Shown one piece after another: positions 1 to 64,000 of a stretch of 64,000 bases of DNA. Positions within the stretch are counted from its first letter, which is position 1. Each line of letters opens with the position of its first letter. This DNA is from Candidatus Dojkabacteria bacterium (lineage in GTDB: Bacteria > Patescibacteriota > Dojkabacteria > J137): the NCBI GenBank assembly GCA_040006935.1, contig JBDTVZ010000002.1, positions 144,174 to 208,173 of the forward strand. Direction: 5' to 3'. The notes beneath the pieces are model-generated. The model did not search any database. It had not been told where the DNA came from and saw nothing but the letters and a program-made list of their open reading frames with translations. A program made the position numbers and the translations under genes.

Positions 1-27
1 AAGCCATTATTCTATTTCTCTAGAGAC

Positions 28-1395
28 GTGGAAAGAGCACTGGGTTTAGAAAGTATTCTAGAAAATTATTTTACCGGTTCAATTGAATCAAGTTACTTAA
101 CAGATAGTTTAAAGAATTCTGTAGGGAAAGAACATATTCTTTCCTTGGAAGATGAAGGAGAAAGCCTACAAAGTGACTCCACATTGGAGTTAGTCAAGAA
201 TTTTAAAATTTCTGAGTGGATTAAAGAGAATACTCCAAAGGGGTTTTATTCTCAGTTTTTCCATTTTAATCAACCTGCTGTAAAAGTAGTTGAAGATTTA
301 GGAGGAAAAGTATTTAATAATTCAGCCGAACTAAATAGGAAATTTGAAGGAAAACTTAATCAACTAAAAATATTTGAGGAAAATCATATTCCAATAGCAA
401 ATAGCTTCATTGCAAATATATCTGAACTTTCATTTAGAGATTCAAACTTAAAACTCACCGTGCCTGACGGCAGACAGGAAACTCAAAACTCAAAACTTGT
501 TATTCAGACAGATCGTGCACATACAGGAAGTGGGACTTTTTTTGTTACAAATCAAGAAGAATTTGAGCAAATTAAAAAAGATTTGGACGGGAATATGGTT
601 AGAGTTTCAGAGATGATAGACGGCCAATCATATACAATCAATGGATGTGTTACTAAGAAAGGAGTTTTTATAGCAGGTTTGCAATATCAAATTACAGGAA
701 TTGCCGAACTTACACCTGGCAAAGGGTCCACAATTGGAAACGATTGGAGCCATGGATTTAAAAGTTTGAATGAAGATTTAAGAAAAAAGATTTATGATGT
801 TACAAAAAAATTAGGCGAAGTAATGCAGAAAGATGGATATAAAGGACTCTATGGAGTTGACTTAGTTGTGAAAGATAAAGATATTTTTGTCATTGAAATT
901 AATGCAAGACAAACGGCAAATATTCCATTGCAAACAAAATTAGAATTACAACAAGATCAAGTCCCTTTGTCTTTAATAAACCTAGCTGAGTGGTTAGAAT
1001 TAGATATTCCATTTGAGCCTAATAAAGAGATTTTACCTTTAGAAGGTTCTCAAGTTTTCTTAAGATCTAAAAAAGAGGGTTTTGTTATTAAAGAAGAATT
1101 AAAATCTGGAATTTACAGACTACAAAGTGATAGTTCTGCAATCAATAAGTCCTCTACAGAGGTTATTTATATAGATGAAGAGCAGGATAAACCTTTAATT
1201 TGGCAAAAAGATGGTTATTCTATTGATTATATTGATGAGGGTGGATTCGTTATTCTTTTTCAAAAGAAAAATCAGATTCGAAATAAGTTTGATGAGGTTG
1301 CAAGAATGCAATTTACGGGGCAAATTGTTTTCTCCGACACACTTTCTCCTTGGGTTATAGAGGCAATGAAAGCAATTGAAGATAGAGTTAGATAA
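28..1395 (+). CDS. ATP-grasp fold protein (carboxylate-amine ligase-like). It may extend 5' beyond the window, because the in-frame sequence is open to position 1. It contains an in-frame GC-rich repeat insertion at about 445..500.
   Basis: The ORF is 455 aa. The C-terminal half has ATP-grasp-like motifs (GLYGVDLVV...IFVIEINARQTANIP). The reading frame has no stop upstream within the window, and a GTG start is called at 28. Confidence 0.5.
   Translation: MERALGLESILENYFTGSIESSYLTDSLKNSVGKEHILSLEDEGESLQSDSTLELVKNFKISEWIKENTPKGFYSQFFHFNQPAVKVVEDLGGKVFNNSAELNRKFEGKLNQLKIFEENHIPIANSFIANISELSFRDSNLKLTVPDGRQETQNSKLVIQTDRAHTGSGTFFVTNQEEFEQIKKDLDGNMVRVSEMIDGQSYTINGCVTKKGVFIAGLQYQITGIAELTPGKGSTIGNDWSHGFKSLNEDLRKKIYDVTKKLGEVMQKDGYKGLYGVDLVVKDKDIFVIEINARQTANIPLQTKLELQQDQVPLSLINLAEWLELDIPFEPNKEILPLEGSQVFLRSKKEGFVIKEELKSGIYRLQSDSSAINKSSTEVIYIDEEQDKPLIWQKDGYSIDYIDEGGFVILFQKKNQIRNKFDEVARMQFTGQIVFSDTLSPWVIEAMKAIEDRVR
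445..500. repeat. In-frame GC-rich mini-repeat inside the ATP-grasp CDS (aacttaaaactcaccgtgcctgacggcagacaggaaactcaaaactcaaaactt). It encodes NLKLTVPDGRQETQNSKL.
   Basis: It is about 85% identical to 13758..13812 inside sufC. Its GC core is related to the MITE internal palindrome. Confidence 0.6.
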
Positions 1396-1396
1396 T

Positions 1397-1530
1397 GTTA
1401 TTACGAGGATAGCCTGTCCTGCTTGCCTTACCTGTCGGCGCAGACACGGACGGCAGGCAGGTCTAATGATGGCAGTCTCGTGACATTTCTAATGGGATTG
1501 CTTCGTCGTTTCACTCCTCGCAATGACAAC
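1397..1530. mobile_element. MITE-like GC-rich element, copy 1, with imperfect terminal inverted repeats (gttattaCGAGGAt … tCCTCGCAATGACAAc) and an internal GC palindrome (ACCTGTCGGCGCAGACACGGACGGCAGGCAGGT).
   Basis: It is alignable to 14314..14400 (gggattgcttcgtcRtttcaYtcctcgcaatgacaac, about 90% identical) and partly to 50190..50295. It is GC-rich in an AT-rich context. Confidence 0.55.
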
Positions 1531-1581
1531 ATTTGATATTTGTCATTTCCTGTTGTACACTAACAAAAGTTATTTGAACTT

Positions 1582-2115
1582 ATGAATAAAAATTTAAGGC
1601 TTCTATTTATTATTCCTTTAATAGCCTTTTTCTTATCAATAATTATCGTATTTTTTTCACCGCTCAAAATAATTCCTTGCGAAACTAGCACTACTAACCC
1701 AGCAACATCTTGGAATAAAGATAATTGTAAAGGATATTACTTAACAATAAATCAGCAACCCGAGCAAGTAGATATAAACAATTCAGGTTTCCTAATTAAT
1801 TTAGTAATTTTGACATGTGGATCTTTCTTAGTTAATGGAATCATTTTTCTATTATTATTTATTTTTGTTGTCCTAAAAGAAAATAAAGTCCCTGGCTACA
1901 GAGAACAATTTGACGAAACCCAAGAAGAGGAGATTGTAGAACCTAGAGTTACAAAAATGCGAAGACCATTGGCAAAGATTTTCAATGGAGAAAAAGAAAA
2001 TGTTGATATGGTAGAAATTCCATCAGGTGCATCGAGGATAAATAATGTGAAGAAATCCTTGAGAACAATGTTCAAACGAAAGCCAAAATCTATAGAAGGA
2101 GCTTTTGAGGAATAA
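1582..2115 (+). CDS. Hypothetical small membrane protein.
   Basis: There are two strongly hydrophobic segments (LLFIIPLIAFFLSIIIVFF; LVILTCGSFLVNGIIFLLLFIFVVL). No recognisable motif was seen. Confidence 0.45.
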   Translation: MNKNLRLLFIIPLIAFFLSIIIVFFSPLKIIPCETSTTNPATSWNKDNCKGYYLTINQQPEQVDINNSGFLINLVILTCGSFLVNGIIFLLLFIFVVLKENKVPGYREQFDETQEEEIVEPRVTKMRRPLAKIFNGEKENVDMVEIPSGASRINNVKKSLRTMFKRKPKSIEGAFEE

Positions 2116-2117
2116 TT

Positions 2118-2630
2118 TTAAATTTCCTTCTCCATTAAAAGTACATCAAGATAATCATTATCTATTTTAAGTTCCTTCTTTAAAGTTCCATTAATTTCAA
2201 ATCCAAGTCTTTTATAAATTTCAATGGCTTTAAGTTGAGTAGCCACAACCAGAAGTGATATTTTAGCGATTTCTGAGTTATCTTCCAAAATTTTTAAAGC
2301 CTTATTAATAAGATCTTTCCCAATTCCTTTGCCTCTTTTTGCTTTTGTAACATAAAACCAAACTATGGAACCAATATGTTTCTTCCTTTGCTTGCTATCA
2401 TAAGTTAGGCCGATCATTCCAAAAAGTTTTTCTTCTTCAAAAGCTAATAACATCTCTTGCAAATTATTAGTTAAGAAAGGATTTATGTAACCCATCCACC
2501 AATACTCTGAATGTGGAGCATATTCTTCAGAAGAGACTGAAAAAGCAGTAGGATCTTCTTTAAGTCCTTCTAACATTAGATTTTTTACTGAAGTAAAATC
2601 TTTAAGCTCTCCTTTTCTGATTTGATACAC
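2118..2630 (-). CDS. GNAT family N-acetyltransferase.
   Basis: The acetyl-CoA binding motif KRGKGIGKDLINKA (Q/R-x-x-G-x-G/A) is in the expected position of a roughly 170 aa GNAT fold. Confidence 0.7.
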   Translation of the reverse strand: MYQIRKGELKDFTSVKNLMLEGLKEDPTAFSVSSEEYAPHSEYWWMGYINPFLTNNLQEMLLAFEEEKLFGMIGLTYDSKQRKKHIGSIVWFYVTKAKRGKGIGKDLINKALKILEDNSEIAKISLLVVATQLKAIEIYKRLGFEINGTLKKELKIDNDYLDVLLMEKEI

Positions 2631-2734
2631 AGAATATATTTAAATATTGAATTTTACGATGTTGAGATTATTTTCACAACATAAAATTCATATTGTAGAG
2701 AAAATAAGACAATTCAAAAAAGAAGTGATACAAT

Positions 2735-4594
2735 TTGGTAATGAATTTTCTAAAATCTTTAATTACTCCACAAAAAGCATTAATATTTGCAATTATTGCA
2801 TTCGCATTTTTGTTTATTACTAACGGTGAACCTTTCTATCGTTCAGACGCCTGGTGTTATTACACTATTTCGAAGAGCATAATCGATAAAAATAGTTTTG
2901 TAAGTGCAGATCGTCCTGAGTATTTTGACTACATGGAGCATGTTAAGGAAACTTATAATGGAAATTATATTTCTGTATGTTCTCCTGGAACATCAATACT
3001 ACAACTTCCGGGATTAGTTATTGCCAATTTCTTTAAAGGTGATAAGACAATTTATAACGATTATTTTATGGCATATAACGGCCATACAATATACGAAGGA
3101 ATTGCAAGTTTATTGACTGCGATGTTCTTTGGTCTATTCGCGTTAATATTAATTTATAAAACATTGCGCAACTTAAAGTTTGGTGAAAAGATTTCAATTT
3201 TGTCTACAACATTTGTTTTTATTTCAAGTTATGCAGTTTGGTATATATTTCTAAATTCTGCTTTTACACACATTTATGAACTTTTTGCAGTAAGTGCAAT
3301 TATCTACTTCGTTGTTAAATATCAGAAAAATTTAATTGAGAATTTTGATACAGCGAGAATCCCTTTCCTATTAGGATTATTAACTGGACTTTCAATATTG
3401 ATAAGACCTACTCTCGCTCCTCTTGGTTTATTAGTTGGATTATATTTCGTTTACAAAAAAAGATGGAAACATTTATTATATTTTCTATTAGGTGGTCTTC
3501 CAATTTTGATTATCTGGCTTCTTTATAATTATATTTCCTATGGTGCATTTTTTGCCTCAGGATATAGTGTAGTGCGTTCAGAGAATTTCGATTTAACACA
3601 ATTTAATGGATTGAATATGCTCTTTTCTCAATATAGAGGTTGGTTAGTTTATTCTCCAATATTTATATTTAGTATTGCTGGGTTGGTGATGATGTTTAAG
3701 AAAAATCGATTTTTAGTAATTAGTTCACTTGTTTCGATTTTTTCTGCAATTGTAATTTATGGATTTTGGCCTTCCTGGTGGGGAGGTGGAAGTTTTGGTA
3801 ATAGATTTATGATTTTTGCTGTACCGTTTGGTGCTATTGGACTTGCATATATATTAGGTTTAGTTACAGCAGAAACTGCAGGAAAACCCGGAAGTATTGC
3901 AAAGTTAGTTCCTAGTGAAGCTGAGGAGCGAAAAACATTTATTAAAAATACAGTTTTGACATTTGTATTAATATCATTCTTCTATTCATTAGGGTTAGTT
4001 GCACTTTATAGAGTAACAATTACATCAAAACTGGCAAAACCCTATGCTGGAACTATTGATGGTATGTATTCAGCTGATAGATATACACCTTTTGAAATTT
4101 ATGAGTCTAATATAAACCTAATCAGGAATTCATCAACACTTAGTGATTATGTAAATTTACTTTATAAAAATGTAAATGGTGGTAGTGGGATTCTAGCAAT
4201 TCTTACTGGTACTTCGAATGGTGTTTTAAGAGTAGATGATAGAGAGCCAAATGTAGAAAAATTGATTATTATTACACCGCAGTATATAAAAAGACCTCTC
4301 CCAGAAATAGTAGAGGGTTATTACAAGAGTAATACTGGTAAACTTTATAGCTTTGAAATTACAGATATAAACAATGGGGATACTCTTAGTTTTAGATGCG
4401 ACACAACATGTGTAAGTTTATCAAATAAATTGATAATTCATGAACCTATCGAAGCAGTGAGTACTTTGTTGACTTCAGAATATACTTCTATAATTACAAC
4501 CAATGGGAATTTCTACTTTAAATACGTAGATAATTTACAGTTTAGAGGATTTCCAGAGAACATTACAATAGGACAAGAAGCTTTTAAATTATAG
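2735..4594 (+). CDS. Polytopic integral membrane protein with a C-terminal soluble domain. It may be a GT-C-type glycosyltransferase-like protein.
   Basis: About 10 or more hydrophobic helices lie in the first roughly 400 aa, followed by a roughly 200 aa hydrophilic domain. The architecture resembles ArnT/PMT-like GT-C enzymes, but no catalytic motif was recognised with certainty. Confidence 0.4.
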   Translation: MVMNFLKSLITPQKALIFAIIAFAFLFITNGEPFYRSDAWCYYTISKSIIDKNSFVSADRPEYFDYMEHVKETYNGNYISVCSPGTSILQLPGLVIANFFKGDKTIYNDYFMAYNGHTIYEGIASLLTAMFFGLFALILIYKTLRNLKFGEKISILSTTFVFISSYAVWYIFLNSAFTHIYELFAVSAIIYFVVKYQKNLIENFDTARIPFLLGLLTGLSILIRPTLAPLGLLVGLYFVYKKRWKHLLYFLLGGLPILIIWLLYNYISYGAFFASGYSVVRSENFDLTQFNGLNMLFSQYRGWLVYSPIFIFSIAGLVMMFKKNRFLVISSLVSIFSAIVIYGFWPSWWGGGSFGNRFMIFAVPFGAIGLAYILGLVTAETAGKPGSIAKLVPSEAEERKTFIKNTVLTFVLISFFYSLGLVALYRVTITSKLAKPYAGTIDGMYSADRYTPFEIYESNINLIRNSSTLSDYVNLLYKNVNGGSGILAILTGTSNGVLRVDDREPNVEKLIIITPQYIKRPLPEIVEGYYKSNTGKLYSFEITDINNGDTLSFRCDTTCVSLSNKLIIHEPIEAVSTLLTSEYTSIITTNGNFYFKYVDNLQFRGFPENITIGQEAFKL

Positions 4595-4675
4595 GCATTC
4601 CAAGTTGAGAAGTTACAAACTTGTAAACGATATGAGACCTGAATGGAATAATGTTGAATACTCTCTGAAATATAT

Positions 4676-5230
4676 TTAATCTACATATACATCAATCTCT
4701 TTGTCAAAACTTTTACTACCACTAAATACACTGGCCTTAATTCGATTAGTTCCTTGTGTTAACGTTTGAGTAATTCCACCTTTATTATTTAAGTTCAAAC
4801 CTAACTCTACATCTGTTTGAGTTGTTGAATTACTTACAGTCCAGTAAATATCGAATTTGTACGCTGCAGAACTTCCCCATTCTTTACCATCAACTAGTGG
4901 AATAGCGTTAAATCTATATTCATTTGTAACAGGATTAGTTTGTGTAGAAATAATGTTTAGATCTATAACAAAATCTGCATTTGCAACGGATACATCTTGT
5001 TGTTGATTATTAACAAACAAAACAAAACCTGTTCCACCGACTAAGAATGCAGCAAAAGCAAAAGCTGCTAATGGCTTACCTAAAAATCCATATTTTGGTC
5101 TTTGCATTTCTTGTATTTGTCTATTTTGAGTTATTACTAAACCAATGAGAATTAAGACAGTAATTATTACCACTGCAAATAATGCTGCAAAAGCTGGATA
5201 TTGTGTTAAAAGAAGTTGTGTATCTTGCAT
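4676..5230 (-). CDS. Hypothetical membrane-anchored or secreted protein.
   Basis: Two N-terminal hydrophobic helices are followed by a polar, Thr/Asn-rich domain. Confidence 0.45.
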   Translation of the reverse strand: MQDTQLLLTQYPAFAALFAVVIITVLILIGLVITQNRQIQEMQRPKYGFLGKPLAAFAFAAFLVGGTGFVLFVNNQQQDVSVANADFVIDLNIISTQTNPVTNEYRFNAIPLVDGKEWGSSAAYKFDIYWTVSNSTTQTDVELGLNLNNKGGITQTLTQGTNRIKASVFSGSKSFDKEIDVYVD

Positions 5231-5334
5231 GTTTAAAAATAACTAATTAATAACCAGTATATACACAATTCAAACTCAAGTCTAGAGATCAATAATTAAT
5301 TAAAAACTCAAAATCTCTTTTAATTTTTTAATTG

Positions 5335-6396
5335 TTAATTGATAAGTCCGTGTGCCCCATTTTCTGCAAGGCCATTTTGAGTAACAATTGTGAATACGGA
5401 TTTAGTTTGAAAATCTTTAATATTAAATGCACCTGTATAACTTAAGGCAGATTTCAAACCCATTATATACTTCTCAACTAGATCTGCAACACTTCCTTGA
5501 TACTTTGTATAACCAGAATCACCTTCTACAAATCTATTTGCTTTTTCTCTAAAACTTTTATCAGATTCTGCTCTTTTTAATTTAGCAGTGACTGAACTAG
5601 ACCCATAATATTCTTTATACTTAACACCATTAATTTCTACTAATTTGCTTGGAGCCTCATCTGTACCTGCAAAAATACTGCCCATATATACTGCAGTTCC
5701 TCCGGCTGCTATCGCTTTAGCAAAACCACCAGGTGTTTTGACACCTCCATCCGCGATAATGCTTACTCCATGATTACGAGCTACGTCAAAGCATTCCATA
5801 ATTGCAGTTATTTGTGCTGCTCCCGATCCTGTGGTAATTCTCGTTGTGCACGCAGCTCCAGGGCCAACTCCAACCTTTATTCCATCTACCCCATGGTGAA
5901 CAAGAAATAATGCAGCTTCCTTAGTTGCTACATTTCCAACTATTAAAGGAGAATCCCCAAATTTTTGTCGGAAATCTTTTATTGCATTCTTTGCAAGTAG
6001 ATTATGTGCATGCGGTGAATCCATAATAACGACGTCAACACCGGCATCAATGATTGCCTCCGCTCTCTCCATATAATCCCTTGAACTTCCAATTGCTCCA
6101 GCAATTTGCCCACCTTTTGACTTGATTGCTTTGATCATTTTAACTTCTTCTTCAATGCTCATAAACTGATCAACAGTAGCCATGCCTCCTGCTTTCGAAA
6201 GCTTCACACCTAATTCGATCGAGTTCACACTTTGCATGTTTGCAGACATAATAGGAGCACTTATTTTCAAGCCAGGAACAATTTCTACGCTAACATCAAC
6301 CTCTTCTCTGGAATTGACTTCAGAGTATTGTGGTCTTAATAAAACATCATCAAAAGTGTAGACTGGAGAAGCTAAAATTGTAGCCATGACTAACAA
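5335..6396 (-). CDS. IMP dehydrogenase / GMP reductase family TIM-barrel protein without CBS domains. It is closest to IMPDH (guaB-like).
   Basis: The N-terminus [15 protein letters not shown] is present. The catalytic Cys loop is [21 protein letters not shown] matches the [24 protein letters not shown] is the phosphate-binding segment. No CBS pair is present. At 353 aa it is also compatible with GuaC. Confidence 0.65.
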
Positions 6397-6622
6397 TTTA
6401 AAATATAAACGTAATACAAAGGGGTATTACGAGATAGTTTAAGGTTTATATTTAGACATATCAAGGAAATTTCTAAATACTAACCAATAATCAAGTCTCA
6501 ACTTCTAAATATTTAAAACTACAATTTGTTGATTGGAATTTGAATTTGTTTGGGATTTAGAATTCACTGCTTAGGATTTAAATATTAGATTTGATATAAT
6601 TCAAATAAATTATCATATCTTT

Positions 6623-7297
6623 ATGGAAGTGAATTTCCCAGAATCTTGGAAAAAGTATTTAAAAGAAGAATTTGAAAAACCTTATTTCATCGAGCTTGTT
6701 GGGTTTGTAAAAGAAGAATATAAAAAAGTTAAGATTCACCCACCTGGTCCTACTATTTTTAAAGCATTCCAGGAATGTTCTTTTGAAGATTGTAGGGTAG
6801 TAATCTTAGGTCAAGATCCATATCATTCTCCTAAAACAGCCAATGGACTTTCTTTTTCCGTAAATCCTCAAAATAGACTCCCGCCTTCGTTGCAAAATAT
6901 TTATAAAGAACTCAAAAGTGATTTAGGAGTTGAACCTCCTGTAAATGGCGATCTAACGGTTTGGGCAAAACAAGGAGTTTTACTTTTAAACGCAGTGCTT
7001 ACTGTGCAAGGAGGGAAACCAGGATCACATGCGAAAAAGGGTTGGGAAACTTTCACAGATGCTGTTATAAAATTAATTTCGGATAAAAAAGAACATATAG
7101 TATTTTTCCTTTGGGGCGCATATGCTCAGCAAAAAGGTTCGATTATTGATGAGACTAAACATTTAGTAATAAAATCCGCACATCCATCACCTTTTTCTGC
7201 AGATAGAGGTTTTTTTGGAAGTAAGCCTTTTAGCAAGGCAAACTCCTATTTAAAAGAACATGGAAAAAAGAAAATTAATTGGGGAAATAACAGTTAA
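6623..7297 (+). CDS. ung: Uracil-DNA glycosylase (family 1).
   Basis: It is near-colinear with E. coli Ung. Motifs present are GQDPYH, PPSLQNIYKEL, GVLLLNAVLTV, GWETFTD and HPSPFSADRGFFG. Confidence 0.9.
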   Translation: MEVNFPESWKKYLKEEFEKPYFIELVGFVKEEYKKVKIHPPGPTIFKAFQECSFEDCRVVILGQDPYHSPKTANGLSFSVNPQNRLPPSLQNIYKELKSDLGVEPPVNGDLTVWAKQGVLLLNAVLTVQGGKPGSHAKKGWETFTDAVIKLISDKKEHIVFFLWGAYAQQKGSIIDETKHLVIKSAHPSPFSADRGFFGSKPFSKANSYLKEHGKKKINWGNNS

Positions 7298-7340
7298 CAA
7301 TTAAAAAAATAATCAGAAATATGAGATTCCCTTCTAAATT

Positions 7341-8003
7341 TTAATTGATAGTTAGGCTTTGTACAAAATTCTCGAATTGAGCTACTTGCTGATCACTCAC
7401 TGTTTTATCTTCCGAAAGTCTACCACTTTCAAAACAAATATTTGATGCAGTACATCCGTAAACTTCTTCTATGGCTGTCAGTGTTGGATCTTCTTTTACA
7501 TCTTTTATATTTCCATCAGAATCCTGAATTGTTGTTAGAAATTTTCTTTGACCATAACTAAAATTTACCTGTTCTCCTGCTACTAATAGCTTCTTAAAAT
7601 CCGTTAAAGTTGCAACAGGACTTTTTAATTTTATTCCATAAGGTGTTGAAATATAGGAAGTAGTTCCGGAAACATCGATATCGTAGATTGTGCAACCAGC
7701 TCCATTATCCCCAATGCAGGAGAAATCACTCGCGGAAGTATTATTATAACCACTGATTACAACAGAACCTAAAGGTAACGATAGAGTTTTATTATTTAAA
7801 GTAAGCTCAATTTTTCCACTCACATCCAAATAATTAATATTCTCAACGGGAAGCCCTGGAGGATTTCCAGTAGTATCTGTATTTAAGGAATCGTTTACTG
7901 GAACAGCTTTAAATATAAAGAATGCTATGCCAATAATGACGATAACCACTAGTAGTACTGCTAATACAATCTCCAGCCTTGTTCTTAATAATTTTGTATT
8001 CAT
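7341..8003 (-). CDS. Hypothetical membrane-anchored extracellular protein.
   Basis: The N-terminal anchor LEIVLAVLLVVIVIIGIAFFIF is followed by a Thr/Ser/Asn-rich domain. Confidence 0.45.
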   Translation of the reverse strand: MNTKLLRTRLEIVLAVLLVVIVIIGIAFFIFKAVPVNDSLNTDTTGNPPGLPVENINYLDVSGKIELTLNNKTLSLPLGSVVISGYNNTSASDFSCIGDNGAGCTIYDIDVSGTTSYISTPYGIKLKSPVATLTDFKKLLVAGEQVNFSYGQRKFLTTIQDSDGNIKDVKEDPTLTAIEEVYGCTASNICFESGRLSEDKTVSDQQVAQFENFVQSLTIN

Positions 8004-8096
8004 ATTGTTTGAATGATATTGAACTCAGTATAGATTATTTTAAATTGTTAGTAAACTCAATGGCTTTCATTCTCATTATTAATTAACTGACAATTA

Positions 8097-8180
8097 TATT
8101 TTAATTTGTCGTCAGCTGGGGTTTTGGGAAACCGAACTGGCTAACTTCCAGGTCCTTGGTTAGCAGCCATTCGTTTCTCC
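8097..8180 (+). ncRNA. Candidate small structured RNA: an extended imperfect hairpin of about 85 nt ending in a U-tract. It resembles SRP RNA domain IV only weakly (CCAGGUCC ... AGCAGCC).
   Basis: A GC-enriched island lies in a 340-bp gap between divergent genes. 5' GGGGTTTTGGGAAACCGAAC..GGCTAAC pairs with GTTAGC..GTTCG-TTTC-TCCAAAAC 3', followed by TTTTTT. No plus-strand ORF is upstream for which it would be a terminator. Confidence 0.3.
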
Positions 8181-8345
8181 AAAACTTTTTTGGTTACTTT
8201 TTTAGTTATAAAAAAGTGAAAAAGATTAAGAAACAAACTTTAGATTGTATAACTCCACTTTTGATCTCTAACACTGCAAAGTTATAGGGGGGGTAATGTC
8301 ACAGTTCCAGAACCTCACTATGACATGTTATGCTAAAATCAATTC

Positions 8346-9395
8346 ATGAATAAAGAAAACAAAAAAACTTCCGATGAGACTTTAAAAAAAATAAAATCAG
8401 CAGAAAAAATTCTAATAGTTCCCGATGGAAAAAGAGTAGACCATGACTGCATATCTTCTGCAGTTGCTCTTAAACTATTTCTAATTAAATTAGGGAAAGC
8501 AGAACCAATGATTTGCATTTTTGGAAGCGTTCCGAATTATATGAAAGAGTTTGTTACAGAAAATGAAATTGTAACAAATCATATTGCTGATGTTGATTTT
8601 AATAGCTATGACTTAATATTTCTTCTCGATGCTCCTCAATGGGATCGAGTACTGAGTGATGATTACCAAACAGTTTTAGACAAGGTTCCAATGGAGAAAT
8701 TTATAAATATAGATCACCATGAATATGCGACTATTTATCAAACAAATCCTGAAACTGTGGTTGTGGAGATTGGAGAACCCTCTACAACAAAAGTTCTTTA
8801 CGACCTTATTATTGAACCTTCTGGGATAGAACTGGATAAAAATATTGCCGAAATGCTATATGTTGGACTTGTTTCCGACAGTCAGTTTTTCAGATTTGGA
8901 ATAAAAGAAGATACCTTGAGTTTTGGTCAGATATTATTAAACACAGGAATTGATCATTACAAAATCTTAAACATGTTAACTCGAGTTGAGAAAGGTAGTA
9001 TTGATTATTTAACTAGTGTATTAAATCATATAAGATATTATCCAGAAATAAAATTAATGACGCTGATCATCAGTGAAAAATTAATTAGCGAACTTGATGG
9101 TAAACTTGGAGATGACTGGATGGATAAGGAATATTTTCACTATTTCAATGACAACGTTGCTGCGAAGATAACCGGTTTTGACTATTGTGTTACGTTTAAG
9201 GTGAGTTCAAAAGGTACAAAAATTAGTTGGCGATCCGCAAATTATAATACTATTGCCCTAAAAGATGTTTTAGAGAAAATGAATTTTTTTGGTGGTGGAC
9301 ACAGAAATGCTGGCGGTGGTGTGATTAGTGATTCAACACCAGAGGAAACAGAAGCAGAATTTGTAGCAGAATTGACAAAAACATTAAGTAATTAA
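8346..9395 (+). CDS. DHH-DHHA1 family phosphoesterase (NrnA-like oligoribonuclease / pAp phosphatase).
   Basis: It has the DHH motif (NIDHHE), the aspartate motifs (LLDAPQWD) and the DHHA1 glycine motif (GGGHRNAGGG). Confidence 0.7.
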   Translation: MNKENKKTSDETLKKIKSAEKILIVPDGKRVDHDCISSAVALKLFLIKLGKAEPMICIFGSVPNYMKEFVTENEIVTNHIADVDFNSYDLIFLLDAPQWDRVLSDDYQTVLDKVPMEKFINIDHHEYATIYQTNPETVVVEIGEPSTTKVLYDLIIEPSGIELDKNIAEMLYVGLVSDSQFFRFGIKEDTLSFGQILLNTGIDHYKILNMLTRVEKGSIDYLTSVLNHIRYYPEIKLMTLIISEKLISELDGKLGDDWMDKEYFHYFNDNVAAKITGFDYCVTFKVSSKGTKISWRSANYNTIALKDVLEKMNFFGGGHRNAGGGVISDSTPEETEAEFVAELTKTLSN

Positions 9396-9592
9396 AGTTC
9401 TAAGTGCACGCTTCCTCTTGATATCAATTCCTTTAGAATTTTATTAAATTTACGTTCATTCCATCCGAACTCTTTCACTGCTAATATCAGTAATCTAACT
9501 TTTTCGATACCTTGATGAGTTGTGATAAGGGAGTAAAGTTTTTCTTCATCAGTCAAAACTATTTCGTCTAATTCACCTTCAATTCCACTCAT
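9392..9592 (-). CDS. Small hypothetical protein, translationally coupled to gltX by an ATGA overlap.
   Basis: It is 66 aa. Its start overlaps the gltX stop by 4 nt. No motif was recognised. Confidence 0.35.
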   Translation of the reverse strand: MSGIEGELDEIVLTDEEKLYSLITTHQGIEKVRLLILAVKEFGWNERKFNKILKELISRGSVHLEL

Positions 9593-11127
9593 ATTCTACT
9601 TAAAACTTCTTCTTTACCTAGAATTTGAAGTGATTCGAACAATGGTGGTGAAAATGGTCCTCCTACAACTGCTACTCTTAAAACCATAAAAATATCACCT
9701 GCTTTAGAATTTGTTTCCTCGGCAATTTTTCTCATTCCAGCTTCCCATTCTTCATGAGTCCATTTTGAAGTGTCGGAATCCATAGAAGACATTAATTCCG
9801 ATATTTTAGATTTTATTATTTGTAATTGTTCTTGAACACTCTTCAATTGTTTAATACTCCAGTCAATATTGTCAGGTTTATTGTAAAAGAATTCAATTTG
9901 CTGTAATGCTTCCCAGAAACTAATTGCCCTTTCCTGTACTAAAGCTAATTGTGATTTCAGAATAGACTTATCAGCTATTACTTTTTTTGAAAGATTAATC
10001 AGTTTCTTAACTTTATCAGCATCTATATTTTCGCTTATAAGAACTTCATTTATTTCCTCAGTTGAAGTAGTGGTTAAGTATTTCTCAATCCAATTTATAA
10101 ATTCTTCTGTGTATTGATCTAAAGTTAAGGATCTTGAGTAATGACCGTTGAACCAATCCATTTTCTTTGCATCCCAATTTGGATTTGATTTCTGAGTTCC
10201 AGCTAAATCAAATATTTGAATAAACTCTTCCAATGTAAATAATTCTCTATTATCTTTTGGAGCCCATCCTAATAACATTATATAGTTTAAGATTGCAGAT
10301 TTTAAGTAACCACGAATAACTAACCCATTTATTCTGAAACTATTATTTCTTTTACTAAATTTTTTCCCTGGAGTTGCAGGATCTAAAATAACTGGGAAAT
10401 GCCCTATTAAAGGTCTATCTTCAGGTTTAATTCCCAAACCATCAAATATTAGTATATGGACAGGTGTAGAAGATAACCATTCAGTTCCTCTGAATATATA
10501 AGTAATCTTCATTATAATATCATCGTACATTGCAGCAAGGTGGTAAGTTGGAATTCCATTTGACTTAACAATAATATAATCATCCACTTCGTTCGAATTC
10601 CAAACAATGTGGTTATGAGTAATAATATCGTCAAATTCTATTTTTGTATCTTTTGGAACTTTAATTCTTACTGTAAATGGTTTGTTTTCAGCAAGATTTT
10701 TATCAATTTCTTCTTGAGTTAAATTTCTGCATAAACCATCGTATCTAGTTTGTTGTTTAGACATTGTTTGTATTTGTCTAAGTTCGTCTAGTCGTTCTTT
10801 TGTACAAAAACATCTATATGCAGATCCATTTGAAATTAGTTTTTCGTAAGCTTCCTTATAGATATCTGTTCTTTCTGTTTGAGTATATGGAGCGTATGGC
10901 CCTCCGACATCTGGTCCTTCATCCCAATTTAATCCAAATTCTTTTATCCACTTCATATTAAATTCTAGAGTACCGGGGACAAATCTTTCTTGATCTGTAT
11001 CTTCATTTCTCCATATGAATTGACCGTTATTCTTTTTTGCTAAAGCGTAACAATATAAGGCTGTCCTTAGTAAACCTAAATGACCATAACCTGTTGGACT
11101 TGGAGCAATTCGTGTTCGAATGGTCAT
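9589..11127 (-). CDS. gltX: Glutamate--tRNA ligase (class I).
   Basis: The HIGH-region RIAPSPTGYGHLG is present, with WRNEDTD and a KMSKS-like KFSKR. Length (512 aa) and order match GluRS. Confidence 0.85.
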   Translation of the reverse strand: MTIRTRIAPSPTGYGHLGLLRTALYCYALAKKNNGQFIWRNEDTDQERFVPGTLEFNMKWIKEFGLNWDEGPDVGGPYAPYTQTERTDIYKEAYEKLISNGSAYRCFCTKERLDELRQIQTMSKQQTRYDGLCRNLTQEEIDKNLAENKPFTVRIKVPKDTKIEFDDIITHNHIVWNSNEVDDYIIVKSNGIPTYHLAAMYDDIIMKITYIFRGTEWLSSTPVHILIFDGLGIKPEDRPLIGHFPVILDPATPGKKFSKRNNSFRINGLVIRGYLKSAILNYIMLLGWAPKDNRELFTLEEFIQIFDLAGTQKSNPNWDAKKMDWFNGHYSRSLTLDQYTEEFINWIEKYLTTTSTEEINEVLISENIDADKVKKLINLSKKVIADKSILKSQLALVQERAISFWEALQQIEFFYNKPDNIDWSIKQLKSVQEQLQIIKSKISELMSSMDSDTSKWTHEEWEAGMRKIAEETNSKAGDIFMVLRVAVVGGPFSPPLFESLQILGKEEVLSRI

Positions 11128-11277
11128 TTATATCAATTAAAAATTAAAAGATGAGAAATTAAAAGATTCGGTACAGAATATCCTTCAATTTGATATGGGT
11201 GAATTATACATTAGATAGTGTGAGGCGCCAAATCTGAAGAGTATTTGAATAATAGCACCAAGGTTGGGATTCCTCTT

Positions 11278-11319
11278 TTAACCTGTCGGTCGGTTTATCT
11301 GCCGAAGGCAGGATCTTAA
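11278..11319. repeat. TTAA-flanked GC-rich imperfect palindrome (ttaaCCTGTCGGTCGG..CCGAAGGCAGGatcttaa). It lies immediately 3' of the minus-strand gene 11332..12564.
   Basis: Seen directly. It belongs to the same family as the elements at 44083..44114 and 50307..50334. Confidence 0.5.
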
Positions 11320-11331
11320 TTTTTAATTGAT

Positions 11332-12564
11332 TTACTGGCTACTCGCAATACTTAAGCAAGTGCTCCGCTTCCCATTCACATAACTAGTACAAGCACCTTT
11401 CATACTTTCAGCTGTTCCTACATATGTAGATTTGTAGTAATTATTAGCATCACTAAAACAGTCTTCTATATTTTTTTGAATGTTTAAAGAGTCGCATAGT
11501 TTATAGGCAAAACTTAAATCCCACGTATTATCTATCAAGGCATAAATAGCTCCGTCCATACATGGCCTTACGTTTTCCTTTGCGGTATCTTCACATGCAG
11601 TTACAACATAGGACACATTGCCTGTTCGAACGTAATTACTTAAGTCTCTACCCATTGAAACAAAACATTGCGGCATATAGTCACCAGTTTTTTTACATTC
11701 ATCGACTACTTGCTGATTATTTAATCCATATTCTGACATAACACTAGTTTGCATTAGGTAACAATCTGCTTTGTATTTATTATCTAAACGAGAACATGGA
11801 TAGAGTGGATCGTCTGCTTTTAAATCTCTTTTCTTTTTATCAAAAGCAGTTACATTTTCCATAATTACTCCCCCATAGCAAGATGATCGATCATAATTTG
11901 TAGGTAGAAGATCACAAGATTTTAAGGATGCATCCAGGTCGTAATCTAATGTATACATAAGTGCATGTCCAACTCCATGTAGGCACTGAAAAATAACCGC
12001 ATTGCTTGGGTTTTTAAATTTATCTTTATCGCAAATTCCTGGAATTTTTTCTTTCATATCATCATAGGTCAAATGCTTATAGTCTGAACTTAACTCAGTA
12101 TCACTATAGAAAAGTCTTTCCATTACTCCATGATAACAACCCGAGTGACATGTTTGATCGCAGGCTTCGAATGCGTCCCCAATATTACCTTTCAATTTGT
12201 ATGTCAATCTTCCAATAGCGTGAACAATTGGATGGCAATCATTTTCGATAGTTGTGCTTGTGGACCTTGCTGCTTCCAAATCTGCTAGAACTTGTTTTGT
12301 TGTTTCACCTGTCCCTTGGAAATAACTCACCATAAAATCATCCAAACATTTTTGCTGCTCATCTTCTGATTTGGAAAAACATTCTTCTACTTTAGTCATA
12401 TCCATAGTGCCAGAAGTTTTGATATTTTGTGGTATTATCTGATTACTAGTAGGTGAAAGACTATTTGCTGATAATATTGTGACAATAGCAAAACCTATTG
12501 CTAGAATGGCAAAGGCCATTAGAGAAATAAATGTTAGTTGTTTTTTATTAACTTTTATAACCAT
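11332..12564 (-). CDS. Cysteine-rich secreted or membrane-anchored hypothetical protein.
   Basis: There is an N-terminal hydrophobic anchor and 20 or more Cys spread through the mature part. No known family was recognised. Confidence 0.5.
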   Translation of the reverse strand: MVIKVNKKQLTFISLMAFAILAIGFAIVTILSANSLSPTSNQIIPQNIKTSGTMDMTKVEECFSKSEDEQQKCLDDFMVSYFQGTGETTKQVLADLEAARSTSTTIENDCHPIVHAIGRLTYKLKGNIGDAFEACDQTCHSGCYHGVMERLFYSDTELSSDYKHLTYDDMKEKIPGICDKDKFKNPSNAVIFQCLHGVGHALMYTLDYDLDASLKSCDLLPTNYDRSSCYGGVIMENVTAFDKKKRDLKADDPLYPCSRLDNKYKADCYLMQTSVMSEYGLNNQQVVDECKKTGDYMPQCFVSMGRDLSNYVRTGNVSYVVTACEDTAKENVRPCMDGAIYALIDNTWDLSFAYKLCDSLNIQKNIEDCFSDANNYYKSTYVGTAESMKGACTSYVNGKRSTCLSIASSQ

Positions 12565-12570
12565 AAATTT

Positions 12571-13473
12571 ATGCGTGAAAATTCCTTAAGATTATACACA
12601 AAAATATTCATTATTATTCTAGCACTTCTAGTATTTTCACCTTTTTATAAAATTTCTGCTCATAACGCAACTAGCTCACCTTGGCTATATATAAACTCAC
12701 AAGCAATTACTGAAGATGATGAGAATCCAACACCAAACCCATCTAAACTAAAATGGGGAGAGCATTATTTAACTCAACAATTTAATCCAGGTGATACTTT
12801 AGAAGTGCAAGTCGATAAAAATGTGATTGTAAGAGATTTAGAAGTAAAGGAATCTAGTATTATTGAACATTTTGATCTAACACTTCCAGATAACTCTGTT
12901 AAGACTTTTAAAGATAATTTTTCAGAGAGCTTGAGTTCAACCGGGAATTACTTTTTAGATGTTAAAGTGAGTAAGAATACTGGTGAAGAGTTAATCCTAG
13001 AGAGTGTAATGTTTATAGTCGGGAATAAAATAGAGCAGTCTAAGTTTAAAGTAAACGGAACTGAAATTGATATTACCTCTGCGGCACCCACCTTTTTATT
13101 GAACAATGACTTTAATTTAGTCTTTGAAGTTATAAATCCAGAGAATAATAAATATAATTATCAATGGGATTTAGGTACTAGTCAAATTAAAGAAGGCGAT
13201 AGAGTAGAATATAATTTTGAAACTGCAAAAATACCTATATATGTTGTACTGAGAACAACTGATAAATCGACTGATATTTTTATCGATTCCTTTGTAAGAA
13301 TAGATTCTGACAGTGAGAATGTTTTTAAAATTCCAGCACCACCAGTTAAGGTTCCTGATGACCCTGCCCGAAGCTCTAATGTTTTCACTCCCCTAGTTCT
13401 AATTTTGGGAGGAATAGCAGGTTTAGGAATCATTTTATTAATTTGGTTTTTAATTATCAAGAAAAGGGATTAA
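12571..13473 (+). CDS. Hypothetical extracellular protein with a C-terminal transmembrane anchor. The start is moved to the internal Met at 12571, because the called start at 12538 overlaps the divergent neighbour's start.
   Basis: There is an N-terminal signal-like helix and a C-terminal LVLILGGIAGLGIILLIWFLIIKKRD anchor. The 12538 start would overlap 11332..12564 by 27 nt. Confidence 0.45.
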   Translation: MRENSLRLYTKIFIIILALLVFSPFYKISAHNATSSPWLYINSQAITEDDENPTPNPSKLKWGEHYLTQQFNPGDTLEVQVDKNVIVRDLEVKESSIIEHFDLTLPDNSVKTFKDNFSESLSSTGNYFLDVKVSKNTGEELILESVMFIVGNKIEQSKFKVNGTEIDITSAAPTFLLNNDFNLVFEVINPENNKYNYQWDLGTSQIKEGDRVEYNFETAKIPIYVVLRTTDKSTDIFIDSFVRIDSDSENVFKIPAPPVKVPDDPARSSNVFTPLVLILGGIAGLGIILLIWFLIIKKRD

Positions 13474-13506
13474 CTCTGATATAATCAGCAGATTAAGAAC
13501 ATTACT

Positions 13507-14295
13507 ATGCTAAAGCTAGAAAAACTATTTATAAAATTAACTGAAGAAAATAAAGAAATTGTTTCTGGAGTAAGCTTGGAATTTAAACCAGGAGAGGTTC
13601 ATTTACTAAATGGAAAGAACGGTTCGGGGAAAAGTACATTGGTAAATTCATTAATGGGTAATCCAATTTATACAATCACCTCCGGATCTATTTCTATTGA
13701 AAATGAAGAATATTCCGACTTCACAATCTCCAAAATAGATGGGGAGTCTGTTCAAAGAAACTTAAAACTTACCGTGCCTGACGGACGGCAGGAAACTTAT
13801 GACTTAAAACTTTCTTTGATGGAACCAAATGAAAGATCTTTGGCTGGAGTATTCTTAGCTAACCAATACCCAATGGAAATCCCTGGGGTAAGTTTGAGTA
13901 GTTATTTAAGGCTTATATATAATTCACGAAGGCCTAAAGAAGAACAGTTAAATGTATATAAATTTAAACAATTTTTAAAAGAGAGGGCAGAGATAATAAA
14001 ATACCCAGAAGCATTACTATTGAGAAATCTTAATGAAGGGTTTTCTGGAGGAGAAAAGAAAAAAACAGAAATTTTACAAATGCTGATTTTAGAACCACGC
14101 TATGTAATGTTGGATGAAATAGACTCTGGACTAGATAAACATTCAGTTAAAGAAGTTTTTGAAGGTTTAGTTAACTTCAAGAAAGAATTTTCAAATACTT
14201 GTTTTATTATAATTACTCACTATGACAAGGTTCAAGAGTATTTAACTCCAGATTTTGTTCATGAAATGGAGAAGGGGAAGCTAATTATAAATTAA
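13507..14295 (+). CDS. sufC: Fe-S cluster assembly ATPase SufC. It carries an in-frame insertion of about 30 aa (…NLKLTVPDGRQET…) derived from a GC-rich repeat element.
   Basis: It is colinear with E. coli SufC. Walker A is GKNGSGKST, the ABC signature is NEGFSGGEKKKTEILQMLILEP, Walker B is VMLDEIDSGLD, and the H-loop is ITHY. The extra segment lies between the positions equivalent to LSPEDRA and GIFMAFQYP. Confidence 0.9.
   Translation: MLKLEKLFIKLTEENKEIVSGVSLEFKPGEVHLLNGKNGSGKSTLVNSLMGNPIYTITSGSISIENEEYSDFTISKIDGESVQRNLKLTVPDGRQETYDLKLSLMEPNERSLAGVFLANQYPMEIPGVSLSSYLRLIYNSRRPKEEQLNVYKFKQFLKERAEIIKYPEALLLRNLNEGFSGGEKKKTEILQMLILEPRYVMLDEIDSGLDKHSVKEVFEGLVNFKKEFSNTCFIIITHYDKVQEYLTPDFVHEMEKGKLIIN
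13758..13812. repeat. In-frame GC-rich mini-repeat inside sufC (aacttaaaacttaccgtgcctgacggacggcaggaaacttatgacttaaaactt). It encodes NLKLTVPDGRQETYDLKL.
   Basis: It has the same element as 445..500. The insertion is not present in canonical SufC at this position. Confidence 0.65.
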
Positions 14296-14313
14296 GAATT
14301 ATTTGTCATTGCG

Positions 14314-14400
14314 AGGATCCGCTCGAGCGGAGACGAAGCAATCTCATTAAGATACCAGGTCACGGGATTGCTTCGTCATTTCATTCCTCGCAATGACAAC
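14314..14400. mobile_element. MITE-like GC-rich element, copy 2. Terminal inverted repeats are TGTCATTGCGAGGA … TCCTCGCAATGACA. Nested inverted repeats are GACGAAGCAATC / GATTGCTTCGTC, around a central CCGCTCGAGCGG palindrome.
   Basis: Seen directly. It lies 3' of sufC. Confidence 0.6.
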
Positions 14401-14473
14401 AATTTTCTGGACTTGAACTCAAATCCTGTATATACTATTATTTAGCACTTTTAATTACACTTATAATATTCTT

Positions 14474-15754
14474 ATGGCAAGAACAAAAACAACCTCCTTT
14501 AGTAGCCTTGAGGAATCTCCTTTATTAAGCAGGAAGCCAGGGCAGAGTACAATTAATGTAAATAAATTTGATCAAGCAAGATTTACAGAGATTGTAGATG
14601 ATGGTCCTAGCACTAGTCCAGTTAAAATAATTATTTATATAGTTATAGTTATAGTTGTTGGTGTAGGGGCAGCTTTACTACTTAGAAGCCTTATTACAAA
14701 CAATCAGCCAACTACAAATACTGGTACACCACCTGCAGCTAATTCTAGTAAAGTTACTATAGGTACAGTTACTAAAGCTGATAGTACCGCAACAAGCTTA
14801 GCAGCAAATGAAGATTATACAGATTCTGGAATCACTAAAGCGGGGGATCCAGCAACTACCGGAGTAAATACAACAGTTGATACATTAGATTTTAGTAAAT
14901 ATACTACTTTTGCTAGACTAGAGTTTGGATTAACAGGAAATAATGGGAAGCTTCCAACAACCAATTTAACTTACTCCGCAGCTGAAAAATCTTTAACAGT
15001 AAACATTCCTGAGCTTAAAAGTGTAAGTACAGATTTACAAAAACAAATCGATATAAACAATATTATTAAAAATATCACATTTGATTCGGCAACAAAGAAC
15101 TTTAAAATCACTTTTGTTGAAGATACAAAATACAGAGTAGTTCCAAATACTACAAATTTAACAATTGATTTCAAAACAGTGAAAGAATTGGCTAAACCAG
15201 TAACTGCTACTACACCACCACCAGTTACACCAACTCCAACACCAGCCATTGTGCCCCCTACAACTACTGATCCTGCAAGACCTGCTTCACCACACTTTAC
15301 TAATGATTTTTCGCAAGATAAACAATATGTAGTGAGTAGCCTCACAGGAGATACAATTTCTCACAATATTTACTACTTTGATGATTTGAATACATCTTTT
15401 GAGTTTAGTTGGGGACAAAAGAATTCCGTAGGTGATAATTATGTACCTAATGCAACTGCATATTACGATACTTCTGCACCAAGTGGAAAAACCTACTTGA
15501 TAGTAGAAATTTCTAATTTATCTGGAGAGATTATGTCAGCTAACGGAGTTACTGGATTAAGCGCTGGGGATATTCAAAATAAAACTGGAGCTAATACGAC
15601 GGGAGCTAATCTTGTTCGAATAGATCTACTTTCATTTACAGGTGGAGTAGCAAAGTATAGATTCGAACTGAAGGATAAAGCTGACTTTAAACTTTGGACT
15701 CAAAAAACAGTAGATAATTTAACTCAGGTTATAAGCATAAATATAGAAGATTAA
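14474..15754 (+). CDS. Hypothetical membrane-anchored surface protein with a Pro/Thr-rich linker.
   Basis: There is an N-terminal TM helix (IIIYIVIVIVVGVGAALLL) and a TTPPPVTPTPTPAIVPPTTTDP linker. No family was recognised. Confidence 0.5.
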   Translation: MARTKTTSFSSLEESPLLSRKPGQSTINVNKFDQARFTEIVDDGPSTSPVKIIIYIVIVIVVGVGAALLLRSLITNNQPTTNTGTPPAANSSKVTIGTVTKADSTATSLAANEDYTDSGITKAGDPATTGVNTTVDTLDFSKYTTFARLEFGLTGNNGKLPTTNLTYSAAEKSLTVNIPELKSVSTDLQKQIDINNIIKNITFDSATKNFKITFVEDTKYRVVPNTTNLTIDFKTVKELAKPVTATTPPPVTPTPTPAIVPPTTTDPARPASPHFTNDFSQDKQYVVSSLTGDTISHNIYYFDDLNTSFEFSWGQKNSVGDNYVPNATAYYDTSAPSGKTYLIVEISNLSGEIMSANGVTGLSAGDIQNKTGANTTGANLVRIDLLSFTGGVAKYRFELKDKADFKLWTQKTVDNLTQVISINIED

Positions 15755-15823
15755 ATTAAATAGAGCTCCTCTCAGCATTTTTTTAAAACAAGAAGTGGAG
15801 AGGGGTATTTTTATTTAAAATTT

Positions 15824-16297
15824 ATGTCAATTTTCAATAAAAGCGAATGGGGTAAACTTCACATAGCAAAGTTCAGTAACTGGACTTTAACTTTACAAGG
15901 CGATCAGCATTTATTAGGATGGATGATGATATTCCCACCACGCAAGATAACAGGACCATTCACCTTACTAACAGATCAAGAACTTGTAGAATTAAAGAGG
16001 ATTTGTATCATTGTAGAGAATTTACAGAAAGAACTCTTTAATGCAGAATGGTTCAATTATTTACAAGCCGGTAACCATGATGGTACCTTACATATAAACG
16101 TACAGCCAAGATATTCTTCACAAAGAGAACTCGAAGGTTTTGTTTTCAAGGATGAGAATTGGGGACATCTAGCAAAACTATTACCAGATAATGAACTTGC
16201 GCCAAAAGATATAGTTTTAAAAATAGTTACAAAAGTACGAGAAGTTATAGCAAAAAATAAATACCCTGAATTTACAGTAGAGATATCGGAGAATTAA
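15824..16297 (+). CDS. Hypothetical protein. It may be a degenerate HIT-like fold paralogue.
   Basis: It has weak, alignable similarity to the two HIT-like proteins at 60422..61373 (QHLLGWMMIFP vs HTLVIPK; TLHINVQP vs HAHVHIVP). Confidence 0.35.
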   Translation: MSIFNKSEWGKLHIAKFSNWTLTLQGDQHLLGWMMIFPPRKITGPFTLLTDQELVELKRICIIVENLQKELFNAEWFNYLQAGNHDGTLHINVQPRYSSQRELEGFVFKDENWGHLAKLLPDNELAPKDIVLKIVTKVREVIAKNKYPEFTVEISEN

Positions 16298-18321
16298 TTT
16301 TCAAATATCTTTTGATGTAAATCTTTTGCTTCTGTATCGCTTAATCCAAAGTAATAAATTCTTACTGTATATTTAGTCTCCATAGAATCTTTACTAAACT
16401 TATCCACAATTTCTGTTTTCCATAACTTATCCACATTCGATTTTAATTTATCATTTACAAAGATTTCTATATTTTGATTATTTTCTAAGTTAATATTAAC
16501 GTCTAATGCTACTAATTTCGATTCAACCTCAATTCCTCCATTTGCATTTACTCTACTCATTATTTCATCAACTGCGGTTAGATTAACTTCTGCCACTATG
16601 CACTCTAATGAATTTATTTTGTTAGATACGTAAATAACACCAAGTTTCATGTCTTTATATTGGATATCCAAACATGTTGCTGGATGGGCTGTTTCAGGAT
16701 AATTCTGAGATTTTATATAATAAATTTCTGTTAAGCCTAAAGTTCTTAAAACGTAGTCTACGTTGAGTTTTAGGCTTTCCAAATCCTTGTTATCAGATAA
16801 CATTCCTAGAGAATAATGCTCCTCGTATTTAGATAATCCCACCCCACCTGCCGGGTTTAAGATTTCTGAATTTAATGAATGGCTGGCTGGTCCTTCATTT
16901 TTTAATTTTCCAAATACCTTCCCAATTTCAAAAATATTTATATTTGGAATGTTATTTTTCTTATAATTTTCGAGCTGGCTAAAAAGACTAACTGAGATGC
17001 TTTGTCTTAAGGTTGGAACTTCTTCGTTTATAGAATTCGTAACATTGACAGCTTCGGTATCTGAATAATTTGCAAGCCTATTTTTTTCTGTATCAACCAA
17101 TACCCAGCTTCTTACTTCGTCAAATCCTCTGGAAGCAAGCATATTTTGTACTTGACCATTGAGCTTCACTCTACTTGGCGTAATATCTTTTGTAGATTCA
17201 ACTAATAGTTTATCCATTGGTATTAAGTCGTAGCCTTTGAGTCTGACTATTTCCTCGATAAGATCCTCAGGGAAGCTGACATCAAGGCGATTTAGAGCGT
17301 TTTGAACTACTAAAAAGCCATTTTCTTCAGAAATAACTTTAAAACCTAAGCGTGCAAGATATATTTTGCATTCTTCTGATGTAATGTCTAATCCCGCAAT
17401 TTGTGATACTTTTGCAAGTTCTAATTTGATATCTAACTTTGGAGTTGGATGTAAATAGTTATCGTAAACCTCGCTTACAACTTTGCCAGATGTATATTTA
17501 AGGATTAAATTTACTAAAATATTAAAAGCTTCTGGAATACTTTCGGGATCCATGAATTTTTCTAATCTTTGTGAGGCTTCTGTCATAACTCGCATTCCTC
17601 TAGAGTTTCTTCTAATTAATCCACCATCGTAAACAGCCATTTCTACAAGAATATTGTTCGTTTTAGGGTTGATAGCGCTATTTTTACCGCCCACTACTCC
17701 AGCTATGGCCATTGGTTCTACTTCATTTGTAACTAGTAAAGTATCTTTAGTTAACTCAACATCATTACCATCAAGGGAGGTCATTTTTTTAAATATTGGA
17801 TTAATTTCCCAGAAAAGCTTTCCACCTTCTATCAAATCCCAATCAAATGCATGTGATGGGTGTCCTGTTTCGAGCATTACATAGTTTGTAAGGTCTACAA
17901 GACTGTTAACGGGATTAATATCGTAAAATGCAAGATATTGCTTTAGCCAATCCGGAGATTCGTTAATTTGTACATCAGAGATCCTTACGCCCATTAACCT
18001 TTTTACTGAATCTGTAGCTCTTACTTCTATATTAACTTTTTCTGAAGAATTACTAGAAAATTCTGTTATGAATTCTTCTGGAAGTCTAACTTCAATATTG
18101 TAGTATGCCGAAAGTTCTCTCACCAAACCCATTACTCCGAAGCAATCTGCTCTATTCTGTCGAACTTCTAGATCCAGCAAATAGTCTTTTTTACCTAGAT
18201 ACTCTACTTCAAAAAATTTATCCAGCATATATCCTATTATCGTAAAGGCTTTTGCAGTTTCTTTTGGATCAGATTTTAGGTCTGGTAAGTACTTTTTTAG
18301 CTGAGAGTAAAGAACTTTCAT
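16294..18321 (-). CDS. pheT: Phenylalanine--tRNA ligase beta subunit, short form lacking the N-terminal tRNA-binding OB domain.
   Basis: The PheT B3/4-region signature DLEVRQNRADCFGVMGLVRELSA matches the canonical D-x-E-[IV]-T-P-N-R-P-D-C-L-S-x-x-G-x-A-R-E. The size is 675 aa. No pheS is seen adjacent. Confidence 0.55.
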   Translation of the reverse strand: MKVLYSQLKKYLPDLKSDPKETAKAFTIIGYMLDKFFEVEYLGKKDYLLDLEVRQNRADCFGVMGLVRELSAYYNIEVRLPEEFITEFSSNSSEKVNIEVRATDSVKRLMGVRISDVQINESPDWLKQYLAFYDINPVNSLVDLTNYVMLETGHPSHAFDWDLIEGGKLFWEINPIFKKMTSLDGNDVELTKDTLLVTNEVEPMAIAGVVGGKNSAINPKTNNILVEMAVYDGGLIRRNSRGMRVMTEASQRLEKFMDPESIPEAFNILVNLILKYTSGKVVSEVYDNYLHPTPKLDIKLELAKVSQIAGLDITSEECKIYLARLGFKVISEENGFLVVQNALNRLDVSFPEDLIEEIVRLKGYDLIPMDKLLVESTKDITPSRVKLNGQVQNMLASRGFDEVRSWVLVDTEKNRLANYSDTEAVNVTNSINEEVPTLRQSISVSLFSQLENYKKNNIPNINIFEIGKVFGKLKNEGPASHSLNSEILNPAGGVGLSKYEEHYSLGMLSDNKDLESLKLNVDYVLRTLGLTEIYYIKSQNYPETAHPATCLDIQYKDMKLGVIYVSNKINSLECIVAEVNLTAVDEIMSRVNANGGIEVESKLVALDVNINLENNQNIEIFVNDKLKSNVDKLWKTEIVDKFSKDSMETKYTVRIYYFGLSDTEAKDLHQKIFEN

Positions 18322-18330
18322 ATTATTTAG

Positions 18331-19095
18331 TTATAAAACGGAATTTAAAATTTCTCTAGAATTGATTTTAACCGACATTGTGTTTTCTAGCCACTCTAAA
18401 TGAGTTCTTAATAATTTTATTTCTTCTTCTGGATCCAATTTGAGCTTTATGCCCATCTTGAAATCATTTTCTAAAATATACCTTTGTGCCTTGTATATTC
18501 TGGAAGATACTTTATCTGAATTAGAATAGTAGCTATTTTCCTTTACTGTACTGTCAGAAACATAGCCTACTTCTCCTGGCATACTGTATACATTCTCCGA
18601 ATTCAACTGTTCGTCAGTAGCTAAACTTTTATCTAGTTCTGGCAAAACTCCTGAATGATTTAATAACTTTATTAAGAATATTGCGCAAGCTAAGACTTTT
18701 TTTTCTCTACTTTCTAATAAAGTATTATATAAGATTTTATATAGTTCCACATCTTTATTTTCCTCATAACAAAAGTCATCTACTACTTCGCAAATTAATT
18801 GCAAAAGAGCTATGGACTTAAGATCTTTTTTCCATGGAGAAAAATCGTTTATTACGGAAATTTCGATGAGAGTTGCGAGTGTTGAGCCAGTAATTGCTTT
18901 TATATTGACGAGATTTCCGATTTCTAACCCATGGGCCTTTCTACTTCCTGCTTTTTTAACACTTTTAGCAAAGCTTGCTAATTTGCTTCCATCTTCTAGA
19001 ATTATGTATGCAACTTTATCCTGTGAACCGGAATTAAATACTCTGTAAATTATACCTTTGTAGGATTGCGTTAACCTCATAAATAATTTTAGCAC
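18331..19095 (-). CDS. recO: RecO-like DNA repair protein (N-terminal OB fold plus helical domain).
   Basis: The N-terminal pattern GIIYRVFNSG..DKVAYIILEDGSKLASFAKSVKKAGSRK resembles RecO (G-[IV]-VL..... AKGARRSKS). The zinc-finger cysteines are absent. Confidence 0.45.
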   Translation of the reverse strand: MLKLFMRLTQSYKGIIYRVFNSGSQDKVAYIILEDGSKLASFAKSVKKAGSRKAHGLEIGNLVNIKAITGSTLATLIEISVINDFSPWKKDLKSIALLQLICEVVDDFCYEENKDVELYKILYNTLLESREKKVLACAIFLIKLLNHSGVLPELDKSLATDEQLNSENVYSMPGEVGYVSDSTVKENSYYSNSDKVSSRIYKAQRYILENDFKMGIKLKLDPEEEIKLLRTHLEWLENTMSVKINSREILNSVL

Positions 19096-19140
19096 TGGTA
19101 TGATTACAGAGGGCTGCTACTCCAAAAGATAATCCAACCC

Positions 19141-19232
19141 ATGTAGATAAGACTGCCAAGAGTTAATTAACGGTGGGCTAAAGCCAATAGAAATTTAAGT
19201 CTCGCAAGCTCTTCTAGATTTCTAATAGTAAC
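19141..19232. repeat. Copy 1 of a roughly 90-nt intergenic repeat family (…tgtagataaGactgccaagag…ggtgggctaaagccaatagaaat…agatttctaa…). A second copy lies at 47601..47692.
   Basis: By eye it is about 80% identical to the copy at 47601..47692. It lies just 3' of secY. Confidence 0.55.
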
Positions 19233-19241
19233 GTCAGAATA

Positions 19242-20741
19242 TTAGCTTACAAATTTCTGATAGTTCTTTGTTGCTCGAAGTGAATCGTATTGTCTCTTAG
19301 TATCTAATAGCACTCCAACTAAAATCAAAACACTCGTTCCTCCAATTCCTGAAAGTAATGCTAAGCTTTGTTGAGTTGATGAAAGGACAAGGTATCTTCC
19401 AATTACTGGAATAATTGCAATAATTGCTAGCAAGAATGATCCGATAAAGCCTACTCTAATTAATACTGTTGTTAAATAATTCTCAGTTGATTTCCCTGGC
19501 CTTACTCCTGGAATGAAAGCTCCAGATTTTTGCAAGTTTTCCGAAGTTTCTTTTGGATTTAAAACTATAAATGCATAGAATAAACCAAATATAACTATTA
19601 AAGAGAAATAAACTACATCATATAGTATAGTTTTGTCTGTTATAACCTGCGACTGATTGGCGAATAAGAAACTATCTTTAAGAGATGCAATGAAATCGGT
19701 TGTTCCAACACTCTTCTCAATTAGAGGGATTATTAATTGTGGTAATGATAATAATGCATAAGCAAAGATCACTGGCATAACTCCTGTAACTGTAAATTTA
19801 ATTGGAAGATTCGATCCTCTGCCAATATCCGCTCCTCTAACTCTTCGTGCGTATTGAATTGGAAGCCTTCGTTGGGATTCATTTATAAATACAATTGCAC
19901 AAACAACGAAAATAAAGCCTATGATTGTTCCTATTATGGCCAGAGTTGATGGATTAGTTAAAGCAATGGAATTACCTTTTACAAGTTGGTTAAGAATATT
20001 CCCAACATCTAGTCTATCGAAATCTATTTTGATTAATGCTGGTAAACTGGATAAAATTCCAATCGAAATAACTACTGAAGATCCATTACCCATTCCCTTT
20101 TCTGTAACTATTTCGGAAAGCCACATTAGGAAAACTGTTCCCGCCGCTAAAATTAATGCCATAAAGAAAACTTTACTTAATGTTGGCCATGTTTCACCAT
20201 TAATTCGAGCAATAAGATACAATGGTGTTTCTTTCCCTTGGTTAAAATCTGTTTGGGAAATCAATCCAACATATGCAAGAGAGTAAATAAATGCTAATGG
20301 AAAAGTTATAAATCTTGTAATCTGGTTTATTGCTTGTTGGCCTCTTTCTCCTTCTTGTTGAAGGTTTTTTAATCTTTGAATTGCGTACGGAAGAATTTGC
20401 ATAATAATGGATGCATTAATGTAAGCTGCTAATCCTAAACCCACAATACTTGGGGTTTCTAATCTTCCTCCTGTAAATACTGTGAATAAATAGTTTACTT
20501 CGCTGATGCTCTTATTCTCAAAAAGTGATTTATAAGCAGTCATGTCTACTCCTGGAAGAGGAATTTGTGCTAAACCTCTGTAGATTACAACAATAAGAAG
20601 TGTTATTCCTATTCTTTGTAATATTTCTTTATTTGTAGCTACTTTCTTAATTGACTTGAATAGATTGAAATTTTTCAGGCTTGTTTTAACTTTAGAGAGA
20701 CTTCTTTTAGGAAGTGATTTAATATTTGAAAGTTTTGGCAT
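19242..20741 (-). CDS. secY: Preprotein translocase subunit SecY.
   Basis: The N-terminal region ...RIGITLLIVVIYRGLAQIPLPGVD matches the SecY TM1 consensus (…LL.RIG..IP.PGID). It is a 10-TM protein of 499 aa. Confidence 0.85.
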   Translation of the reverse strand: MPKLSNIKSLPKRSLSKVKTSLKNFNLFKSIKKVATNKEILQRIGITLLIVVIYRGLAQIPLPGVDMTAYKSLFENKSISEVNYLFTVFTGGRLETPSIVGLGLAAYINASIIMQILPYAIQRLKNLQQEGERGQQAINQITRFITFPLAFIYSLAYVGLISQTDFNQGKETPLYLIARINGETWPTLSKVFFMALILAAGTVFLMWLSEIVTEKGMGNGSSVVISIGILSSLPALIKIDFDRLDVGNILNQLVKGNSIALTNPSTLAIIGTIIGFIFVVCAIVFINESQRRLPIQYARRVRGADIGRGSNLPIKFTVTGVMPVIFAYALLSLPQLIIPLIEKSVGTTDFIASLKDSFLFANQSQVITDKTILYDVVYFSLIVIFGLFYAFIVLNPKETSENLQKSGAFIPGVRPGKSTENYLTTVLIRVGFIGSFLLAIIAIIPVIGRYLVLSSTQQSLALLSGIGGTSVLILVGVLLDTKRQYDSLRATKNYQKFVS

Positions 20742-20936
20742 ATTTTAGACTAAATTAGCTAAGTTGAAATCTGTTAAACAGACTGCATTAATTATACAAC
20801 AAAAAAGCTAATTCTTAGTTGATAATTGGAGATTAATTGGGAATTGAAGTTTAAAGGTAGAAAGTTACATGGTTTAAAAGTTGAATGAAAACATTCCAAC
20901 CTTACAACATTTTAACCTTCCCACTAATTAAAATTC

Positions 20937-21392
20937 TTAATTTGCTTCTTTTGTTACTGGAGCAACGTTTATAATCTTATCTTCACTTTCTCTATATATT
21001 AGAGCTTTTGTTGAGAAAATAATCACAGTATCTCCTTCTTGTGCATCTGCATAGAAAGTAGCATTTTGAGATTTAACTTCCTCAAGATTAGCAATAGTCG
21101 CTATTGTTGGACTTTCGTTTGGAACAAGAATAATTTTCTTGATTTTATCTGTTAATGCATTATATTTTGCTGTGTCTTGCGCTGTCTGATCAGTACCTGA
21201 AGTTGATGCAAGTGGTTCCATTCTAGGTTTTATTACAAAAAGATACACACCACCACCTACAATAACTACTATTAAAATTAGTATTATAAATTTATATAGT
21301 AAATCGTTTTTTTTCTCTATTCTCTTCTGTTTAAAGGGATCTTGAAGCGTATTCATAATATTAAATGTTAAAATAATTAATCTGCTAACCAA
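20937..21392 (-). CDS. Small membrane-anchored hypothetical protein. Its start overlaps the stop region of the third giant gene, and it sits between the giant-gene array and secY.
   Basis: It is 151 aa with a single TM (FIILILIVVIVGGGVYLFVI) and a hydrophilic C-terminal domain. There is a 16-nt overlap with 21377..25951. Confidence 0.5.
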   Translation of the reverse strand: MVSRLIILTFNIMNTLQDPFKQKRIEKKNDLLYKFIILILIVVIVGGGVYLFVIKPRMEPLASTSGTDQTAQDTAKYNALTDKIKKIILVPNESPTIATIANLEEVKSQNATFYADAQEGDTVIIFSTKALIYRESEDKIINVAPVTKEAN

Positions 21393-24300
21393 GTATAGCA
21401 GTAGTACTTTCCTATCTCAACAGGTGTTGTGAGGTTAATTTTAAATGAACTAGAACTAATTTCAGATACGTTTATCTTTTCTACAGAACTAAGATCTGAA
21501 CAATCTGAAGTCTTAGTAGGTGCTGTATCAGACTGACCTATGATTCCTACACTTACGAAAGGTTGATATGGATATTGTATAGGAAAACTAATTGTTTTGG
21601 ACAAAAGAGGGTAAGTTCCATCGGATTGCATATAACCCCATCCACTTATTTGGAACTGGTTTGGTTGGTCCACTTGATTATCTTTATCAAAACGTATTCT
21701 AGATATAACCAAACCATTTAAACTTCTCCATTCTTGTGATACAGAATCTCGGAATTCCAAGGTTTTAGAAATATCATTTATTCTAAAACCAATTTCATCA
21801 GTTGTAGATCCAAAAAGGATTTTCCCTTCAGATGAAACTTTTATGTAATTTAATCCATTTTTACTTTCAATATCTTTATTGACTTGTAAATTAGCTCCAT
21901 TTTCATCTACTTGATCAACACCGATACCAACTTTTGTATCAGCTAAACTAAATACATTATCGCCTTTTTGTTCCCATAAAAGTGATTGTGTAATTTGATT
22001 ACTATCCGCCAGATTTGTCCACTCTCCTTCCTTATTTTTAAATTGAACTTTTCCTGCTTCGTTTAATTTAAATCCTGCCTCTCCATTTTCACCAAGATTT
22101 ATTTGTACTTTATTATTTATTCCATCGTTGTTTCTAGTTATCATTACGCTTATGAAAGATATTCCCTCACCAGTATGTGGCTCTTGGGCTATTCCTATAT
22201 TGGTTTCTCCATCTTCAGCTTTTTTACCAACTCCTTCAATATCACTTGCAGTTATTTTATCTCCAATTGAAATATCGCCTTTAACTTTTACGGGAACTTG
22301 CCCCACCATACTCATTAATTTCCAATTAGGATCGTTATTGTTTACATCTTCAACGCTTGTAATATTTCCTACAAAACCAGGCGAAGTACTTATTACTCCA
22401 ACGATTGCTTTATCTCCTTCTTTTGCTTTTAGAATACTTTTAGATTCTGTTTCATCTAACTTAACAATATCTCCCGCTTCAATTGAAGTATCGTTTGTAT
22501 GCATATACTCTGCGTAATCAGCACCTACGCTAAACCATCCTCCTTGTTGACTTGTATATGCTCTACCCGTAGCATCGAATCTAAATAATTTTCCATCTGG
22601 TTGACTTGCCGTTGCTGGACCTGTACCTGTTTGGTTCGCAATATAAAATATATCCTCAGCTTTTGTTTGACCTAAGTCCAAAATATCTATGTCTGTCCTT
22701 GTTGAGGAATATGGTGCAACCTGACCTCCATATGTATAAAATTTACCATTGTATATACCATAAGCTGGCCCTTGACGACCAGTTCCTCCTGCTGGTAAAG
22801 CTTGAATCCAACTAGCTGTTTGTATATTGTAATAATATGATGCATTTAATAAAACTCCCGCTCCTGCATATCCTCCCCATAAATAAACCTTATCCTGATA
22901 TGCAAACAAAGTGGGTCCTGCAACAACACCTGTTGAAGGACCAGCACTCCAAGTAGCAGCCTGGATATCATATATTTCGAAAAGTGCTGAAAACCCTGAG
23001 CCTGGGATTGTCCCTCCAAGAACGTACATTTTACCATTCAATATGGTAGACCCCATTCCATATCTTGCAGTGCCTCCAGTTGTTCCAGTTGTCCATGTAT
23101 TTGCTCCGAAATCAAATATACTCATTGTATTAGTTACTGTAGGACAGGCTCCAGCACTATTACATCCTCCCCATAAGTACCACTTACCATTATAAACAAC
23201 TGATGAAGATCCAGATCGAGCAGTTCCTCCAGTTGTTCCTGCTGACCATGTATTAGTTGCTATATTGTAAATTTCCATTGTATTTAAAATACTTGCGCAT
23301 GCTGCTACATCACATCCTCCCCAAATATAAATTTGGGCATTATACAATGCAGACATATGTTCATAGTGTGTTACGCTGCTACTAGCTCCTGTAGACCAAG
23401 TATTACTTGCAATATTATAAATATACATAGTCTTGTCTCCTCCAGTTGCATCTCCTCCATAAACATAGAATTTACCTTGATATATCTCACCAGTTGGTGC
23501 ATTTAAAGTAGACGTTTGTGTTGCTCCCACAGTCCATGCTCTTGTTGTGTATTGAGTATTCTCATTTGTTAAATAAACTAATCCTAAAGGTTTTCCTGTT
23601 ATAGTCAAGACATTACTAGTATCCAATTTTAAACGCTCCTCTGAACCAACATTAATGCTTAGTACAGTATCTCTGATGCCTAGATCATAAATATCAGTTG
23701 TGCTTAAGATATTACTTCCAGCACTATCCAATCCATCTACTTCAAATATTTTTCCATTATATAAAGCTGCTACCTGAGCGTATCTAGCAGTACCTCCTGC
23801 TGTCCCTGTACTCCATGTGCCTAATGCCAAACTATATATATCTACAGTATTAACTCCTGATGAGGTAAAACCATGTACACTCAACATATTTCCATTACTT
23901 ATAAACAAGGAACCATTTCTTCTTGCTGTACCTCCTGCCGTGCCAGTGCTCCATGTGGCTGTTGGAATATCGTAAATGTCTAAAGTATTTGTTACTGCAG
24001 CAATAAAACCCCCGTAGTTATACATTTTTCCATTGTATATCACCGACGTTTGAGACCTTCTAGCAGTTCCTCCTGTAGTTCCAGTAGTCCAACTATTTGC
24101 TCCTATATCGTAAATATCTACAGAGTTTAAGTTAGTTGAGTTATTAGCAGAACCACCCCATATATAAATCTTTCCATTGTAAATAACAGAACTCGCTTGA
24201 CACCTTGCAGTACCTCCAGATGCGCCCGTACTCCAACTATTATTTGCAACATCGTAAATATCTACTACTGTGGTTGTAGATGTTAAGGCTGAGTTTGTGC

Positions 24301-25951
24301 AGCCAGTAACATAGTACATTTTCCCGTTATAAGTTTGACCTGTATGTGCCAGTCTAGCTGTACCTCCTGCTGTTGCAGTAGCCCAAGTGTTTGTTAATAA
24401 ATCATAAACATTCATTGTATTAACAATGGTTGATAATGCCGTATTTGTCGCACCACCCCAAATGTATAATTTAGAATTGTAAACTAAACCGATAGAGTAC
24501 GCTCTTCCGGTCCCTCCTCCAGCACCTATGCTCCAACTTGCAGCAACATTTGAAGAGAGATTTTTATTAATATTCAATCCTCTAAGTATATTTATATTAT
24601 TATAGCCATAGGCATCTATTTGACTACCTGTGATTGAATTTATACTGAGACCTTGAGAGCTAGTGATATTGCCATTGCCATAATAAGTTCCATTGCTATC
24701 AATCCCTACTCTTAAAGCATTGTTAATAAAGATTTTATCAAATTGCTGAGCAATAGTTGCACCATCACCTCCTATCTTACTGGCGATTTGCTCTACAACG
24801 GTCTGGCCTGTAGTCCAGCTTACTGCCGGAGAAACAGAAAGTTGAGTTGAAGTAGGAACTCCATCAATACGTGCGTAAGTTGTACCATTTACTAAAACTA
24901 AATTACCTACATCAAAATTTGTTGTTGAAGATACTACTAGGTTTTTTGTCGTTGTCCCAGTTCCTGAGGTTGTTGTTGATCCATTGCCCACCGTCAAAAG
25001 ACTTCTAACATCTCCTTTAAAATTACTAAGTCCATCCGCAGTAAGATTTAAAGCAATTGTTAATCCTCCGTCAGTTTTTAAAGTATTAGCAGCAGACCTA
25101 TATAAAGTCGCATCTCCTAATAGTAAACCTCCTGTAGCGCCTGTTTGGCTTAAAGCAAGCTGACCCGCATTATTCAATACAAATTTATCTGTACCCGAAC
25201 TTTGTAATTGAAGAATATTCCCTGAACCTTGTTGATTTACTCTAATTGCACCTGTAGAGCTTGGCGTACTTTGTATTGTGGTTGGGCTCAATTGAACAAA
25301 TCCATCTGTTGATGCACCACTCAAAGTTTGAGCGCTGAAAACCGTTGGGACGCTCATTAACCCAGTACGTGTGAAAGTTTCTATTCCCCCTGGTGGTGAT
25401 GCTAAAGTTGTCCATGCACCACTCGGATCAAAAGTAATTTCTAAAAATAGATCTGTTCTATCAAAATTTACTCCTGTAACGGAATCGGCATCTCCATTAT
25501 CATCAAATAATTGACAAAGAGTAGAAGAAGTAACTGTTGAAGCCCAGGAATGGGTTCCAGATGCAGATGCAACACAAACAGAATTAATTCTTAAGTCGAA
25601 CCTTCCTGCACCTGTGCCTATTTCTACATTTGTAAATAACTCTTCAAATAAAAGATTATTTCCTGCAGTTGCTGTTCCACCGCTTACAACATTCCAAATT
25701 CTAACTCTAAAATCGCAAGTATCTGCTCCAGCCGACACACATGCTGGACTTCCAGTTGCAGGTGCGAGTCCCGTAGTCTTGTTTGTGATTCTACTTTGAA
25801 AGTTAATAGTATTATTTATAGTTGCATGAACCTGATGAGTTGAGCTAAAGATAAACATTATAAAAACCACAGATAACAGACGACAGACGACAGATATTAT
25901 TCTTCTGTGATCTGTCTTCCGTATTCTGTTTTCTATTAATTTATAATTCAT
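21377..25951 (-). CDS. Giant membrane-anchored surface protein, paralogue 3 (1524 aa). It has a conserved N-terminal module, two six-bladed Kelch-like beta-propellers and a conserved C-terminal module.
   Basis: The ORF is uninterrupted. There is an N-terminal TM helix. Twelve blades repeat W(S/T)TGTAGGTAR….YNGK(I/M)Y(I/V)WGG…(L/V)DIYD. A linker FGIRDTVLSINVG lies between the propellers. The C-terminal roughly 450 aa is colinear with the other two paralogues (…KLFRFDATGRAYTSQQGGWFSVGADYAEYMHT…GVISTSPGFVGNITSVED…). Confidence 0.85.
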   Translation of the reverse strand: MNYKLIENRIRKTDHRRIISVVCRLLSVVFIMFIFSSTHQVHATINNTINFQSRITNKTTGLAPATGSPACVSAGADTCDFRVRIWNVVSGGTATAGNNLLFEELFTNVEIGTGAGRFDLRINSVCVASASGTHSWASTVTSSTLCQLFDDNGDADSVTGVNFDRTDLFLEITFDPSGAWTTLASPPGGIETFTRTGLMSVPTVFSAQTLSGASTDGFVQLSPTTIQSTPSSTGAIRVNQQGSGNILQLQSSGTDKFVLNNAGQLALSQTGATGGLLLGDATLYRSAANTLKTDGGLTIALNLTADGLSNFKGDVRSLLTVGNGSTTTSGTGTTTKNLVVSSTTNFDVGNLVLVNGTTYARIDGVPTSTQLSVSPAVSWTTGQTVVEQIASKIGGDGATIAQQFDKIFINNALRVGIDSNGTYYGNGNITSSQGLSINSITGSQIDAYGYNNINILRGLNINKNLSSNVAASWSIGAGGGTGRAYSIGLVYNSKLYIWGGATNTALSTIVNTMNVYDLLTNTWATATAGGTARLAHTGQTYNGKMYYVTGCTNSALTSTTTVVDIYDVANNSWSTGASGGTARCQASSVIYNGKIYIWGGSANNSTNLNSVDIYDIGANSWTTGTTGGTARRSQTSVIYNGKMYNYGGFIAAVTNTLDIYDIPTATWSTGTAGGTARRNGSLFISNGNMLSVHGFTSSGVNTVDIYSLALGTWSTGTAGGTARYAQVAALYNGKIFEVDGLDSAGSNILSTTDIYDLGIRDTVLSINVGSEERLKLDTSNVLTITGKPLGLVYLTNENTQYTTRAWTVGATQTSTLNAPTGEIYQGKFYVYGGDATGGDKTMYIYNIASNTWSTGASSSVTHYEHMSALYNAQIYIWGGCDVAACASILNTMEIYNIATNTWSAGTTGGTARSGSSSVVYNGKWYLWGGCNSAGACPTVTNTMSIFDFGANTWTTGTTGGTARYGMGSTILNGKMYVLGGTIPGSGFSALFEIYDIQAATWSAGPSTGVVAGPTLFAYQDKVYLWGGYAGAGVLLNASYYYNIQTASWIQALPAGGTGRQGPAYGIYNGKFYTYGGQVAPYSSTRTDIDILDLGQTKAEDIFYIANQTGTGPATASQPDGKLFRFDATGRAYTSQQGGWFSVGADYAEYMHTNDTSIEAGDIVKLDETESKSILKAKEGDKAIVGVISTSPGFVGNITSVEDVNNNDPNWKLMSMVGQVPVKVKGDISIGDKITASDIEGVGKKAEDGETNIGIAQEPHTGEGISFISVMITRNNDGINNKVQINLGENGEAGFKLNEAGKVQFKNKEGEWTNLADSNQITQSLLWEQKGDNVFSLADTKVGIGVDQVDENGANLQVNKDIESKNGLNYIKVSSEGKILFGSTTDEIGFRINDISKTLEFRDSVSQEWRSLNGLVISRIRFDKDNQVDQPNQFQISGWGYMQSDGTYPLLSKTISFPIQYPYQPFVSVGIIGQSDTAPTKTSDCSDLSSVEKINVSEISSSSFKINLTTPVEIGKYYCYTWLAD

Positions 25952-25956
25952 AATTT

Positions 25957-28900
25957 CTAATTACCTAGAGCTCTCCAAGTGTAACAGTAATACTTACTCC
26001 CCAAGGAGGGCTGATCGGTTCTTATATTTAAATTAAATTTAGTTGTGTCTATAGAATAAGGTGTTATTGTGACAATAGACTCATCAAATATACAACTACT
26101 CAAATTTGCTGGCTCTGTTGTTGAAGATCCAGAAATATCTGTAATTACAACAGGAATACTTCCATAGTTCTTTCCAAACCCTATTGATTTCACTAAGGAT
26201 GTAGTATTATCTCCTTTAATATATCCCCAACCGCTCACTTGTTCAACGTTTTTAATTTCAGTATTAGACCCATCAGGATTAACTTTAGAATTAGATATAA
26301 CTAATCCAGATAACTTTTTCCATTCTTGAGTTATAGAGTCTTTAAATTCTAAGGAATTATCATTAGAATTTAATCTAAATCCAATATCTGAAGAATTGAA
26401 AGTTATACTTCCCTCGCTTGCAGATATTTTTACATATTTTAAACCATCTTTAATTTCAATATCTCCTGCTATCTGTAACTTACTTCCATCCAGATTCTCT
26501 TCTGGTACTCCAATACTTGTTACTCCATTGTTATTATCATATATATTATCTCCAATTTTTTTCCAAATTACACTAGTATCCACACTAATCTGCTGATCAA
26601 TATTTTTCCAATCTTCTTCTTTATCTTTATATTGCAATTTACCTTCATTGCTTAGTCTGAAACCAGCCTCACCTTCTGTTCCTAAGTTTATTTGAACTTT
26701 ATTATTTATTCCCGAATTATTTCTAGTTATTAATACACTTATTCCTCCTATACTTTCTCCATCAAATGATTCTTGAGCTATTCCAATATTATCTTCTCCC
26801 TCCTCTACTCTCATACCAATCCCTGCCTGGCTACTGATTCCAATTCTATCTCCTACTTTTATAGGACCATTTTCCCTGCTTACTTTCACTGGAACTTGTC
26901 CTACCATGCTTAATAACTTCATATCGGCTCTTTGTCTGTTTATATCTTCCACTGAGGTTATGTTTCCTACAAAACCAGGATCTGTACTTATCACACCTAT
27001 TACCTCATCTCCTTTGCTTGCTTTTGATATACTTTTTCCGTCCGACAAATCTAATTTAACAATATCACCTGCTTGTATATTTGTGTCCGAAGTGTGCATA
27101 TACTCAGCATAGTCAGCTCCAACGCTAAACCAACCTCCCTGAGAACTTGTATAAGCTCTTCCAGTCGCATCAAATCTAAACAATTTAGAATCTCCACCTC
27201 CAACTCCTTGTTGATTTGCAATGTAAAAGATATCTTCTGTTTTTGAGATTCCAAAGTCATAAATATCCATTGTATTAAGTTGTGTTCCACCACCTGTATT
27301 CAGTCCCCCCCATCCATAAAGCTTAGCATTCCACATTATTGTAAATTGACCATACCTCGCAGTACCCCCTGCTGTTCCAACACTCCAAACATTTCTTTCT
27401 ATGTCATAAACATCCATTGCTGTCGATGCTGCAGTTGTAAATCCAGCCCAAGAAATCAATTTCCCATTATATTCGACAAGTTGTCCTAGGTATCTTGCAT
27501 TCCCTCCTGCTGTTCCTGTTGTCCATGAGTTTGTTACCAGATCATAAATATCCACTGTATTTGTTGCGGCTGCAATAAAACCTCCAAAATTATACATTCT
27601 GTTTTTATATAAGACTGCACTATGCCATCTTCTAGCTGTTCCCCCTGCCGTTCCTGTACTCCAGCTATTTGCAACTGGATCATAAATATCTACTGTATTT
27701 ATATTTACAGTACCATTAATTCCTCCCCATATATAAATTTTGGCATTCCAGAGTACAGCAGATGCCCCACCTCTTGCGGTTCCCCCTCCTGTCCCTGTAC
27801 TCCATGTATCTGTTGCTATATCGTAAATATCTACAGCATTAGTTACAGATGAAGATGCTATGTTTAGTGTTCCCATAATAATATATATTTTCCCATCGTA
27901 TATAGTTGCAGATGCAGCCCACCTTCCAGTGCCTCCAGCTGTTCCTGTGCTCCAGGTACTAGTTTTAAGGTCAAAAATATCTAAAGTATTATAATAAGCT
28001 GTACAGCCCGTGGTTGTACAACCTCCCCAAATATACATCTTGTCATTGTACTCTACCGTTACTCCATAGTTTCTAGCTGTTCCTCCCGTTGTTCCTGTTG
28101 TCCATCCAGGAGCAGTATATTGACTTCCTTCTTTTGATATATACTGTAAGCCTAATGATTTTGAAGAGAGAGTTATTACATTATTTTGGTCAATATTTAA
28201 CCTTTGCTGATCGCCTACATTCACTTGCAAAACTGTATCTTTAATTCCAAAGTCATAAATATCCATTGTATTTATTGCTCCTGATGCGTCTCCTCCCCAG
28301 TTATACCACTGGTTATTAAACACAGCACTTGCTGGATGTATTCTCGCCGTACCACCTGCTGTTCCTGTACTCCAACTATCTAATGCAAAATCATAAATAC
28401 TTAATGAATTTAGTGCAGAACCATTAGTTCCTCCCCATCCATACATTTTATTATCAAATACCGTAGCTACATGATCTTGTCTTGCGGCACCTCCAGCTGT
28501 TCCTGTTGCCCATGAATTAGCTGAGAAATCATAAATATCCATTGAATTTACTACACCACCATTATTTCCTGCCCAGACATACATTTTGTCATTATAGACA
28601 ATAGCTGTATGTTGAAACCTTGCAATTCCACCCGTTGTCCCTGTTGTCCATGAATTAGCTGCGAAATCATAAATATCCATTGTGTTTGAAACACTGCCGG
28701 TAGATCCACCCCAGATATACCATTTATTATTATAAACAACTCCACTAGCTGCATCTTTCGCAGTACCTCCTGTTGCCCCTGTACTCCAGGTACCAAGTTT
28801 TAAATCATAAATATCCACAGTATTTATTCTCGTTCCTCCACTATTAAAACCACCCCATGCATACATTTTATCGTTAAAAACTGTTGCTACATGGTATCTT

Positions 28901-30537
28901 CTAGCAGTACCTCCTGCTGTTCCTGTTGTCCAAATTTTTGATGAGAAGTTATAAATATCTAAAGAATTGATCACGGATCCTGTAGAACCTCCCCATACAT
29001 AAAGATTTCCGTTATAGGTAACTGCTGTATGTGAGTGCCTTGCTACACCGCCAGTTGTTCCTGTACTCCAGCTTCCAGCTACATTAGAATACTCTGCTTT
29101 ATTTATAATTAAACCTTTGGTTGTATTTAAACCTACAGTGGCCGAACTCCCCATATTTAAACTATTTGTTCCAGTATCAATAGCAAAAGGATTTGTTTTT
29201 CCTCCACCAATAGATTGGTCTCCATAGGTGGTAGAATTTGTACTAGAACCTACTCGCAATCCATTGTTTGTAAACATTCTGTCGTAAAGTAAAGCTACAT
29301 TTGTTCCATTTCCTCCTATGTCTGGAGCTGTATATTCAACTACTGTTTGACCATTAGACCAGCTAACCGCTGGGTTCACTGTGAGTGCTGTACTACTTTC
29401 TACTTTAGTTATAATTGCATAAGTAGAACCATTTATAAGAACTAGATTGCCTACATCAAAATTAGTTGTACTTGAAACTACTAGAGTAGTTACACTGCTA
29501 CCCGTTCCAGTTGCAGTTGTGCTTCCATTTGAAACAGTCGTAATTGCTTTTAGGTTTCCTTTAAATTCTGAATAACCTAGCACTGAGAATTCTGTACTAT
29601 TAGTCCCATCTACAATTAAGTTATCATCAGTTTTTAATACATTAGTTGTTGAATTATATAAATTCACATCTCCACCAATTACTAAACCTCCTGTAGCCCC
29701 AGTTTGAGCAAGAGCCAATTGGCCTGCATTACTCAAAACGAATTTATCGGAACCCGCTTGTTGTAATTGAATAACGTTGCCACTTCCTGTTTGATTAACT
29801 CTGATTGCTCCTGAAGAGCTGGAAGTGCTTTGAACTGCACTAGGATTAAGTTGAACAAATCCTGTTTCATCGAGTCCATTAATTGTTTTAGTTGCATAAG
29901 CTGAAGGAACGGAAGTTAAATTAGTCCTTGTAAATATTTCTATTCCTCCTGGTGGAGAAGCTAGAGTAGTCCATGCACCGCTAGGATCAAAAGTTACTTC
30001 CAAATATAGATCGGTCCTTGCAAAATCAATCCCTGTAGTTGTATCGGTATCTGCATTATCATCAAATAAATTGCAAACAGTTGCAGATGCACCTGTAGTC
30101 CCCCACTGATGTGTTGAGCTGGAAGTAGCTCCACACACTGAGTTTATAGATAAAGTAAAGATTCCATTTCCATCACCTAATTCAACATTATTAAATAATT
30201 CTTCATACATTAAGTTGTTACCCGCAGTTGCTGTTCCTCCACTTACTAAGTTCCAAATCCTCACTCTAAAATCACAAGTATCTGCACCAGAAACTACACA
30301 AGTAGGTGGGGTACCAGAAGTAATATTTAAAAGTGTTGATTTCACAATCATCTTTGTTTGGAAATTAATTACATTATTAATTGCCGCATGGATCTGATTT
30401 GTTGAGATTAAGTTTAGAGTTATGATTGTTAACAACACAAAGATCATAGATAACAGATGACAGATGACAGACCTTATCAATCTATTATCTGCAATCTGTG
30501 ACTTATTTTTTATTCTTTCATTTCTTAATTCTTTCAT
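25957..30537 (-). CDS. Giant membrane-anchored surface protein, paralogue 2 (1526 aa), with the same architecture as 21377..25951.
   Basis: The ORF is uninterrupted and lies 5 nt from its neighbour. It has the same N-terminal (CDFRVRIWN..SGGTATAGNNL) and C-terminal (GWFSVGADYAEYMHT) modules and 12 Kelch-like blades. Confidence 0.85.
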   Translation of the reverse strand: MKELRNERIKNKSQIADNRLIRSVICHLLSMIFVLLTIITLNLISTNQIHAAINNVINFQTKMIVKSTLLNITSGTPPTCVVSGADTCDFRVRIWNLVSGGTATAGNNLMYEELFNNVELGDGNGIFTLSINSVCGATSSSTHQWGTTGASATVCNLFDDNADTDTTTGIDFARTDLYLEVTFDPSGAWTTLASPPGGIEIFTRTNLTSVPSAYATKTINGLDETGFVQLNPSAVQSTSSSSGAIRVNQTGSGNVIQLQQAGSDKFVLSNAGQLALAQTGATGGLVIGGDVNLYNSTTNVLKTDDNLIVDGTNSTEFSVLGYSEFKGNLKAITTVSNGSTTATGTGSSVTTLVVSSTTNFDVGNLVLINGSTYAIITKVESSTALTVNPAVSWSNGQTVVEYTAPDIGGNGTNVALLYDRMFTNNGLRVGSSTNSTTYGDQSIGGGKTNPFAIDTGTNSLNMGSSATVGLNTTKGLIINKAEYSNVAGSWSTGTTGGVARHSHTAVTYNGNLYVWGGSTGSVINSLDIYNFSSKIWTTGTAGGTARRYHVATVFNDKMYAWGGFNSGGTRINTVDIYDLKLGTWSTGATGGTAKDAASGVVYNNKWYIWGGSTGSVSNTMDIYDFAANSWTTGTTGGIARFQHTAIVYNDKMYVWAGNNGGVVNSMDIYDFSANSWATGTAGGAARQDHVATVFDNKMYGWGGTNGSALNSLSIYDFALDSWSTGTAGGTARIHPASAVFNNQWYNWGGDASGAINTMDIYDFGIKDTVLQVNVGDQQRLNIDQNNVITLSSKSLGLQYISKEGSQYTAPGWTTGTTGGTARNYGVTVEYNDKMYIWGGCTTTGCTAYYNTLDIFDLKTSTWSTGTAGGTGRWAASATIYDGKIYIIMGTLNIASSSVTNAVDIYDIATDTWSTGTGGGTARGGASAVLWNAKIYIWGGINGTVNINTVDIYDPVANSWSTGTAGGTARRWHSAVLYKNRMYNFGGFIAAATNTVDIYDLVTNSWTTGTAGGNARYLGQLVEYNGKLISWAGFTTAASTAMDVYDIERNVWSVGTAGGTARYGQFTIMWNAKLYGWGGLNTGGGTQLNTMDIYDFGISKTEDIFYIANQQGVGGGDSKLFRFDATGRAYTSSQGGWFSVGADYAEYMHTSDTNIQAGDIVKLDLSDGKSISKASKGDEVIGVISTDPGFVGNITSVEDINRQRADMKLLSMVGQVPVKVSRENGPIKVGDRIGISSQAGIGMRVEEGEDNIGIAQESFDGESIGGISVLITRNNSGINNKVQINLGTEGEAGFRLSNEGKLQYKDKEEDWKNIDQQISVDTSVIWKKIGDNIYDNNNGVTSIGVPEENLDGSKLQIAGDIEIKDGLKYVKISASEGSITFNSSDIGFRLNSNDNSLEFKDSITQEWKKLSGLVISNSKVNPDGSNTEIKNVEQVSGWGYIKGDNTTSLVKSIGFGKNYGSIPVVITDISGSSTTEPANLSSCIFDESIVTITPYSIDTTKFNLNIRTDQPSLGSKYYCYTWRALGN

Positions 30538-30544
30538 TTCTTAA
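30513..30544. repeat. Tandem 16-nt duplication (ttctttcatttcttaa x2) spanning the stop of giant gene 1 and the start of giant gene 2.
   Basis: Seen directly. On the minus strand it reads TAAGAAATGAAAGAA twice: the first copy carries stop plus ATG, and the second is in-frame coding (LRNER). Confidence 0.6.
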
Positions 30545-33500
30545 TTTGCTATAGCTATCCAGTTAAAACAGATGTATTTATTTGGAATATCTGCTTCATT
30601 TGTTGTAATAGACATATCAAACTTATTATCTGACTTAATATTTACTTTACTTACAATATTTTGATCCAACACGCTATCACATTGAGTCGGATTATTTGGT
30701 TCATTTTCTGAATAACCAATAATATTAGAAAGTACTGCAATCTTTTCTCTAACTGTACCTGGAATAGTTATTTCTTTAGACAAGCTTGTTGTTGAGCCAT
30801 CTCCTTTTAGAAAACCCCATCCACTTATCTGATAACTATTTTGTACTTGCAGCACATTTTCATTATTTACTTGCATCCTACTTATAACCATTCCAGATAA
30901 ACTTCTCCAATCATTTGCACCAGCATCACTGTATTCAATTCCTCCCGTAGTTTCGTTTAGTCTTATACTCAAAGGACTGGTTGATTCTCCTATTTTAATT
31001 ACACCATTAGCAGTTATTTTCACAAACTTTAAACCATCCATTACATCTATTCCTTGAGATATCTGGAGTTTACTTCCACTTAAATTTTCTTCATCTACAC
31101 CAATACTTGTTACCCCCGAACTATTATTAAAAATATTGTCCCCTATTTTTTCCCAAATCATACTATTATCGACCTCAACACTTTGTGCGATATCTTTCCA
31201 GTTTCCTGATGTATCCTTAAATTGTAAATTTCCAGAATTATTTAATCTAAATCCTGCTTCCCCGTTTTCTCCAAGGCTAATTTGAACTTTATTATTAATT
31301 CCCTCATTATTTCTAGTTATTAACACACTTATTTTTCCTATAATATTTCCTGAATAATTTTCTTGGGCTAAACCGATATTGCTATCTCCAGGGTCCGCTT
31401 TCATTCCCACTCCAGGTACGGATGAAGATGTTATTGGATCTCCAATCTTGATTTCTCCATTTTCAGTACTTACTTTCACAGGTACTTGTCCTACCATGCT
31501 AAGTAATTTCATATCAGTTCGATTATTATTAATATCTTCTATATTCGTTATGTTTCCAACAAATCCTGGATCAGTACTAATCACACCTATAACATCATTG
31601 TCATTTGCTTTAGAAGTTTTTATAAGGCTTTTTGCATCGACACTATCTAGTTTTACAATATCTCCTGGTTCAATAGTTGCATCTTTTACATGCATATATT
31701 CTGCATAGTCAGCACCTACGCTAAACCAACCTCCTTGTTTGCTTGTATACGCTCTTCCCGCAGCATCAAATCTAAATAGTTTTCCATTATCTGGTCCACC
31801 ATTTTGTTGATTAGTTATATAAAATACATCTTCTGATTTAGAAGCCCCTATATCAAAAATATCTAATGTATTCAGAACTGTAGTTCCTGCAGAATTTAAT
31901 CCACTCCAATTGTAAATCTTTCCACTATAAACTGTTGATACATGCTCATAACGGGCTGTTCCTCCTGCTAGGCCTATACTCCAAACTGCTCTCTCTGTAT
32001 CAAATATCTCCACAGTATTTACTGCTGCACTTGTAAATCCATAGACAGCATAGAATTTACCATTGTAGGGTACAAATCCATGTAATTCTCTAACAGTAGA
32101 TGCTGAAGTTCCAACTGCCCATGTATTTGTTTGGAAATCATAAATATCAACAGTGTTAGTTACTGCAGCGATAAAACCTCCAAAATTATACATTTTCCCA
32201 TTATAAAGAACTGCTGTTTGAAACCTTCTAGCAGTTCCTCCTGCTGCTCCTGTACTCCAGCTATTTGCATTTATGTCATAGATATCTAAAGAGTTAAGAT
32301 TTGATCCTGTATAACCAGCCCAAATATATATTTTCCCATTATATAAGACAGAAGAAGCAGCGCAACGACCCGTACCTCCAGAGGTTCCTGTACTCCAACT
32401 ATCTGTAACTATGTCATATATATCAACTACAGTTGTGTTTGCTGTTAACAAATTGTTTGTACAACCCGTTACAAAGTAAATTTTCCCATTATAAACCTGT
32501 GCTTGGTGAAAATCCCTTGCTGTTCCCCCTGCGGTTCCTGTTGTCCATGTATTTGTTAGGAAATCATAAATATCCATTGTATTCAATTTAGTTGTTAAAG
32601 CTGAACTGGAAGATCCTCCCCATAGATACCATTTGTTGTTATATTGGGCTCCTGCTGCTCCAGTTCTAGCTGTTCCTCCTGTAGCACCTGTAGTCCAAGC
32701 TTGTGAAGTATATTGTGCCGCCTCTTTTAATGGATAAACTAAGCCAAGAGCCTGCCCTGTTACTGTTAAAATATTATTTGTATCCAATTTTAGTTTTTCT
32801 TGGCTTCCTACATTTACTTGAAGAACAGTACTGTTATCGCCTAAATCATAAATATCCATTGTATTTATGTGGGAACCAGTATTTCCTGCCCAATTGTAAA
32901 TTTTCCCATCGTATAATACAGCAGAATGTTGACTCCTTGCTGTCCCTCCCGTAACGCCTGTTGTCCAAGCATCTGTAGCAAAAGAGTAAATATCTACTGT
33001 GTTTATAAGCGATCCTGTTGTTCCTGCCCAACTATATATTTTCCCACCATAAACAGCTGAAGTATGTAAAGCTCTAGCAGTTCCTCCTGCTGTTCCTGTA
33101 CTCCAGGTATCTGTAGCAATATTATATATATCTAATGTATTTATTGCTGTTCCTCCTGAATTTAAGCCAGCCCAATTATAAATTTTCACATTATATAAAT
33201 TTGATGTACTTTGATATCTAGCCGTACCTCCTGCTGTTCCTGTTGTCCAACTATTTGCTACAAAATCATAAATATCTAATGTATTTATTGCTGTTCCTCC
33301 TGAGTTCAATCCTCCCCAGCTATACATCTTTCCACTGTAAACTATTGCTGAATGCTGACTTCTAGCAGTACCTCCTGCTGTTCCAGTTGTCCATGCATCT
33401 GTTGCAATATCATAAATGTCTACTGTATTTAAAGCTGTTCCTCCAGAGTTTAACCCTCCCCAGCTATAAATTTTTCCATTGTATACAACCGAAGTATGCT

Positions 33501-36489
33501 GCTGTCTTGCAGTTCCCCCTGCTGTTCCAGTAGACCATGTGTTAGTTGCAATATCGTAAATATCTAAAGTATTTATTACAGAACCTGTTGTCCCACCCCA
33601 ACTATATATTTTTCCATTATATAAAATGGAAGTGTGCCTAGACCTAGCAGTTCCTCCTGCTTTACCAGTAGACCAAGAAGCTGTTACATTTACTGCATCA
33701 GTTGTATTGATTATTAATCCGTTAGTTGTAGTGATATTTAACTGATCTCCAGTAGAAGTTATTGTTGATCCTTCAATTCTCAGTCCTCTTGGCGCAACGA
33801 TATTTCTATCTCCAAAGCTAGTGCCATTAGCATCCCCTCCTGCTCTTAAATAATTATAGATATTTGCTGAATCGAATTGTTGATTTAGATTTGCTGTTTG
33901 TCCATCTCCACCTACAGTTGGAGCTGTATACTCTACTACTGTTTGACCATTGGACCAAGAAAGAGCTGGAGTTACTGTCATTTGAGTTGCTGAGTCTATG
34001 CTATCTATTCTTGCATAGGTCGTTCCATTAAGAAATACTAGATTCCCAATGTCAAAATTAGTTGTTGAGGCCACAACAAGGTTTCTAGTTGATGAACCTG
34101 TTCCCGTTGCGGTTGTTGAACCATTTGCTATTGTAACTAATGACCTCATATTTCCTGCGAAGTTAGAAAGACCATTAAATGTACTATCCAATGCTATTTC
34201 TAAAGAATAATTTGAAGTTAGAACCCCACTGGCACTACGATAAATAAGTCCGCCGCCGATTGAAATACCACCACTAACCGTCTGGGTGAATTTAACAAGA
34301 AACGAATCGTTTGAACCTGCCGTAGATTTAACATCTGTCCCTGAGGTAAAGTCAAAGTCCAGGTTAGAACTTTGAAATGCTCCTACAGCATAGATATCGG
34401 TTCCATTAGCATAGATACCTGCAGGATTATCCAGTCCAGCAGCTCCTATTGAAACAGTCCAAGCATAGTTACCGTTAGGATAATATTTTGAAAAATATAC
34501 ATCATTACTACCTACGCTTACCTTGTTATCAAAACCCGTTGAAGTACCATCAAAATCTGTAGCGGCTCCTACACCAGAAGCACCAGTACCTATATATAAA
34601 CTACCGCCTGAATCAATACTTAAAGAATTTGTAGAGTCTGACGCTTCACTTCCAAAAGTCCTCGCCCAGCCATAGCTTGCATCGGAATTGTACTTCACTA
34701 AAAATCCATCTGCACTTCCACCTATTACTGATTTTGTATCTGTTCCTGCTGTGCCATCAAAATCTGTTGTATTTCCAAATGATCCTGCAGCGTAAACTGA
34801 AGTAGTGCTAGCAACTAAAGCATTGACTTGGTCCCCAACTCCACCAGTAGTATGCCCAGCAAAAACTCTTGTCCATGCGTAGACACCAGCTGTTGTATAT
34901 TTTGAGATATATGCACTGTTGGCAGTTCCACTACTAAAACTTGATTGACTATCTGTTCCTGCAGTAGTGTCAAAATCTATACTTGCACCTACAAACCCAC
35001 CACCAAAATAAAAGAACCCATCTGTTGTTACTGCAATACCTTTCCCAATATCTGTATTTCCTGAACCTCCAAATGCTCCTCCAAATAGGTACGCACCAGT
35101 TGTATCATATTTAGCAAAATAAGCATCATCCCCACTACTTGTATGATTATCTGTTCCTGCACCAGGATTAAAATCCACGGTTGTACCATTATATCTACCA
35201 GTAATGTAAGAGTTACCACTTGAGTCTACAGCAATTGCAGAACACTGTTCTGTGGTTGCCGCTGTTGAACCCCCAAAATGTTTTCCCCATTGATAAGTTC
35301 CACTGGAATTATATTTAATAATGAAATTGTCGGTTCCTCCTGCACTTACATGACTATCTGTACCTGCGTTTCCATTAAAATCTTGTGTTCCACTAAAAGC
35401 TCCACAGTAATATACGTCTGTATCAGTTGCGGCAACACTCAATACTTGTTGTGTACCACTAGTTGTTGATATTACTCTTGACCATTGATAAGCACCACTT
35501 GCGTTGTATTTAGTAAGATATAAACCAGTTCCGGAACTTGTAAAAGGATCTGTACCTCCTGTTCCATCTAAGTCGATACTCGTACCAGTAAAAGTTCCAA
35601 CCTGATACACTCCAGTTCCATCTGGTGATACATATACAGATTGACCTATATCTGTGCCCGATCCCCCTACTACTCTAGAGAAACCGTACCCTGGAAGTGA
35701 ATCAGATAAACCTAATTGACCAGTATTATTTACAGTAAGTACATTGGCCCCTGCAGTTTGTAATTGCAGAAGAGTTCCTGTTCCTGTCTGATTAACTCTA
35801 ATTGCTCCATTTGTGCTTGTTGTATTTTGAATTGCCGATGGATTTAACTGTACAAAGTCTGATGAAGAGAATCCATTTAAGGTTTGAGCCACAAACGCGC
35901 TTGGGGCTGTTCGCAAATTAATTCTTCCAAATGTTTCAGCATTTCCCGAAGACCCTGTTAAACTTGTCCATGTACCATCTACATCCCATGTTAATTCTAA
36001 CCAAAGATCAGATCTTGCAAAGTTAATACCCGTTGTTGAATCCGCATCTCCATTATCATCAAAGAGATTACATACTGTTGCAGATGCACCTGTAGTACCC
36101 CATTGATGAGTAGCGCTTGTAGTAGCCCCACAAACAGAATTTATTGTTAGATTTAAAATTCCATTAGTATCTCCCAGTTCTATATTTGTGAATAATTCTT
36201 CATACATCAAATTATTTCCGGCTGTGGCGGTTCCACCAGTTTGTTGATTCCAGATTCTGATTCTGAAATCACAAGTATCTGCTGACCCAGTAATTACACA
36301 AGCTGGCATTGCGTTCTGTGGATTTATCCCACTTGATTTCAATGTTAATTTTGTTTGGAAATTTATAGTGTTTTTTATGGCGGCGCTAACTTTAAAATTT
36401 CCCACAAAAAAAGTGATAAATATAAAAATGAAAGCTATAGCCGTAGAAGTCTTTATAGTATTGAGTTTTAGACAGTTAGTCCACCTCAT
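30541..36489 (-). CDS. Giant membrane-anchored surface protein, paralogue 1 (1982 aa). It has the same N- and C-terminal modules and Kelch-like propellers, plus an additional block of about 450 aa of SBBP-type beta-propeller repeats.
   Basis: The ORF is uninterrupted. The extra region between the N-module and the first Kelch propeller contains about 8 repeats of the type GG…D.G..IAVD(S/T)(S/D)GN.Y..G.F.G…DFD…AGTD, which is SBBP-like. It is the first gene after the rplO terminator. Confidence 0.85.
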   Translation of the reverse strand: MRWTNCLKLNTIKTSTAIAFIFIFITFFVGNFKVSAAIKNTINFQTKLTLKSSGINPQNAMPACVITGSADTCDFRIRIWNQQTGGTATAGNNLMYEELFTNIELGDTNGILNLTINSVCGATTSATHQWGTTGASATVCNLFDDNGDADSTTGINFARSDLWLELTWDVDGTWTSLTGSSGNAETFGRINLRTAPSAFVAQTLNGFSSSDFVQLNPSAIQNTTSTNGAIRVNQTGTGTLLQLQTAGANVLTVNNTGQLGLSDSLPGYGFSRVVGGSGTDIGQSVYVSPDGTGVYQVGTFTGTSIDLDGTGGTDPFTSSGTGLYLTKYNASGAYQWSRVISTTSGTQQVLSVAATDTDVYYCGAFSGTQDFNGNAGTDSHVSAGGTDNFIIKYNSSGTYQWGKHFGGSTAATTEQCSAIAVDSSGNSYITGRYNGTTVDFNPGAGTDNHTSSGDDAYFAKYDTTGAYLFGGAFGGSGNTDIGKGIAVTTDGFFYFGGGFVGASIDFDTTAGTDSQSSFSSGTANSAYISKYTTAGVYAWTRVFAGHTTGGVGDQVNALVASTTSVYAAGSFGNTTDFDGTAGTDTKSVIGGSADGFLVKYNSDASYGWARTFGSEASDSTNSLSIDSGGSLYIGTGASGVGAATDFDGTSTGFDNKVSVGSNDVYFSKYYPNGNYAWTVSIGAAGLDNPAGIYANGTDIYAVGAFQSSNLDFDFTSGTDVKSTAGSNDSFLVKFTQTVSGGISIGGGLIYRSASGVLTSNYSLEIALDSTFNGLSNFAGNMRSLVTIANGSTTATGTGSSTRNLVVASTTNFDIGNLVFLNGTTYARIDSIDSATQMTVTPALSWSNGQTVVEYTAPTVGGDGQTANLNQQFDSANIYNYLRAGGDANGTSFGDRNIVAPRGLRIEGSTITSTGDQLNITTTNGLIINTTDAVNVTASWSTGKAGGTARSRHTSILYNGKIYSWGGTTGSVINTLDIYDIATNTWSTGTAGGTARQQHTSVVYNGKIYSWGGLNSGGTALNTVDIYDIATDAWTTGTAGGTARSQHSAIVYSGKMYSWGGLNSGGTAINTLDIYDFVANSWTTGTAGGTARYQSTSNLYNVKIYNWAGLNSGGTAINTLDIYNIATDTWSTGTAGGTARALHTSAVYGGKIYSWAGTTGSLINTVDIYSFATDAWTTGVTGGTARSQHSAVLYDGKIYNWAGNTGSHINTMDIYDLGDNSTVLQVNVGSQEKLKLDTNNILTVTGQALGLVYPLKEAAQYTSQAWTTGATGGTARTGAAGAQYNNKWYLWGGSSSSALTTKLNTMDIYDFLTNTWTTGTAGGTARDFHQAQVYNGKIYFVTGCTNNLLTANTTVVDIYDIVTDSWSTGTSGGTGRCAASSVLYNGKIYIWAGYTGSNLNSLDIYDINANSWSTGAAGGTARRFQTAVLYNGKMYNFGGFIAAVTNTVDIYDFQTNTWAVGTSASTVRELHGFVPYNGKFYAVYGFTSAAVNTVEIFDTERAVWSIGLAGGTARYEHVSTVYSGKIYNWSGLNSAGTTVLNTLDIFDIGASKSEDVFYITNQQNGGPDNGKLFRFDAAGRAYTSKQGGWFSVGADYAEYMHVKDATIEPGDIVKLDSVDAKSLIKTSKANDNDVIGVISTDPGFVGNITNIEDINNNRTDMKLLSMVGQVPVKVSTENGEIKIGDPITSSSVPGVGMKADPGDSNIGLAQENYSGNIIGKISVLITRNNEGINNKVQISLGENGEAGFRLNNSGNLQFKDTSGNWKDIAQSVEVDNSMIWEKIGDNIFNNSSGVTSIGVDEENLSGSKLQISQGIDVMDGLKFVKITANGVIKIGESTSPLSIRLNETTGGIEYSDAGANDWRSLSGMVISRMQVNNENVLQVQNSYQISGWGFLKGDGSTTSLSKEITIPGTVREKIAVLSNIIGYSENEPNNPTQCDSVLDQNIVSKVNIKSDNKFDMSITTNEADIPNKYICFNWIAIAN

Positions 36490-36603
36490 TAAATTTTAGG
36501 TAAAAACATTAAGTGCACAATACTCAGTTTATCAGAAGAATAAGGGGATGTGAAGTTTTAGGACTAAATTTTATTACACTTTTTTAGAGACAAGAAATTG
36601 GAT

Positions 36604-36632
36604 AAAAAAAGTCTCTTTTGGAGACTTTTAAA
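36604..36632 (-). terminator. Intrinsic terminator downstream of rplO (minus strand): stem AGTCTC/GAGACT, loop CAAAA, then TTTTTT.
   Basis: The minus-strand reading is aaaagtctccaaaagagactttttt. It sits between rplO (ending at 36650) and the giant-gene start (36489). Confidence 0.6.
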
Positions 36633-36649
36633 ATCGAAGGATTATTATT

Positions 36650-37138
36650 TTACTCTACAGTTCCTCCTGCTTTTTCTATTGCAGATTTTGCAGTTTTTGA
36701 AGTTGCAACTCCTTTTAGATTTATTTTTATATCAATTTCTTTATCAAAAAGAACTTTTACCACTAATTCTTTATGAAATTTGGGACTTATTAAACCATAT
36801 TCAACTAAATTTACAATACTAACTTCTGGATTTTTTGATTCCTTGACTGCATCTGCAAGTAAGCTTAATTTTACAGGAGAATTTCTTTGCATAGACATGA
36901 AAGTTCCTCTACCAGTAAAACCTTTTCCTTTAGATGGAGTTCCTTTGTAAATTGGTAATCTTCTGTTGATTGGATTTTGTCCCCCTTCAAATCCTGGTCT
37001 TGGTTGCTTGTGACCACCTCTTGCAGTCTGACCTTTTCCACCTCTTCCACTTGTATGTCCACCTACCCCACTACCTATCCCTCTTCCGATTTTCTTTTTA
37101 GCTTGTATTGTTTTTGGTGAAGGTAAATTATTTAACAT
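36650..37138 (-). CDS. rplO: 50S ribosomal protein L15.
   Basis: Glycine-rich N-terminus GRGIGSGVGGHTSGRGGKGQTARGG, and its position after S5 and L18. Confidence 0.85.
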   Translation of the reverse strand: MLNNLPSPKTIQAKKKIGRGIGSGVGGHTSGRGGKGQTARGGHKQPRPGFEGGQNPINRRLPIYKGTPSKGKGFTGRGTFMSMQRNSPVKLSLLADAVKESKNPEVSIVNLVEYGLISPKFHKELVVKVLFDKEIDIKINLKGVATSKTAKSAIEKAGGTVE

Positions 37139-37164
37139 CTTTAAAATGAATCTTTAAATTAAAT

Positions 37165-37734
37165 TTATAGTCTTGTTTGTCTTAATAAACCAAGTGCCTG
37201 TACTGTTGCATAAGCATTTGTAATCTTATTGTCTGCGCCCATTATTTTTCCTAGGACGTCATTTATCCCTGCTACTTCAGCTACAAGTCTCATTGAAGAT
37301 CCAGCAATAATTCCAGTTCCTGGAGAAGCTGGTTTTAGTAGCACTCTAGCAGACTTGAATTTATGTAAAATCTCATGAGGAATTGTATTACCCTTTAATT
37401 TGATAAAGATCATGCTTTTTTTTGCTTTTAGAACTGCTTTTTCTTGTGCACTTCTAACATCATCTCCTTTCCCTAATCCTAAACCAACCTTTCCTTTCTT
37501 ATCTCCAACAACAACAAATACACTAATCTTCATTCTCCTTCCACCTTTATACATTTTTGTTACTCTTCTAACATCAATAATTTTAGTTTCGAAAGCATCT
37601 TTATCTTCTCGTTTCTTTCCATTCTCATCTCTTCTCTTTGGCCTTAGCTTTGTTTTATTTTTTTCAAATCTTCTAGGCTCAGTTTCTTGAGTGTTTGTTT
37701 GTGGTTTTGTTTCTTCTACTTTTGTATCTGACAT
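37165..37734 (-). CDS. rpsE: 30S ribosomal protein S5, with a lysine-rich N-terminal extension.
   Basis: The dsRBD and S5 C-domain motifs VVVGDKKGKVGLGLGKGDDVRSAQEKA and GTGIIAG are present. Confidence 0.85.
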   Translation of the reverse strand: MSDTKVEETKPQTNTQETEPRRFEKNKTKLRPKRRDENGKKREDKDAFETKIIDVRRVTKMYKGGRRMKISVFVVVGDKKGKVGLGLGKGDDVRSAQEKAVLKAKKSMIFIKLKGNTIPHEILHKFKSARVLLKPASPGTGIIAGSSMRLVAEVAGINDVLGKIMGADNKITNAYATVQALGLLRQTRL

Positions 37735-37753
37735 TTAAAAATTTTAATTTTAA

Positions 37754-38107
37754 TTATAACTTTAATCCTGATTCTCTCATTGCATCTGCAAGAGCTTTAA
37801 CCTTTCCATGATATTTATATCCATTTCTATCAAAAACTACGTTTTCGATTCCTGTGCTTAATATTTTTTTAGCTAACGCTTTTCCTACTTCAATAGCTTT
37901 TTCCATTCCTTTCATCTTCTTTGCTTTGAGTTCATAATCAGAAGAGGATACTATAGTTTTTCCCTGAACATCGTCAATGGCTTGAGCATAAATATGTTGA
38001 TTTGATCTAAACACTGTTACTCTAGGTTTTGATTGAGTTCCAGAAATCGACTTTCTGATATGTTGTTTTCTTTTTTCCCTATTTTGTAATTTCTTAAGTG
38101 CTTTCAT
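37754..38107 (-). CDS. rplR: 50S ribosomal protein L18.
   Basis: PRVTVFRSNQHIYAQAIDD is present, and the gene order fits. Confidence 0.85.
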   Translation of the reverse strand: MKALKKLQNREKRKQHIRKSISGTQSKPRVTVFRSNQHIYAQAIDDVQGKTIVSSSDYELKAKKMKGMEKAIEVGKALAKKILSTGIENVVFDRNGYKYHGKVKALADAMRESGLKL

Positions 38108-38109
38108 TT

Positions 38110-38664
38110 TTATTTAGATGATTTTGTAGATTTCTTCTTAACTTTTTCTCCTTTGTATCTAACTCCTTTTCCTTTATATGGTTCAGGTTTTCTGAATCCT
38201 CTTAATTTAGCAGCTACCTCTCCTACTTTTTGTTTATCATAACCTTCAACTTTTACGTTTACTTGATCTGTTACAGTTATTATAATTCCGACTGGTGGTT
38301 CAAAATTAATTTTATGAGAATAACCTAGGGACATTACTAATTTATTACCTTGCATTTCTGCTCTATAACCAATTCCGACGATCTCAAGTTCTTTTGAGTA
38401 TCCTGTTGTTACTCCATCAACCATATTTTGAACAAGAGTTCTAAATAATCCATAAAAAGCTCTAGTTTGTTTTTGCTCGTCCTCTTTTCTTAATTCAAGA
38501 GTATCTCCCTTTAAATCGAAGATTATCCCTTGCCTAAAAGATTCTGTTAATTCTCCTTTCGGCCCTTTTACAGCAACTTCTTTGTACCCATATCTTCCTC
38601 CATCGTTTACTGTTAGAGTTACTCCTTGTGGAATTGTTATTGCTTTTTTTCCTATTCTTGACAT
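38110..38664 (-). CDS. rplF: 50S ribosomal protein L6.
   Basis: MSRIGKKAITIPQGVTLTV is present, and the two-domain length fits. Confidence 0.85.
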   Translation of the reverse strand: MSRIGKKAITIPQGVTLTVNDGGRYGYKEVAVKGPKGELTESFRQGIIFDLKGDTLELRKEDEQKQTRAFYGLFRTLVQNMVDGVTTGYSKELEIVGIGYRAEMQGNKLVMSLGYSHKINFEPPVGIIITVTDQVNVKVEGYDKQKVGEVAAKLRGFRKPEPYKGKGVRYKGEKVKKKSTKSSK

Positions 38665-38698
38665 CTTAGTTTGAAAATTCTTTTATTGTATAAACTGA

Positions 38699-39091
38699 TT
38701 AGTAAACATAGCAGAGATATTCTCCACCTACTTTCTGCTTCTTAGCTTCTTCTCCTGTAATCACTCCTTTTGGAGTTGTTAAAATTGCGATTCCCATTCC
38801 GCTCATTATCTTTTTAACATTCTTATATCCTACATAATTTCGAATACCTGGTTTTGAAATTCTTACTAATTCTCTGATTGCTGATTCTCCATTTACATAT
38901 TTTAATTCCACAACTAATCTACTCTGTGGCTTCTCTTCTTCAACTTTGTAAGATGTAATAAATCCTTCTTTTTTTAGAATCTCTGCAACAGCTACTAACA
39001 TCTTTGAAGATGGTATTTCTACATATTCTTTTTTTCTATCTATTGCATTCCTTAATCTTGAAAGGAAGTCTCCGATTGGATCTATTATCAT
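38699..39091 (-). CDS. rpsH: 30S ribosomal protein S8.
   Basis: DPIGDFLSRLRNA at the N-terminus and GGEYLCYVY at the C-terminus. Confidence 0.85.
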   Translation of the reverse strand: MIIDPIGDFLSRLRNAIDRKKEYVEIPSSKMLVAVAEILKKEGFITSYKVEEEKPQSRLVVELKYVNGESAIRELVRISKPGIRNYVGYKNVKKIMSGMGIAILTTPKGVITGEEAKKQKVGGEYLCYVY

Positions 39092-39133
39092 TTTATATAT
39101 TTAATATTCTTATAAATCTCAAAAAAACTAGAC

Positions 39134-39346
39134 TTAGAAACTGTACTTTACAACTCCAGGAAGTTCTCCATTTAGAGCCATATTTCTAAAACAGATTCTG
39201 CATACTTTGAATTTACCAATATAACCTCTCGGTCTACCACAAATTCTGCATCTGTTCCTAAGTCTAACTTTCTTAAAATGTGTATTGCCATTTTTTACTC
39301 GTTTTAAATTCCTATTAAATTTTGCTATTGCTGCTTTGTTTGCCAT
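39134..39346 (-). CDS. rpsN: 30S ribosomal protein S14, zinc-binding type Z.
   Basis: [22 protein letters not shown] is a Cys4 zinc-ribbon. Confidence 0.8.
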
Positions 39347-39425
39347 TTTTTATTTAATTATTTTAAATTCAAAAATACCAGAAATTATAACGCTCTCAGG
39401 CTTTTTTATCAACCTGTTGGATGAA

Positions 39426-39983
39426 TTACTTTCTCGTTTTTAACCTTTCAAAAGGCATGCCTAATAGTTCCAGTAATCTTATTGTTTGTTCGTTATTTTT
39501 TGCTGATGTGTTAATTACAACTTGAATTGATCTGATTTTTACAAATGTTGAGGTGTCAATTTCAGGGAAAATCGTATGCTCCCTAATACCCATTGTATAG
39601 CTACCCTTTCCGTCTAAGGATTTTCTAGAAACTCCTCTAAAGTCTTTAATTCTTGGGAGAGTTGTATTTACTAATTTACTAAAAAAATCCCACATTCTAT
39701 CCCCTCTTAATGTTACTTTTACTCCATTTGGAGTATTCTCTCTTAATTTAAAGTTAGAAATAGCTGTTTTGGAGTTAATAATTACTGGTTTTTGACCTGT
39801 AATTGCTTCCATTGTTGTAACCATTTCATCTACAACTGAAGTGTTAGTTTTGTATTCACTACCAATTCCTGCGTTTACAACAATTTTCTTTAAAGTTGGA
39901 ACAGCAAAAATGTTCTTAATTCCGAACTCTTCTTCGAGTTTCTTCTCTATTTCTTTTTTATATTTTTCTCTTAACTCTGACAT
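39426..39983 (-). CDS. rplE: 50S ribosomal protein L5.
   Basis: Gene order, with VVNAGIGS..., GQKPV and RGDRMWDF. Confidence 0.8.
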   Translation of the reverse strand: MSELREKYKKEIEKKLEEEFGIKNIFAVPTLKKIVVNAGIGSEYKTNTSVVDEMVTTMEAITGQKPVIINSKTAISNFKLRENTPNGVKVTLRGDRMWDFFSKLVNTTLPRIKDFRGVSRKSLDGKGSYTMGIREHTIFPEIDTSTFVKIRSIQVVINTSAKNNEQTIRLLELLGMPFERLKTRK

Positions 39984-40000
39984 ATTTGATTTATTAGTAT

Positions 40001-40324
40001 TTATATTATTTCTCCTGATTTTTTTGATACTCTGATTTTTTTACCTGTTTTATCATCTACTTTGAAACCTACTCTTACTGGTTTATCTGTTTTTTTATCG
40101 ATTAACATTACATTTGAAATATCAATTGGTTTTTCAAATTCAATAATTCCACCTTGTATTCCAAATTGTGGATTAGGTTTTTGAGCTCTTTTAACAACGT
40201 TAATTCCTTTTATTATAATTCCCACCTTCGCTTCTTTTATAACTAGTTTATCTACCTCACCTCTCTTCCCAGCGTCCTTTCCTCTCATTATTTGTACTAA
40301 ATCTCCTTTTTTAATCTTATTCAT
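40001..40324 (-). CDS. rplX: 50S ribosomal protein L24.
   Basis: KOW motif IKKGDLVQIMRGKDAGKRG. Confidence 0.8.
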   Translation of the reverse strand: MNKIKKGDLVQIMRGKDAGKRGEVDKLVIKEAKVGIIIKGINVVKRAQKPNPQFGIQGGIIEFEKPIDISNVMLIDKKTDKPVRVGFKVDDKTGKKIRVSKKSGEII

Positions 40325-40341
40325 ATTATTTATTTAATCCT

Positions 40342-40725
40342 TTAAAGCACTTCTAATGCCATAGATACGATTTTATTAAATCCTTCGTCTTTTAACTCTC
40401 TTGCAATTGGTCCAAAAACTCTAGTTCCTTTTGGTTCCTTAGTTTCTTTGTTAATAATTGCTGCTGCATTATCGTCGAATTTGATATATGAACCATCATT
40501 TCTTCGAGCTTCCTTTTTACATCTAATTACAACTGCATGTACTACATCTCCTTTTTTATAGTTTGAATTTGGCATTGCTTTCTTTACAGATGCACTGACA
40601 ATATCTCCAACATATCCAAATTTAGAGAATGTTCTTCCTTTTTTCCCACCCAACACTTGAATTACCATGATTTCTCTGGCTCCTGAGTTGTCTGCTACTT
40701 TTAGTCTTGATAATTTTTGAATCAT
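40342..40725 (-). CDS. rplN: 50S ribosomal protein L14.
   Basis: [19 protein letters not shown] at the N-terminus and ALEVL at the C-terminus. Confidence 0.85.
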
Positions 40726-40729
40726 AAAT

Positions 40730-40984
40730 TTATTTAACTAACAACCAAGATTTTGTCTTGGAAATTGGTTTAGTTGGTACAATATTAACTTTTTGTCCTA
40801 ATTTAACTTCAGTATTATCTGGATTGTGTACAAGATAATTCTTGTGCTCCTTAATAATTTTCCCGTATTTTTTGTGAGGATATTTTCTCTCAACTCTAAC
40901 TTTAATAGTTTGATCTCCAGTTAACTTTACTACCTTTCCTTCTAAACCTTTGATTATTCTTTTTTTTACTTCAGTTTTTTTCAT
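40730..40984 (-). CDS. rpsQ: 30S ribosomal protein S17.
   Basis: [27 protein letters not shown] is present. Confidence 0.8.
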
Positions 40985-40985
40985 A

Positions 40986-41246
40986 TTATTTAGTTTGTGA
41001 TTCCTTAGTTTTTAATCTAGCTAATGCTAATTTTAATTTTTTTACTAAAGATGTATTCTTTTCTTTACCTGTTCTAATATCTAATAAAAGTTTTTGTAAT
41101 TCTATTTTTAATTCTGAAACAGTTTTGTTCTCAAAACTAACAACAGCTTTTTTAGTCTTTTTTACTACTTCTTTTACTTCTTCTTCTACTTTTGTTTTTT
41201 TCGTTTTTTTCTCTTCAGCCATTTTATTCAAAGTGATGTTTTGCAA
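40986..41246 (-). CDS. rpmC: 50S ribosomal protein L29, with a lysine-rich N-terminal extension.
   Basis: Its position between L16 and S17, and the helical core VSELKIELQKLLLDIR. Confidence 0.7.
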   Translation of the reverse strand: MQNITLNKMAEEKKTKKTKVEEEVKEVVKKTKKAVVSFENKTVSELKIELQKLLLDIRTGKEKNTSLVKKLKLALARLKTKESQTK

Positions 41247-41640
41247 TTATTCTAGATTTTAATGAAATTTTATCTTTTGCTCTTTGTAATGCCTCTTTAC
41301 ATGTAGCTTCATCCAAACCTCCAAGTTCAAAAAGAACTCTTCCCGGTTTAACTGCAGCTACAAAATGGTCAACTGGTCCTTTTCCTCCTCCTCTTACAAC
41401 TTCGTCACTTTTCTTAGTAACAGGTTTGTGCGGGAATATGGTTACCCATAATTTTCCTTTTCTTGCTGTATAGTTAGCGATTGCCTTTCTAGCAGATTCA
41501 ATTTCTCGTGCATGAATCCATCCCTTAACTGTTACTTGAAGACCATATTCTCCATAAGAAACTTCTGATCCTCGTAAAGCTAGACCTCTTAATCTTCCTC
41601 TAAATTCTTTTGTGTATTTTCTTTTCTTTGGTTGTAACAT
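41224..41640 (-). CDS. rplP: 50S ribosomal protein L16.
   Basis: MLQPKKRKYTKEFRGR is present, with GGGKGP. Confidence 0.85.
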   Translation of the reverse strand: MLQPKKRKYTKEFRGRLRGLALRGSEVSYGEYGLQVTVKGWIHAREIESARKAIANYTARKGKLWVTIFPHKPVTKKSDEVVRGGGKGPVDHFVAAVKPGRVLFELGGLDEATCKEALQRAKDKISLKSRIIAKHHFE

Positions 41641-41646
41641 TGTTTA

Positions 41647-42303
41647 TTAATCTATTGAATAAGTTGTCTTTTCTCCTTTATTAATCCAAACTTTTACTCC
41701 GTGCTTTCCAGCTCTTGGTACTTGCGCTTCTGCAAATGCATAATCGATATCTGCTCTAATTGTATGTCTTGGAACAAATCCCCATGATGCTTTTTCAACT
41801 CTTGCCATGTCAGCTCCTCTAATTCTTCCACCAATTCTTACTGAAATACCTTTTATCAACCCAGTAGCCTTGGCTGCATCAATAGCTTTTTGAATTGCCA
41901 TTTTTGGTGCGACCCTTCGTTCACATTGCATTGCAATGTTTTCTGCTACTAATTTTGCAATTGTATCAGGGTTTTTTACTTCGTAAGGTTTAATATCAAC
42001 TGGCTGTTTTAATAGTTTTGATAATTCATCTTTTAGTGTGTTAATTCCTGCTCCACTTCTTCCAATAACAACTCCTGGTCTCGCAACGTTAACCTCAATT
42101 AAAATTTTGTTAACAAATCTCTTTATAATTATAGATGCGACACCTGCAGATTTAAGCTTCTCACTAATAAGCTTTCTTGCTTTTCTATCTCCTAGTAATT
42201 TATCAGAGTAATCAACTTTAGTGGCATACCATCTTGATGGCCAATTTTTGTTGACTCCTATTCTGAATCCTATTGGATTTACTTTGTGTGTACCTCTTGC
42301 CAT
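41647..42303 (-). CDS. rpsC: 30S ribosomal protein S3.
   Basis: KH domain plus S3-C domain. GINTLKDEL and AKATGLIKGISVRIGGR are present. Confidence 0.85.
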   Translation of the reverse strand: MARGTHKVNPIGFRIGVNKNWPSRWYATKVDYSDKLLGDRKARKLISEKLKSAGVASIIIKRFVNKILIEVNVARPGVVIGRSGAGINTLKDELSKLLKQPVDIKPYEVKNPDTIAKLVAENIAMQCERRVAPKMAIQKAIDAAKATGLIKGISVRIGGRIRGADMARVEKASWGFVPRHTIRADIDYAFAEAQVPRAGKHGVKVWINKGEKTTYSID

Positions 42304-42355
42304 TAGATTAATTTATAATTTTATATTGATTATCTTAAAGCCTTGAATTATATCA

Positions 42356-42811
42356 CTATTCTTTAGATTTTTTAACTGTTTTAGCTGTCTTTTTCGTTAC
42401 TTTCTCTGCTTTTTCAACTTTGACTTCTGTTTTTTCTACTTTCTTTTCTTTTTTAATTTGTTTTACTTCATCAATAACTCCATCTGACACAACAACTGTT
42501 ATGTTAGACTTTCCTCTTAACCATCCATAATATCCTCCTCCTTTTGCTCTGGGGTGATAATGCTTTATTCTATTTCCACCTTTATCAATTCTTACTTCCG
42601 ATACAACTAAAGTCTCTAGTTTAGCTTGTTTTTGAATTGCATTTGCTGCTGCGCTTTTAACTGCTTTGTAAACATGTGCTGCAGTTCCCTTTTGCATGAA
42701 TTTTAATGTATTCAAGGCATCGTCAACTTTCATTCCTTTAATTATCATTGCTGGAACTCTAGTCTTCTTTGGTGATATTCCTACGTTTTTTATAATTGCT
42801 ATTGCTTGCAT
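42356..42811 (-). CDS. rplV: 50S ribosomal protein L22, with a lysine-rich C-terminal extension.
   Basis: The core PRAKGGGY..ITVVVSD is present. The tail is EKKVEKTEVKVEKAEKVTKKTAK. Confidence 0.8.
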   Translation of the reverse strand: MQAIAIIKNVGISPKKTRVPAMIIKGMKVDDALNTLKFMQKGTAAHVYKAVKSAAANAIQKQAKLETLVVSEVRIDKGGNRIKHYHPRAKGGGYYGWLRGKSNITVVVSDGVIDEVKQIKKEKKVEKTEVKVEKAEKVTKKTAKTVKKSKE

Positions 42812-42833
42812 GGTTTTATTAAAACTTTATTAA

Positions 42834-43136
42834 TTATTCTTTACCTCCAGTACTACCTGTAGTTTTTGCGATTTTTCCTTTCTTGCTATGCCCACTAAAT
42901 CTTCTTGTTGGAGAAAATTCACCTAGCTTATGACCAACCATAGACTCAGTTACGAATACCTTATTAAAAATTTTTCCATTATGAACATCAAAATTCATAC
43001 CAACCATTTCTGGAGATATTGTACTGCTTCGAGCCCAAGTTTTGATAGATTTGTTATCTTTCAATTGCTTAGATTTTGAAACTTTTAACATTAATTTTGT
43101 GTCTACGTATGGACCTTTTTTTAGACTTCTAGACAT
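42834..43136 (-). CDS. rpsS: 30S ribosomal protein S19.
   Basis: [12 protein letters not shown] is present, with [21 protein letters not shown]. Confidence 0.9.
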
Positions 43137-43145
43137 ATTTCTGTA

Positions 43146-44009
43146 TTAAATAATTGATTTATTTTTCTTAAATGCGTTTGTTTCTGGCCTTCTTCTTACA
43201 ATATACTTATTATTTGGATGCCTTCCTCTTCTTGTTCTAGTTCCAACCAAGTTACCCCATGGATCTGATTTTGGTCCTCCTGTTCCGTGTCGTCCACCTT
43301 TTCCTTGTCCTCCAGCATGAGGATGCTTTGTTGACATTGCAACTCCTCTAACAGTTGGTCTTATTCCTTTAAGCCTCTTTCTTCCTGCTTTCCCAATTTT
43401 AATATTCTTTTGATCAGGGTTACTTACTTTTCCAATTGTTGCATAACATGTTTCTTTTACTAATCTTAATTCTGCACTTGGCATTTTCAATTGAACATAT
43501 CCTTTATCTCCTCCCATCACTTGAATTGCAGTTCCAGCAGATCTGGCTATTTGAGCTCCCTTGCCTGGCCATAATTCTACAGCATGTACATAAGTACCTT
43601 GTGGAATATTTTTTAAAGGCAATGCATTTCCTACAGTTATTGGTGCATCTGCTCCGCTAACTACCTTTGCTCCAACTTTTAGAGTGTCTGGGGCCAAAAT
43701 ATACCTTCTATCACCATCTACATATTTTACTAAAGCAATAAATGCTGTTCTATTCGGATCGTATTCAAGAGTTTCTACTACTCCCTTTATTCCCTGTTTC
43801 TCTCTTTTAAAATCAATTACTCTGTAGAGATTCTTTACTCCAGCGCCTCTATGTCTGACAGTAACTCTGCCAAGATTATTTCTACCTGCATGTGTCTTTA
43901 TAGAAATTGTTAATCTCTTATGAGGTTTAGCGTCAGAAAGCTCTCTTCTATCTATCAATACAGCATGCCTTGTTCCTGGACTTGTTGGGTTTAATTTCTT
44001 TAATGCCAT
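43146..44009 (-). CDS. rplB: 50S ribosomal protein L2.
   Basis: GRNNLGRVTVRHRGAG is present, with GGQGKGGRHG. Confidence 0.9.
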   Translation of the reverse strand: MALKKLNPTSPGTRHAVLIDRRELSDAKPHKRLTISIKTHAGRNNLGRVTVRHRGAGVKNLYRVIDFKREKQGIKGVVETLEYDPNRTAFIALVKYVDGDRRYILAPDTLKVGAKVVSGADAPITVGNALPLKNIPQGTYVHAVELWPGKGAQIARSAGTAIQVMGGDKGYVQLKMPSAELRLVKETCYATIGKVSNPDQKNIKIGKAGRKRLKGIRPTVRGVAMSTKHPHAGGQGKGGRHGTGGPKSDPWGNLVGTRTRRGRHPNNKYIVRRRPETNAFKKNKSII

Positions 44010-44082
44010 AATTTAATTATCAGTTTTTAGTTATTAGTTTTAGGTTGAATGAATTTAAATTTATTATTTTGTTCTTCTTCTT

Positions 44083-44114
44083 TTAACCTGCCTGCCTGTA
44101 GGCATGGTTATTAA
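44083..44114. repeat. TTAA-flanked GC-rich palindromic element (ttaaCCTGCCTGCCTGTAGGCATGGttattaa) between rplW and rplB.
   Basis: Seen directly. It is in the same family as 11278..11319 and 50307..50334. Confidence 0.45.
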
Positions 44115-44120
44115 TTTATT

Positions 44121-44411
44121 TTATTTACTAGCTTCTTCAAAAATATCGATTTTATTTGTGTCTGCTAATTTAAATACCATAATTTTCTTATCTTCATTTT
44201 TGATCAATTGTCTGTTTAATCTATTCATTTTATATTTACCCATTCTGCTATTTACTGTAACTCCTACAACTTTTACGTCGTATGAAGTTTCCAACGCTTT
44301 TGCCGCTTTTAGTTTATCTGCTTTTACATCAACTAGAAAAGTTACTTTTCCTTCAGTCTTATATTTTGATATAGATTTTTCTGTTAAAACAGGCATTCTT
44401 ATAATATTCAT
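44121..44411 (-). CDS. rplW: 50S ribosomal protein L23.
   Basis: PVLTEKS is present, and the gene order fits. Confidence 0.8.
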   Translation of the reverse strand: MNIIRMPVLTEKSISKYKTEGKVTFLVDVKADKLKAAKALETSYDVKVVGVTVNSRMGKYKMNRLNRQLIKNEDKKIMVFKLADTNKIDIFEEASK

Positions 44412-44412
44412 A

Positions 44413-45045
44413 TTACTTTTTTGATCTCAATTTAATAAATTCTAATGCTGACTCTTCAATTAAGACATCTCCTCCGTTTAATAAATCATATACGTTTACA
44501 TCACTTACTAATTTAACAGAGTGCTTATTAATATTTGAAAATGCATTTATTAATTCTGGTCTCATTTCTGATGTTATTACAGTCATTTTCTTAGGATTTC
44601 CAAAACTTGTAGAGATATCTAAAGCTTGCTTTGTTAAAGGTTTCGAATCTTCCACTACCAACATATCAATTAATTTCAATTTGTCGCCAGCTAATAATTT
44701 CGATAATGCTGATCTCAATGCAACTGCTCTGAATTGTTTTGTTGTTTTTTTAGTCCAGTTCACATTACTCTTTGGTCCATGTGCTCTACCTCCTCCTTTC
44801 CAAATCGGTGATCTAATAGAACCTGCTCTTGCTCTTCCAGTACCTTTTTGTTTAAAAGGTTTTTTACCTCCACCGCTTACTTGTGCTTTAGTTTTTGTAT
44901 TTGCGTTTCCTTCTCTTTGATTACTTAGATATGTATATACGTACTGTGAAAGAACTTGGTTGTTTACTTCAGTTCCAAAGATTTCGTCAGAAACTTCAAC
45001 TTCTTTTACTTTTTTAGCTTTTTGATTGTAAATTGGTAATAACAT
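44413..45045 (-). CDS. rplD: 50S ribosomal protein L4.
   Basis: KQKGTGRARAGSIRSPIWKGGGRAHGP is present. Confidence 0.85.
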   Translation of the reverse strand: MLLPIYNQKAKKVKEVEVSDEIFGTEVNNQVLSQYVYTYLSNQREGNANTKTKAQVSGGGKKPFKQKGTGRARAGSIRSPIWKGGGRAHGPKSNVNWTKKTTKQFRAVALRSALSKLLAGDKLKLIDMLVVEDSKPLTKQALDISTSFGNPKKMTVITSEMRPELINAFSNINKHSVKLVSDVNVYDLLNGGDVLIEESALEFIKLRSKK

Positions 45046-45050
45046 GTTCT

Positions 45051-45674
45051 TTATTTTGTTTTAAGTACTAAATAACTTCCTTTGCTTCCTGGTATTGCTC
45101 CAGAAACGGCTATTAATTTATTTTCTACATCGATCATTGCGATTTTTAAATTCTTTATTGTTTTTGCTCGATTTCCCATATGTCCGCCCATTTTCTTTCC
45201 CTTAAAAACTCTTCCGGGAATAGTTCTTGTTCCTAAAGATCCTGGTGCTCTTTCTCTGTCTGATGCTCCGTGTGTTCTAGGTAAGCCATGGAATCCCCAT
45301 CTTTTTACAACTCCTTGAAATCCTTTTCCCTTATCAGTTCCCGAAATATCAATTTTTTCGCCTTCTTTAAATACACTTAAATCGATTTCTGCTCCTTCCT
45401 CTAGAGATTCTAAATTTTGAGATGAGATTGATTTAACTGTAAAAACGCTTTTAAAAGTAGGTACATAACCTAATGCTTTGTAATTTCCAACTTCAGACTT
45501 ATCTCCTGATTTCTTCTTATCTTTTCCAATCTCAATATGAGAAACTTGATCTCCTTTTTTTAACTTTTTGGATATAACATTATTAGAAACATCTATAACT
45601 GTTGCTGGAATAGATAATCCTTTTTCTGTGAAGATCTGAGTCATTCCAATTTTTTTTCCTATTAACACTTTCAT
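45051..45674 (-). CDS. rplC: 50S ribosomal protein L3.
   Basis: GKKIGMTQIF is present, with GKGFQGVVKRWGF. Confidence 0.85.
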   Translation of the reverse strand: MKVLIGKKIGMTQIFTEKGLSIPATVIDVSNNVISKKLKKGDQVSHIEIGKDKKKSGDKSEVGNYKALGYVPTFKSVFTVKSISSQNLESLEEGAEIDLSVFKEGEKIDISGTDKGKGFQGVVKRWGFHGLPRTHGASDRERAPGSLGTRTIPGRVFKGKKMGGHMGNRAKTIKNLKIAMIDVENKLIAVSGAIPGSKGSYLVLKTK

Positions 45675-45679
45675 ATTAT

Positions 45680-45982
45680 TTAGTTTTTAATTTGAACATC
45701 AACACCTGCAGGAAGCTGCATGTGTGTTAAAGCTTCAATAGTTTTTGGATTAAAATCGACTACATCTAGTAATCTCAAGTGTTCGAAAAGTCTGAAATGC
45801 TCCTTGTGCTTTGCATCAATATGCGGACCTTTATGTACTGCTACAGACCATTTTCTGGTTGGCAATGGGATTGGTCCTCTTATTTTCGCACCAGTATCAA
45901 TAACTGCTTTGCAAACATCTGAGGTTGCTTTATCTACAACTCTGAAGTCAAATCCTTTTATTTTTACTCTGATTTTTTGCAT
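45680..45982 (-). CDS. rpsJ: 30S ribosomal protein S10.
   Basis: QKIRVKIKGFDFRV...IRGPIPLPTRK...HLRLLDV is present. Confidence 0.9.
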   Translation of the reverse strand: MQKIRVKIKGFDFRVVDKATSDVCKAVIDTGAKIRGPIPLPTRKWSVAVHKGPHIDAKHKEHFRLFEHLRLLDVVDFNPKTIEALTHMQLPAGVDVQIKN

Positions 45983-46032
45983 ACTAATTTTTAAGTAACT
46001 TTATCTTTAATAATGATAATAAAGAGTCCTAA

Positions 46033-46063
46033 GTGTTTGTCCTTAGGACTCTTTGTAAAATCA
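46033..46063 (-). terminator. Stem-loop immediately 3' of tuf (stem AGAGTCCTAAG/CTTAGGACTCT, 11 bp). The downstream T-tract is imperfect. It is probably a tuf terminator or attenuator before the S10-operon promoter.
   Basis: Seen directly at 46033..46063. The minus-strand downstream sequence is TTATTATCATTATT. Confidence 0.45.
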
Positions 46064-46066
46064 ACC

Positions 46067-47260
46067 TTATGCAACGATTTCGATAACAACTCCCGCTCCT
46101 ACTGTTCTACCACCTTCTCTAATTGCGAAAGTGACTCCCTTTTCGAGGGCAACCTTAGTTACAAGCTTTACCTCTACAGTTACATTATCAGCTGGCATAA
46201 CTAGTTGAGTTCCTTCTGGAAGGATTACCTCTCCTGTTACATCTGCAGTTTTAATGTAGAACTGTGGTCTATAACCAGTTCCAAATCCAGTGTGTCGTCC
46301 ACCCTCATCCTTAGATAAGATGTAGATTTCTGCTTTGAAATGAGTGTGTGGTTTAATAGAACCTTTAGCTGCTAATACTTGACCTCTTTCAATATCTTCT
46401 CTCTTAATACCTCTGATTAATAATCCAACATTGTCTCCAGCTTGTCCTTGAGTAAGTTGTTTTTTAAACATTTCTACTCCAGTAATAGTAACTTCTTTTG
46501 AGTTATCCATTAAACCGATTTGTTCAACAATATCGTTTACTTTTACAACTCCTCTTTCAATTCTTCCTGTTGCAACTGTTCCTCTTCCTTCAATTGAGAA
46601 TACATCTTCAACTGGCATTAAGAATGGTTTATCTATTTCTCTTTGTGGCATTGGAATTGTTTCGTCCATTGCCTTTAGTAAAGCAGCCATTGTCTCGTCG
46701 CCATCTTTTTCTCCTGTTGTACCGTATAAAGCAGATCCAACTACGAATGGAACTTTGTCTGCATCGTATTTGTATTTCTTTAATAAGTCCTTAATTTCTT
46801 CTTTGATTAATTCTAATAAGTCAGAGTCCATATCGTCATCAAATCTATTGATGAAAACAACAATATGTTGAACTCCAACTTGGTGAGCTAGCAATAAATG
46901 CTCTTTAGTTTGAGGCATTGGACCGTCTGCAGCAGAAACTACTAAGATAGCTCCATCCATTTGAGCTGCTCCAGTAATCATATTCTTTATATAGTCCTTA
47001 TGTCCTGGACAGTCGATGTGAGCATAATGTCTTAATTCTGATTCATATTCAACGTGTGAAGATGCAACTGTTACAATCTTGTTTGATCCAGCTCTTGCGA
47101 TTCCACCCTTAGCAATATCTGCGTAACTCTTTCCAGAGTTTTGCCATCCTTTTCTTTGTGAATATGCAACTAAAGCTGCTGTTAATGTAGTTTTACCGTG
47201 GTCAATATGTCCTAGAGTACCAACATTTACATGTGGTTTTGTTCTTTGAAACTCAGCCAT
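46067..47260 (-). CDS. tuf: Elongation factor Tu.
   Basis: [21 protein letters not shown] and NKFD-like NRFD are present over the full 397 aa. Confidence 0.95.
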
Positions 47261-47336
47261 ATCTATTATGTAATATATAAAATTAGTATTTCTTTTAGAC
47301 TAAAATCCGATTATAAATTATAACGACACATATTGC

Positions 47337-47367
47337 AAACAAATTCTTAACGAATTTGTTTTTTTGC
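47337..47367 (+). terminator. Orphan intrinsic-terminator-like hairpin on the plus strand (ACAAATTC-ttaac-GAATTTGT followed by TTTTTTT) in the long tuf upstream region.
   Basis: Seen directly. It could mark the end of a small plus-strand transcript or block antisense read-through into tuf. Confidence 0.4.
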
Positions 47368-47600
47368 AAATCGCTAGTAATAATAGCATTTCCAAATAAG
47401 AATTGCACTAAATTTACTCGAGAAAATGTAATAAATTTGTAGAAAATTTTAACTAATATCAAATAACAAATTTACAATACTCAATTTTCAAACAGAGATC
47501 AGTTTATTTAGGACTTTAGATTCGTTTGGTTATCGGATATTTAAAATTTATTTGTCATTTGGAATTTGATATTTTACGACTGCAAAACCAAGGAGAAATG

Positions 47601-47692
47601 TAACCTGCCTGTAGATAACTGCCATGAGAGTAAATGGGGTGGTAAAGCCAATAGAAATCTATTCTTCATAAGTTCACTGAGATTTCTAACTG
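47601..47692. repeat. Copy 2 of the roughly 90-nt intergenic repeat family (gtaacctgcctgtagataactgccatgagagtaaatggggtggtaaagccaatagaaat…gagatttctaa).
   Basis: Alignable to 19141..19232. Confidence 0.55.
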
Positions 47693-47733
47693 TATAGTCT
47701 TGAAGGAAACTTAAACCAGAACTCCTTAAGATA

Positions 47734-47801
47734 CCTCACCCGTCTCTCATTTCATTCGAGCCACCCTCTCCATCAAAGATGGAGAGGGACTGGGGGTGAG
47801 G
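47734..47801. repeat. Nested GC-rich hairpin element (CCTCACCC…CCCTCTCCatcaaagatGGAGAGGG…GGGTGAGG) directly 3' of the M15 peptidase gene. It is related to the element at 60339..60371.
   Basis: Seen directly. The inner 8-bp stem and the outer CCTCACCC/GGGTGAGG arms are shared. Confidence 0.55.
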
Positions 47802-47803
47802 CG

Positions 47804-48862
47804 TTATTTTTCTAGAAATTCTTTTAATGTAAGGCCACTATCTTTCCACTTTTTTGCTGCTTCTATTCCTATATATCTGTAATGCCATGCTTCGTGGGAA
47901 TATCCAGTAATTGCATCTTTACCATCAGGATAAGATTGTACAAAACCGTACTTATAAGAGTTATTTATTAGCCATTGACCAGCGATCGTTGTATCGAATT
48001 CATTTACAAAATCGTAACCACTATCTCCACTCATAAAATCTATGGCTGTTCCTAACTGATGTTCGGAGAATCCGGGGCGAGCGGAAACTTTATCGGCTTC
48101 TTCTTGACCTAGTTGCCTGACCCATGATGCATATTGTTGGAATTGGTTATTGTAAGATCTATAGGCTGAAGCAATTGTTAACGGTTTCCCCGTTTCAGCC
48201 ATTAATCTTTGGATCATAAGTGATAGACCTTCTGCGGCTTCTTTTCTAAGCATTAAGTCTTGTGTTTGAACTAAAAGGTTTTTATCGTCAAATAATTTGA
48301 CTAGATCTGTGGGTTCGTAATCACTAACCAATTTATGACCTTTGTTGACTTGAACTAAGAAATTATCACCGTCAACTGTGTAAACACTGTTTTCCCAATC
48401 ACTAATATCTCGAAGTCCTAATGGGAGGTCAAATTCTGTTCTAATAATTGCGACTGTTAGACTTTTTGTACTTCCACTGGAAGTTTTAAATGTAACTGGA
48501 ACCGTTGATGTTCCAATACCTAGGTTTAAGATTTCCAGTGCATAATATTTAGTTCCTTCGTTATCTTTTACAAAAGTTAGTTTGAATTTATCGCTATTAT
48601 CTGTAGATATATCTTGATTAGAAATTATGGTTAAAGAAATTCTTGGCTGGAATGTTTCGTGCTTACCTGACTTGATTTCTACTTCTAAAGGAAATTGATT
48701 TGAAGTATCTACAGGGCTACTGACAGGTTTGATAAATGTTGTGATTGTTGATCTAATTTCTGAAAGTAAATCGATTTTGAAAACCAAGCTGGCCGCAAGC
48801 ACTAGAATTACTGATATAACTATTATTAATATAATTGTAATTATTGGTTTTGGTATTTTCAT
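47804..48862 (-). CDS. Membrane-anchored peptidase M15 family (VanY-like D-Ala-D-Ala carboxypeptidase) protein.
   Basis: There is an N-terminal TM. The C-terminal SAYRSYNNQ…SEHQLGTAIDF matches VanY/M15B zinc-binding motifs (SxHxxGxAxD). Confidence 0.7.
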   Translation of the reverse strand: MKIPKPIITIILIIVISVILVLAASLVFKIDLLSEIRSTITTFIKPVSSPVDTSNQFPLEVEIKSGKHETFQPRISLTIISNQDISTDNSDKFKLTFVKDNEGTKYYALEILNLGIGTSTVPVTFKTSSGSTKSLTVAIIRTEFDLPLGLRDISDWENSVYTVDGDNFLVQVNKGHKLVSDYEPTDLVKLFDDKNLLVQTQDLMLRKEAAEGLSLMIQRLMAETGKPLTIASAYRSYNNQFQQYASWVRQLGQEEADKVSARPGFSEHQLGTAIDFMSGDSGYDFVNEFDTTIAGQWLINNSYKYGFVQSYPDGKDAITGYSHEAWHYRYIGIEAAKKWKDSGLTLKEFLEK

Positions 48863-48908
48863 ATTTTAAATTATAATCCAATATATATAGTTAAGCCAGC
48901 TGAGTTTT

Positions 48909-49358
48909 ATGTTAACGAAATCTATTCAATTAGTAAATGGAACTCAAGAAATCGAAATTAAAGAAGATATGGAGATTAACGCCATGTTTGTTGGACGTGA
49001 TTCTGATGAAGTGAAAATTAAGCTAGACTTTGTACATTCAAAACCAGGACTAAAATCCAGAATTAATATTAAAGCAGTTGTGTTTGATAAAGCTAGGTTT
49101 GACTTAGAAGGAATATTAAAAATAAATAAAGGTGCTATTGGAACAGATACTTATTTAAAGATAGATTGCTTAGTAATGAGTGAATCTGCTTTTGCCAGAG
49201 CTGTACCAAGTTTGGAAATTAAAGAAAGTGAAGTAAAAGGAGGGCATGGAGCAACAATTGGATATTTAGATCCAATGCAAACTTACTATTTAACTTCAAG
49301 AGGGATGAGTAAAAAGAAAGCAGAGAATATATTGGTCGATGCGTTTATTAGGAATTGA
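48909..49358 (+). CDS. Stand-alone SufB/SufD family C-terminal domain protein (149 aa). It may be a fragment or degenerate remnant.
   Basis: EIKESEVKGGHGATIGYLD matches SufB/D (EADDVKCSHGATVG), and TYYLTSRGM matches LFYLRSRGI. It is far shorter than the roughly 400 to 500 aa of SufB/D. Confidence 0.55.
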   Translation: MLTKSIQLVNGTQEIEIKEDMEINAMFVGRDSDEVKIKLDFVHSKPGLKSRINIKAVVFDKARFDLEGILKINKGAIGTDTYLKIDCLVMSESAFARAVPSLEIKESEVKGGHGATIGYLDPMQTYYLTSRGMSKKKAENILVDAFIRN

Positions 49359-49397
49359 TCCTTCCACTTCCACTTATCCTTAACCTCCCACTTTCTC

Positions 49398-49751
49398 TTA
49401 TACTACTGATTCCATCGATCTCATTAACCCTGATAACATTTTGGAAATCGTTGTCAAATCATTATAGACATTCTCGTAAGTTTCTTCAGAAATATGATTT
49501 TCTAATTTCAGTAATCTCATTATGGCAACAGTTTCTTGAGTCGAACCTCTAGCAATATTGTAGAAATTCCTCTTATCTTTTTTACTCATTTTCCCTGCTC
49601 CCTCTGCTATGTTTAAAATTATACTTGTAGCAGATCTAAATAATTGATCTCTGAGATTTGAATTTATTTCTTTATTTTTGAATGAATCTTTAAGTTGTTT
49701 ATATATGTCTTCAGATTTCAAGTAAACTGGGAAATTTTCAAATGCAAACAT
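49398..49751 (-). CDS. Four-helix-bundle protein of the 23S rRNA-intervening-sequence family (DGR Avd-like fold).
   Basis: The family signature LRDQLFRSATSIILNIAEGAGKMSKKDKRNFYNIARGSTQET is present. Confidence 0.6.
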   Translation of the reverse strand: MFAFENFPVYLKSEDIYKQLKDSFKNKEINSNLRDQLFRSATSIILNIAEGAGKMSKKDKRNFYNIARGSTQETVAIMRLLKLENHISEETYENVYNDLTTISKMLSGLMRSMESVV

Positions 49752-49963
49752 ACGATAGATTTTAAATATTAAAACTGAATCTTATCCTAATCTGTAGAAT
49801 ATTGCATTGTGCTGCAATACAAAATAGAGAAGAATAATTAGTAGGAGCGGAAGATTAAGGATAAGTGGAAGATTTTAATGCCAGCGAATGGACTTCCAGC
49901 ACAATTCACTTCGTTCATTTGCGGGATAAACTTCTCGTCCCTGTATTTTTTGTATTAAGTTTA

Positions 49964-50045
49964 TGCCAGCGAAGGGACTCGAACCCATACCTCTTGCGAG
50001 ACTAGTTCCTAAGACTAGCGCGTATACCAATTCCGCCACGCTGGC
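49964..50045 (-). tRNA. tRNA-Leu (anticodon UAG), a type II tRNA with a long variable arm. CCA is not encoded.
   Basis: The reverse complement is GCCAGCG-TG-…-CTAGT-CTTAGGA-ACTAG-variable arm-GGGTTCGAGTCCC-TTCGCTGGC-A. The acceptor stem is 7 bp, the anticodon stem 5 bp, and the T-loop is GTTCGAG. Confidence 0.85.
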
Positions 50046-50189
50046 AATTTAATTAAAAGACGATTAATTAAAAATTAAAAGCTTTTAACGTTCGTGAATT
50101 ATATCATCCTGAACATTCAAAAAGAAGTCCCTATTTAAGAATTACTTTAATGACTTAATTACTTGTTAACTCAAAATTTAATCCAGGCT

Positions 50190-50295
50190 GTGTTACCTGC
50201 CTGCTGCGCACGCAGGCATGGCAGCCTCTTACGGGATGCCACGCCTCACTACGTTCGGCTCGCAATGACAATGACGATTCTGGGATTCTTCTTTT
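50190..50295. mobile_element. MITE-like GC-rich element, copy 3 (…CCTGCCTGCTGCGCACGCAGGCATGGCAGCC…GGCTCGCAATGACAATGAC…). Two related copies lie at 1397..1530 and 14314..14400.
   Basis: It shares the TCGCAATGACAA arm and GC-palindromic internal segments with the other copies. Confidence 0.45.
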
Positions 50296-50306
50296 AATTA
50301 TTAATT

Positions 50307-50334
50307 CTTAACCTGCCTGCAGGCAGGTTCTTAA
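50307..50334. repeat. TTAA-flanked perfect GC palindrome (cttaaCCTGCCTGCAGGCAGGttcttaa) directly 3' of gene 50339..52336.
   Basis: Seen directly. Confidence 0.55.
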
Positions 50335-50338
50335 TTGA

Positions 50339-52336
50339 TCAGAATCCTCCGGACGAACCTCCGCCTCCGCCTCCGCCGCTAAATCCACCAAAAGATCCGC
50401 CACCTCCACTCCATCCTCCTCCTCTTGTTCCACTTGAAGATGCAGGAGCCATATTTGTTATTGTGGAATTCGAGAAATCTCTTACTAAACTACTTACCCA
50501 GAAGGCATCCCAAACTCCTGGATTCGAACCTTCGTACCAATCTGGAACTTTGTTATAAATATCCTTAAACTTTTCTGCCCACTGTTTTTCTATTCCAAAT
50601 ACTACAGCGTAAGATAAATACTTTTCAAAATCTTCAGGTTCTAAGTTTTGAAGTGTGTATCTTTCGGCAGTATTTAAATACATTCTAAAACCAAGAATAT
50701 CTGCGTAAACTTTTGATCCTTTTTCGGTCTTAGCTGGCATATACTTAGAAGCCACAATGAATCCGAATCCTAATGTAATCAATCCTAATAGTGGCGTGCA
50801 TAGAACAAGATAACCGAGGAAAGTTGTACCAAAAGTACTAAAGAAGCAAGAGCTAATAATTCCCAAAATAAATAGAACGGTGCCACATCCTACGTAATTA
50901 TTCCTTATACTTTCAGGGGATTTAGTAAAGAATCCTTTATCTACAACTTCTTTATAAATTGCGATTTTTAAAAGCATGAATTTTAAATAGAAGTAATTTC
51001 GCATTTCTGTTGTTTTTACAACATCTGAATTTCTAAATACTGAAGTCATGATTTGCTCTTCCATTGAAGATAATCCAGGGTCGCCTTTTTTCCCTTCTAG
51101 CCTGGTGAGTTCGTAAACCTTTCCTTTTTTAATTTCTTTTATTTTAATATAGCCTCGATACGCAAGGTCTATAATACTTCCAACGATATCTTCTTTATCT
51201 ACAGTTTCATCTTTTATAGTTCCAAGTAGATAAGGTGGAACATCTACTGGTGGTTTAAATAACGGAATAATGGTTTTTTGCATATTTTTATCTACACCTT
51301 TTCTTCTATAATGAATCACAACGTAGATTACTGCCGCTGGAACAAAGAATATTCCTAAGCAAGTTAATAATGTATTTAATAAAAGTAAAAAGCTCATCCA
51401 AACCTCTGTTTCTAAATTAATATCTAAAGTTTTAACTTCACCAGGTTGTAGAGTCCCTTTGAAAATATAGTCTTTATACCCAGTATGTGTGAACTTAATC
51501 TCAACATCTCCGGCTGGAATATTATCTATGCTGCCACTTGACTCCTCGCTGATATCGATACCGTTTATAAACACACTATTTCCAAATGGAGGGTTTTGAA
51601 TTGCATAATTTAAAGTTGCAGGCTTTGTAATTTCATCTGGTTGAAATTTGTACGAGACTGTTAAAGCTCCAGTTGAGCCTAGGTTTCGCATTGAGAGCGT
51701 TACTTTATTACCTATTGCAGTAACGTTTGGATCTTTTCCATAATCATCGTATATTTGAAAGTTTTGAGATTTATAATTTGTGCCAGATGGGAAATTAATA
51801 TTAACAGTTGCCTTGTTTACAGAGCCATTCATCTCATCTGGGATTACATTCCAGTAAAACATTGGGTTTTCCCCAAACCATTTTAGTCCACCATAAATTT
51901 TATACTCGATGCTCCACTTAACTCTTTCGCCCGAAAATTCCTGACCATTAGGGAATAGCGTACGCTCTATTCGATAGAACTCATCTCCCGAATCCTCGTC
52001 TTGGTAGGTTGATGTTGTAAAGTCTGAGGGGTCTACTTTTTTATCATTTTCATCGTAAACTGCAAGCAACTCTAATCTGTCAAAACCACCACAGGTAACA
52101 TCAGTCCTTGAAGAACAACTATTGTTGAATGTTTTTATATCTCTTCTAACCCCGTGGACTTCTCCATAAAAAGAATACACAAAAGTCTCTTTTACAGTAA
52201 AAGTGGAGTCTTTATTTATATTAATATCCACATCGTAGCTTGGATATGTAAAAGTTGGAGCTGCTGAAACAGTTTTAAAGGTTGAAAGCGAAATTATGAA
52301 AAATATGGCGGAAAATATAACTATAAATTTCTTCAT
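50339..52336 (-). CDS. DUF2207-like predicted membrane protein with a C-terminal Gly/Ser-rich tail.
   Basis: It has a signal peptide, an extracellular domain of about 300 aa, TM helices, a cytoplasmic segment, further TM helices and a C-terminal GGGWSGGGGSFGGFSGGGGGGGSSGGF tail. Confidence 0.45.
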   Translation of the reverse strand: MKKFIVIFSAIFFIISLSTFKTVSAAPTFTYPSYDVDININKDSTFTVKETFVYSFYGEVHGVRRDIKTFNNSCSSRTDVTCGGFDRLELLAVYDENDKKVDPSDFTTSTYQDEDSGDEFYRIERTLFPNGQEFSGERVKWSIEYKIYGGLKWFGENPMFYWNVIPDEMNGSVNKATVNINFPSGTNYKSQNFQIYDDYGKDPNVTAIGNKVTLSMRNLGSTGALTVSYKFQPDEITKPATLNYAIQNPPFGNSVFINGIDISEESSGSIDNIPAGDVEIKFTHTGYKDYIFKGTLQPGEVKTLDINLETEVWMSFLLLLNTLLTCLGIFFVPAAVIYVVIHYRRKGVDKNMQKTIIPLFKPPVDVPPYLLGTIKDETVDKEDIVGSIIDLAYRGYIKIKEIKKGKVYELTRLEGKKGDPGLSSMEEQIMTSVFRNSDVVKTTEMRNYFYLKFMLLKIAIYKEVVDKGFFTKSPESIRNNYVGCGTVLFILGIISSCFFSTFGTTFLGYLVLCTPLLGLITLGFGFIVASKYMPAKTEKGSKVYADILGFRMYLNTAERYTLQNLEPEDFEKYLSYAVVFGIEKQWAEKFKDIYNKVPDWYEGSNPGVWDAFWVSSLVRDFSNSTITNMAPASSSGTRGGGWSGGGGSFGGFSGGGGGGGSSGGF

Positions 52337-52474
52337 TGTTTGATTAATAATCGCTTAATTATATTCTAAATATTAAACTTCGGCTAGTTAGTAATAGAAT
52401 TGAATAATCTCCAAGCGCTGGCGTCAAATCCCATTTTAGTGTATAATTAGCATATTAATTATTTAATATAACCT

Positions 52475-53005
52475 ATGTCAGACAAGGAAAAAGAGACTCC
52501 AATAGTCCAAGTTATTCACCAAGATAACACATTTAAAACTGTATTTATAGTACTAGCTACGTTAGCAATTTTATTTGTTTGTTGCATTTGCTCTTGCTTA
52601 GGACTTACTCTTGCTGCAAGCTATTCAACTTCATACCGACTATCTAATCAATTACCTTCAGATACAACTTATAAAGTAGAAAAAACTAGCTTCCTTATAG
52701 ATTTAAAGAAAGTTACTGTGGATGAAACTAAGTATGACTTAACTTTAAATGTAAAGAACACGGGAAAAACGGGTTCAGTGTTTAGTACTGCTAACTTGAA
52801 TCTATTGCTAGATAACAATACTCCTGTATACAATGACTATTTTGCATCCCTTGCTTTACCTGACACCTTAAATCAATATATTGCACCTGGAGCTACTATT
52901 ACAGGGAAAGTGTCATTTGATATAAGAAATCAGGTTGCTACAAAGATTGATCTTCAAGTAAAGGATAGTTCTTATAAAGTTACGCAAACTATCAAAATTA
53001 AGTAA
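52475..53005 (+). CDS. Hypothetical membrane-anchored protein.
   Basis: A single TM (FIVLATLAILFVCCICSCLGLTLAA) is followed by a beta-rich domain of about 120 aa. Confidence 0.45.
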   Translation: MSDKEKETPIVQVIHQDNTFKTVFIVLATLAILFVCCICSCLGLTLAASYSTSYRLSNQLPSDTTYKVEKTSFLIDLKKVTVDETKYDLTLNVKNTGKTGSVFSTANLNLLLDNNTPVYNDYFASLALPDTLNQYIAPGATITGKVSFDIRNQVATKIDLQVKDSSYKVTQTIKIK

Positions 53006-53025
53006 GATTACTTTGATTTGTTAAA

Positions 53026-53067
53026 GTAGAAAACGAGGATTATAATCCTCGTCTTCTACTTTTTTTT
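53026..53067 (+). terminator. Intrinsic terminator after 52475..53005 (stem GTAGAAAACGAGGATT/AATCCTCGTCTTCTAC plus T8).
   Basis: Seen directly. Confidence 0.7.
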
Positions 53068-53212
53068 ATTGTGTAAAGTTTGAATTGAAAATATAATCCT
53101 TAGTTTAAGCTTTATTATTATAGAAATTCAACCTGAATTAGAATTTAAAAAACATACGACGTTTTACAAGGATTTTAAAATCCAGGTTTATGAGTTTGGA
53201 ACAGGAAATGAT

Positions 53213-53968
53213 GTGATATTTGCTTTTCCTTCTTCCCCTCATTCCGGATTGTATTTTCTTCGGATATTAAATCATTATGATTTAAGTAAGATTAAATTCA
53301 TTACTTTTGATTTACCAGGTTGGGCAGGATATTCTGAGAATATTTTTCAGACTGGAGATTTTGATATTGACGAGTATGTTGATATCGCAAAGAAGATATT
53401 AATAGAACATAAAATAAAGGACTTCTCTGTTATGGGCTATTCCTTTGGAGGATCACTAGCATTAAAATTAGCCTCTGAAGCAAACTGCAATGTAAAAAAG
53501 ATAGCCTTAATTTCAACTATAATTCATCCTAAATTTTTACAAAAACATAGATTATCTGGAATTGTGAAAGTTATTAATTTTACTAAAAGCTATTTTTTAC
53601 TAAAGTTGGCTGCAGTAAAAATGACCCAACATATAATAAAAGGCCTTAGCGATAGTAAAGAAGCTTCGAAAGAATTTTTGGAGATTTATTTAGATATGGT
53701 TAAAAATATTAATTCCAGGGTTGCTTCCAAAGCAATTTATAAATTTTTTAAATCTGATTACTCAAATTATTTAAATGACATCAAAGACAAAAAGATATTG
53801 ATAATCAATTCCAAAGATGAATATAAAATATTTAGAGAACAAGCTGATTATTTAAGAAGGACTTTAGTGAATAAAACCTCTATAATTACCAGTGGTTCCC
53901 ACGACGATTTTATATTAAAACCCAAGAAAGAAGTTGTTAATAAAATAATAGATTTTCTTATTAAATAA
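53213..53968 (+). CDS. Alpha/beta hydrolase fold protein.
   Basis: The nucleophile elbow GYSFGG (G-x-S-x-G) is present. Length and secondary-structure pattern are typical. Confidence 0.6.
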   Translation: MIFAFPSSPHSGLYFLRILNHYDLSKIKFITFDLPGWAGYSENIFQTGDFDIDEYVDIAKKILIEHKIKDFSVMGYSFGGSLALKLASEANCNVKKIALISTIIHPKFLQKHRLSGIVKVINFTKSYFLLKLAAVKMTQHIIKGLSDSKEASKEFLEIYLDMVKNINSRVASKAIYKFFKSDYSNYLNDIKDKKILIINSKDEYKIFREQADYLRRTLVNKTSIITSGSHDDFILKPKKEVVNKIIDFLIK

Positions 53969-53973
53969 TACTC

Positions 53974-54684
53974 ATGACTCAAATCGAATACCAAGACCTT
54001 TATAAAACTATAAATAAAAATTGGAATGACTCAGTTTCTATTTATAAATCAATCGTTTCTAAATTAGTGACGAGCGAGACTGTAATTATGGAAGCTGGAT
54101 GCGGGTTTTCGAACTTATATACAGAAGAATATAAAAGAGCAAAACACGTGATTGGAGTGGATATTTCTGATGAGTATTTAAAAATGAACGATCTTATAAA
54201 AGAGAAAATTGTATCAGACCTCTCTTCTATTCCAATGATTAAAGATAATAGTGTTGATTTAATAATTTCGTCTTGGGTATTTGAACATTTAGAAACTCCA
54301 GAAAATGTTATTAAAGAATTTGGAAGAGTTTTAAAACCAGGAGGTCGAGTTGTTTTCTTAACTCCTAATGCTTTAAATTACGTTGTAGTCATTAACAAGA
54401 TAATTCCACACTGGTTTAGAGTTTGGGTTGCAACAAAACTTGGAGGTAAATTAACAGTCGAACCAATGAAGACTTTTTATAGAGGAAACACTCTTGGAAC
54501 ATTAAATAGGATGGCAAAAAATGCAGGGTTAAATTCTGATGAAACTATTCTAAACGGCGATCCGACTTATGTTGCTATTAATAGATTCTTTTTCTATATT
54601 GGAGTTTTTATTGAGGCAATAATTTCATTACCATTGCTGAATAAAACACGAGTTCATATAATTGGAGTTTTGAGGAAAGATTAG
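53974..54684 (+). CDS. Class I SAM-dependent methyltransferase.
   Basis: Motif I is VIMEAGCGFSNL, and the post-I acidic residue is VIGVDISDE. Motif II/III is LKPGGRVVFLTPN. Confidence 0.65.
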   Translation: MTQIEYQDLYKTINKNWNDSVSIYKSIVSKLVTSETVIMEAGCGFSNLYTEEYKRAKHVIGVDISDEYLKMNDLIKEKIVSDLSSIPMIKDNSVDLIISSWVFEHLETPENVIKEFGRVLKPGGRVVFLTPNALNYVVVINKIIPHWFRVWVATKLGGKLTVEPMKTFYRGNTLGTLNRMAKNAGLNSDETILNGDPTYVAINRFFFYIGVFIEAIISLPLLNKTRVHIIGVLRKD

Positions 54685-54813
54685 AACGAACTTACGTGTG
54701 GCAGGGTATTACTTGCGAATTTCTAATGGGCAGTTGAAATATGTGGTTGAGAGATCCCTCGACGGAGTTTATACAGAGCAAGGTCGAAGTGCTCGGGATG
54801 ACACAAATGAAAC

Positions 54814-55176
54814 TTATGAATCTAAATCCACTGTTTGAGAAACTAATTTGATTTCATTAAGTTGCTTTCTGATCTCACGAAGTGCTACTTCTACTGCCCT
54901 AAGTCTTGAAGCAACTTTATATTCTCTTGGATCTGCACCTAGAAAATATGAAATTGGTTTTTTAAACAAATCTGCAAGTTGCATTAGTTTATCAATTGGA
55001 GGTGCAATTCTTCCGGATTCATAGCCAGAAATAGTTTTATCAGAAACTCCTAAGGAAACTCCAACTTGAAGTTGTGAAATTCTAGCTTCAACTCTTGCAA
55101 GTTTAATTCTCTTACCAAGTTCTAACATTAAATCAGCTCTCTTTTTATTATCCTCAGCAAATACATCGTTGTACAT
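54814..55176 (-). CDS. XRE-family helix-turn-helix transcriptional regulator.
   Basis: The HTH is IKLARVEARISQLQVGVSLGVSDKTISGYESG. Confidence 0.7.
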   Translation of the reverse strand: MYNDVFAEDNKKRADLMLELGKRIKLARVEARISQLQVGVSLGVSDKTISGYESGRIAPPIDKLMQLADLFKKPISYFLGADPREYKVASRLRAVEVALREIRKQLNEIKLVSQTVDLDS

Positions 55177-55253
55177 TCATATCTACTTAAAATATAGTCT
55201 AGTGATTTTACTTGATCGAATGCTACAATACAACATACAAATTATAGAAATTT

Positions 55254-56072
55254 ATGAAGTTTGAGATTAATAAAATTGTAGAAGATGAGTTTGGAAGACC
55301 AAATGGAATTTTGATACTGGACAAACCAGTAGGTATAACTTCCCATGATCTTGTATACGAAACGAGGAAGAAATATGGAACTAAAAAAGTTGGTCATGCT
55401 GGAACTTTAGATCCATTTGCCTCAGGCCAAATGATTGTTCTTTTAGGTAAAGCTACAAAACTTTCTGATAGTTTTTTGGGATTAGATAAAGAGTACGAAG
55501 CTGATATTGCATTCGGAGTTTCAACAACAACAGGAGATCCAGAAGGAGAAATAAAAGAATTGCGAATGACAAATGAGGAATTACAAATAAATTTGAAAAA
55601 ACTAATTAAAGAATTCCCGAAAGAGTATCTACAGTATGTTCCTATTTATAGTTCTGTAAAAATAAAAGGAGAAAAGTTAAGAGAGCTTGCTCGTGGAACC
55701 GATAGATTTGAAATTACAGATGCTGATAACGGTGAAGATTTAAGCAAGAAATCTATTAAGTTTTATAAAAATGATAATTTAGTATTTGAATCGAAATTAC
55801 CTGCAAAGATAGTGAAGATTTATGAACTTGAGATTCTAGACTTCTCTGTTAAGAAACTAGAAGAATATAAAAATACTATTTCGAAAGACTTGTTCGAAGT
55901 ACTAAAACAAAAAGATATTTCAGAATTACCGATAGCGAAAATTCGAGTAAAATGTTCTAAAGGCACTTATATAAGACAACTAGCTGAGGATATTGGAGTA
56001 ATGTTAGATACTCCAGCTTTTTTAGTAGCACTTCGGAGAACCAAAATTTTCATTACAGACCAAACTCTCTAA
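55254..56072 (+). CDS. truB: tRNA pseudouridine(55) synthase TruB.
   Basis: GILILDKPVGITSHD is present. The catalytic motif is GHAGTLDPFASG. Confidence 0.85.
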   Translation: MKFEINKIVEDEFGRPNGILILDKPVGITSHDLVYETRKKYGTKKVGHAGTLDPFASGQMIVLLGKATKLSDSFLGLDKEYEADIAFGVSTTTGDPEGEIKELRMTNEELQINLKKLIKEFPKEYLQYVPIYSSVKIKGEKLRELARGTDRFEITDADNGEDLSKKSIKFYKNDNLVFESKLPAKIVKIYELEILDFSVKKLEEYKNTISKDLFEVLKQKDISELPIAKIRVKCSKGTYIRQLAEDIGVMLDTPAFLVALRRTKIFITDQTL

Positions 56073-58590
56073 CAGAATAAGTCCTATTAGCTAAATCATC
56101 ACCAAAGCTCAATCGATATCTAGGATCAAAGTTAAAGAAAGTTGCAGGTTGTAAATTATTTCCATCTAAATCAATATCTCTTTTTATTGTAGTAAGCCCT
56201 GCATTCATGGTATTGCGCGCAACAACTCCACCATTTATGTATAAACCGTCCCATTTTCTACCTACACCAAGATTATCTACAGGAACGTTAAATGTTCCAT
56301 CAGTTATAATAAATGCATTAACAATATCGTATTGAGCAAGTGTTGTGGAATTAGTTGCTAAAACTGGTGTTTTAGCCGTACCAGTATTTATAGTCACATT
56401 CCCTTTTACAATAAATAAACATCCATTGTAAGTTTGATTTGTTGGAACAGGTGCAACAGGTGCAGCTCCAATTGTTAGGTCAGGATTGATTACAAGGTTA
56501 CCTTGGACAAATATTATCGCTCTCGAAGTACAGACACTATTTGCATTAATTGTGAGGTCCCCGGTTATTATTCCACCAGCTTTAGCATTAGCGGAAGAAC
56601 CTATTCCTACTGCAACATCTCCAGCTATAGTTTTATTACCAGCAAAAGTTACTAATGTTGTTTTTCCATTTTTAGTAATCTTATCGAGAAGATAATCATA
56701 CCAAAGTCCATTTGTAACTCCAGTTGCATTTACCGCATCATCTGCATAGTTTTGTAAAATTTCACTATATTTTGATACAGTTCCTTTCGCATTATTGGCA
56801 GTTCCACTAATCGCTCCATACTGGGAGAAGTAGGATTGACCTGTAGTTGAAGTAAACGGAATTGTGAAGCTAGGAATATTTGGAACTTTTGTTCTATCTA
56901 TTCCACCTACTCCAGAGATGTTCCCACCGACTCCTAGAATCCAAGGACTTGGTAAAAGCGAATTTACGTTTGTTTGAGATATATTACATCCTTTATCTTT
57001 TGCATATAATTTATATGTATACGTCGCAAAATTACCAGGTGATAAATCTTTATAATTTTTAGTTCCCAAATTTGCAGCAGTTACTCCACCATTAGGAATA
57101 TCTGCAGGGTAGTTTTGCACAGTTCCGGGAGTTGTAATTGTTAGAGCGTCAGTGTTATCTCTGATTTGTGAACCTGCTACATCTGAGTAGACATAGGAAA
57201 ATACTCCATTCAAACCTATTGCATCCGTTGCACTCCAGGTTACATTAATAGATCCATCTGGTTGAAAGCTTGGACTTGATAATGTAGCAGTTGGAGCGGT
57301 TAAATCCACTCCCCATGTTCCTGATTTATGCATAACATATTGAGAAGTTGCTGTTGCATCATTACTAGGTAAATTACCTGGCGGTGTTGGGGAACCTGGT
57401 ATTCGAGGTATTGCCATTGTGTATACATTGTAAGTCCCATCTGGAAAACCTGTATCAAATCTCATTCTAAAAGTTGCTGTAGTTTGATTTCCTACAATAG
57501 TCATGTGTGTTCCAGAACCTAAATCCATTAAGGTACTTTTATAAGCTGTTAATCCTGTAGAACCCGAATTTCCTGCGGTTGCTTGTACCCAAGACGAAGT
57601 ACCAAAGTTATACCATTGGTACGGAGCATATGTTGATGCTGTAGCAGATTGATTAATAGCAAAGATTGATGTTGAAGCACCTAATGATTTCGCAATCGCT
57701 GTTGGGAAATCTACTGTGTTTGCCGTAACTGCATAAGTCCCAGTTGTTGGTAGTAAGACTACAACAGTCCAGTCTAGTGTATTTGCTGGATCAGAATTTT
57801 GATAAGTTGCTGACCAATCGATTGGATTACTAGTTCCCGCTGTTGAAGAATTCCCAGAAGTACTATTCCCACATACATCTGCAGAGGCTATGCCTGATGA
57901 AACAAATGTAGGAGGAAGGCTTGTGGTAAATTCTCTAACCGCAGAATAGCTAGCTAAACTCCCATTCCATTCTTGTACAAACCAACAATATGTTGTTCCC
58001 CAAGCTAATTCTGTATTTAATGAAAAAGTTGTTGTTGCAGGAACAAGTGCAGGGTAAGACCAAACATTTGTACCCGTAATACAATCTCCAATCTTTTGTC
58101 TATAAATTACTCTGTCCTGGTTTGTTTGAGGACAACCTATACCAAAAGCACCATTAGTCCAGGTAAACGTGACCGGCTTACCTAAATTTGTTGCCAAATT
58201 TGCAGGTGAAATAGAAACAGGTGAACCTGGTGTTGTCGGTACACAAGCAGGTGGCGGTGCAGGTGGTGGTGCGGGCGGCGGCCCAGGTGGTGCAGGCGGT
58301 GGTGCGGGTGGCGGTGCTACAGGACAACTACCTGAACAAATATACGATCCATTTGAACATAGTGTTGCTGCCCTACAACCTCCAGGAACACAAGGATTAG
58401 TACTCGTTATTGTTTGGCACTGACTTGCAGAACAATCTCCTTGGCAACACCAACCTCCAGACGAACAACCATTAACGTTAGGTGTACATGAATAACATAA
58501 ATCTGCATAAACATGCTTTACTGTAATAGGTGTAACAAAGGCTAATGAAACTAATACGAGTGAAATTGTAAATACAATAAATTTTTTCAT
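56053..58590 (-). CDS. Large secreted or surface protein with a Cys-rich N-terminal module, a poly-proline linker (PPPAPPPAPPGPPPAPPPAPPP) and a beta-helix-like repetitive C-terminal region.
   Basis: It has a signal peptide. The poly-Pro tract is encoded by GC-rich GGTGG/GGCGG repeats at about 58225..58320. Confidence 0.55.
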   Translation of the reverse strand: MKKFIVFTISLVLVSLAFVTPITVKHVYADLCYSCTPNVNGCSSGGWCCQGDCSASQCQTITSTNPCVPGGCRAATLCSNGSYICSGSCPVAPPPAPPPAPPGPPPAPPPAPPPACVPTTPGSPVSISPANLATNLGKPVTFTWTNGAFGIGCPQTNQDRVIYRQKIGDCITGTNVWSYPALVPATTTFSLNTELAWGTTYCWFVQEWNGSLASYSAVREFTTSLPPTFVSSGIASADVCGNSTSGNSSTAGTSNPIDWSATYQNSDPANTLDWTVVVLLPTTGTYAVTANTVDFPTAIAKSLGASTSIFAINQSATASTYAPYQWYNFGTSSWVQATAGNSGSTGLTAYKSTLMDLGSGTHMTIVGNQTTATFRMRFDTGFPDGTYNVYTMAIPRIPGSPTPPGNLPSNDATATSQYVMHKSGTWGVDLTAPTATLSSPSFQPDGSINVTWSATDAIGLNGVFSYVYSDVAGSQIRDNTDALTITTPGTVQNYPADIPNGGVTAANLGTKNYKDLSPGNFATYTYKLYAKDKGCNISQTNVNSLLPSPWILGVGGNISGVGGIDRTKVPNIPSFTIPFTSTTGQSYFSQYGAISGTANNAKGTVSKYSEILQNYADDAVNATGVTNGLWYDYLLDKITKNGKTTLVTFAGNKTIAGDVAVGIGSSANAKAGGIITGDLTINANSVCTSRAIIFVQGNLVINPDLTIGAAPVAPVPTNQTYNGCLFIVKGNVTINTGTAKTPVLATNSTTLAQYDIVNAFIITDGTFNVPVDNLGVGRKWDGLYINGGVVARNTMNAGLTTIKRDIDLDGNNLQPATFFNFDPRYRLSFGDDLANRTYSVREFGL

Positions 58591-59123
58591 TATATATACT
58601 TACAATAAAAAATATCGAATGGCGAAATAGATTTAAATGATATGCTTTTATCAATACCATGCTCATCTACCATAGCATAACCATAAGGAATTTCTATAGC
58701 CCGATTTATTGTATCAAAATAATAAATGTTAAGTAATTTTATTGGTATTACGATATAAGCACAATTTGATTGTGGTACAAATTTAATGCTATTCCCGACT
58801 TCAGATACTTTTATAAAACCACTGTTTGATAAGAAATCTGGAGAAGAGTAACTGGGATTATTAAGCATAATCCTTACTTCCTGATTATTATCTTTCCTCT
58901 GCAAAATTAGAGTATTTCCATCGGTATTTGAAGTTTCAATAATATAATTATATTTAGATGAATCTAAATAATAATTCATTGTATAGTCGTAGCCACCAAA
59001 ACCTAGTGATGTTGGATAGTTAATATTGAATTTAGATGTATCAGGTACTTTAAGAAGAGTTAGACTTCCAGCAATAATCACTCCTGACATAATAACTAAA
59101 ACAATGCTTATAAATACTTTCAT
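58590..59123 (-). CDS. Small hypothetical secreted or anchored protein.
   Basis: N-terminal TM/signal sequence (ISIVLVIMSGVIIAGSL). Confidence 0.4.
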   Translation of the reverse strand: MKVFISIVLVIMSGVIIAGSLTLLKVPDTSKFNINYPTSLGFGGYDYTMNYYLDSSKYNYIIETSNTDGNTLILQRKDNNQEVRIMLNNPSYSSPDFLSNSGFIKVSEVGNSIKFVPQSNCAYIVIPIKLLNIYYFDTINRAIEIPYGYAMVDEHGIDKSISFKSISPFDIFYCKYI

Positions 59124-59124
59124 T

Positions 59125-59607
59125 TTACAAAATCATAAAGAATGAAATATATTCTGAACCGTCTGAGTTCTGAGTAAGCCATAAATAAACTTTATTCCCT
59201 TTTAACATTTTTGACTCAAGTTCCTCTAAGCTTGTGGGTACAGGTGAATATCCATCACTACCATGATAGCTTGGTTGGAATAAATATTTATTATCTACAG
59301 AATCTGGAAGAACTATTACATCGCTTATATTGCCATTTAAATCTTTGATTTTAATATAATTTTGAACTAAAGGCTGTGAGCCAGTACCAAAACCTTGAAA
59401 ATAGATTTCTTCAATTGTTCCATAATATTTTTTAACGAGCTCAACGCTACTAATATTAGTATTATTAGAAATTAGCCACATACTTTTTGTTTGGAAGTTA
59501 GGACCTAGATATGAAGTCGTACTTTGGATATCCTGATATTTAAGCACTCCAAAGCCCACCGAAGCTAAGAAAATAATTATACAAATTACTAAAAAAACGT
59601 TCTTCAT
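59125..59607 (-). CDS. Small hypothetical secreted or anchored protein.
   Basis: N-terminal TM/signal sequence (VFLVICIIIFLASVGFGV). Confidence 0.4.
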   Translation of the reverse strand: MKNVFLVICIIIFLASVGFGVLKYQDIQSTTSYLGPNFQTKSMWLISNNTNISSVELVKKYYGTIEEIYFQGFGTGSQPLVQNYIKIKDLNGNISDVIVLPDSVDNKYLFQPSYHGSDGYSPVPTSLEELESKMLKGNKVYLWLTQNSDGSEYISFFMIL

Positions 59608-59670
59608 CTTTAATATGGTATTACGAAATACTAAATAATTTATCAGTATTCCTACTTATAATCAATACTA

Positions 59671-60330
59671 TTAAAGGAGTTTTAAGTAAATATCTTCCGC
59701 AAGTTCATCGACGACGAAGCTCTTCCTGTGAAGTTCGCTAAGCCCGTTGCGCTTTATCATTTCTCGGTGGAATTTAGTTGCATAACCCTTGTTCCTATTC
59801 CATCCATATTCTGGGTGGGCATTGTGAAGTTCTTTCATTAGTGAATCTCGTTCAACTTTTGCCAGGATTGAAGCTGCTGCAATTGAATAGTATGTAGAAT
59901 CACCTTTTATAAGTTTTCGTGTATTTTTTCCAAAGTCCTTTGCAAATTGCCCATCAATTAGAAAAAGTAAATTTTTATTCGAATATTTTTCTGTAAAGTT
60001 TTGAATAATAGATTCAATAATTTTGTGAAGGGCCTTTCCAATACCTTTTTTATCAATTTCTTCTACTGAGCCATATTTAACAATGAAGTCATGTTGGCTT
60101 AATTTTAAATATTGCTTTTCTCGAGCTTCTTCGTTTAACTTTTTAGAGTCATGAATTCCATGGAAGATTTTATTATTTTTTGAGAACAAATACCCTCCCA
60201 TAGCAACTGGGCCTGCAAGGCAACCTCTCCCGACTTCGTCTATTCCAACAACAAAGTCATATTCACCAGAAGATATAATTTCAGATTCAAATTTTGGGAG
60301 TAAAAATTTTGACATGTGAAGATTATACAA
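59671..60330 (-). CDS. rnhB: Ribonuclease HII.
   Basis: GIDEVGRGCLAGPV matches the RNase HII active-site motif DEAGRGPLAGPV. Confidence 0.85.
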   Translation of the reverse strand: MYNLHMSKFLLPKFESEIISSGEYDFVVGIDEVGRGCLAGPVAMGGYLFSKNNKIFHGIHDSKKLNEEAREKQYLKLSQHDFIVKYGSVEEIDKKGIGKALHKIIESIIQNFTEKYSNKNLLFLIDGQFAKDFGKNTRKLIKGDSTYYSIAAASILAKVERDSLMKELHNAHPEYGWNRNKGYATKFHREMIKRNGLSELHRKSFVVDELAEDIYLKLL

Positions 60331-60338
60331 TAAATGTT

Positions 60339-60371
60339 CCCTCTCCTTTCAAGGAGAGGGTTAGGGTGAGG
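60339..60371. repeat. GC-rich hairpin element (CCCTCTCCtttcaaGGAGAGGG…GGGTGAGG) of the same family as 47734..47801. It lies 3' of the HIT-like gene.
   Basis: Seen directly. Confidence 0.55.
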
Positions 60372-60421
60372 TCATACCGCACCGAAAACAAACCTCGCCT
60401 TTGTCCGGTCCATGTAATTAT

Positions 60422-60850
60422 TTAAGCTACCAAACTTGGTCTCAATTTTTTCAAAACTTTGAAGGCTACGTCACTATCTATTGTTTTAGATTTCCTGGTT
60501 TGGAGAAAATTGGCTAGAGTGAGGCCGAAACCTTTATACACATTTGGGATGAGATGGATACTTGCATGAGGAATCTCAAATCCCATAATGAGGCTGTAAA
60601 TTGGTTCTTTGGATTCCAATCTGGCATTTAGAAGTTTTGCCACAACTTGAACAACTTTGAAATACTCTCCTACTGATCCTGTCCCGGAATCGGGAAGTTC
60701 CCAAACATGTCGAAAGTGCGCTTTTGGGATTACTAGTGTATGTCCTTCTGAAAGGGGGTTGATATCTAAGAAGGCTAAGAAACTTTTGTCTTCATAAACT
60801 TTATAATAGTTCTTACTTTTTATCAATTCACAAAAAGTACATTGAGACAT
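60422..60850 (-). CDS. HIT-like protein with a degenerate histidine triad (H-A-S-I-H-L).
   Basis: GHTLVIPKAHF is present. The triad position reads PHASIHLIP (middle His to Ser). Confidence 0.55.
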   Translation of the reverse strand: MSQCTFCELIKSKNYYKVYEDKSFLAFLDINPLSEGHTLVIPKAHFRHVWELPDSGTGSVGEYFKVVQVVAKLLNARLESKEPIYSLIMGFEIPHASIHLIPNVYKGFGLTLANFLQTRKSKTIDSDVAFKVLKKLRPSLVA

Positions 60851-60968
60851 GGCTTGATTATAGCACCTAGAGTTCTTTTGTCAATTTAGATTGGAAGAGA
60901 AATAATAAATTATATATAGCCATTAAGTATTTTGGAGGATGGATCGTAAAAGTGTCAGAAGCTTCGAG

Positions 60969-61373
60969 CTAAAATTTGTACTTTTTTAACATTTCTTGAG
61001 CTTTTTCTGGAGTCAAAGGTGGATGATTGATAATATGCCCAATATCAGTAAGTGCTTTACCAAATCGACCTTCCTCTGTAGGTACTATATGAACATGAGC
61101 ATGCGCTACACCTACCCCATGAACAACTGCATAAACAAATTCATTACCAGAAACAATTTGGAAATGTTTGGCAATTTTCTGACATATTTCAAAATACTTT
61201 CCTATGGGCTCTACATCCCAAACAAATTTAAAATGTTTTTTAGGAATTACAAGCGTATGCGCATCTTCTGTGGGTCTCATGTCTAAGAAGGCCAAATAAT
61301 CGCTATCCTCATAAATTTTTGAGCAAGAGATTTCTCCGGCCACTATTTTGCAAAAAATACAGTCTTTCTCCAT
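60969..61373 (-). CDS. HIT family hydrolase (canonical HxHxHxx).
   Basis: AHTLVIPKKHF is present. The triad is VAHAHVHIVP. Confidence 0.75.
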   Translation of the reverse strand: MEKDCIFCKIVAGEISCSKIYEDSDYLAFLDMRPTEDAHTLVIPKKHFKFVWDVEPIGKYFEICQKIAKHFQIVSGNEFVYAVVHGVGVAHAHVHIVPTEEGRFGKALTDIGHIINHPPLTPEKAQEMLKKYKF

Positions 61374-61463
61374 GAATTTAATTTAAGAATTTTCAAACAA
61401 CGAAGGAATTATACAATTTCTATGGGAAATTGTTTGAAAATTGAAATTAGTTAATTGAGAATT

Positions 61464-61919
61464 TTACACAGATTCTGCTTCAGTTTGAGAAACTTCTTCT
61501 ACTGGAGTATCTATTACTACATCAGCCTCGGTAAGTTCAACAGCCTCGCCTTCTTCGGGAACAAATACTACTTTTCCTTTCTTAATTCTCGTTGCTCCCT
61601 TTCCTACTCTTTGTCTCATGAAGTATAGCTTAGCTCTTCTTACTGGCTCTTGTTTTATAATTTTTATTTTTCCTAGGTTAGTTGAATATAATGGGAAAGT
61701 TTTTTCTACTCCAACTCCATAACTTACTTTTCTAACTGTGAAAGTCTTTCCAGTTCCTGACCCTTTTACCATTATTACTAATCCTTTAAATTTCTGTATT
61801 CTTTGTTTTTCACCATCTCTAATAATAGTTTCGATTTCAACAGTCTGACCTGGTTGTATATCTGGGACTTTCTTTGATGTGAACTTTGATTCAATTTTAT
61901 TCAATAACTGTTGTGACAT
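61464..61919 (-). CDS. rplS: 50S ribosomal protein L19, with an acidic C-terminal extension.
   Basis: PDIQPGQTVEIET..GEKQRIQKFKGLVI…FTVRKVSYGVGVEKTFPL…RRAKLYFMRQR is present. Confidence 0.8.
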   Translation of the reverse strand: MSQQLLNKIESKFTSKKVPDIQPGQTVEIETIIRDGEKQRIQKFKGLVIMVKGSGTGKTFTVRKVSYGVGVEKTFPLYSTNLGKIKIIKQEPVRRAKLYFMRQRVGKGATRIKKGKVVFVPEEGEAVELTEADVVIDTPVEEVSQTEAESV

Positions 61920-62003
61920 ATCACTTCAATAAGATTTAATAATCGGGAAATTATAGCATAGAAATTAAGCTTGTGAACAAAAATACCTTACAAAACTATG
62001 TAT

Positions 62004-63287
62004 TTACAATATAAAATCTCCTGAAAGAATCTCTAGATTTTGTGTCGGGACTCCAAAATCTATTGGTTTCCAGTACTGCGTTACTATTGCATAAGAGGCA
62101 GGTAAGGCCTCGCCAAGATAAACTGTAGTTGTAAAACCTGTAGGCACGAATTCAGAAAGACCTTGGGTTTGGCTTTTTGCGAATATTTTATTATCAAGCG
62201 AATAGTAATTCTCTACAAGATATAATGGCAATTTTTGAGTAACTTCAGTTACTTGATTACTTTCCAAGTTCAAACTATAAACTCCAATATCTTTCTCGGA
62301 CCAGCTAGATTCGTTTATTGGAGTTAAGTTTCCTTTTACAAAAATTATTTGATTATTTGCATAACTAACTTTCGAAATAACTTCGTATCCTGGAAGTGAA
62401 AAAATTTCTTCCCTTTCTGAAGAAGTTAAGCTTGAAAGAGCAGATCCATCTTTACTCAAATAAACTGACGAAGGAGAAGGCTTTACGCTATAGACTAATC
62501 CAATATCATTTCTTTTTATAACTGCACAATCGATTGTGTTCAGAATTTTAGACGAGAAACTAAGTTGGTAGCAATTTATCCCATCCTGAAAGTAAGTACT
62601 TACTTGATCAATATAGATAATTCTAGATTTTTCACTTAAATTAGTAGTTTTAAAAATGCTCAATACTTGTGATTTTTCGTTTACTGAGTTTAGATAAATA
62701 ATATTGTCCTTATCCTTGCCCAAGTAGTAAAAAAGCTTCTCAGAGGGTTCATAGTAAATACTTATAAATGTATCCTGAAATTCCAAAGTAGTGAGATCTA
62801 ATTGTCCTTTATCTTTTTGAACATAATAAAATGTGGGATTCTCTTTTGAAGGTTCGTCAGCGACCAAAATTGATTCATCCGCAAGAAGTTTGATTAACTT
62901 AATCGTGGAAGGTAGGTCATAAACTTTTGTAAATTTACTATCTTTATCTACAAAACCCACATATGTTTTTCTCCCGGAAACGAACTTTACCCATAATTTA
63001 TCCTGCGATATTGGTGTAAAAGGACTTTTTATATAATCGCTTAAGATGCTTGACTGGGGATGATTACCGGAATCTACAAAATTAACTTGCGTTAAATCAT
63101 TTTCATTAGGACTTGAAAAAAGGCCGTTTACTTTACCAAAAGTGTTTCCACTATAAATAAAAAAGAATCTTACTAGAATGATAGATCCAAGAATTGACAA
63201 AATAATTGCACCAATCAACATTAACGCCTTTTTATTGCGTATTTTAGTATAATTAGCTTTGTTTACGTTATCCATTTGATTATCCAT
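62004..63287 (-). CDS. Hypothetical membrane-anchored extracellular protein.
   Basis: An N-terminal TM (LMLIGAIILSILGSIILVRFFFI) is followed by a beta-rich domain of about 380 aa. Confidence 0.45.
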   Translation of the reverse strand: MDNQMDNVNKANYTKIRNKKALMLIGAIILSILGSIILVRFFFIYSGNTFGKVNGLFSSPNENDLTQVNFVDSGNHPQSSILSDYIKSPFTPISQDKLWVKFVSGRKTYVGFVDKDSKFTKVYDLPSTIKLIKLLADESILVADEPSKENPTFYYVQKDKGQLDLTTLEFQDTFISIYYEPSEKLFYYLGKDKDNIIYLNSVNEKSQVLSIFKTTNLSEKSRIIYIDQVSTYFQDGINCYQLSFSSKILNTIDCAVIKRNDIGLVYSVKPSPSSVYLSKDGSALSSLTSSEREEIFSLPGYEVISKVSYANNQIIFVKGNLTPINESSWSEKDIGVYSLNLESNQVTEVTQKLPLYLVENYYSLDNKIFAKSQTQGLSEFVPTGFTTTVYLGEALPASYAIVTQYWKPIDFGVPTQNLEILSGDFIL

Positions 63288-63365
63288 CTTTAGAAACTGC
63301 TTGCTTTATGAGTTATAAAACATTATAATCCAAGCTAGCAATGATTGAAATTTTAAATAGAAAAT

Positions 63366-63569
63366 ATGTCAAAAACACAAGGACCAACATACCAACCAAG
63401 CAAAATAAAAAGAATTAGAAAATTCGGTTTTTTAAAAAGAAACGAGAGTTCTGATGGGAAAGAAGTATTAAAAAGAAGAAGAGCTAAGGGAAGACATGAG
63501 CTTACTGTTTCTAATGAATTTGGTAAAACGAAAATTGAAAAGAATAAGAAATTTGGGAGAAGACGATAA
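63366..63569 (+). CDS. rpmH: 50S ribosomal protein L34, with a C-terminal extension.
   Basis: [18 protein letters not shown]…[18 protein letters not shown] matches the L34 consensus. Confidence 0.7.
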
Positions 63570-63585
63570 TTCTAAATTCAAATAA

Positions 63586-63612
63586 GATATTAAGTCCCTG
63601 CAAAGGGATTTT
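63586..63612 (+). terminator. Small intrinsic terminator after rpmH (TCCCT-gcaa-AGGGA plus TTTTTT).
   Basis: Seen directly. Confidence 0.45.
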
Positions 63613-63635
63613 TTATTCCTTAGCAACGAGATTCA

Positions 63636-63980
63636 TTATTTCTTAGATAACTCTTTAACTAATAAATCTAGTTTTGAAAGTATTTCCGCACTTTCTGGAG
63701 ATTTACGTTGTTCACTTCTTAACCTCAATATTTCTCTTTTTAAATAATCATCTTTTATTCTTTTTACAATTTTTTTCATTTCCTTAGATTTTTCTTGAAT
63801 TCCATTTACATCCATCATCAAAATATCCTCAAAAACTTTCCTTTCTTCTTCATTCAAAAGAGTTTCAATATTACTAAAATCTCCATGATTTTTTTGTACT
63901 AAATCCATAATTTTTTTGTTGATTGGATTTTCTAACCATTCATTTTTTATCTGAATTTCATCTACATTATCTGCTTGCAA
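63636..63980 (-). CDS. Hypothetical protein. It may extend 5' beyond the window end.
   Basis: It is an acidic or lysine-rich helical sequence with no recognisable motif. The called start is 20 nt from the window edge. Confidence 0.3.
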   Translation of the reverse strand: MQADNVDEIQIKNEWLENPINKKIMDLVQKNHGDFSNIETLLNEEERKVFEDILMMDVNGIQEKSKEMKKIVKRIKDDYLKREILRLRSEQRKSPESAEILSKLDLLVKELSKK

Positions 63981-64000
63981 AAGTAATGCGAGAAAAAATT

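Follow-up and report, generated by a model that had tools for sequence, protein, structure and literature searches.

Tagged palindromic repeats behind genes of a Candidatus Dojkabacteria bacterium: probable members of the CGTC superfamily with a hairpin structure of their own

Described repeats and the copies in the window

Among the described tagged palindromic repeats, the GTAG REPs are mobilised by RAYT transposases (IS200/IS605-type, Y1 HUH) and are largely species-specific. A second group, the CGTC-tagged REPs, was described by Di Nocera et al. (2013; BMC Genomics 14:522, PMC3733652). These repeats carry a 5' tag CGTC, often TGTC and with CCTC allowed, followed by a perfect stem of 8-9 bp whose first pairs are A-T and T-A, a loop of 4-5 nt and an unpaired 3-nt tail that is mostly CCA. 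They occur mostly as dimers, often heterodimers, with spacers of 20-100 nt, are sometimes nested in longer palindromes, and lie near the 3' ends of ORFs in five phyla (PMC3733652). The superfamily includes the Rickettsia RPE-4/-6 repeats as well as the Neisseria ATTCCCGC...GCGGGAAT repeats and, unlike the GTAG REPs, its members are reported to flank no transposase gene (PMC3733652). No later study of CGTC repeats was found in the searchable literature, and full-text searches with the DNA strings and translated peptides of the unit described below returned only primers and noise.

The present analysis concerns a 64-kb stretch of Dojkabacteria DNA, referred to here as the window, with a G+C content of around 33%; it belongs to a 299-kb contig of a metagenome-assembled genome. 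Its only non-coding G+C-rich islands of such kind are three copies that the first-pass annotation had described as a MITE-like family of elements about 100 nt long. The copies are indeed non-coding palindromic repeats of one family, and copies 1 and 2 behave as insertions. What is repeated, however, is a hairpin unit of 32-43 nt: an arm unit of 30-40 nt is all that copies 1-3 have in common and their interiors are not shared. As argued below, the copies are probably tagged palindromic repeats of the REP kind that belong to the CGTC superfamily and that form, judging from the published descriptions and peptides, a structural class apart from CGTC-1 to CGTC-4. The superfamily is thus a known, if poorly understood, one; the novelty lies in the structural variant and in its host range.

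The 11-mer TCGCAATGACA has four exact matches in the window against an expectation of 0.5, a number reached in none of 100 shuffles. Covariance model R1, three of whose matches belong to its own training alignment, matched exactly four units in the window and none beyond these. The features are as follows.

1396-1529: copy 1, a doublet of a decayed left unit and a canonical right unit
1396-1479, plus strand: copy 1 left unit, decayed; read directly, unmatched by R1, and pairing with the right unit in the fold
1418-1461: long inner hairpin of copy 1, CCTGCTTGCC...GGCAGGCAGG, at the inner-hairpin position of the left unit
1468-1479: degenerate tail of the copy 1 left unit, GATGGCAGTCTC
1494-1529, minus strand: copy 1 right unit, canonical; R1 57 bits (member of the model's alignment)
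14303-14399: copy 2, a clean inverted doublet of two units
14303-14345, plus strand: copy 2 left unit; R1 46 bits; inner hairpin TCCGC-TCGA-GCGGA
14346-14363, no strand assigned: spacer between the copy 2 units, unconserved in the other copies; spacers vary among genomes
14364-14399, minus strand: copy 2 right unit; R1 55 bits; inner hairpin AT-GAA-AT
50196-50216, no strand assigned: G+C-rich hairpin CCTGCCTGC...GCAGG adjoining the copy 3 unit
50233-50271, minus strand: copy 3, a solo, slightly degenerate unit; R1 18.4 bits, E = 0.037; outside the model's alignment
50311-50330, no strand assigned: free-standing palindrome AACCTGCCTGCAGGCAGGTT, 9 nt past the stop codon of the DUF2207 gene

Copy 2 is a non-coding element of 95 nt with perfect terminal arms of 14 nt, TGTCATTGCGAGGA at 14304-14317 and TCCTCGCAATGACA at 14385-14398; its start, earlier placed at 14314, lies at 14304. 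The nested inner arms previously reported are present as GACGAAGCAATC (14332-14343) and GATTGCTTCGTC (14366-14377), as is the palindrome CCGCTCGAGCGG, although this is not central to the element, being the inner hairpin of the left unit. The predicted fold of copy 2 is a three-way one, with an energy of -53 kcal/mol (z = -10.7) on either strand.

In copy 1 the right arm is exact, its unit reading TTGTCATTGC GA G GA GT-GAA-AC GA C GAA GCAATCCC. The left arm, as originally described, is a degenerate one (TGTTATTACGAGGA). The head of the left unit, TGTTATTACGAG, is two transitions away from TGTCATTGCGAG and is followed by GA. The interior differs from that of copy 2, as had been observed, through the long CCTGCTTGCC...GGCAGGCAGG hairpin accommodated inside the left arm. 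Copy 3, said to keep one arm, consists of the single unit TTGTCATTGC GA Gcc GA AC-GTA-GT GA ggC GTG GC-ATCCC, and its left terminal repeat is absent. All four window units bear the tag TGTC and end in the tails CTC or CCC.

A second G+C-rich palindrome motif, CCTGCCTGC...GCAGGCAGG, occurs three times in the window (1418-1461, 50196-50216 and 50311-50330) and, in a Gottesmanbacteria contig (L199, 6189-6208), again forms the inner hairpin of a unit. The free-standing palindrome at 50311-50330 has the same motif as the copy 1 inner hairpin. Local alignment of the hairpin beside copy 3 with the copy 1 interior scores 20, compared to a mean of 12.8 and a maximum of 24 for shuffled sequences, so that the weak resemblance between the two is suggestive only. 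A further candidate, located where two convergent genes meet (54745-54803, minus strand), would be a divergent unit, but it is unmatched by R1 and may be due to chance. It reads TGTC-ATCCC-GAG...CGAG-GGAT-CTC, as if the outer stem ATTGC/GCAAT had become ATCCC/GGGAT.

As first noted, each copy is positioned just 3' of a gene: copy 1 starts right at the end of a stop codon, copy 2 some 8 nt past one and copy 3 downstream of the DUF2207 gene. What had been proposed as an in-frame mini-element beside copy 3 belongs to the DUF2207 protein, whose C-terminus is rich in glycine; the G+C-rich in-frame stretch at 50339-50427 codes for GGGWSGGGGSFGGFSGGGGGGGSSGGF and is ordinary coding sequence with no inserted element.

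A conserved, co-varying hairpin

The unit, 32-43 nt in length, has the general form YGTC-ATTGC-GA-[variable inner hairpin]-GAA-GCAAT-CYM. A 5' tag (YGTC) precedes a 5-bp outer stem (ATTGC/GCAAT), within which a purine-rich internal loop, GA opposite GAA, leads to an inner hairpin whose length varies from 7 to over 40 nt. In many units this hairpin has another GA/GA pair beside it and a GNA triloop at its end; the tail is CYM. Two forms dominate. In the first the inner helix is continuous, for example GAG-CGNAG-CGAA, while the second has an extra G:C pair and tandem GA/GA, for example GAG-GA-NN-GAA-NN-GA-CGAA. Three window arms, the two of copy 2 and the right one of copy 1, are classic instances of this second form (alignment A2). 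The commonest short form is ATTGCGAG-CGAAG-CGAAGCAAT.

Scanning of viral contigs with the pattern GATTGCTTCG-N(1-30)-CTCGCAATGAC matched at least 120 of them. Among the matches listed, the heads of these viral-contig units are TGTCATTGCGAG in 114 of 252 and CGTCATTGCGAG in 95 of 252, and the tails are CGAAGCAATC followed by TC, CA or CC. After GCAAT, units ending in CGAAGCAAT carry the tails CTC (77), CCA (53) and CCC (23), again among the matches listed. Partner units, which lie outside the selection imposed by the search pattern, have head and tail conserved at 90% or more.

The hairpin co-varies. At inner-helix positions 2-6, counted from the outside, Watson-Crick pairs make up 52-83% of 237 unique units, compared to 25-37% after shuffling, with no shuffled value above 46%. 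All four pair types are found, and the unpaired cases at positions 2-3 are almost all G.A or A.G. Pair counts in alignment A2 give 19 double-sided changes, for which shuffles yield 5.0, and none of 500 shuffles is as high. The two free positions of the most widespread 33-mer behave likewise, being G..C in 88 and A..T in 26 of the 125 matches listed. Single units, by contrast, are rated unstable by nearest-neighbour folding, which gives -1.5 kcal/mol (z = +0.6), no better than shuffles, and the case for a hairpin therefore rests on covariation and not on energy. These energy models do not credit sheared G.A pairs and GNA triloops.

Triloops are present in 90 of 221 unique fillers, 48 of these being GNA and mostly closed by C:G. 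C:G-closed GNA triloops are a motif of the unusually stable DNA mini-hairpins studied by Hirao and Yoshizawa, and their occurrence here hints that a single-stranded DNA form of the unit matters. A search of the window and ten repeat-rich loci against Rfam 15, with gathering and E-value thresholds, assigned no family and gave only sub-threshold generic hairpins. A reading of the GA/GAA loops as K-turns was considered by hand and set aside, since the strand register does not fit.

Comparison with the CGTC REPs, as they are characterised in PMC3733652, reveals a series of likenesses. Both have a YGTC tag, a stem starting with AT, tails drawn from CCA, CTC and CCC, and an arrangement as inverted dimers that are often heterodimers; both may be nested in species-specific palindromes, lie near the 3' ends of ORFs, occur in several phyla and lack an associated transposase. 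The differences are structural and distributional. Where the published stem is a perfect one of 8-9 bp, the outer stem of the present unit extends to 5 bp only and gives way to a conserved GA/GAA loop and then to an inner hairpin that varies, and the short form ATTGCGAG-CGAAG-CGAAGCAAT matches the CGTC stem and loop lengths only if G.A pairs are counted. The five phyla of the published account compare with at least 15 here, CPR lineages included, in addition to phage contigs. None of the supplementary REP-encoded peptides given for CGTC-1 to CGTC-4, which imply the stems ATTCCCGC, ATTCTGAA, ATGCCGGGC and ATTCCGGTG, matches the ATTGCGAG stem. A direct connection is nevertheless provided by the alphaproteobacterial lineage UBA6376, where one position of homologous composite elements is occupied by the present unit in some and by GTCATTCCGGTGCTTGACACCGGAATC in others; the translation of GTCATTCCGGTGCTTGACACCGGAATC, VIPVLDTGI, is a peptide listed for CGTC-4. 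It is the shared features together with these hybrid dimers, containing a CGTC-4-type unit, that lead us to place the repeats in the CGTC superfamily.

The GTAG REPs and the REPINs they form are similar in other respects: an imperfect palindrome of 20-40 nt with a 5' tetranucleotide, inverted doublets giving long hairpins, no target-site duplication, and an intergenic location just 3' of genes. The tag here is YGTC and not GTAG, however, and the near-identity of the present unit across phyla contrasts with the largely species-specific GTAG repeats. Coxiella QMITE2, considered as a possible member of the same family, is built on a GTAG REP and was accordingly excluded.

Distribution, pairing and empty sites

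The first-pass annotation would have counted against mobility a motif confined to the window sites, in combination with identical sequence at orthologous sites of distant relatives. The arm is far from confined, occurring without a single change in at least 15 phyla. The exact 33-mer GATTGCTTCGTCNTTTCANTCCTCGCAATGACA occurs in at least 120 genome stretches from species-representative genomes of this breadth. The carriers listed include Desulfobacterota, Planctomycetota, Nitrospirota, Helicobacter, Micavibrio, Rickettsiales, Gammaproteobacteria, Chryseobacterium and Ignavibacteria, as well as Firmicutes, Spirochaetes, Latescibacterota, Verrucomicrobia, Dehalococcoidia, Melainabacteria, Aminicenantes, Rifleibacteriota and five CPR lineages; Cyanobacteria are also among the carriers of the letter-for-letter unit. 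Among the matches listed, the 33-mer of the copy 1 right unit has 88 identical occurrences in genomes from other phyla, and that of the copy 2 right unit has 26. Doublets are present on finished plasmids of Novosphingobium, Methylobacterium, Methylosinus, Methylocystis, Legionella, Calothrix and Aulosira, and units also occur in Helicobacter canis prophage records. With some 24 fixed positions and few states of the inner hairpin, identical 33-mers are not in themselves proof of recent transfer. Their presence in distant phyla does show that the unit is very strongly constrained.

Some units are solo, but the commoner arrangement is an inverted pair in which the tags face outward and the two units are separated by 6-50 nt, the REPIN/BIME-like form represented by copies 1 and 2. 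An inverted upstream partner accompanies 78 of 119 genome units retrieved by one arm, a situation seen in about 1% of shuffles, and one third of units are solo. The partner usually carries a different inner hairpin, and the unconserved spacer is most commonly 12-25 nt. Within a single genome, a whole doublet with its flanks can form a repeat family, and in some Desulfobacterota the doublet is nested inside a longer species-specific palindrome. An unusual arrangement is seen in a viral contig (L046, 1802-1925), where four units in direct tandem with a 33-nt period have the open frame IASQARNDDEQ and may represent an in-frame repeat array.

In related Dojkabacteria, copies 1 and 2 are missing from the orthologous spacers. 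The spacer from the ABC ATPase gene to the next gene, which contains copy 2, is 178 nt in the window and around 100 nt, with no unit, in three relatives (L122, L123 and L248) in which the orthologous protein is 69-72% identical. Similarly, the copy 1 spacer past the ATP-grasp gene, 186 nt in the window, measures 50, 30 and 93 nt in three relatives (L245-L247), in which the conserved motif TGTACACTNAC follows directly. Since the orthologous spacers are empty, copies 1 and 2 are lineage-specific insertions directly 3' of genes. The reverse situation is seen in L123, whose contig ends inside a unit (8885-8913) in the RecO-SecY spacer, the same spacer being empty in the window and in L122; a contig breaking within a unit suggests that the repeats disturb short-read assembly.

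Copy number in this lineage is low, with one unit found in 107 kb of relatives compared to four in the present 64 kb. As the three copies have no interior in common, nothing points to a recent amplification in this genome, and the copies may have arrived through recombination or horizontal transfer instead of transposition. A search of JGI metagenomes for the empty copy 2 site gave no matches, and a protein-guided metagenome scan recovered seven loci, none carrying the unit.

Alternative readings and a possible mode of spread

The alternative that survives best, though we consider it unlikely, is that the unit is a functional RNA module, a portable hairpin that ends, protects or processes transcripts, as a terminator-like element, a 3' stabiliser or an intercistronic processing site, and that has been selected and spread by phages or recombination. 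It would suit the location of the window copies, each of which comes straight after a stop codon and precedes the next promoter-like sites, and the very stable fold of the doublet. On the other hand, close relatives do without the unit in their orthologous spacers, the hairpin has no T-run behind it, and no terminator-like site was called in the region 13400-15400. Among solo units of viral contigs, one orientation relative to genes outnumbers the other by approximately 2:1 (50 vs 26), which leaves room for a role at the RNA level, yet both orientations are used, and the equal frequency of G:T and A:C helix mismatches among the 237 unique units provides no strand-specific wobble signal. Strict conservation of the primary sequence over some 24 nt across phyla exceeds what a generic hairpin would need, the C:G-closed GNA triloops are a signature of DNA mini-hairpins, and the Rfam search found no family. 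In favour of an RNA role, certain homologous loci in related phage contigs have a unit immediately upstream of the ribosome-binding site, and one homologue (L059) has an unrelated hairpin swapped in at the same site; several other homologues have none. Di Nocera et al. also argue that many REPs work as RNA (PMC3733652).

In the phage family concerned, a mini-ORF ahead of the MSKVKE...KEGLPKEAFAIV gene repeats the first residues of that gene. Between the two lies a unit, an unrelated hairpin or the ribosome-binding site alone (loci L003, L006, L036, L128 and L029 compared with L001, L105, L017, L005 and L059).

Considerably less probable still is a classical MITE, that is, a deletion derivative of an insertion sequence moved in trans by a DDE transposase, through cut-and-paste with target-site duplications. 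The perfect 14-nt terminal inverted repeats of the short, non-coding copy 2 prompt such a reading, as does presence/absence polymorphism among related genomes, and with the Correia/NEMIS, Chunjie, Nezha and QMITE1 elements the copies share their small size, lack of coding capacity, terminal inverted repeats, hairpin fold and polymorphism. They differ from these elements in lacking target-site duplications, a parent insertion sequence and a common interior, and in the frequency of solo half-elements, which account for one third of units. What would be the terminal inverted repeat is itself a co-varying hairpin. Across 104 distinct doublets of 64-136 nt from many genomes, no excess of direct repeats was found at offsets 0-3 for k = 2-5, nor any conserved flanking motif beyond the tag base; copies 1 and 2 have no target-site duplication either. 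The absence of border duplications speaks against a DDE-type MITE.

The neighbourhoods of the units are equally unsupportive of a MITE. When the 3,522 ORFs located up to 2.5 kb from units at 240 loci were clustered all against all, no cognate insertion sequence emerged, nor did these loci show a RAYT gene with units at its flanks. In the viral set the only recurrent families are phage structural ones (portal, capsid, GTA), while in the genome set no family is common to more than 4 of 120 loci, among the loci listed. The window likewise contains no insertion sequence, and the earlier statement that it holds no transposase agrees with our scan of its ORFs, in which no transposase, integrase or HUH domain was found.

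That the repeats are chance similarities or an assembly artefact, as the L123 contig breaking inside a unit might suggest, has next to no likelihood given the excess of exact 11-mers, an identical copy 2 in an independent Logan assembly, and the presence of the motif in isolate genomes and finished plasmids.

For the REP-kind repeats of the CGTC superfamily that we favour, a mode of spread may be proposed. The unit would act as a single-stranded DNA hairpin, with the tag and stem being read by a trans-acting enzyme, a step suggested by analogy with the GTAG REPs and their RAYT transposases and by the DNA-type triloops. The doublet would be the unit of spread, and we infer, on the same analogy, mobilisation in trans of REPIN-like units. 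A copy inserted just past a stop codon would become part of the upstream message, at its 3' end, where the very stable fold of the copy may protect that message or attenuate read-through.

A bolder version of this proposal, which we hold only tentatively, is that the ATTGCGAG...CGAAGCAAT unit represents an undescribed class of hairpin repeat whose approximately 24 conserved nucleotides are held nearly constant, in at least 15 bacterial phyla and their phages, by one widespread trans-acting partner reading single-stranded DNA. The partner might be an enzyme that recognises structure, of an overlooked HUH type or some other, or else a universal factor of replication or repair. If true, few mobile DNA motifs conserved in sequence would have as wide a distribution in bacteria, and the unit would offer a handle on what moves CGTC repeats.

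At a practical level, a CPR bacterium harbours what is probably a structurally distinct relative of the CGTC-tagged repeats, and its conserved core and co-varying inner hairpin together make a precise search model with which repeat load may be compared to gene content across genomes, as a way towards the mobilising enzyme. Predicted ORFs can extend across units, since only one of the unit's six frames is closed; units also break assemblies, and add very stable hairpins directly behind genes.

Two further features of the window lie apart from the repeats. The region 49360-49900, beside a tRNA gene, looks like a small inserted cassette. It contains a gene of the 23S_rRNA_IVP family (49398-49751, minus strand; four-helix-bundle, Avd-like) bracketed by a 26-nt inverted repeat that is 88% complementary (49367-49392 and 49846-49871). 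A short SufBD-core ORF (48909-49358) lies right before the cassette and, past the 23S_rRNA_IVP gene, a partial copy of the 3' end of tRNA-Leu is present at around 49879-49897, the tRNA-Leu gene itself being at 49963-50046 (minus strand). Elsewhere, three giant paralogues of 1524, 1526 and 1982 amino acids are encoded in tandem at 21377-36489 (minus strand). They have periodic repeats of 138-150 nt, and their orthologue in a relative has Kelch/beta-propeller Pfam matches.

Follow-up and report, generated by a model that had tools for sequence, protein, structure and literature searches.

Rickettsia palindromic elements (RPEs), reportedly described by Ogata et al. in 2000 and summarized in PMC3733652, are among the closest described counterparts of the locus presented here. 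RPEs are 100-150 bp long and clearly palindromic, occur in tens to hundreds of copies, intergenic ones included, and have only one open frame. In-frame, retained templated copies between unrelated bacterial genes are, to our knowledge, rarely documented. REP-type repeats inside open reading frames (ORFs) have been reported in several phyla, and the GTAG- and CGTC-tagged REP/REPIN families in particular are GC-rich stem-loops that are mainly intergenic, occasionally lie in coding regions, and there encode 20-30 amino acids (PMC3733652). A first-pass annotation of the present locus had presented it as a possibly novel case for CPR-like genomes; to treat in-frame elements as undescribed beyond Rickettsia would overstate the case. 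When we searched the literature for palindromic in-frame elements in bacteria of the Candidate Phyla Radiation (CPR) or in Dojkabacteria, and for the REPIN-like motif described below, nothing specific was found.

The locus lies on a 299-kb contig in the MAG of an uncultured member of Candidatus Dojkabacteria (WS6), which is a phylum of the CPR. We analyzed one 64-kb stretch of its DNA, here called the window. Two unrelated genes of this window share a short DNA segment. The first occupies positions 1..1395 on the plus strand, with its 5' end upstream of the window, and encodes an ATP-grasp protein (ATP-grasp_3, Pfam PF02655) whose full length is 482 aa (P0121, MEP7103680.1). The second is sufC (13507..14295, plus strand), which encodes a 262-aa protein (P0001, MEP7103693.1) from the same MAG. 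With the insert present, this protein still passes the SufC model TIGR01978 (239.4 bits against a cutoff of 212.8), in agreement with the first-pass statement that the ATPase motifs are intact. The E. coli SufC structures 2d3w and 5awf are also matched (E = 5e-50), and it is the insert that splits this alignment.

The shared segment spans positions 444..498 in the ATP-grasp gene and 13757..13811 in sufC, both on the plus strand. The two copies have the same orientation, lie 13 kb apart, and align without gaps at 47 of 55 nucleotides (85.5%; E ~1e-11 by blastn within the window). In both genes the segment is read in the same frame within a long ORF and yields the product NLKLTVPDGRQET, while each of the remaining five frames contains a stop codon. 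The first-pass description of two segments of about 55 nt, about 85% identical and read in the same frame, is thus confirmed. A GC-rich 14-mer, ACCGTGCCTGACGG, occurs twice in the window, once in each segment, where 0.04 occurrences would be expected by chance; the 12-mer that forms the left flank, AAACTTAAAACT, has no other occurrence in the window. The match is closest in a patch of 40 nt (444-483 against 13757-13796; 36/40 identical). The 3' part of the first copy (484-498) matches the second at 11 of 15 positions and is probably the native flank of the ATP-grasp gene. We conclude that the shared segment is genuine DNA homology, far beyond chance.

Chance resemblance or an assembly artefact is the first alternative to be weighed, and we find it hardly credible. 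It could draw on the fact that the source is a MAG and that the segment is flanked by AT-rich sequence of low complexity (AAAACT repeats). Against it stand the E value and the rarity of the 14-mer given above, the identity of the two cores at all but synonymous sites, and the intact frames of both genes, whose products give confident AlphaFold2 models (pLDDT 90.5 for SufC and 91.9 for the ATP-grasp protein). In addition, run SRR26386622 yields, in its Logan assembly, a 1040-bp contig with 100% identity to positions 13352-14391 of the window, SufC insert included. Because this independent assembly reproduces the SufC insert exactly, the insert is not an assembly chimera.

We compared each protein with its relatives, as the first-pass annotation had proposed, and found that the closest relatives of both lack the insert, with the empty sites visible at the codon level. 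For the ATP-grasp protein, the seven nearest orthologues, which align at 63-66% identity, are without exactly nine of its residues, TVPDGRQET. These residues are encoded by 27 GC-rich nucleotides (457..483, plus strand), hereafter the core, which form a clean 9-codon insertion directly after Leu170, a conserved residue at the end of a helix. The residues on either side have counterparts in the orthologues: NLKL, before the insert, aligns to the conserved helix end with its spacing of aromatic-x3-L-x3-L, and QNSKLVIQ, after the insert, aligns to ATDKFVVQ. The 12-13 nt to the left of the core (AAACTTAAAACTY), which encode NLKL and are common to both copies, accordingly occupy native positions in the ATP-grasp gene. 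Some ATP-grasp orthologues carry a different insert of 9-10 aa at the same loop.

The situation in SufC is less simple. The window SufC has 12-13 aa that are missing from its closest orthologues, proteins of 248-252 aa that align at 74-80% identity. This gives a lineage-specific gain of 36-39 nt encoding NLKL plus the core TVPDGRQET. When the 39 nt encoding NLKLTVPDGRQET (13759..13797, plus strand) are removed at the codon level, a loop of 13 residues is left, compared with 13 and 14 residues in the two relatives whose DNA was compared. The insert sits within a longer stretch, residues 67-102, which in the alignment with the E. coli protein is bounded by residues 64 and 68 of the latter. The first-pass annotation had credited the segment with adding about 30 aa to SufC. 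Relative to E. coli the excess is indeed about 33 residues, but most of these belong to a loop that is variable in length across Dojkabacteria, and only the 12-13 aa are specific to this lineage: among 33 aligned Dojkabacteria SufC homologues, nearly all have extra residues at this loop, with lengths from 0 to ~35 aa. The placement of the segment between the equivalents of LSPEDRA and GIFMAFQYP was mistaken, as it lies N-terminal of the LSPEDRA equivalent (MEPNERS). In the homologue alignment, one protein (P0008) has a 17-aa loop at the insertion point. In another Dojkabacteria genome, L004, this loop of SufC holds a different in-frame insert, which is GC-rich and has imperfect hairpin arms; no second copy of it was found within the 20.8-kb L004 locus. 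The L004 insert hints at a more general element-driven process.

We next consider how the two insertions relate to each other. Across ~20 pairs of syntenic orthologues, one member from the window and the other from a relative's contig, only three genes carry window-specific insertions of at least 7 aa; the ATP-grasp gene and sufC are two of these three, and the insert sequence is common to both. The net inserts are of unequal size, 27 nt (+9 aa) in the ATP-grasp gene against 36-39 nt (+12/13 aa) in sufC. Since NLKL is native in the ATP-grasp protein and the net insert is larger in SufC, the SufC copy carries native context of the ATP-grasp gene, and the unequal sizes fit a copied patch better than they fit two independent transpositions. 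At the junctions there is at most 1-2 nt of identity at the exact position, with no clear microhomology; a similarity of 11/12 nt, ACTYAAAACTT, is found 4 nt past the right junction. A further candidate in the window was a 15-aa insert, EGPASHSLNSEILNP (16852-16896), in a 675-aa gene (16294..18321) that is a PheT orthologue by the Pfam annotation of its relatives. It appeared hairpin-like by eye and was rejected, having neither a significant fold nor another copy.

Our preferred reading, which we regard as having about an even chance of being right, has two steps. The GC-rich, repeat-derived 27-nt core ACCGTGCCTGACGG....CAGGAAACT (TVPDGRQET) would have been captured in frame after Leu170, within a loop on the surface of the ATP-grasp protein. 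Next, a patch of ~40 nt, made up of the core and the preceding 12-13 nt with their four native ATP-grasp codons, would have been copied to the SufC hairpin, at its tip. The patch may instead have entered both genes from an unsampled third copy. In this reading the two copies are linked by non-reciprocal copying, which could be an insertion, templated or illegitimate, in the course of repair or replication and need not be transposition of a discrete palindromic element. With one open frame of six, only this frame and orientation would survive inside a gene, and both copies would since have been kept by ordinary purifying selection while their synonymous sites drifted. The direction from ATP-grasp to SufC is one that we infer from alignments of the loops, that of SufC being of hypervariable length, and the patch may instead have overwritten four native ATP-grasp codons.

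Where might the core have come from? It is foreign in composition: 16-17 of its 27 nucleotides are G or C (59-63% GC, in a genome of 34% GC), a value within the highest 0.7-1.6% for coding 27-mers. Several of its codons are rare, with CGG making up 1% of its codon family, ACC and GGC 7% each, and GTG 10%. We compared the core with 122 GC-rich islands in the window and found that the four best matches are the four intergenic loci of a hairpin with the motif CCTGCCTGC/GCAGGCAGG. The best match elsewhere in the window is to the minus strand of one of these, the hairpin AACCTGCCTGCCTGTAGGCATGGTT (44085..44109; match at 44087), at 17 of 22 positions without gaps (p = 0.003 by shuffling). In addition, the exact 12-mer ACGGACGGCAGG is common to the sufC copy and to an intergenic element, at position 1446. 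The GC core thus has a tie, detectable by statistics, to the GC hairpins and MITE-like elements between genes, in support of the first-pass proposal that it is related to the internal palindrome of the MITE-like copies.

The hairpin at 44085..44109 (fold z = -3.7) and a second member of the CCTGCCTGC family, a perfect 18-nt palindrome, ACCTGCCTGCAGGCAGGT (50305..50332; z = -4.2), are significantly structured and each lie just downstream of a gene, in the latter case the minus-strand gene 50339..52336. The two other hairpins with the CCTGCCTGC motif are inside MITE/REPIN-like inverted dimers. One MITE/REPIN-like element (1397..1534) is intergenic, with an inner GC hairpin at 1418-1463 that holds ACGGACGGCAGG. 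A second, TTGTCATTGCGAGGA ... TCCTCGCAATGACAA (14303..14404), is directly downstream of sufC, where the spacer in relatives lacks the element. A third (50183..50275) contains the GC hairpin TTACCTGCCTGC...GCAGGCATGGCAG, followed by GGCTCGCAATGACAA. An Rfam search of the window and of two MITE-like elements returned only a tRNA and sub-threshold noise. The hairpin motif CCTGCCTGC/GCAGGCAGG is absent from ~69 kb of loci of five relatives. Because the relatives have neither the motif nor the MITE-like insertion after sufC, the GC-rich hairpin repeats were gained by this lineage. The core most likely derives from these intergenic repeats of its own lineage, judging by sequence resemblance. That resemblance is short (17/22 nt and one 12-mer) and biased in composition, and the hairpin origin is in this sense supported but not proven.

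Both insert sites are predicted by the models to be exposed on the protein surface, in different conformations. In the SufC model, residues 82-89 and 93-101 form the two strands of a hairpin with VPD at the turn; the insert makes up its outer part and is predicted to lengthen a β-hairpin whose counterpart in the closest relatives is short (pLDDT 82-85 for blocks within residues 81-100). In the ATP-grasp model, the helix ends at residue 170 (NLKL), residues 171-183 are a low-confidence coil in which 175-180 fall below a pLDDT of 50, and a strand follows at 184-188. Structure modelling, a further check put forward in the first-pass annotation, is thus in line with its expectation of a surface loop: SufC has the insert at the tip of a β-hairpin, and the ATP-grasp protein has it in a loop of low pLDDT. 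Among relatives, the length of each loop varies freely. The insert probably has little effect on the function of either protein.

The 13 shared codons differ at four nucleotides, and all four differences are synonymous (CTC/CTT, GGC/GGA, AGA/CGG; P = 0.002 under neutrality), from which it follows that both copies are under purifying selection. The next three codons, which are probably native flank, have non-synonymous differences. The differences pair rare GC-rich codons with common AT-rich ones, as would fit an originally GC-rich sequence that has slowly been adjusting to the codon usage of the host. One could take the synonymous pattern further and propose that the shared peptide is a functional module, for instance a short linear motif bound by a common partner, which selection has spread to or kept in both proteins, with the DNA similarity as a by-product. 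The lack of any non-synonymous change beside four synonymous ones, despite the rare codons, and the exposure of both copies speak in favor of this proposal. We nevertheless consider it very unlikely. Ordinary purifying selection would give this pattern just as well and, by a rough estimate (P = 0.06-0.3 at a dN/dS of 0.1-0.3), suffices as its explanation. The predicted conformations differ, with an ordered β-hairpin in SufC and a low-confidence loop in the ATP-grasp protein, and the peptide is found in no orthologue and in essentially no other public protein, at sites where both loops are variable in length.

A stronger competitor to our preferred reading is a mobile element. In this account, the segment is a multicopy, non-autonomous mini-element of the RPE or REP kind, with a preferred target ...CTTAAAACTY, that is tolerated in one frame in permissive loops and belongs to a larger family across the genome. 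We regard this as possible, if on the unlikely side. The foreign composition of the core and its relation to lineage-specific intergenic GC hairpins, the single open frame, and the location of both sites in exposed loops are all as it would have them. The genome has also gained other small elements, such as the MITE-like insertion that follows sufC here but not in relatives; in L004 the same SufC loop is occupied by a different insert, likewise GC-rich and hairpin-like in character; and REP-type repeats inside ORFs have precedent in several phyla, as noted at the outset. Two copies in 64 kb are compatible with a small dispersed family.

Several structural features expected of such an element were not found. 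The hypothesis of a palindromic segment was rejected, since the plus-strand DNA folds of the SufC and ATP-grasp copies (z = -1.05 and +0.85, respectively) are no better than those of shuffled sequences. The sole significant fold, on the minus strand of the SufC copy (z = -3.5), depends on the flanks of that copy, which contain a 9-bp inverted repeat. No terminal inverted repeats, a feature of MITEs, were found at the segments. Direct repeats, AACTTAAAACT ... AACTYAAAACT, lie 42 nt apart at both sites, and short repeats of this kind (aaaact) had been described in the first-pass annotation as consistent with target-site duplication. Target-site duplications are expected to differ between insertion sites. 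Here, the flanks are nearly identical at both loci and in part occupy native positions in the ATP-grasp gene, so they are not such duplications. We rejected a duplication model with an 11-nt repeat and a 31-nt element (42-nt period) for the ATP-grasp gene because it would remove 14 aa, leaving a protein 5 aa shorter than all orthologues with its conserved helix broken. The unequal net inserts (27 against 36-39 nt) likewise count against the mini-element.

Searches for further copies point in the same direction. In the window, blastn recovered no copy beyond the two and no intergenic copy of the patch. Among GTDB species representatives, a set that excludes the source genome, GTGCCTGACGGNNNNCAGGAAAC had five matches in unrelated phyla, about as many as we estimate would occur by chance. 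A codon-degenerate scan for LTVPDGRQET had no match in JGI metagenomes or IMG/VR, and a blastn search against phages had none either. When 5.8 billion proteins were searched for peptide words with a 64-aa synthetic query (both peptide variants plus the reverse-strand peptides), at most 14 clusters shared words with it. No transposase, RAYT and IS200/IS605 included, was recognized by Pfam or NCBIfam among the ~23 window ORFs scanned. A bolder form of the same idea is that the lineage hosts an active family of GC-rich micro-elements of 27-40 nt, derived from REP/REPIN-like hairpins, that insert in frame in loops and then come under purifying selection. We think this unlikely. If it were true, this would be the first RPE-like case of "selfish DNA in proteins" in the Candidate Phyla Radiation, as far as our searches found, and the smallest such element that we know of.

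How, then, does the locus compare with the known systems? With RPEs it shares the presence of repeat-related DNA in frame in unrelated housekeeping genes, in the same frame in each, with a single open frame, at exposed sites, in host proteins that are apparently functional and whose closest orthologues lack it. It differs in that the shared piece is 27-40 nt long, has no significant fold, is known from two copies, and apparently carries the flank of another gene. With regard to the first-pass reading of RPE-like behavior, the in-frame position, restriction to one lineage, foreign composition, and exposed loops lend it support; high copy number, a palindrome, and a target-site duplication are not supported. 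The likeness to REP/REPIN sequences lies in the resemblance of the core to the intergenic GC hairpins of this genome, two of which are inside REPIN-like inverted dimers. In contrast to REP/REPIN sequences, the coding copies are degenerate, with neither an intact stem-loop nor a clear terminal tag, and no RAYT or IS200/IS605 gene is among the scanned window ORFs. Lineage-specific loop extensions of ABC ATPases and ATP-grasp proteins offer a third comparison: both insertion points are indel hot spots, but ordinary loop indels are neither shared as DNA between unrelated genes nor foreign in composition. Taken together, the behavior of the patch resembles that of RPEs and of REP-type repeats embedded in ORFs, although in the window it has neither the copy number nor the palindrome of RPEs, nor the features of MITEs. 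The RPE reading is only partly supported. Were the patch a member of a mobile family, the conversion of Rickettsia-style selfish repeats into new peptide segments would extend to CPR bacteria and would help explain the abundance of lineage-specific loop insertions in CPR proteins.

The remaining comparison is with templated (filler-DNA) insertion, or ectopic short-patch conversion. On the side of differences, the junctions observed here have no clear microhomology, and a separate event would be required to bring the GC core into the donor. The likenesses are the two copies in the same orientation 13 kb apart, a recipient patch that includes flanking bases of the donor, and a net insert that is larger in the recipient. 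In its main feature, the patch thus agrees with templated patch copying. Should it be a one-off, as in the reading we prefer, it would be a clean natural case of a short DNA patch passing between unrelated bacterial genes, in frame and held by selection, and would bear on how protein loops acquire new sequence.

The window carries MITE/REPIN-like elements in intergenic DNA at 1397-1534, 14303-14404 and 50183-50275. Their architecture is an inverted dimer of the unit GTCATTGCGAGGA-N-GACGAAGCAATC, their motif is GATTGCTTCGTC-N(4-12)-TCCTCGCAATGAC, and their folding is strong, with z-scores of -5.2 and -8.4. Outside the window this motif is very widespread, being present in at least 120 JGI metagenome contigs (loci L013-L132); the GC content of the contigs listed ranges from 28 to 72%. 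The commonest form among these listed JGI matches is a hairpin of about 80-100 nt, GTCATTGCGAGCGAAGCGAAGCAATC...GATTGCTTCG..CTCGCAATGAC, and in one contig (L049) the motif forms a tandem array with a period of 121 nt. The motif has no Rfam entry, and our literature search turned up no publication giving it a name.

GC-rich hairpins specific to this lineage, with CCTGCCTGC/GCAGGCAGG in common, form a family that occupies four window loci: 1418-1463 and 50190-50229, which are parts of two of the elements described above, and 44085-44109 and 50305-50332. Two hairpins of this family, positioned directly 3' of genes, resemble terminators, and one of the pair, ACCTGCCTGCAGGCAGGT, forms a perfect palindrome over 18 nt. 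The hairpin motif was not found in the approximately 69 kb of DNA from the relatives' loci.

Other in-frame insertions were also observed. At the same loop, the SufC of another Dojkabacteria genome (P0019; GCA_034680565.1, L004 10254-10318) carries an in-frame, GC-rich insert that differs from the window's, ...HLPAFSKETFSDQRQAGTSGVRDQ..., with imperfect hairpin arms (CCTGCCCGCCTT / AAGGCAGGCGGG); a second copy was not found within that 20.8-kb locus. In the window, a 675-aa gene (16294..18321), which is PheT judging by the Pfam domains of its orthologues (B3_4, B5 and tRNA_synthFbeta), contains a window-specific 15-aa insertion, EGPASHSLNSEILNP, at 16852-16896 (-), absent from two relatives. 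This insertion has a GC content of 0.42 and CGGCAGG on the + strand; its fold is not significant, and no further copy was found.

The repeat output of the window is dominated by 21377-36489 (-), where three giant paralogous genes (1524, 1526 and 1982 aa) lie side by side, made up of many-times-repeated units of about 138-150 nt; a relative's homologue matches Kelch / beta-propeller Pfam families. GC-rich GGTGGTGC(A/G)GG-type repeats with a period of 9-12 nt are found at 58235-58328 (-) within an 845-aa ORF (56053..58590) that had no match in a Pfam search, and a DUF2207 gene ends 3' in a run of CCTCCGCC repeats (50345-50386, -).

Neither of the two ORFs adjoining sufC (311 and 426 aa) matches a Pfam or NCBIfam family. 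A 149-aa ORF at 48909-49358 (+), 35 kb from sufC and followed by a 65-aa ORF (49355-49552, +), matches the SufB/D core domain only over the C-terminal half of that domain (PF01458 positions 106-232), with a sufD TIGR01981 score below the cutoff. With the neighbours of sufC unmatched, the Suf system here is either unusual or very diverged.

Follow-up and report, generated by a model that had tools for sequence, protein, structure and literature searches.

Among CPR bacteria, the ten longest membrane proteins of Vampirococcus lugosii are giant surface proteins that have been proposed as host-attachment factors (PMC8080830). Among phages, gp12 of phi29 (PF11962; 3GQH, 3SUC) has a C-terminal domain that is cleaved off after the trimer has folded (PMC3357383, PMC4690869), and the mature protein, gp12*, ends at residue 691 (PMC6542822). 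The tail fibers and endosialidases with a Peptidase_S74 intramolecular chaperone (K1F, T5 pb1) follow a common logic, that of a C-terminal self-chaperoning trimerization domain on a long receptor-binding protein. The Pseudomonas phage tailspikes LKA1 gp49 and phi297 gp61 bear a discoidin-like C-terminal domain distally on a fiber-like protein, and the H-type lectins (PF09458) include Helix pomatia agglutinin, SLL-2, and the discoidin C-domain. The remaining point of reference is genomic: in the canonical spc operon (…rpsE-rpmD-rplO-secY-adk-map…), secY immediately follows rplO within one transcription unit.

The window, that is, the whole 64-kb stretch of DNA that we analyzed, belongs to a Candidatus Dojkabacteria (WS6) genome (NCBI has a MAG protein from Candidatus Dojkabacteria that matches its rplO product at 100% identity) and differs from this arrangement. 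Three uninterrupted minus-strand giant open reading frames (ORFs) and a small membrane-protein gene stand between rplO and secY, and 15.7 kb of nonribosomal DNA separates the two (Table 1). As in the canonical operon, the order from rpsJ to rplO is kept and secY is the next conserved gene downstream; BLASTP against the Pfam-labeled genes of a relative bore out the order read in the first-pass annotation, tuf-S10-L3-L4-L23-L2-S19-L22-S3-L16-S17-L14-L24-L5-S14-S8-L6-L18-S5-L15, with no match for L29 (rpmC) at the threshold used in that comparison. The differences are the cassette itself, with a predicted terminator and promoter of its own, the absence of rpmD between rpsE and rplO, and the presence of recO and pheT after secY instead of adk-map-infA, the order secY-recO-pheT being found in the whole clade. 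The ORF coordinates and strands given at first pass proved exact (the small ORF was then placed at 20937..21392), and the giants are separated from one another by gaps of only 3 nt and 5 nt. Our reading, to which we assign a probability of about 0.6, is that the giants are trimeric, phage-spike-like adhesion fibers encoded in a self-contained surface-fiber cassette with its own promoter.

Table 1. Genes, predicted signals, and protein modules in and around the rplO-secY interval of the window
Feature	Nucleotide position	Residues	Strand	Remark
rplO (L15)	36650..37138		-	TIGR01071, 78.8 bits; last gene of the ribosomal-protein operon
Intrinsic-terminator-like hairpin	~36604..36629		-	AAAAGTCTC-CAAAA-GAGACTTTT plus T7 run; directly after rplO; RNAfold -11.6 kcal/mol
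Promoter-like site of giant-gene operon	36526..36554		-	TTCACA, 17-nt spacer, TG-n-TAAACT (extended -10); promoter-scan match with TG
Giant 1	30541..36489	1982 aa	-	Uninterrupted ORF
Giant 1 signal peptide (predicted)		aa 1-36	-	Module map
Giant 1 N-module	35701..36381	aa 37-263	-	Module map
Giant 1 SBBP-repeat insert		aa 264-772 (~510 aa)	-	Extra relative to giants 2 and 3
Giant 1 linker domain		aa 773-938	-	Module map
Giant 1 Kelch propeller 1		aa 939-1222	-	Module map
Giant 1 Kelch propeller 2		aa 1265-1549	-	Module map
Giant 1 gp12-autochaperone-like core	31309..31713	aa 1593-1727	-	Fibrous tail after core
Giant 1 H-type-lectin-like tip	30544..30834	aa 1886-1982	-	Module map
Giant 2	25957..30537	1526 aa	-	Frame as in giant 1, without SBBP insert
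Giant 2 gp12-like core	26725..27153	~aa 1129-1271	-	Module map
Giant 3	21377..25951	1524 aa	-	Frame as in giant 1
Giant 3 gp12-like core	22136..22558	~aa 1132-1272	-	Module map
Small bitopic membrane protein	20937..21356	139 aa	-	Probable start ATG at 21356; conserved partner downstream of giants
TATAAT -10-like element	20791..20796		-	~50 nt upstream of secY; small hairpin follows
secY	19242..20741		-	TIGR00967, 325 bits
recO	18331..19095		-	RecO match; next after secY
pheT	16294..18321		-	PheT match; after recO

The first-pass annotation had suggested a comparison of the rplO-secY junction among relatives, and this finds giants at the corresponding position, with rplO on one side and the partner gene and secY on the other, in at least four related genomes (L001, L002/L029, L021/L037, L027/L022, and L030). 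Its proposal of a paralogous surface- or adhesin-type family inserted between rplO and secY is supported, and related genomes keep the arrangement. In the slightly more distant L028 (rplO 65% identical), the order is rplO-secY-recO-pheT with nothing in between, which makes the cassette a subclade-specific insertion; it would have entered the ancestral rplO-secY junction in one subclade of the uncultured Candidatus Dojkabacteria. L028 has secY immediately after rplO in the manner of the canonical single transcription unit, and the window does not. The proteins had also been called variable, and in the sense of copy number no variation was seen, the one other countable genome having at least three position-wise orthologous genes. 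Giant 2 is orthologous to a 1959-aa gene of L037 and giant 3 to a 1497-aa gene of the same locus; judged from such position-wise orthology between species, the three paralogs are old. The GC3 of the giants (0.19 to 0.21) equals that of neighboring genes and so gives no sign of recent foreign origin.

An assembly artifact, by mis-joining or by duplicated collapse of one gene, might be suspected from the related short-read assemblies, since those of L001, L002, L022, L027, L029, and L030 all end inside giants and the L002 contig begins with an odd ORF fusing an N-module to a C-terminal tail. We regard this as next to impossible. The giants are paralogs only 47 to 49% identical in protein over essentially their full length, and the DNA repeats inside the cassette are 60 to 79% identical, which makes duplication or collapse during assembly very unlikely. 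The window lies on a 299-kb contig, a separate 40.6-kb contig, obtained from a different sample, has at least three orthologous giants with the partner gene and secY after them, and both the rplO-to-giant and the giant-to-partner-to-secY junctions were seen independently in several genomes.

It had further been proposed that the location would couple expression or export of the giants to the ribosomal and secY core. The hairpin with a T run that the first-pass annotation had noticed after rplO is visible in the sequence and is recovered by RNAfold (Table 1); it is not among the sites reported by a consensus terminator scan. An equivalent hairpin and T run, of different sequence, occupies the same position after rplO in L027, L029, and L030, and across these four genomes, the window included, structure is conserved and sequence is not. 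The interval 36490..36600, pointed to earlier as the place to look for an independent promoter, contains the extended -10 promoter-like site, and a block upstream of the first giant, TTCTGATAnACT...TGCAC, is kept in the window, L027, L029, and L030. Upstream of secY, the block TTTTGTTGTATAATT...GTCTG..CAGATTT...TTAGCTAATTTAGTyTAAAAT is kept in the window, L001, L002, and L021. The conserved rplO terminator, the promoter before giant 1, and the TATAAT before secY together speak against any coupling with the ribosomal operon. The cassette would be transcribed from its own predicted promoter downstream of the rplO terminator and secY from another, and with separate promoters the rplO-secY position is better seen as a tolerated insertion site than as a means of regulatory coupling.

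All three giants are rich in Gly, Thr, Ser, and Ala, and we identified in them no motif for anchoring to the cell wall or membrane, a point against the fiber reading. The hydrophobic N-terminal segment, previously taken for a transmembrane (TM) anchor, ends in AxA and is followed by a conserved mature N terminus, the pattern of a cleavable Sec signal peptide. By inspection, the cleavage sites would be ...KVSA↓AIKN, ...QIHA↓AINN, and ...QVHA↓TINN in the three giants, within a type I pattern of positive n-region, 10- to 18-residue h-region, and AxA. In ~34 family members, too, the conserved module starts immediately after the AxA of an unconserved hydrophobic leader. The giants are probably exported via a cleaved Sec signal peptide, as far as sequence can indicate.

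The middle of each giant holds the two six-bladed Kelch-like propellers recognized at first pass, twelve blades of the form W-x-x-G...GGTAR arranged as 6 + 6 with a spacer. Both PF24681 (195 to 281 bits; cutoff, 50) and PF01344 (149 to 187 bits; cutoff, 20.1) match all three giants, with Kelch E values from 1e-44 to 1e-84, and the ~44- to 56-aa motifs in six-bladed sets place them among the Kelch-repeat propellers (Kelch_1, Kelch_KLHDC2_KLHL20_DRC7). The second propeller of giant 3 is the most divergent (37% identity to the others). The SBBP assignment (PF06739) of the insert in giant 1 is a marginal pass: over three stretches it scores 23.8 bits (cutoff, 20.5), with an E value of 4.2e-5 on the isolated insert. 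Identity among the giants varies with the module, from 62 to 81% in the stalk and gp12-like core and 56 to 66% in the N-module to only 37 to 43% in the tip.

Kelch propellers also occur in enzymes, and the giants might be secreted carbohydrate-active or sugar-converting proteins (mutarotase/NanM-like, galactose-oxidase-like Kelch, or tailspike-like depolymerases) for scavenging nutrients from host or environmental glycans. CPR bacteria depend on scavenging, the propellers are weakly similar to cyclically permuted mutarotase/NanM (TIGR03548, E = 2e-19 but far below cutoff; PF24996), and phi29 gp12 is an enzyme, as are many of the tailspikes matched by the tip domain. We nonetheless consider an enzymatic role improbable, because no enzyme family matched the giants at its curated threshold, no beta-helix or catalytic domain was recognized in them, the twelve near-canonical Kelch blades are free of inserted catalytic modules, and the wider family swaps its middle for lectin or discoidin domains, not for hydrolases.

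For the gp12-like core, PF11962 (Peptidase_G2) had no match to the window C-module even at E <= 10; it matches 5 of 18 homologs of this module (best E, 9.4e-12), and the closest homolog, P0001, has a precomputed PF11962 match. A C-module profile matches PDB entries 3gqh/6qz9 (E = 3.6e-4) in an alignment that starts at gp12 D692, which is also where chain 3gqh, deposited as a C-terminal fragment, begins. Modeling of the C-module gave two confidently predicted domains, with the segment between them unmodeled and an average pLDDT of only 67.5; in the core region pLDDT is 85 to 96, and there the predicted structure has the fold of the gp12 fragment (3GQH), with a Foldseek match to 3suc at E = 5.5e-5. 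Taken together, homologs, profile, and predicted structure clearly indicate that the core is a homolog of the phi29 gp12 C-terminal autochaperone. In both proteins the domain is C-terminal to a large receptor-binding part, which in the giants consists of Kelch propellers and in gp12 of a beta-helix; the giants are cellular and predicted to be Sec exported, whereas gp12 is a virion component. The S74 fibers differ in their chaperone: the giants carry the gp12-type, beta-stranded domain, and S74 was not found in the window proteins.

Whether the likeness extends to self-cleavage is less certain. A D-Y-A-E-Y motif (D-[YF]-A-E-Y across the giants and gp12) aligns to gp12 D692-E695, at the first residues of the released fragment (the gp12 boundary being S691↓D692-F-A-E695-Y), and its E is kept in all, its D in nearly all, of 14 to 18 family sequences. 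The domain may autocleave at GA↓DYAEY, where the residue before the putative site (P1) is Ala in the giants and Ser in gp12. The core of all three giants, however, ends ~255 residues before the C terminus, with a lectin-like domain beyond it, rather than at the extreme C terminus as in gp12, and the same fold occurs in trimeric, noncleaving capsid decoration proteins; for these two reasons autocleavage of the giants is uncertain.

So phage-like a domain could mean that the cassette is a domesticated or degraded receptor-binding module of a prophage or tailocin, with tail fiber genes and a small assembly or holin-like protein. The best structural matches of the conserved C-terminal domains are indeed phage tailspikes, head fibers, and decoration proteins, and PHROG comparisons gave hints of a tail fiber (E = 0.066) and, for the small protein, an Rz-like spanin (E = 0.046), although these values are far above significance. 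We find this origin very hard to credit given the Sec signal peptides predicted on the three giants and the inspected family members, which would be unexpected for virion proteins, the absence of further phage genes from the window and from the flanks of related loci, the native codon composition, and an array that is orthologous and syntenic across species.

Beyond the core, the predicted structure of the tip has the beta-sandwich fold of H-type lectins (Foldseek probability, 1.0; TM-score, 0.62). PF09458 had no match in the window proteins and matches two C-module homologs (E = 2e-5). The fold is common to all three paralogs and their orthologs, together with a conserved ...YYCYTW motif, and its distal placement is that of the discoidin-like domain on the Pseudomonas phage tailspikes. 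Each tip is 53 to 61% identical to its positional ortholog in the other species, versus 29 to 40% otherwise.

The N-module defines a family of ~400 cluster representatives whose named members are all Dojkabacteria/WS6, and it nearly always sits at residues ~35 to 260 of proteins of 1000 to 3300 aa, straight after the AxA signal-peptide site. The gp12-like core, followed by a tail of ~230 to 270 aa, is present in 36 of 81 long family members. Others have Peptidase_S74 (4 of 25), Laminin_G_3, or F5/8-type-C domains in the middle. The giants are thus members of an uncharacterized modular family with a fixed N- and C-terminal frame and a swapped, lectin-like middle. The first-pass statement that no characterized system corresponds to the cassette applies to the N-module, which has no known relatives outside its own family, and to the small partner; it does not apply to the C-module, with its gp12-autochaperone homolog and H-type-lectin-like domain.

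A frame conserved across a whole phylum-level lineage might also be that of a structural envelope protein (S-layer, sheath, or wall-associated fibrils) whose lectin-like domains bind the cell's own wall polymers. Export, great size, and the Gly/Thr/Ser/Ala-rich composition would suit such a role, as would the stability of the three-gene array between species and the kinship of the gp12-like fold with capsid "cement" or decoration proteins, trimers that attach to a surface lattice. We judge it unlikely, if still worth keeping in mind. The cassette is missing in L028 from an otherwise identical locus, which would be unexpected for an essential structure (though L028 might have family members at other loci); divergence is greatest in the tips and propellers, as in receptor-binding proteins; and the middles are swapped among lectin-type domains across the family.

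The adhesion-fiber reading accommodates these features as follows. The N-module, a predicted disulfide-containing beta-sandwich, would lie nearest the cell as the attachment end and may dock on the small membrane protein. Next would come a variable ligand-binding middle, made of the two propellers and, in giant 1, the SBBP insert, and then a highly conserved short stalk, the gp12-like domain, a fibrous segment, and the divergent H-type-lectin-like tip. By analogy with phage tailspikes, the gp12-like domain may nucleate trimerization of the exported chains. The resulting fibers, of three different specificities, would display carbohydrate-binding propellers and lectin tips with which the bacterium could attach to host cells or to surfaces. 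We know of no case of Kelch propellers in trimeric fibers, which counts against this reading. The giants are nevertheless plausible attachment structures, and they resemble the V. lugosii proteins in being very large, apparently exported, equipped with interaction or adhesion domains, and encoded by an ultrasmall, presumably episymbiotic bacterium in which they are proposed to serve host recognition or fixation. The domains themselves are different (WD40, PKD, integrin, and fibronectin in V. lugosii; N-module, Kelch, gp12-like, and H-lectin-like here). In contrast to the V. lugosii giants, moreover, the window family keeps a fixed frame at both termini, is accompanied by a small partner gene that is itself conserved, and has a defined insertion site between rplO and secY; we found none of this in the CPR giant-protein literature that we searched.

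The partner had been described as a 151-aa single-TM protein overlapping the stop codon of the last giant gene. The single TM segment stands, while the TTG start is an over-extension: all homologs and the NCBI annotation begin at the internal ATG at 21356, which is most probably the true start of a 139-aa protein, and with this start a 20-nt spacer replaces the overlap. The product matches NCBI protein P0037 (139 aa) at 100% and has no Pfam or PDB relative. Its family alignment begins MNxLQDPFK and includes a single TM segment and, in the ectodomain, the conserved motif PTIATI...IINVAP.

A small gene after giant secreted proteins, a pairing that recurs in distant lineages, together with an extreme C-terminal ~100 aa that is the most divergent part of the giants, calls to mind a polymorphic toxin or contact-dependent inhibition (CDI) system, with a toxin delivered by the giant C terminus and the small gene as immunity. 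Such systems have a variable toxin domain and a co-varying immunity gene per toxin, and neither was found: the C terminus is one conserved fold in paralogs and orthologs, no toxin domain was detected in the giants, and three giants share only one small gene. That gene, moreover, encodes a membrane protein with an external domain, and at 73 to 77% identity between species (the giants have about 50%) this protein is highly conserved, contrary to the fast evolution of cognate immunity proteins; we would all but discount this possibility. In the distant loci L025, L026, and L035, the small-protein gene also follows giants that have a gp12-like core; in L023 it is not next to a giant, a point against the fiber reading.

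The open reading frames (ORFs) recorded in the first-pass annotation were all reproduced exactly by our ORF listing, and curated NCBIfam models match both rplO and secY (see table). The ribosomal operon order reported there was also recovered when window ORFs were compared by BLASTP with the Pfam-labelled genes of one relative: tuf, S10, L3, L4, L23, L2, S19, L22, S3, L16, S17, L14, L24, L5, S14, S8, L6, L18, S5, L15. The three giant surface-protein paralogues (G1, G2, and G3) and a small single-transmembrane protein had been described as splitting this operon between rplO and secY, and synteny bears this out, because giants occupy the same position in several relatives. Two species-level relatives (L001 and L002; secY 85-86% identical) carry giant, small protein, secY, recO, and pheT in that order; a second contig from the L002 assembly (L029) ends with rplO and then the N terminus of a G1-like giant; and a 40.6-kb Logan contig (L021/L037) holds at least three giants, the first partial (at least 563 aa) and the next two of 1959 and 1497 aa, with the small protein, secY, recO, and pheT behind them. 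For a more distant genome (rplO 69%, secY 73% identical), one contig (L027) runs from rplO into a G1-like giant and another (L022) from a giant C terminus through the small protein to secY, while a JGI contig (L030) has S5-L15 and then a giant. The junction is empty in L028 (rplO 65%, secY 57% identical), where the order is rplO-secY-recO-pheT, the rplO-secY spacer is only 129 nt, and neither giants nor the small protein are present. Taken together, the occupied junctions and the empty one identify the cassette, at the level of gene order, as an insertion that one Dojkabacteria subclade acquired at the ancestral rplO-secY junction and has conserved. It is thus a neat, datable synteny marker for that subclade.

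The neighboring ribosomal genes have peculiarities of their own. No L30 gene (rpmD) lies between rpsE and rplO, where the gap is only 26 nt (37138..37165); L30 loss has been reported in CPR bacteria, and its absence here would fit. After secY come recO and pheT (16294..20741) instead of adk-map-infA-rpmJ and the alpha operon. This order is common to the whole of this Dojkabacteria clade (L028, L021, L022, L002), the cassette-free genome included, so the ribosomal super-operon was already truncated after secY. At its other end, tuf (47261..49751 region) lacks a preceding rpsL-rpsG-fusA and has other genes upstream (see table). Five more window ORFs had no Pfam match at E<=0.001, and neither the conserved N-terminal beta-sandwich of the giants (N-module) nor their gp12-like core was found in these five.

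Features of the rplO-secY cassette and its surroundings (window positions)
Feature	Position	Strand	Evidence or remark
Pfam-less ORF, one of five of 410-845 aa	2735..4594
Pfam-less ORF, one of five of 410-845 aa	11332..12564
Pfam-less ORF, one of five of 410-845 aa	14474..15754
secY	19242..20741	minus	NCBIfam TIGR00967, 325 bits
151-aa ORF of small protein	20937..21392	minus	ORF listing
G3 ORF, 1524 aa	21377..25951	minus	uninterrupted, ORF listing
G2 ORF, 1526 aa	25957..30537	minus	uninterrupted, ORF listing
G1 ORF, 1982 aa	30541..36489	minus	uninterrupted, ORF listing
Post-core segment of G1, aa 1723-1762	about 31204..31323		hmmsearch
N-module end of G1, aa 216-256	about 35722..35844		hmmsearch
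rplO	36650..37138	minus	NCBIfam TIGR01071
VanY-type D-Ala-D-Ala carboxypeptidase	47804..48862		upstream of tuf
149-aa ORF	48909..49358	plus	upstream of tuf; matches only C-terminal half of SufBD core domain; possibly a gene fragment
23S rRNA intervening-sequence protein homologue	49398..49751		upstream of tuf; adjoins tRNA-Leu
tRNA-Leu	49963..50046		next to 23S rRNA intervening-sequence protein homologue
Pfam-less ORF, one of five of 410-845 aa	56053..58590
Pfam-less ORF, one of five of 410-845 aa	62004..63287

Conserved transcription signals bear on whether the cassette shares the expression of its host locus. The hairpin and T-run noted after rplO can be seen in the sequence and folds at -11.6 kcal/mol; it is absent from the output of a simple terminator scan. 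The window, L027, L029, and L030 all have a hairpin followed by at least 7 T directly behind rplO; their stem sequences differ, so it is the structure, not the sequence, that is conserved. The same four also share a conserved block, TTCTGATAnACT…TGCAC, at about 25-55 nt before the ATG of the first giant. Promoter prediction before G1 finds in this block an extended -10 (TG-n-TAAACT), paired with a TTCACA -35 at 17-nt spacing. Another block, TTTTGTTGTATAATT, accompanied by a small hairpin, is conserved upstream of secY in the four closest genomes. The conserved terminator and the separate promoter-like elements indicate that the cassette is probably an independent transcription unit, which argues against the earlier proposal that its position ties expression of the giants to that of the ribosomal genes or secY. 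They further indicate that the insertion is no regulatory innovation, and the synteny break looks functionally neutral.

The first-pass annotation had raised the possibility that the three copies are an assembly artefact. We reject this because G1, G2, and G3, which align over their full length, are only 47-49% identical in protein, and the DNA repeats inside the cassette are only 60-79% identical; such copies cannot be an assembly duplication. With gaps of 3 and 5 nt between them, the giants are most likely co-transcribed. Copy-number variation as a sign of phase- or antigen-variable genes was considered as well. Against this, giants in the same position in the window and in L037 resemble each other most: the first, second, and third pairs are 62%, 64%, and 63% identical over the C-terminal 430 aa and 53%, 61%, and 61% identical over the last 100 aa, versus 48-57% and 29-40%, respectively, for non-orthologous pairs. 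This pattern of identities shows position-wise orthology of the two arrays, which leads us to reject variable copy number and implies that the three paralogues are older than the species split, each having kept its own tip. An apparent count of only two giants in L021 was likewise rejected, as a third, partial giant lies at the contig start. Domain gain or loss does occur, since an insert of SBBP beta-propeller repeats is present in the second L037 gene and absent from G2. Foreign origin, suggested by the giants' overall GC (0.36-0.40 versus about 0.32), was rejected too: their GC3 (0.19-0.21) matches that of neighbor genes, and the excess sits in codon position 2, reflecting a Gly/Thr/Ala/Ser-rich composition. 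Readings of the cassette as a polymorphic toxin or a prophage were also rejected.

The giants themselves appear to be exported rather than anchored. The hydrophobic stretch previously taken for an N-terminal transmembrane anchor ends in AxA (VSA|A, IHA|A, VHA|T), and in ~34 family members the unconserved leader stops at an AxA-type site right at the start of the conserved module (A-I-N-N-T-I-N-F-Q-x-K), a pattern characteristic of Sec signal peptides that are cleaved off. The Kelch blades number twelve per giant, in a 6+6 arrangement, and G1 carries an additional insert of about 510 aa with SBBP repeats. Identity among the paralogues is highest in the short stalk before the core (74-81%), followed by the gp12-like core (62-68%) and the N-module (56-66%), and is lower in the Kelch propellers (37-56%) and the H-type-lectin-like tip (37-43%), a pattern of a predicted assembly frame that is conserved and bears diversified binding modules. 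The conserved C-terminal core followed by a 230-270-aa tail recurs in 36 of 81 long family members, whose middles vary among Peptidase_S74 chaperone domains, Laminin_G_3, F5/8 type C, Kelch, SBBP, or DUF2341. The family thus keeps both ends constant, as a frame, and exchanges the passenger domains in between, which are mostly of carbohydrate-binding types. In G1, a weak similarity (hmmsearch domain E 0.2-0.6) links the final ~40 residues of the N-module (…GAIRVNQTG.G..LQLQ..G….N.GQL) with the stretch that directly follows the gp12-like core (…NNKVQISLGENGEAGFRLNNSGNLQF); it could reflect a beta-strand repeat that recurs in the fibre shaft.

Searches with the isolated N-module, linker, and C-module (stalk, core, fibrous tail, and tip) gave nothing significant in Pfam (the window C-module alone included), NCBIfam, or PHROGs, and a single-sequence search of the PDB with the C-module gave no match. 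Among 18 C-module homologues, however, five matched PF11962 Peptidase_G2 (best E 9.4e-12), and a profile of the core matched the phi29 pre-neck appendage protein in the PDB (3gqh, E 3.6e-4; 6qz9, E 1.5e-3). The alignment begins at gp12 D692, with which the deposited chain of the C-terminal fragment also starts, and mature gp12* terminates at residue 691 (PMC6542822). The giants differ from phi29 gp12 in that the residue before the putative cleavage site (GA|DYAEY) is Ala instead of Ser and in that their gp12-like domain is not terminal; in capsid decoration proteins, the same fold acts as a non-cleaving trimeric base.

The small protein had been described as a 151-aa product overlapping the G3 stop codon. 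It is most probably a 139-aa protein starting at ATG 21356, without overlap: an NCBI protein of 139 aa matches it at 100% identity, and all homologues begin MNxLQDPFK at this start. A short basic N terminus and one transmembrane helix precede a conserved ectodomain of ~80 aa (…PTIATI…FY..A..GD…ALIYR…KIINVAP). For the small protein Pfam and the PDB returned no relative, only transmembrane-segment noise. Between species it is much better conserved (73-77%) than the giants (about 50%). Distant homologues (29-45% identical) sit directly downstream of other giants, namely a 3340-aa protein with N-module and gp12-like core in L035 and a ~1634-aa protein with gp12-like core (L025, L026); one in L023 is located elsewhere. 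On this distribution, the cassette is a unit of giants plus partner, and we infer that the partner acts in docking, anchoring, or assembly.

These observations suggest a mechanism modelled on phi29 gp12 and on further tailspikes that carry C-terminal intramolecular chaperones (PMC3357383, PMC4690869). Exported giant chains would trimerise from the gp12-like domain and possibly autocleave at GA|DYAEY, with the N-module as the cell-proximal end and the propellers and lectin tips projecting from the cell. We give a chance of roughly three in ten to the full reading, namely that Dojkabacteria have lineage-specific surface fibres of phage-tailspike ancestry, with gp12-type trimerisation and autoprocessing of Sec-exported chains, membrane docking through N-module and partner, interchangeable lectin tips, and paralogues that set host range. 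If it is true, the three stably kept paralogues define which host cells this episymbiont can attach to, so that a determinant of host range in an uncultured phylum could be read from sequence. To our knowledge, how ultrasmall CPR/Patescibacteria recognize and hold their hosts is largely unknown outside Saccharibacteria, and we know of no cultured representative of the Dojkabacteria. Phage fibres are a well-known setting for autochaperone domains.

Giant surface proteins of CPR bacteria have already been proposed as attachment factors (e.g., PMC8080830), and neither the present giant family nor its partner gene or insertion site is described in the literature searched on Dojkabacteria or Patescibacteria surface or giant proteins, intramolecular chaperones, and Kelch. 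What appears new is the frame shared by the family across Dojkabacteria, the occurrence of a gp12-type domain in a cellular, Sec-exported protein, a partner gene that is conserved, and the datable insertion into rplO-secY. This locus delineates a hitherto unnamed family of exported giants that spans the phylum; its frame of N-module, gp12-type autochaperone, and tail is fixed, its lectin-type middles are exchangeable, and its small membrane partner is conserved. In the gp12-like domain, a maturation mechanism characterized to date in phage tailspikes would have a cellular example, and should the giants serve as attachment fibres, host specificity could be tested on their propellers and tips as candidate determinants.

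Three further observations concern the relatives. The secY of L022 (1295..2998) is called at 567 aa with an N-terminal extension of ~70 aa that weakly matches PLDc_N; the start may have been called wrongly, or the gene call may have merged a small upstream membrane ORF with secY. The ORF at the start of the L002 contig (12..677) fuses an N-module (G1 aa about 102-259) directly to the C-terminal tail that follows the core, ends at an early stop, and is either a giant-derived deletion form or pseudogene or a chimeric contig end. Finally, N-module giants adjoin other very large ORFs in L034 (9821..20462; 1903 aa, then >1621 aa) and L035 (3064..19843; 2106 aa, then 3340 aa), so tandem arrays may be a general habit of the N-module family.

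Follow-up and report, generated by a model that had tools for sequence, protein, structure and literature searches.

Three tandem, adjacent genes on the minus strand of the window (the whole 64-kb stretch of DNA that was analysed), here called A, B and C, encode giant proteins whose domains are of already known kinds but are combined in a new architecture. Judging from these domain types, the proteins probably act in adhesion, and we consider it rather likely that they are Sec-exported, phage-tail-fibre-like surface adhesins of an uncultured Candidatus Dojkabacteria (CPR/Patescibacteria) bacterium.

Three giant paralogues with a modular architecture

The open reading frames of the array are the following:

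21377..25951 (-), gene A, 1524 aa; NCBI MEP7103700.1 starts at M32
25957..30537 (-), gene B, 1526 aa; start 3 nt past the stop of C
30541..36489 (-), gene C, 1982 aa; NCBI MEP7103702.1 starts at residue 29

Protein A contains P0031 without a mismatch, beginning at residue 32, and protein C equals P0030 except for the start codon. The three proteins could be aligned end to end with 50-51% identity (mean column identity of 62%), which bears out the three giant paralogues proposed in an earlier sequence-only reading. The motifs listed there for an N-module, a mid-domain (LVVSSTTNFDVGNLV...GQTVVE) and a C-module were all found in A, B and C. From the N-terminus onwards, the domain order is signal peptide, N-module, linker motifs and mid-domain, an SBBP block (C only), two Kelch propellers, a Peptidase_G2-type domain (G2 domain), a stalk and a tip.

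The modular picture drawn in that reading was right in that the N-module, the mid-domain and the start of the C-module are conserved, the propellers vary more and the SBBP block is specific to C. Its claim of conserved termini held for the N-module and the start of the C-module but not for the last ~220 aa, which are as diverged as the propellers (26-48% identity among copies, locally up to 62% for B-C). Overall, the N-module and the chaperone domain are conserved, and the propellers and the tip are variable.

Predicted export and N-terminal half

Signal peptides read from the sequence, N-modules, mid-domains and the insert of C are located as follows:

25823..25951 (-), A signal peptide, residues 1-43; basic n-region, ~20 hydrophobic residues, then VHA|T
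30385-30537 (-), B signal peptide, IHA|A
36382-36489 (-), C signal peptide, VSA|A
25148..25822 (-), A N-module, residues 44-268; four conserved Cys
29707-30384 (-), B N-module, equivalent of that of A
35704-36381 (-), C N-module, equivalent of that of A
24788..24940 (-), A mid-domain, residues 338-388 (LVVSSTTNFD...GQTVVEQ); no family assigned
29332-29484 (-), B mid-domain, equivalent of that of A
33928-34080 (-), C mid-domain, equivalent of that of A
34255..35688 (-), SBBP insert of C, residues ~268-745; seven SBBP-like propeller repeats, DNA family D16

The signal-peptide-like N-termini of A, B and C suggest that all three are probably exported by the Sec pathway. Conserved Cys pairs in the proteins are a feature of extracellular type, and the N-module is of the disulfide type. 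This module is 57-66% identical among the copies, has few homologues, showed no relative in Pfam or PDB and belongs to no known family; its AF2 model was poor (pLDDT 50.6). Solely because it is conserved, we propose that it attaches all three paralogues to one common cell-surface partner. No cell-wall anchor motif was found in the three proteins.

The mid-domain shares 68-70% identity among the copies, and its AF2 model contains beta strands at low-to-moderate confidence. A linker motif, LYRSAANTLKTD, is common to the A/B/C family and a protein with a K1-lyase_C tailspike domain. The SBBP block is exclusive to C, as noted earlier, with seven repeats rather than about eight (seven anchors at a spacing of 65-70 aa). 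The insert alone scored 23.4 bits against Pfam SBBP (cut-off 20.5), and 20.3 bits within the whole protein.

Kelch propellers and the age of the mosaic

The assignment of the blades to Kelch was confirmed by Pfam (E values from 2e-57 to 7.6e-84). Each protein carries 6 + 6 units of the form W-x-T-G-x-x-GGTAR, that is, two six-bladed propellers:

23678..24535 (-), A Kelch propeller 1, residues 473-758; six blades, phylogenetically position-2 type
22667..23536 (-), A Kelch propeller 2, residues 806-1095; six blades, divergent
28243..29070 (-), B Kelch propeller 1, residues 490-765; Pfam Kelch, blade comparison
27247..28104 (-), B Kelch propeller 2, residues 812-1097; Pfam Kelch, blade comparison, tree
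32836..33675 (-), C Kelch propeller 1, residues 939-1218; Pfam Kelch, blade comparison
31843..32697 (-), C Kelch propeller 2, residues 1265-1549; Pfam Kelch, blade comparison, tree

The propellers stand directly before the G2 domain, where phage spikes have a trimeric beta-helix, a point against a fibre reading.

In neighbour-joining analyses, A propeller 1 and C propeller 2 were sisters in 183/200 bootstraps, and A propeller 1 fell inside the type-II clade, which holds every other family member's position-2 propeller, in 179/200 (90%), with groupings by position recovered in 0/200. A propeller 2, only 37-43% identical to every other propeller of the window, grouped in the tree with the position-1 propellers of homologues. 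A mosaic among the copies, as proposed earlier, therefore exists, and their divergence is not uniform.

The sequence-only reading had also taken the blades for near-identical direct repeats at the DNA level and thus for a substrate of present-day recombination or gene conversion, and neither claim held. The copies are 60-75% identical, the best tandem arrays reach 74-77% matches, and the longest words shared exactly measure 21-27 nt when two genes are compared and 15-32 nt inside a single gene. At identical four-fold codons, third positions agree at 0.36-0.54 versus 0.34 expected by chance, synonymous sites being near saturation in every propeller pair. Since these sites are almost saturated and no DNA tract above ~79% identity exists among A, B and C, the shuffling is ancient; on these sequence grounds, we regard the mosaic as old and not as an actively recombining cassette.

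It is thus improbable, in our judgement, that the array is a cassette for diversification, its exposed propellers being varied by recombination or gene conversion that still goes on between near-identical blade repeats. Such a cassette would fit the propeller order of A, swapped relative to the family, and the partly homogenised blades of C propeller 1, whose blades 1-5 share 63-75% identity and form a Tandem Repeats Finder array (144-nt period, 77% matches). It would also fit a B/C tract inside the N-module with up to 82% amino acid and 79% nucleotide identity, and the fact that public assemblies break inside these genes. The limit of 32 nt for exact matches, the blade DNA identity of 60-77%, the near-saturated synonymous sites of all propeller pairs and the lack of any tract with a recent-conversion signature argue against it. 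In the adhesin model that we prefer, diversity would stem from old duplication and module-level shuffling, with a swap of propeller order in A, and blade amplification and SBBP insertion in C.

A Peptidase_G2-type chaperone domain inside the chain

The C-module had been described as sharing no motif with a known family. Its first third, however, corresponds to Pfam PF11962, Peptidase_G2 (45.3 bits vs a cut-off of 25, E 9e-12):

22118..22657 (-), A Peptidase_G2-type intramolecular-chaperone (beta-tulip) domain, residues 1099-1278; Pfam, PHROG, PDB, fold
26707-27237 (-), B Peptidase_G2-type domain, equivalent of that of A
31297-31833 (-), C Peptidase_G2-type domain, equivalent of that of A
22505..22519 (-), A DYAEY motif, D1145-Y1149; predicted autocleavage site between A1144 and D1145
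27100-27114 (-), B DYAEY motif, equivalent of that of A
31696-31710 (-), C DYAEY motif, equivalent of that of A

The domain matched a pre-neck appendage in PHROG and 28nb_A and 3gqh_A among PDB sequences. Its AF2 model (pLDDT ~90) matched 3gqh_A in Foldseek (E 8.6e-6, TM 0.61, prob 1.0) and a "preneck appendage protein barrel" in BFVD, and phage decoration proteins were among the fold matches. The sequence-only reading had correctly rejected peptidase S74, since PF13884 gave no match even at E <= 10, but had overlooked the autochaperone domain of phi29 gp12, a functional analogue of S74, as well as the lectin-like C-terminal tip. Peptidase_S74 of endosialidase, T5 pb1 and MYRF is a C-terminal, trimerising, self-cleaving fibre chaperone that cellular proteins have co-opted too (PMC3742443, PMC4690869); it is analogous to the A/B/C chaperone in concept and differs in family.

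Among the closest known systems is the C-terminal autochaperone of the pre-neck appendage (tail spike) gp12 of Bacillus phage phi29 (MEROPS/Pfam Peptidase_G2; PDB 3GQH, 3SUC), which has the same fold and belongs to the same sequence family. The DYAEY motif, a D-x-A-E motif, aligns with residue 1 (DFAEYF) of its 163-aa C-terminal fragment chain 3gqh_A. The best PDB sequence match was chaperone domain D4 of tailspike Dpo31 (PDB 28nb, 28lx; E 2.3e-5), which shares GSDYAEYF and the ...VGQ.xVxV...GD... strands; in this and other phage depolymerase or tail-fibre intramolecular chaperones the domain is terminal and the protein context is different. The gp12 protein likewise differs in having 163 aa past the motif, a trimeric beta-helix instead of Kelch propellers before the domain, and cytoplasmic assembly into a virion, whereas A, B and C are chromosomal and predicted to be Sec-exported. 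From motif to stop we counted 380-389 aa in A, B and C, a distance outside the viral range (median of 153 aa for 78 phage ORFs); the G2 domain is thus more than a chaperone at the terminus that can be discarded.

Following export, the domain would act as in phage tail spikes and nucleate the assembly of oligomers, probably trimers, at the C-terminal side; it may next cleave the chain in front of the Asp of GA|DYAEY. Two points speak against this model. Release of the phi29 chaperone reportedly needs ATP, which the cell exterior lacks, and cleavage followed by release would cost the protein its lectin tip.

The same domains could also belong to monomeric, multi-domain glycan-binding or glycan-modifying exoproteins with a non-cleaving, structural or binding G2-like module whose DYAEY is kept for folding, a possible alternative to which we give clearly less credence. 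The internal position of the domain, the 380-389 aa that follow the motif and propellers that are not obviously trimeric would suit it. The beta-tulip fold is common to phi29 gp12 and phage decoration proteins; it is typically trimeric, which favours the adhesin model, and in the decoration proteins it also serves as a non-cleaving binding module, which favours the alternative (PMC7602432). The Kelch regions also match mutarotase/NanM families, but at 42-70 bits these matches lie far under the cut-off of 243. The nearest sequence relatives are tail-spike chaperone domains and not decoration proteins, and the D, A and E of the motif, aligned with the N-terminus of the gp12 fragment chain, are invariant in 24/24 diverse sequences, which favours the adhesin model.

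Stalk and lectin-like tip

Beyond the chaperone domain, two further regions were delimited:

21653..22117 (-), A post-chaperone stalk, residues 1279-1433; two G-F-R-L-N...W..L repeats, alignment
26242-26706 (-), B stalk, equivalent of that of A
30832-31296 (-), C stalk, equivalent of that of A
21380..21652 (-), A C-terminal H-type-lectin-like beta-sandwich, residues 1434-1524; conserved Cys pair
25960-26241 (-), B lectin-like tip, equivalent of that of A
30544-30831 (-), C lectin-like tip, equivalent of that of A

The stalk is beta-rich; modelled by AF2 as a monomer it gave low pLDDT, and it weakly matched the cyanophage Pam3 spike gp20 (E 0.018). By predicted fold similarity alone, the last ~90 aa appear H-type-lectin-like. 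Their AF2 model (pLDDT ~93) resembles Helix pomatia/aspersa agglutinins and SLL-2 in Foldseek (2CCV and 3WMP among them; TM 0.62-0.63, prob 1.0), although sequence similarity to these lectins is not significant, with sub-threshold Pfam matches to H_lectin (10.3 bits vs 24, E 0.81) and Gp53-like_C. Further matches were C-terminal domains of tailspikes and pyocin fibres; the tailspikes LKA1 gp49 and phi297 gp61 and R-pyocin fibres carry a lectin-like C-terminal domain at the distal tip, as do A, B and C. The divergent propellers and lectin tips could confer a different glycan or host-surface specificity on each paralogue and would thereby help an ultra-small cell, probably dependent on a host, to attach.

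Genomic context and distribution

The array is flanked by rplO and secY, with one conserved gene between it and secY:

20937..21356 (-), single-pass membrane protein, 139 aa

This protein had no significant Pfam match, and homologous genes of 140-141 aa occupy the same position in L003 and L102. A second Dojkabacteria genome has the same order of array, 140-aa membrane protein, secY, recO and pheT, and a third keeps it for the first three genes, as far as the short contig reaches.

We think it very improbable that A, B and C serve a prophage, a tailocin or some other particle of phage origin as receptor-binding proteins (tail fibres). Phage fibres do typically have such a chaperone domain, lectin tip and linker motifs, and the chaperone part of the C-module occurs on at least 77 viral contigs; neither these contigs nor GenBank phages, however, matched past its first 173 residues. 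The signal-peptide-like N-termini in 3/3 proteins, the secY synteny kept in three genomes and the motif-to-stop distance beyond the viral range also speak against such a particle, as does the window itself, in which ribosomal proteins, SecY, RecO and PheT are the neighbours and no phage structural, integrase or lysis genes were found.

The complete C-module was confined to about nine clusters at 50% identity; all four with an organism name were Dojkabacteria. Giant proteins with the motif far from the C-terminus were common among the best matches of a representative search, where 3/3 with an organism name belonged to Patescibacteria or Peribacteria. These multi-propeller CPR proteins (for example MFZ5365021.1 from Patescibacteria; MSR87243.1 and MDD5055304.1 from Peribacteria) differ from the A/B/C family in having no N-module, stalk or tip. 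They share an internal GADYAEY(F/W) domain (150-236 bits), often with a further 350-1700 aa behind it and with Kelch, FG-GAP/VCBS or tailspike-like modules in the same protein.

Gene Array and Genomic Context

A, B and C form a genuine and clearly defined array, with a new architecture built from known kinds of domain. The ORFs are separated by gaps of only 3 and 5 nt, the G+C content is about 33%, and the three proteins could be aligned from end to end with an identity of about 50%. The genes, together with the small gene that follows them, are:

30541-36489, minus strand: gene C, ORF of 1982 aa
25957-30537, minus strand: gene B, ORF of 1526 aa
21377-25951, minus strand: gene A, ORF of 1524 aa
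20937-21356, minus strand: protein of 139 aa with one predicted N-terminal membrane helix, between A and secY

No further paralogues were found elsewhere in the window. A 16-nt perfect direct duplication (2.2 copies; window 30512-30546; TAAGAAATGAAAGAAT, coding strand) spans the stop codon of C and the start codon of B.

The public record MEP7103700.1 is identical to A from Met32, and MEP7103702.1 corresponds to C from residue 29 except at the initiation codon; the annotation of each record reads 'MAG: kelch repeat-containing protein [Candidatus Dojkabacteria bacterium]'. These matches place the genome in the CPR/Patescibacteria, in keeping with its G+C content. Since these PGAP starts delete most of the hydrophobic core of the signal peptide (window 25858-25951 and 36405-36489), the longer reading frames seem the better gene models for A and C. 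As read from the sequence, they restore typical signal peptides, in which a basic n-region precedes some 20 hydrophobic residues and the junction VHA↓T, IHA↓A or VSA↓A.

The array is flanked on the same strand by rplO (36650-37138) and secY (19242-20741), with S10/spc ribosomal genes and tuf upstream and recO and pheT downstream. In most bacteria rplO and secY are adjacent; in the window, this near-universal pair is split by the 15-kb array and the small membrane-protein gene. The 139-aa protein matched no significant Pfam family, and homologues of 140-141 aa were found in the Dojkabacteria assemblies JBDSRX010000040.1 (L003, 2229-2654) and JBLGEO010000021.1 (L102, 770-1192), in both cases between the 3' end of a giant gene and secY; the order in L102 extends on into recO and pheT. 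A giant gene immediately upstream of secY is a feature of three Dojkabacteria genomes, and in a more distant lineage a giant gene lies upstream of yebC-ruvCAB.

We considered a tail-fibre locus of a prophage or tailocin, and this was rejected on the genomic context: the neighbours are rplO, rpsE, rplR, rplF, tuf, secY, recO and pheT, unaccompanied by phage structural or assembly genes, and no phage-like genes were found in the 64-kb window.

Just past the rplO stop codon, a hairpin followed by a T-run (AAAGTCTC-CAAAA-GAGACTTT-TTTT, minus strand, window about 36604-36629) was read from the sequence. A consensus terminator scan did not flag this element, which resembles an intrinsic terminator; transcription of the array may therefore start from a separate promoter. 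The Rfam search over the window returned one tRNA only and nothing at the A/B/C locus. Between rpsE (S5) and rplO (L15), which are direct neighbours, there is no rpmD (L30) ORF (window 36650-37734), in line with the absence of L30 reported for many CPR genomes.

Kelch and SBBP Propellers

The sequence-only reading had described the repeated core of the three proteins as Kelch-like blades, and profile searches agreed. Pfam matches of A, B and C had E-values of 2e-57 to 7.6e-84 for PF24681 and of 1.9e-44 to 2.5e-56 for PF01344, and each protein contains 6 + 6 Kelch units of 44-51 aa with the pattern W-x-T-G-x-x-GGTAR...Y-x-W-G-G...DIYD, the two six-unit blocks being divided by a conserved 46-aa linker. 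Taking profile matches together with 6-7 repeats of about 46-50 aa per propeller as the definition of a Kelch beta-propeller, all three proteins are predicted to carry such propellers.

About eight additional SBBP-like repeats had been proposed for C. The block itself was recovered and the number was not, as we counted seven repeats of 65-70 aa each. The SBBP profile (PF06739) scored 23.4 bits over three stretches when the C insert was searched alone (cut-off 20.5) and a borderline 20.3 bits on the whole C protein; the insert can be assigned to the SBBP repeats on this profile evidence. Apart from Kelch and SBBP, Pfam and NCBIfam searches with the full-length proteins returned only mutarotase matches, all of them sub-threshold.

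The C-Module Contains a Peptidase_G2 Chaperone Domain

The C-terminal module, in which the sequence-only reading had placed no motif of a known family, does belong to one. When the last 426 aa of A were searched alone, PF11962 (Peptidase_G2, IMC autoproteolytic cleavage domain) matched with 45.3 bits (cut-off 25, E 9.1e-12), and the homologous protein P0001 also has PF11962 in precomputed Pfam. This match was not reported for the whole A, B and C proteins of 1.5-2 k aa and appears only with the isolated C-module, which is probably why the public annotation reads only 'kelch repeat-containing'. The C-module of A was also matched by the PHROG family 'pre-neck appendage protein', and its best PDB sequence matches were the chaperone domain D4 of tailspike Dpo31 (28nb_A, E 2.3e-5) and the C-terminal fragment of phi29 gp12 (3gqh_A). 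Rejection of a peptidase S74 assignment was upheld, since PF13884 did not match the C-module even at E <= 10; G2 is the applicable family and is analogous to S74.

With a 24-sequence profile (E 8.8e-7), the D-Y-A-E-Y motif aligned with residues 1-5 (DFAEY) of the 163-aa chain 3gqh_A, and its D, A and E were invariant in all 24 aligned sequences, so that the Asp-x-x-Glu expected of a cleavage site in this family is conserved. The first residue of 3gqh_A is, we assume, the gp12 cleavage site Ser691↓Asp692, where Asp starts the released fragment. In the 2009 work of Xiang and co-workers, gp12 is said to cleave itself between Ser691 and Asp692 following trimerisation, its C-terminal 'autochaperone' being freed in an ATP-dependent step; the same authors reportedly suggested that this mechanism is possible for bacterial adhesins.

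An AF2 model of the C-module contained two confident domains. Domain 1 (residues 46-175, pLDDT about 90) was matched by Foldseek to 3gqh_A (E 8.6e-6, TM 0.61) and 3suc (E 1.7e-6), and it also superposed on trimeric beta-tulip decoration proteins, including the base of phi29 gp8.5. Its fold matches in BFVD were a 'preneck appendage protein barrel' (E 3e-11) and tail-fibre proteins. The model thus points to the beta-tulip/barrel fold of the gp12 C-terminal domain in the C-module, a fold that links gp12 with decoration proteins (PMC7602432). The 155 aa between both confident domains, the stalk, contain two G-F-R-L-N...W..L repeats and were poorly modelled as a monomer.

Domain 2 (residues 335-426, pLDDT about 93) forms the C-terminal tip and has a conserved Cys pair. 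Foldseek matched it to the H-type lectins 2ccv, 4q56, 2ce6 and 3wmp (TM by target 0.62-0.63, prob 1.0, E about 0.01), the named matches being Helix pomatia agglutinin, H. aspersa agglutinin and SLL-2, and it also superposed on distal domains of the tailspikes LKA1 gp49 and phi297 gp61 and of R-pyocin fibres. These fold matches agree with two sub-threshold Pfam matches on the C-module, namely H_lectin (PF09458; 10.3 bits against 24, E 0.81) and Gp53-like_C. Judging from the model, the tip is predicted to adopt the beta-sandwich fold of H-type lectins.

The Chaperone Domain Is Internal

A gp12-type G2 domain would be expected at the extreme C-terminus after a trimeric fibre or beta-helix, with about 130-230 aa from motif to stop, whereas in A, B and C it is internal and preceded by a Kelch propeller. 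None of the 78 phage ORFs examined had the motif in an internal position.

Distance from the G2 motif to the stop codon
Viral-contig ORFs with the motif (78 complete): median 153 aa, range 129-232 aa
A, B and C: 380, 385 and 389 aa
Many giant proteins of 1.5-5.3 k aa (representative search): mostly 350-1700 aa, some with two motifs

The alignment used in the representative search held about 110 Kelch columns, and for this reason Kelch proteins made up most of the top 150 matches; full-length members and proteins having the chaperone domain alone could nevertheless be studied with it. The three named giant relatives with a G2 motif belong to Patescibacteria or Peribacteria. A, B and C are part of a wider, undescribed CPR habit in which a phage G2 chaperone domain has been internalised. 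In a subgroup of five proteins of 1.1-1.7 k aa from this search (P0141, P0165, P0167, P0174 and P0176) the motif has a variant form, G(S)YDFAEMF, present in two copies 260-275 aa apart; each chain thus holds tandem G2-like domains.

Conservation and Ancient Mosaicism

The N-module, mid-domain and C-module motifs quoted in the sequence-only reading were each found in the alignment. Conservation of the termini was confirmed for the N-module (46-82% identity per 50-residue window) and for the first approximately 200 aa of the C-module (54-82% per window), but not for the last approximately 220 aa, which were no better conserved than the propellers (mostly 26-48%, with B-C reaching 62% in one window). 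The mid-domain was about 70% identical between copies.

Divergence among the copies was not uniform, and the mosaic pattern that had been anticipated is present. Blades A1.1-A1.4 of the first propeller of A were 54-76% identical to blades C2.1-C2.4 of the second propeller of C. As a whole, propeller A1 was nearest to C2 (61%), the propeller of P0001 adjacent to its C-module (53%) and B2 (52%), and propeller A2 was only 37-43% identical to every other propeller compared. A neighbour-joining tree was built from 15 propellers of the window and five homologues with 200 bootstraps.

Bootstrap support for propeller groupings
A1 with C2: 183/200
A1 with the position-2 propellers of B, C, P0001, P0033, P0034 and P0178: 179/200
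A1 with B1 and C1 (positional): 0/200
A2 with B2 and C2 (positional): 0/200

Because A1 falls in the position-2 clade and A2 groups among the position-1 propellers, the tree argues that the two propellers of A either exchanged places or were replaced, compared with the other family members. Blades 1-5 of the first propeller of C showed a mutual identity of 63-75%. In an N-module tract (residues 115-164 of A), B and C were 82% identical in amino acids and 79% in nucleotides, and only 54-60% identical to A in amino acids. C has also gained the SBBP block by insertion.

The blades had also been described as near-identical direct repeats in DNA, and this did not hold, as the repeat families were 60-75% identical and the best tandem arrays had 74-77% matches. 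The longest exact DNA words were 21-27 nt between genes and 15-32 nt within genes. Third-codon identity along the entire A/B/C alignment was 0.26-0.62, and at identical four-fold codons in the propellers the third positions matched at 0.36-0.54, where base composition alone predicts 0.34. Given this low DNA identity and the saturation of synonymous sites, recent gene conversion was ruled out, and the proposal of repeats as a driver of ongoing recombination or gene conversion had to be corrected. On the synonymous-site evidence, all of the shuffling, homogenisation and insertion events are old.

Possible Function at the Cell Surface

CPR/Patescibacteria are tiny and many are attached to hosts; to our knowledge, their surface machinery is almost uncharacterised. 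Our results show the domain architecture of A, B and C, its kinship with phage tail-spike modules, a cellular and conserved genomic context, and ancient module shuffling. After Sec export, the G2 domain would nucleate (tri)merisation and might cleave before Asp1145 in A, Asp1142 in B and Asp1594 in C. The conserved N-module would be an anchoring element common to the three proteins, and the propellers and lectin-like tips could give each paralogue its own binding specificity for attachment.

If the internal G2 domain cut the chain and the fragment were released, the lectin tip would be lost; the domain may instead cut without release, as there is no extracellular ATP, or leave the chain uncut. 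It is conceivable, and in our judgement improbable, that these proteins are CPR-specific exported 'cellular tail fibres' with an internalised G2 autochaperone and a cleaved but still associated junction outside the cell. If they were, the cut would be made extracellularly, where no ATP is available for release, and the lectin-tipped fragment of 380 aa would stay bound non-covalently at a junction comparable in principle to the SEA or GAIN autoproteolytic domains. Such a junction could serve as a breakaway or regulated link in the attachment of an episymbiont to its host, and the conserved placement between rplO and secY would link their expression with that of the core translation and secretion operon. 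The lectin-like tip and the tail-spike assembly domain, whose cleavage motif is intact, offer a handle for testing folding, oligomerisation and binding, and with a phage module reused internally one may ask what autoproteolysis would do outside a cell.

Distribution in Public Sequences

The A/B/C type of architecture is uncommon and seems to be restricted for the most part to Dojkabacteria. The complete C-module formed about nine clusters at 50% identity, and none of the viral contigs and GenBank phages matched beyond its first 173 residues. A profile of the stalk and tip searched against 5.8 billion proteins retrieved only two further proteins, one of them named Dojkabacteria. Homologues of the N-module were also rare (8 matches). 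No relative of the N-module was found in Pfam, PHROG or PDB, where the best match, netrin-4 (E 0.37), was taken as chance, and its AF2 model was unreliable (pLDDT 50.6). A literature search on Dojkabacteria kelch proteins, or on giant, kelch or tail-fibre proteins of Patescibacteria, found nothing relevant. A protein carrying a K1-lyase_C tailspike domain shares the linker motif LYRSAANTLKTD.

Public contigs (L001, L003, L081, L101 and L102) repeatedly start or stop within genes of the A/B/C family. The Kelch repeats seem to interrupt assembly, and MAGs therefore probably under-represent the copy number and architecture of the family. In contig L001, a stretch of about 6 kb nearly without long ORFs (3641-10000), which may be an rRNA operon, lies upstream of a gene encoding only an N-module (P0022, 263 aa).
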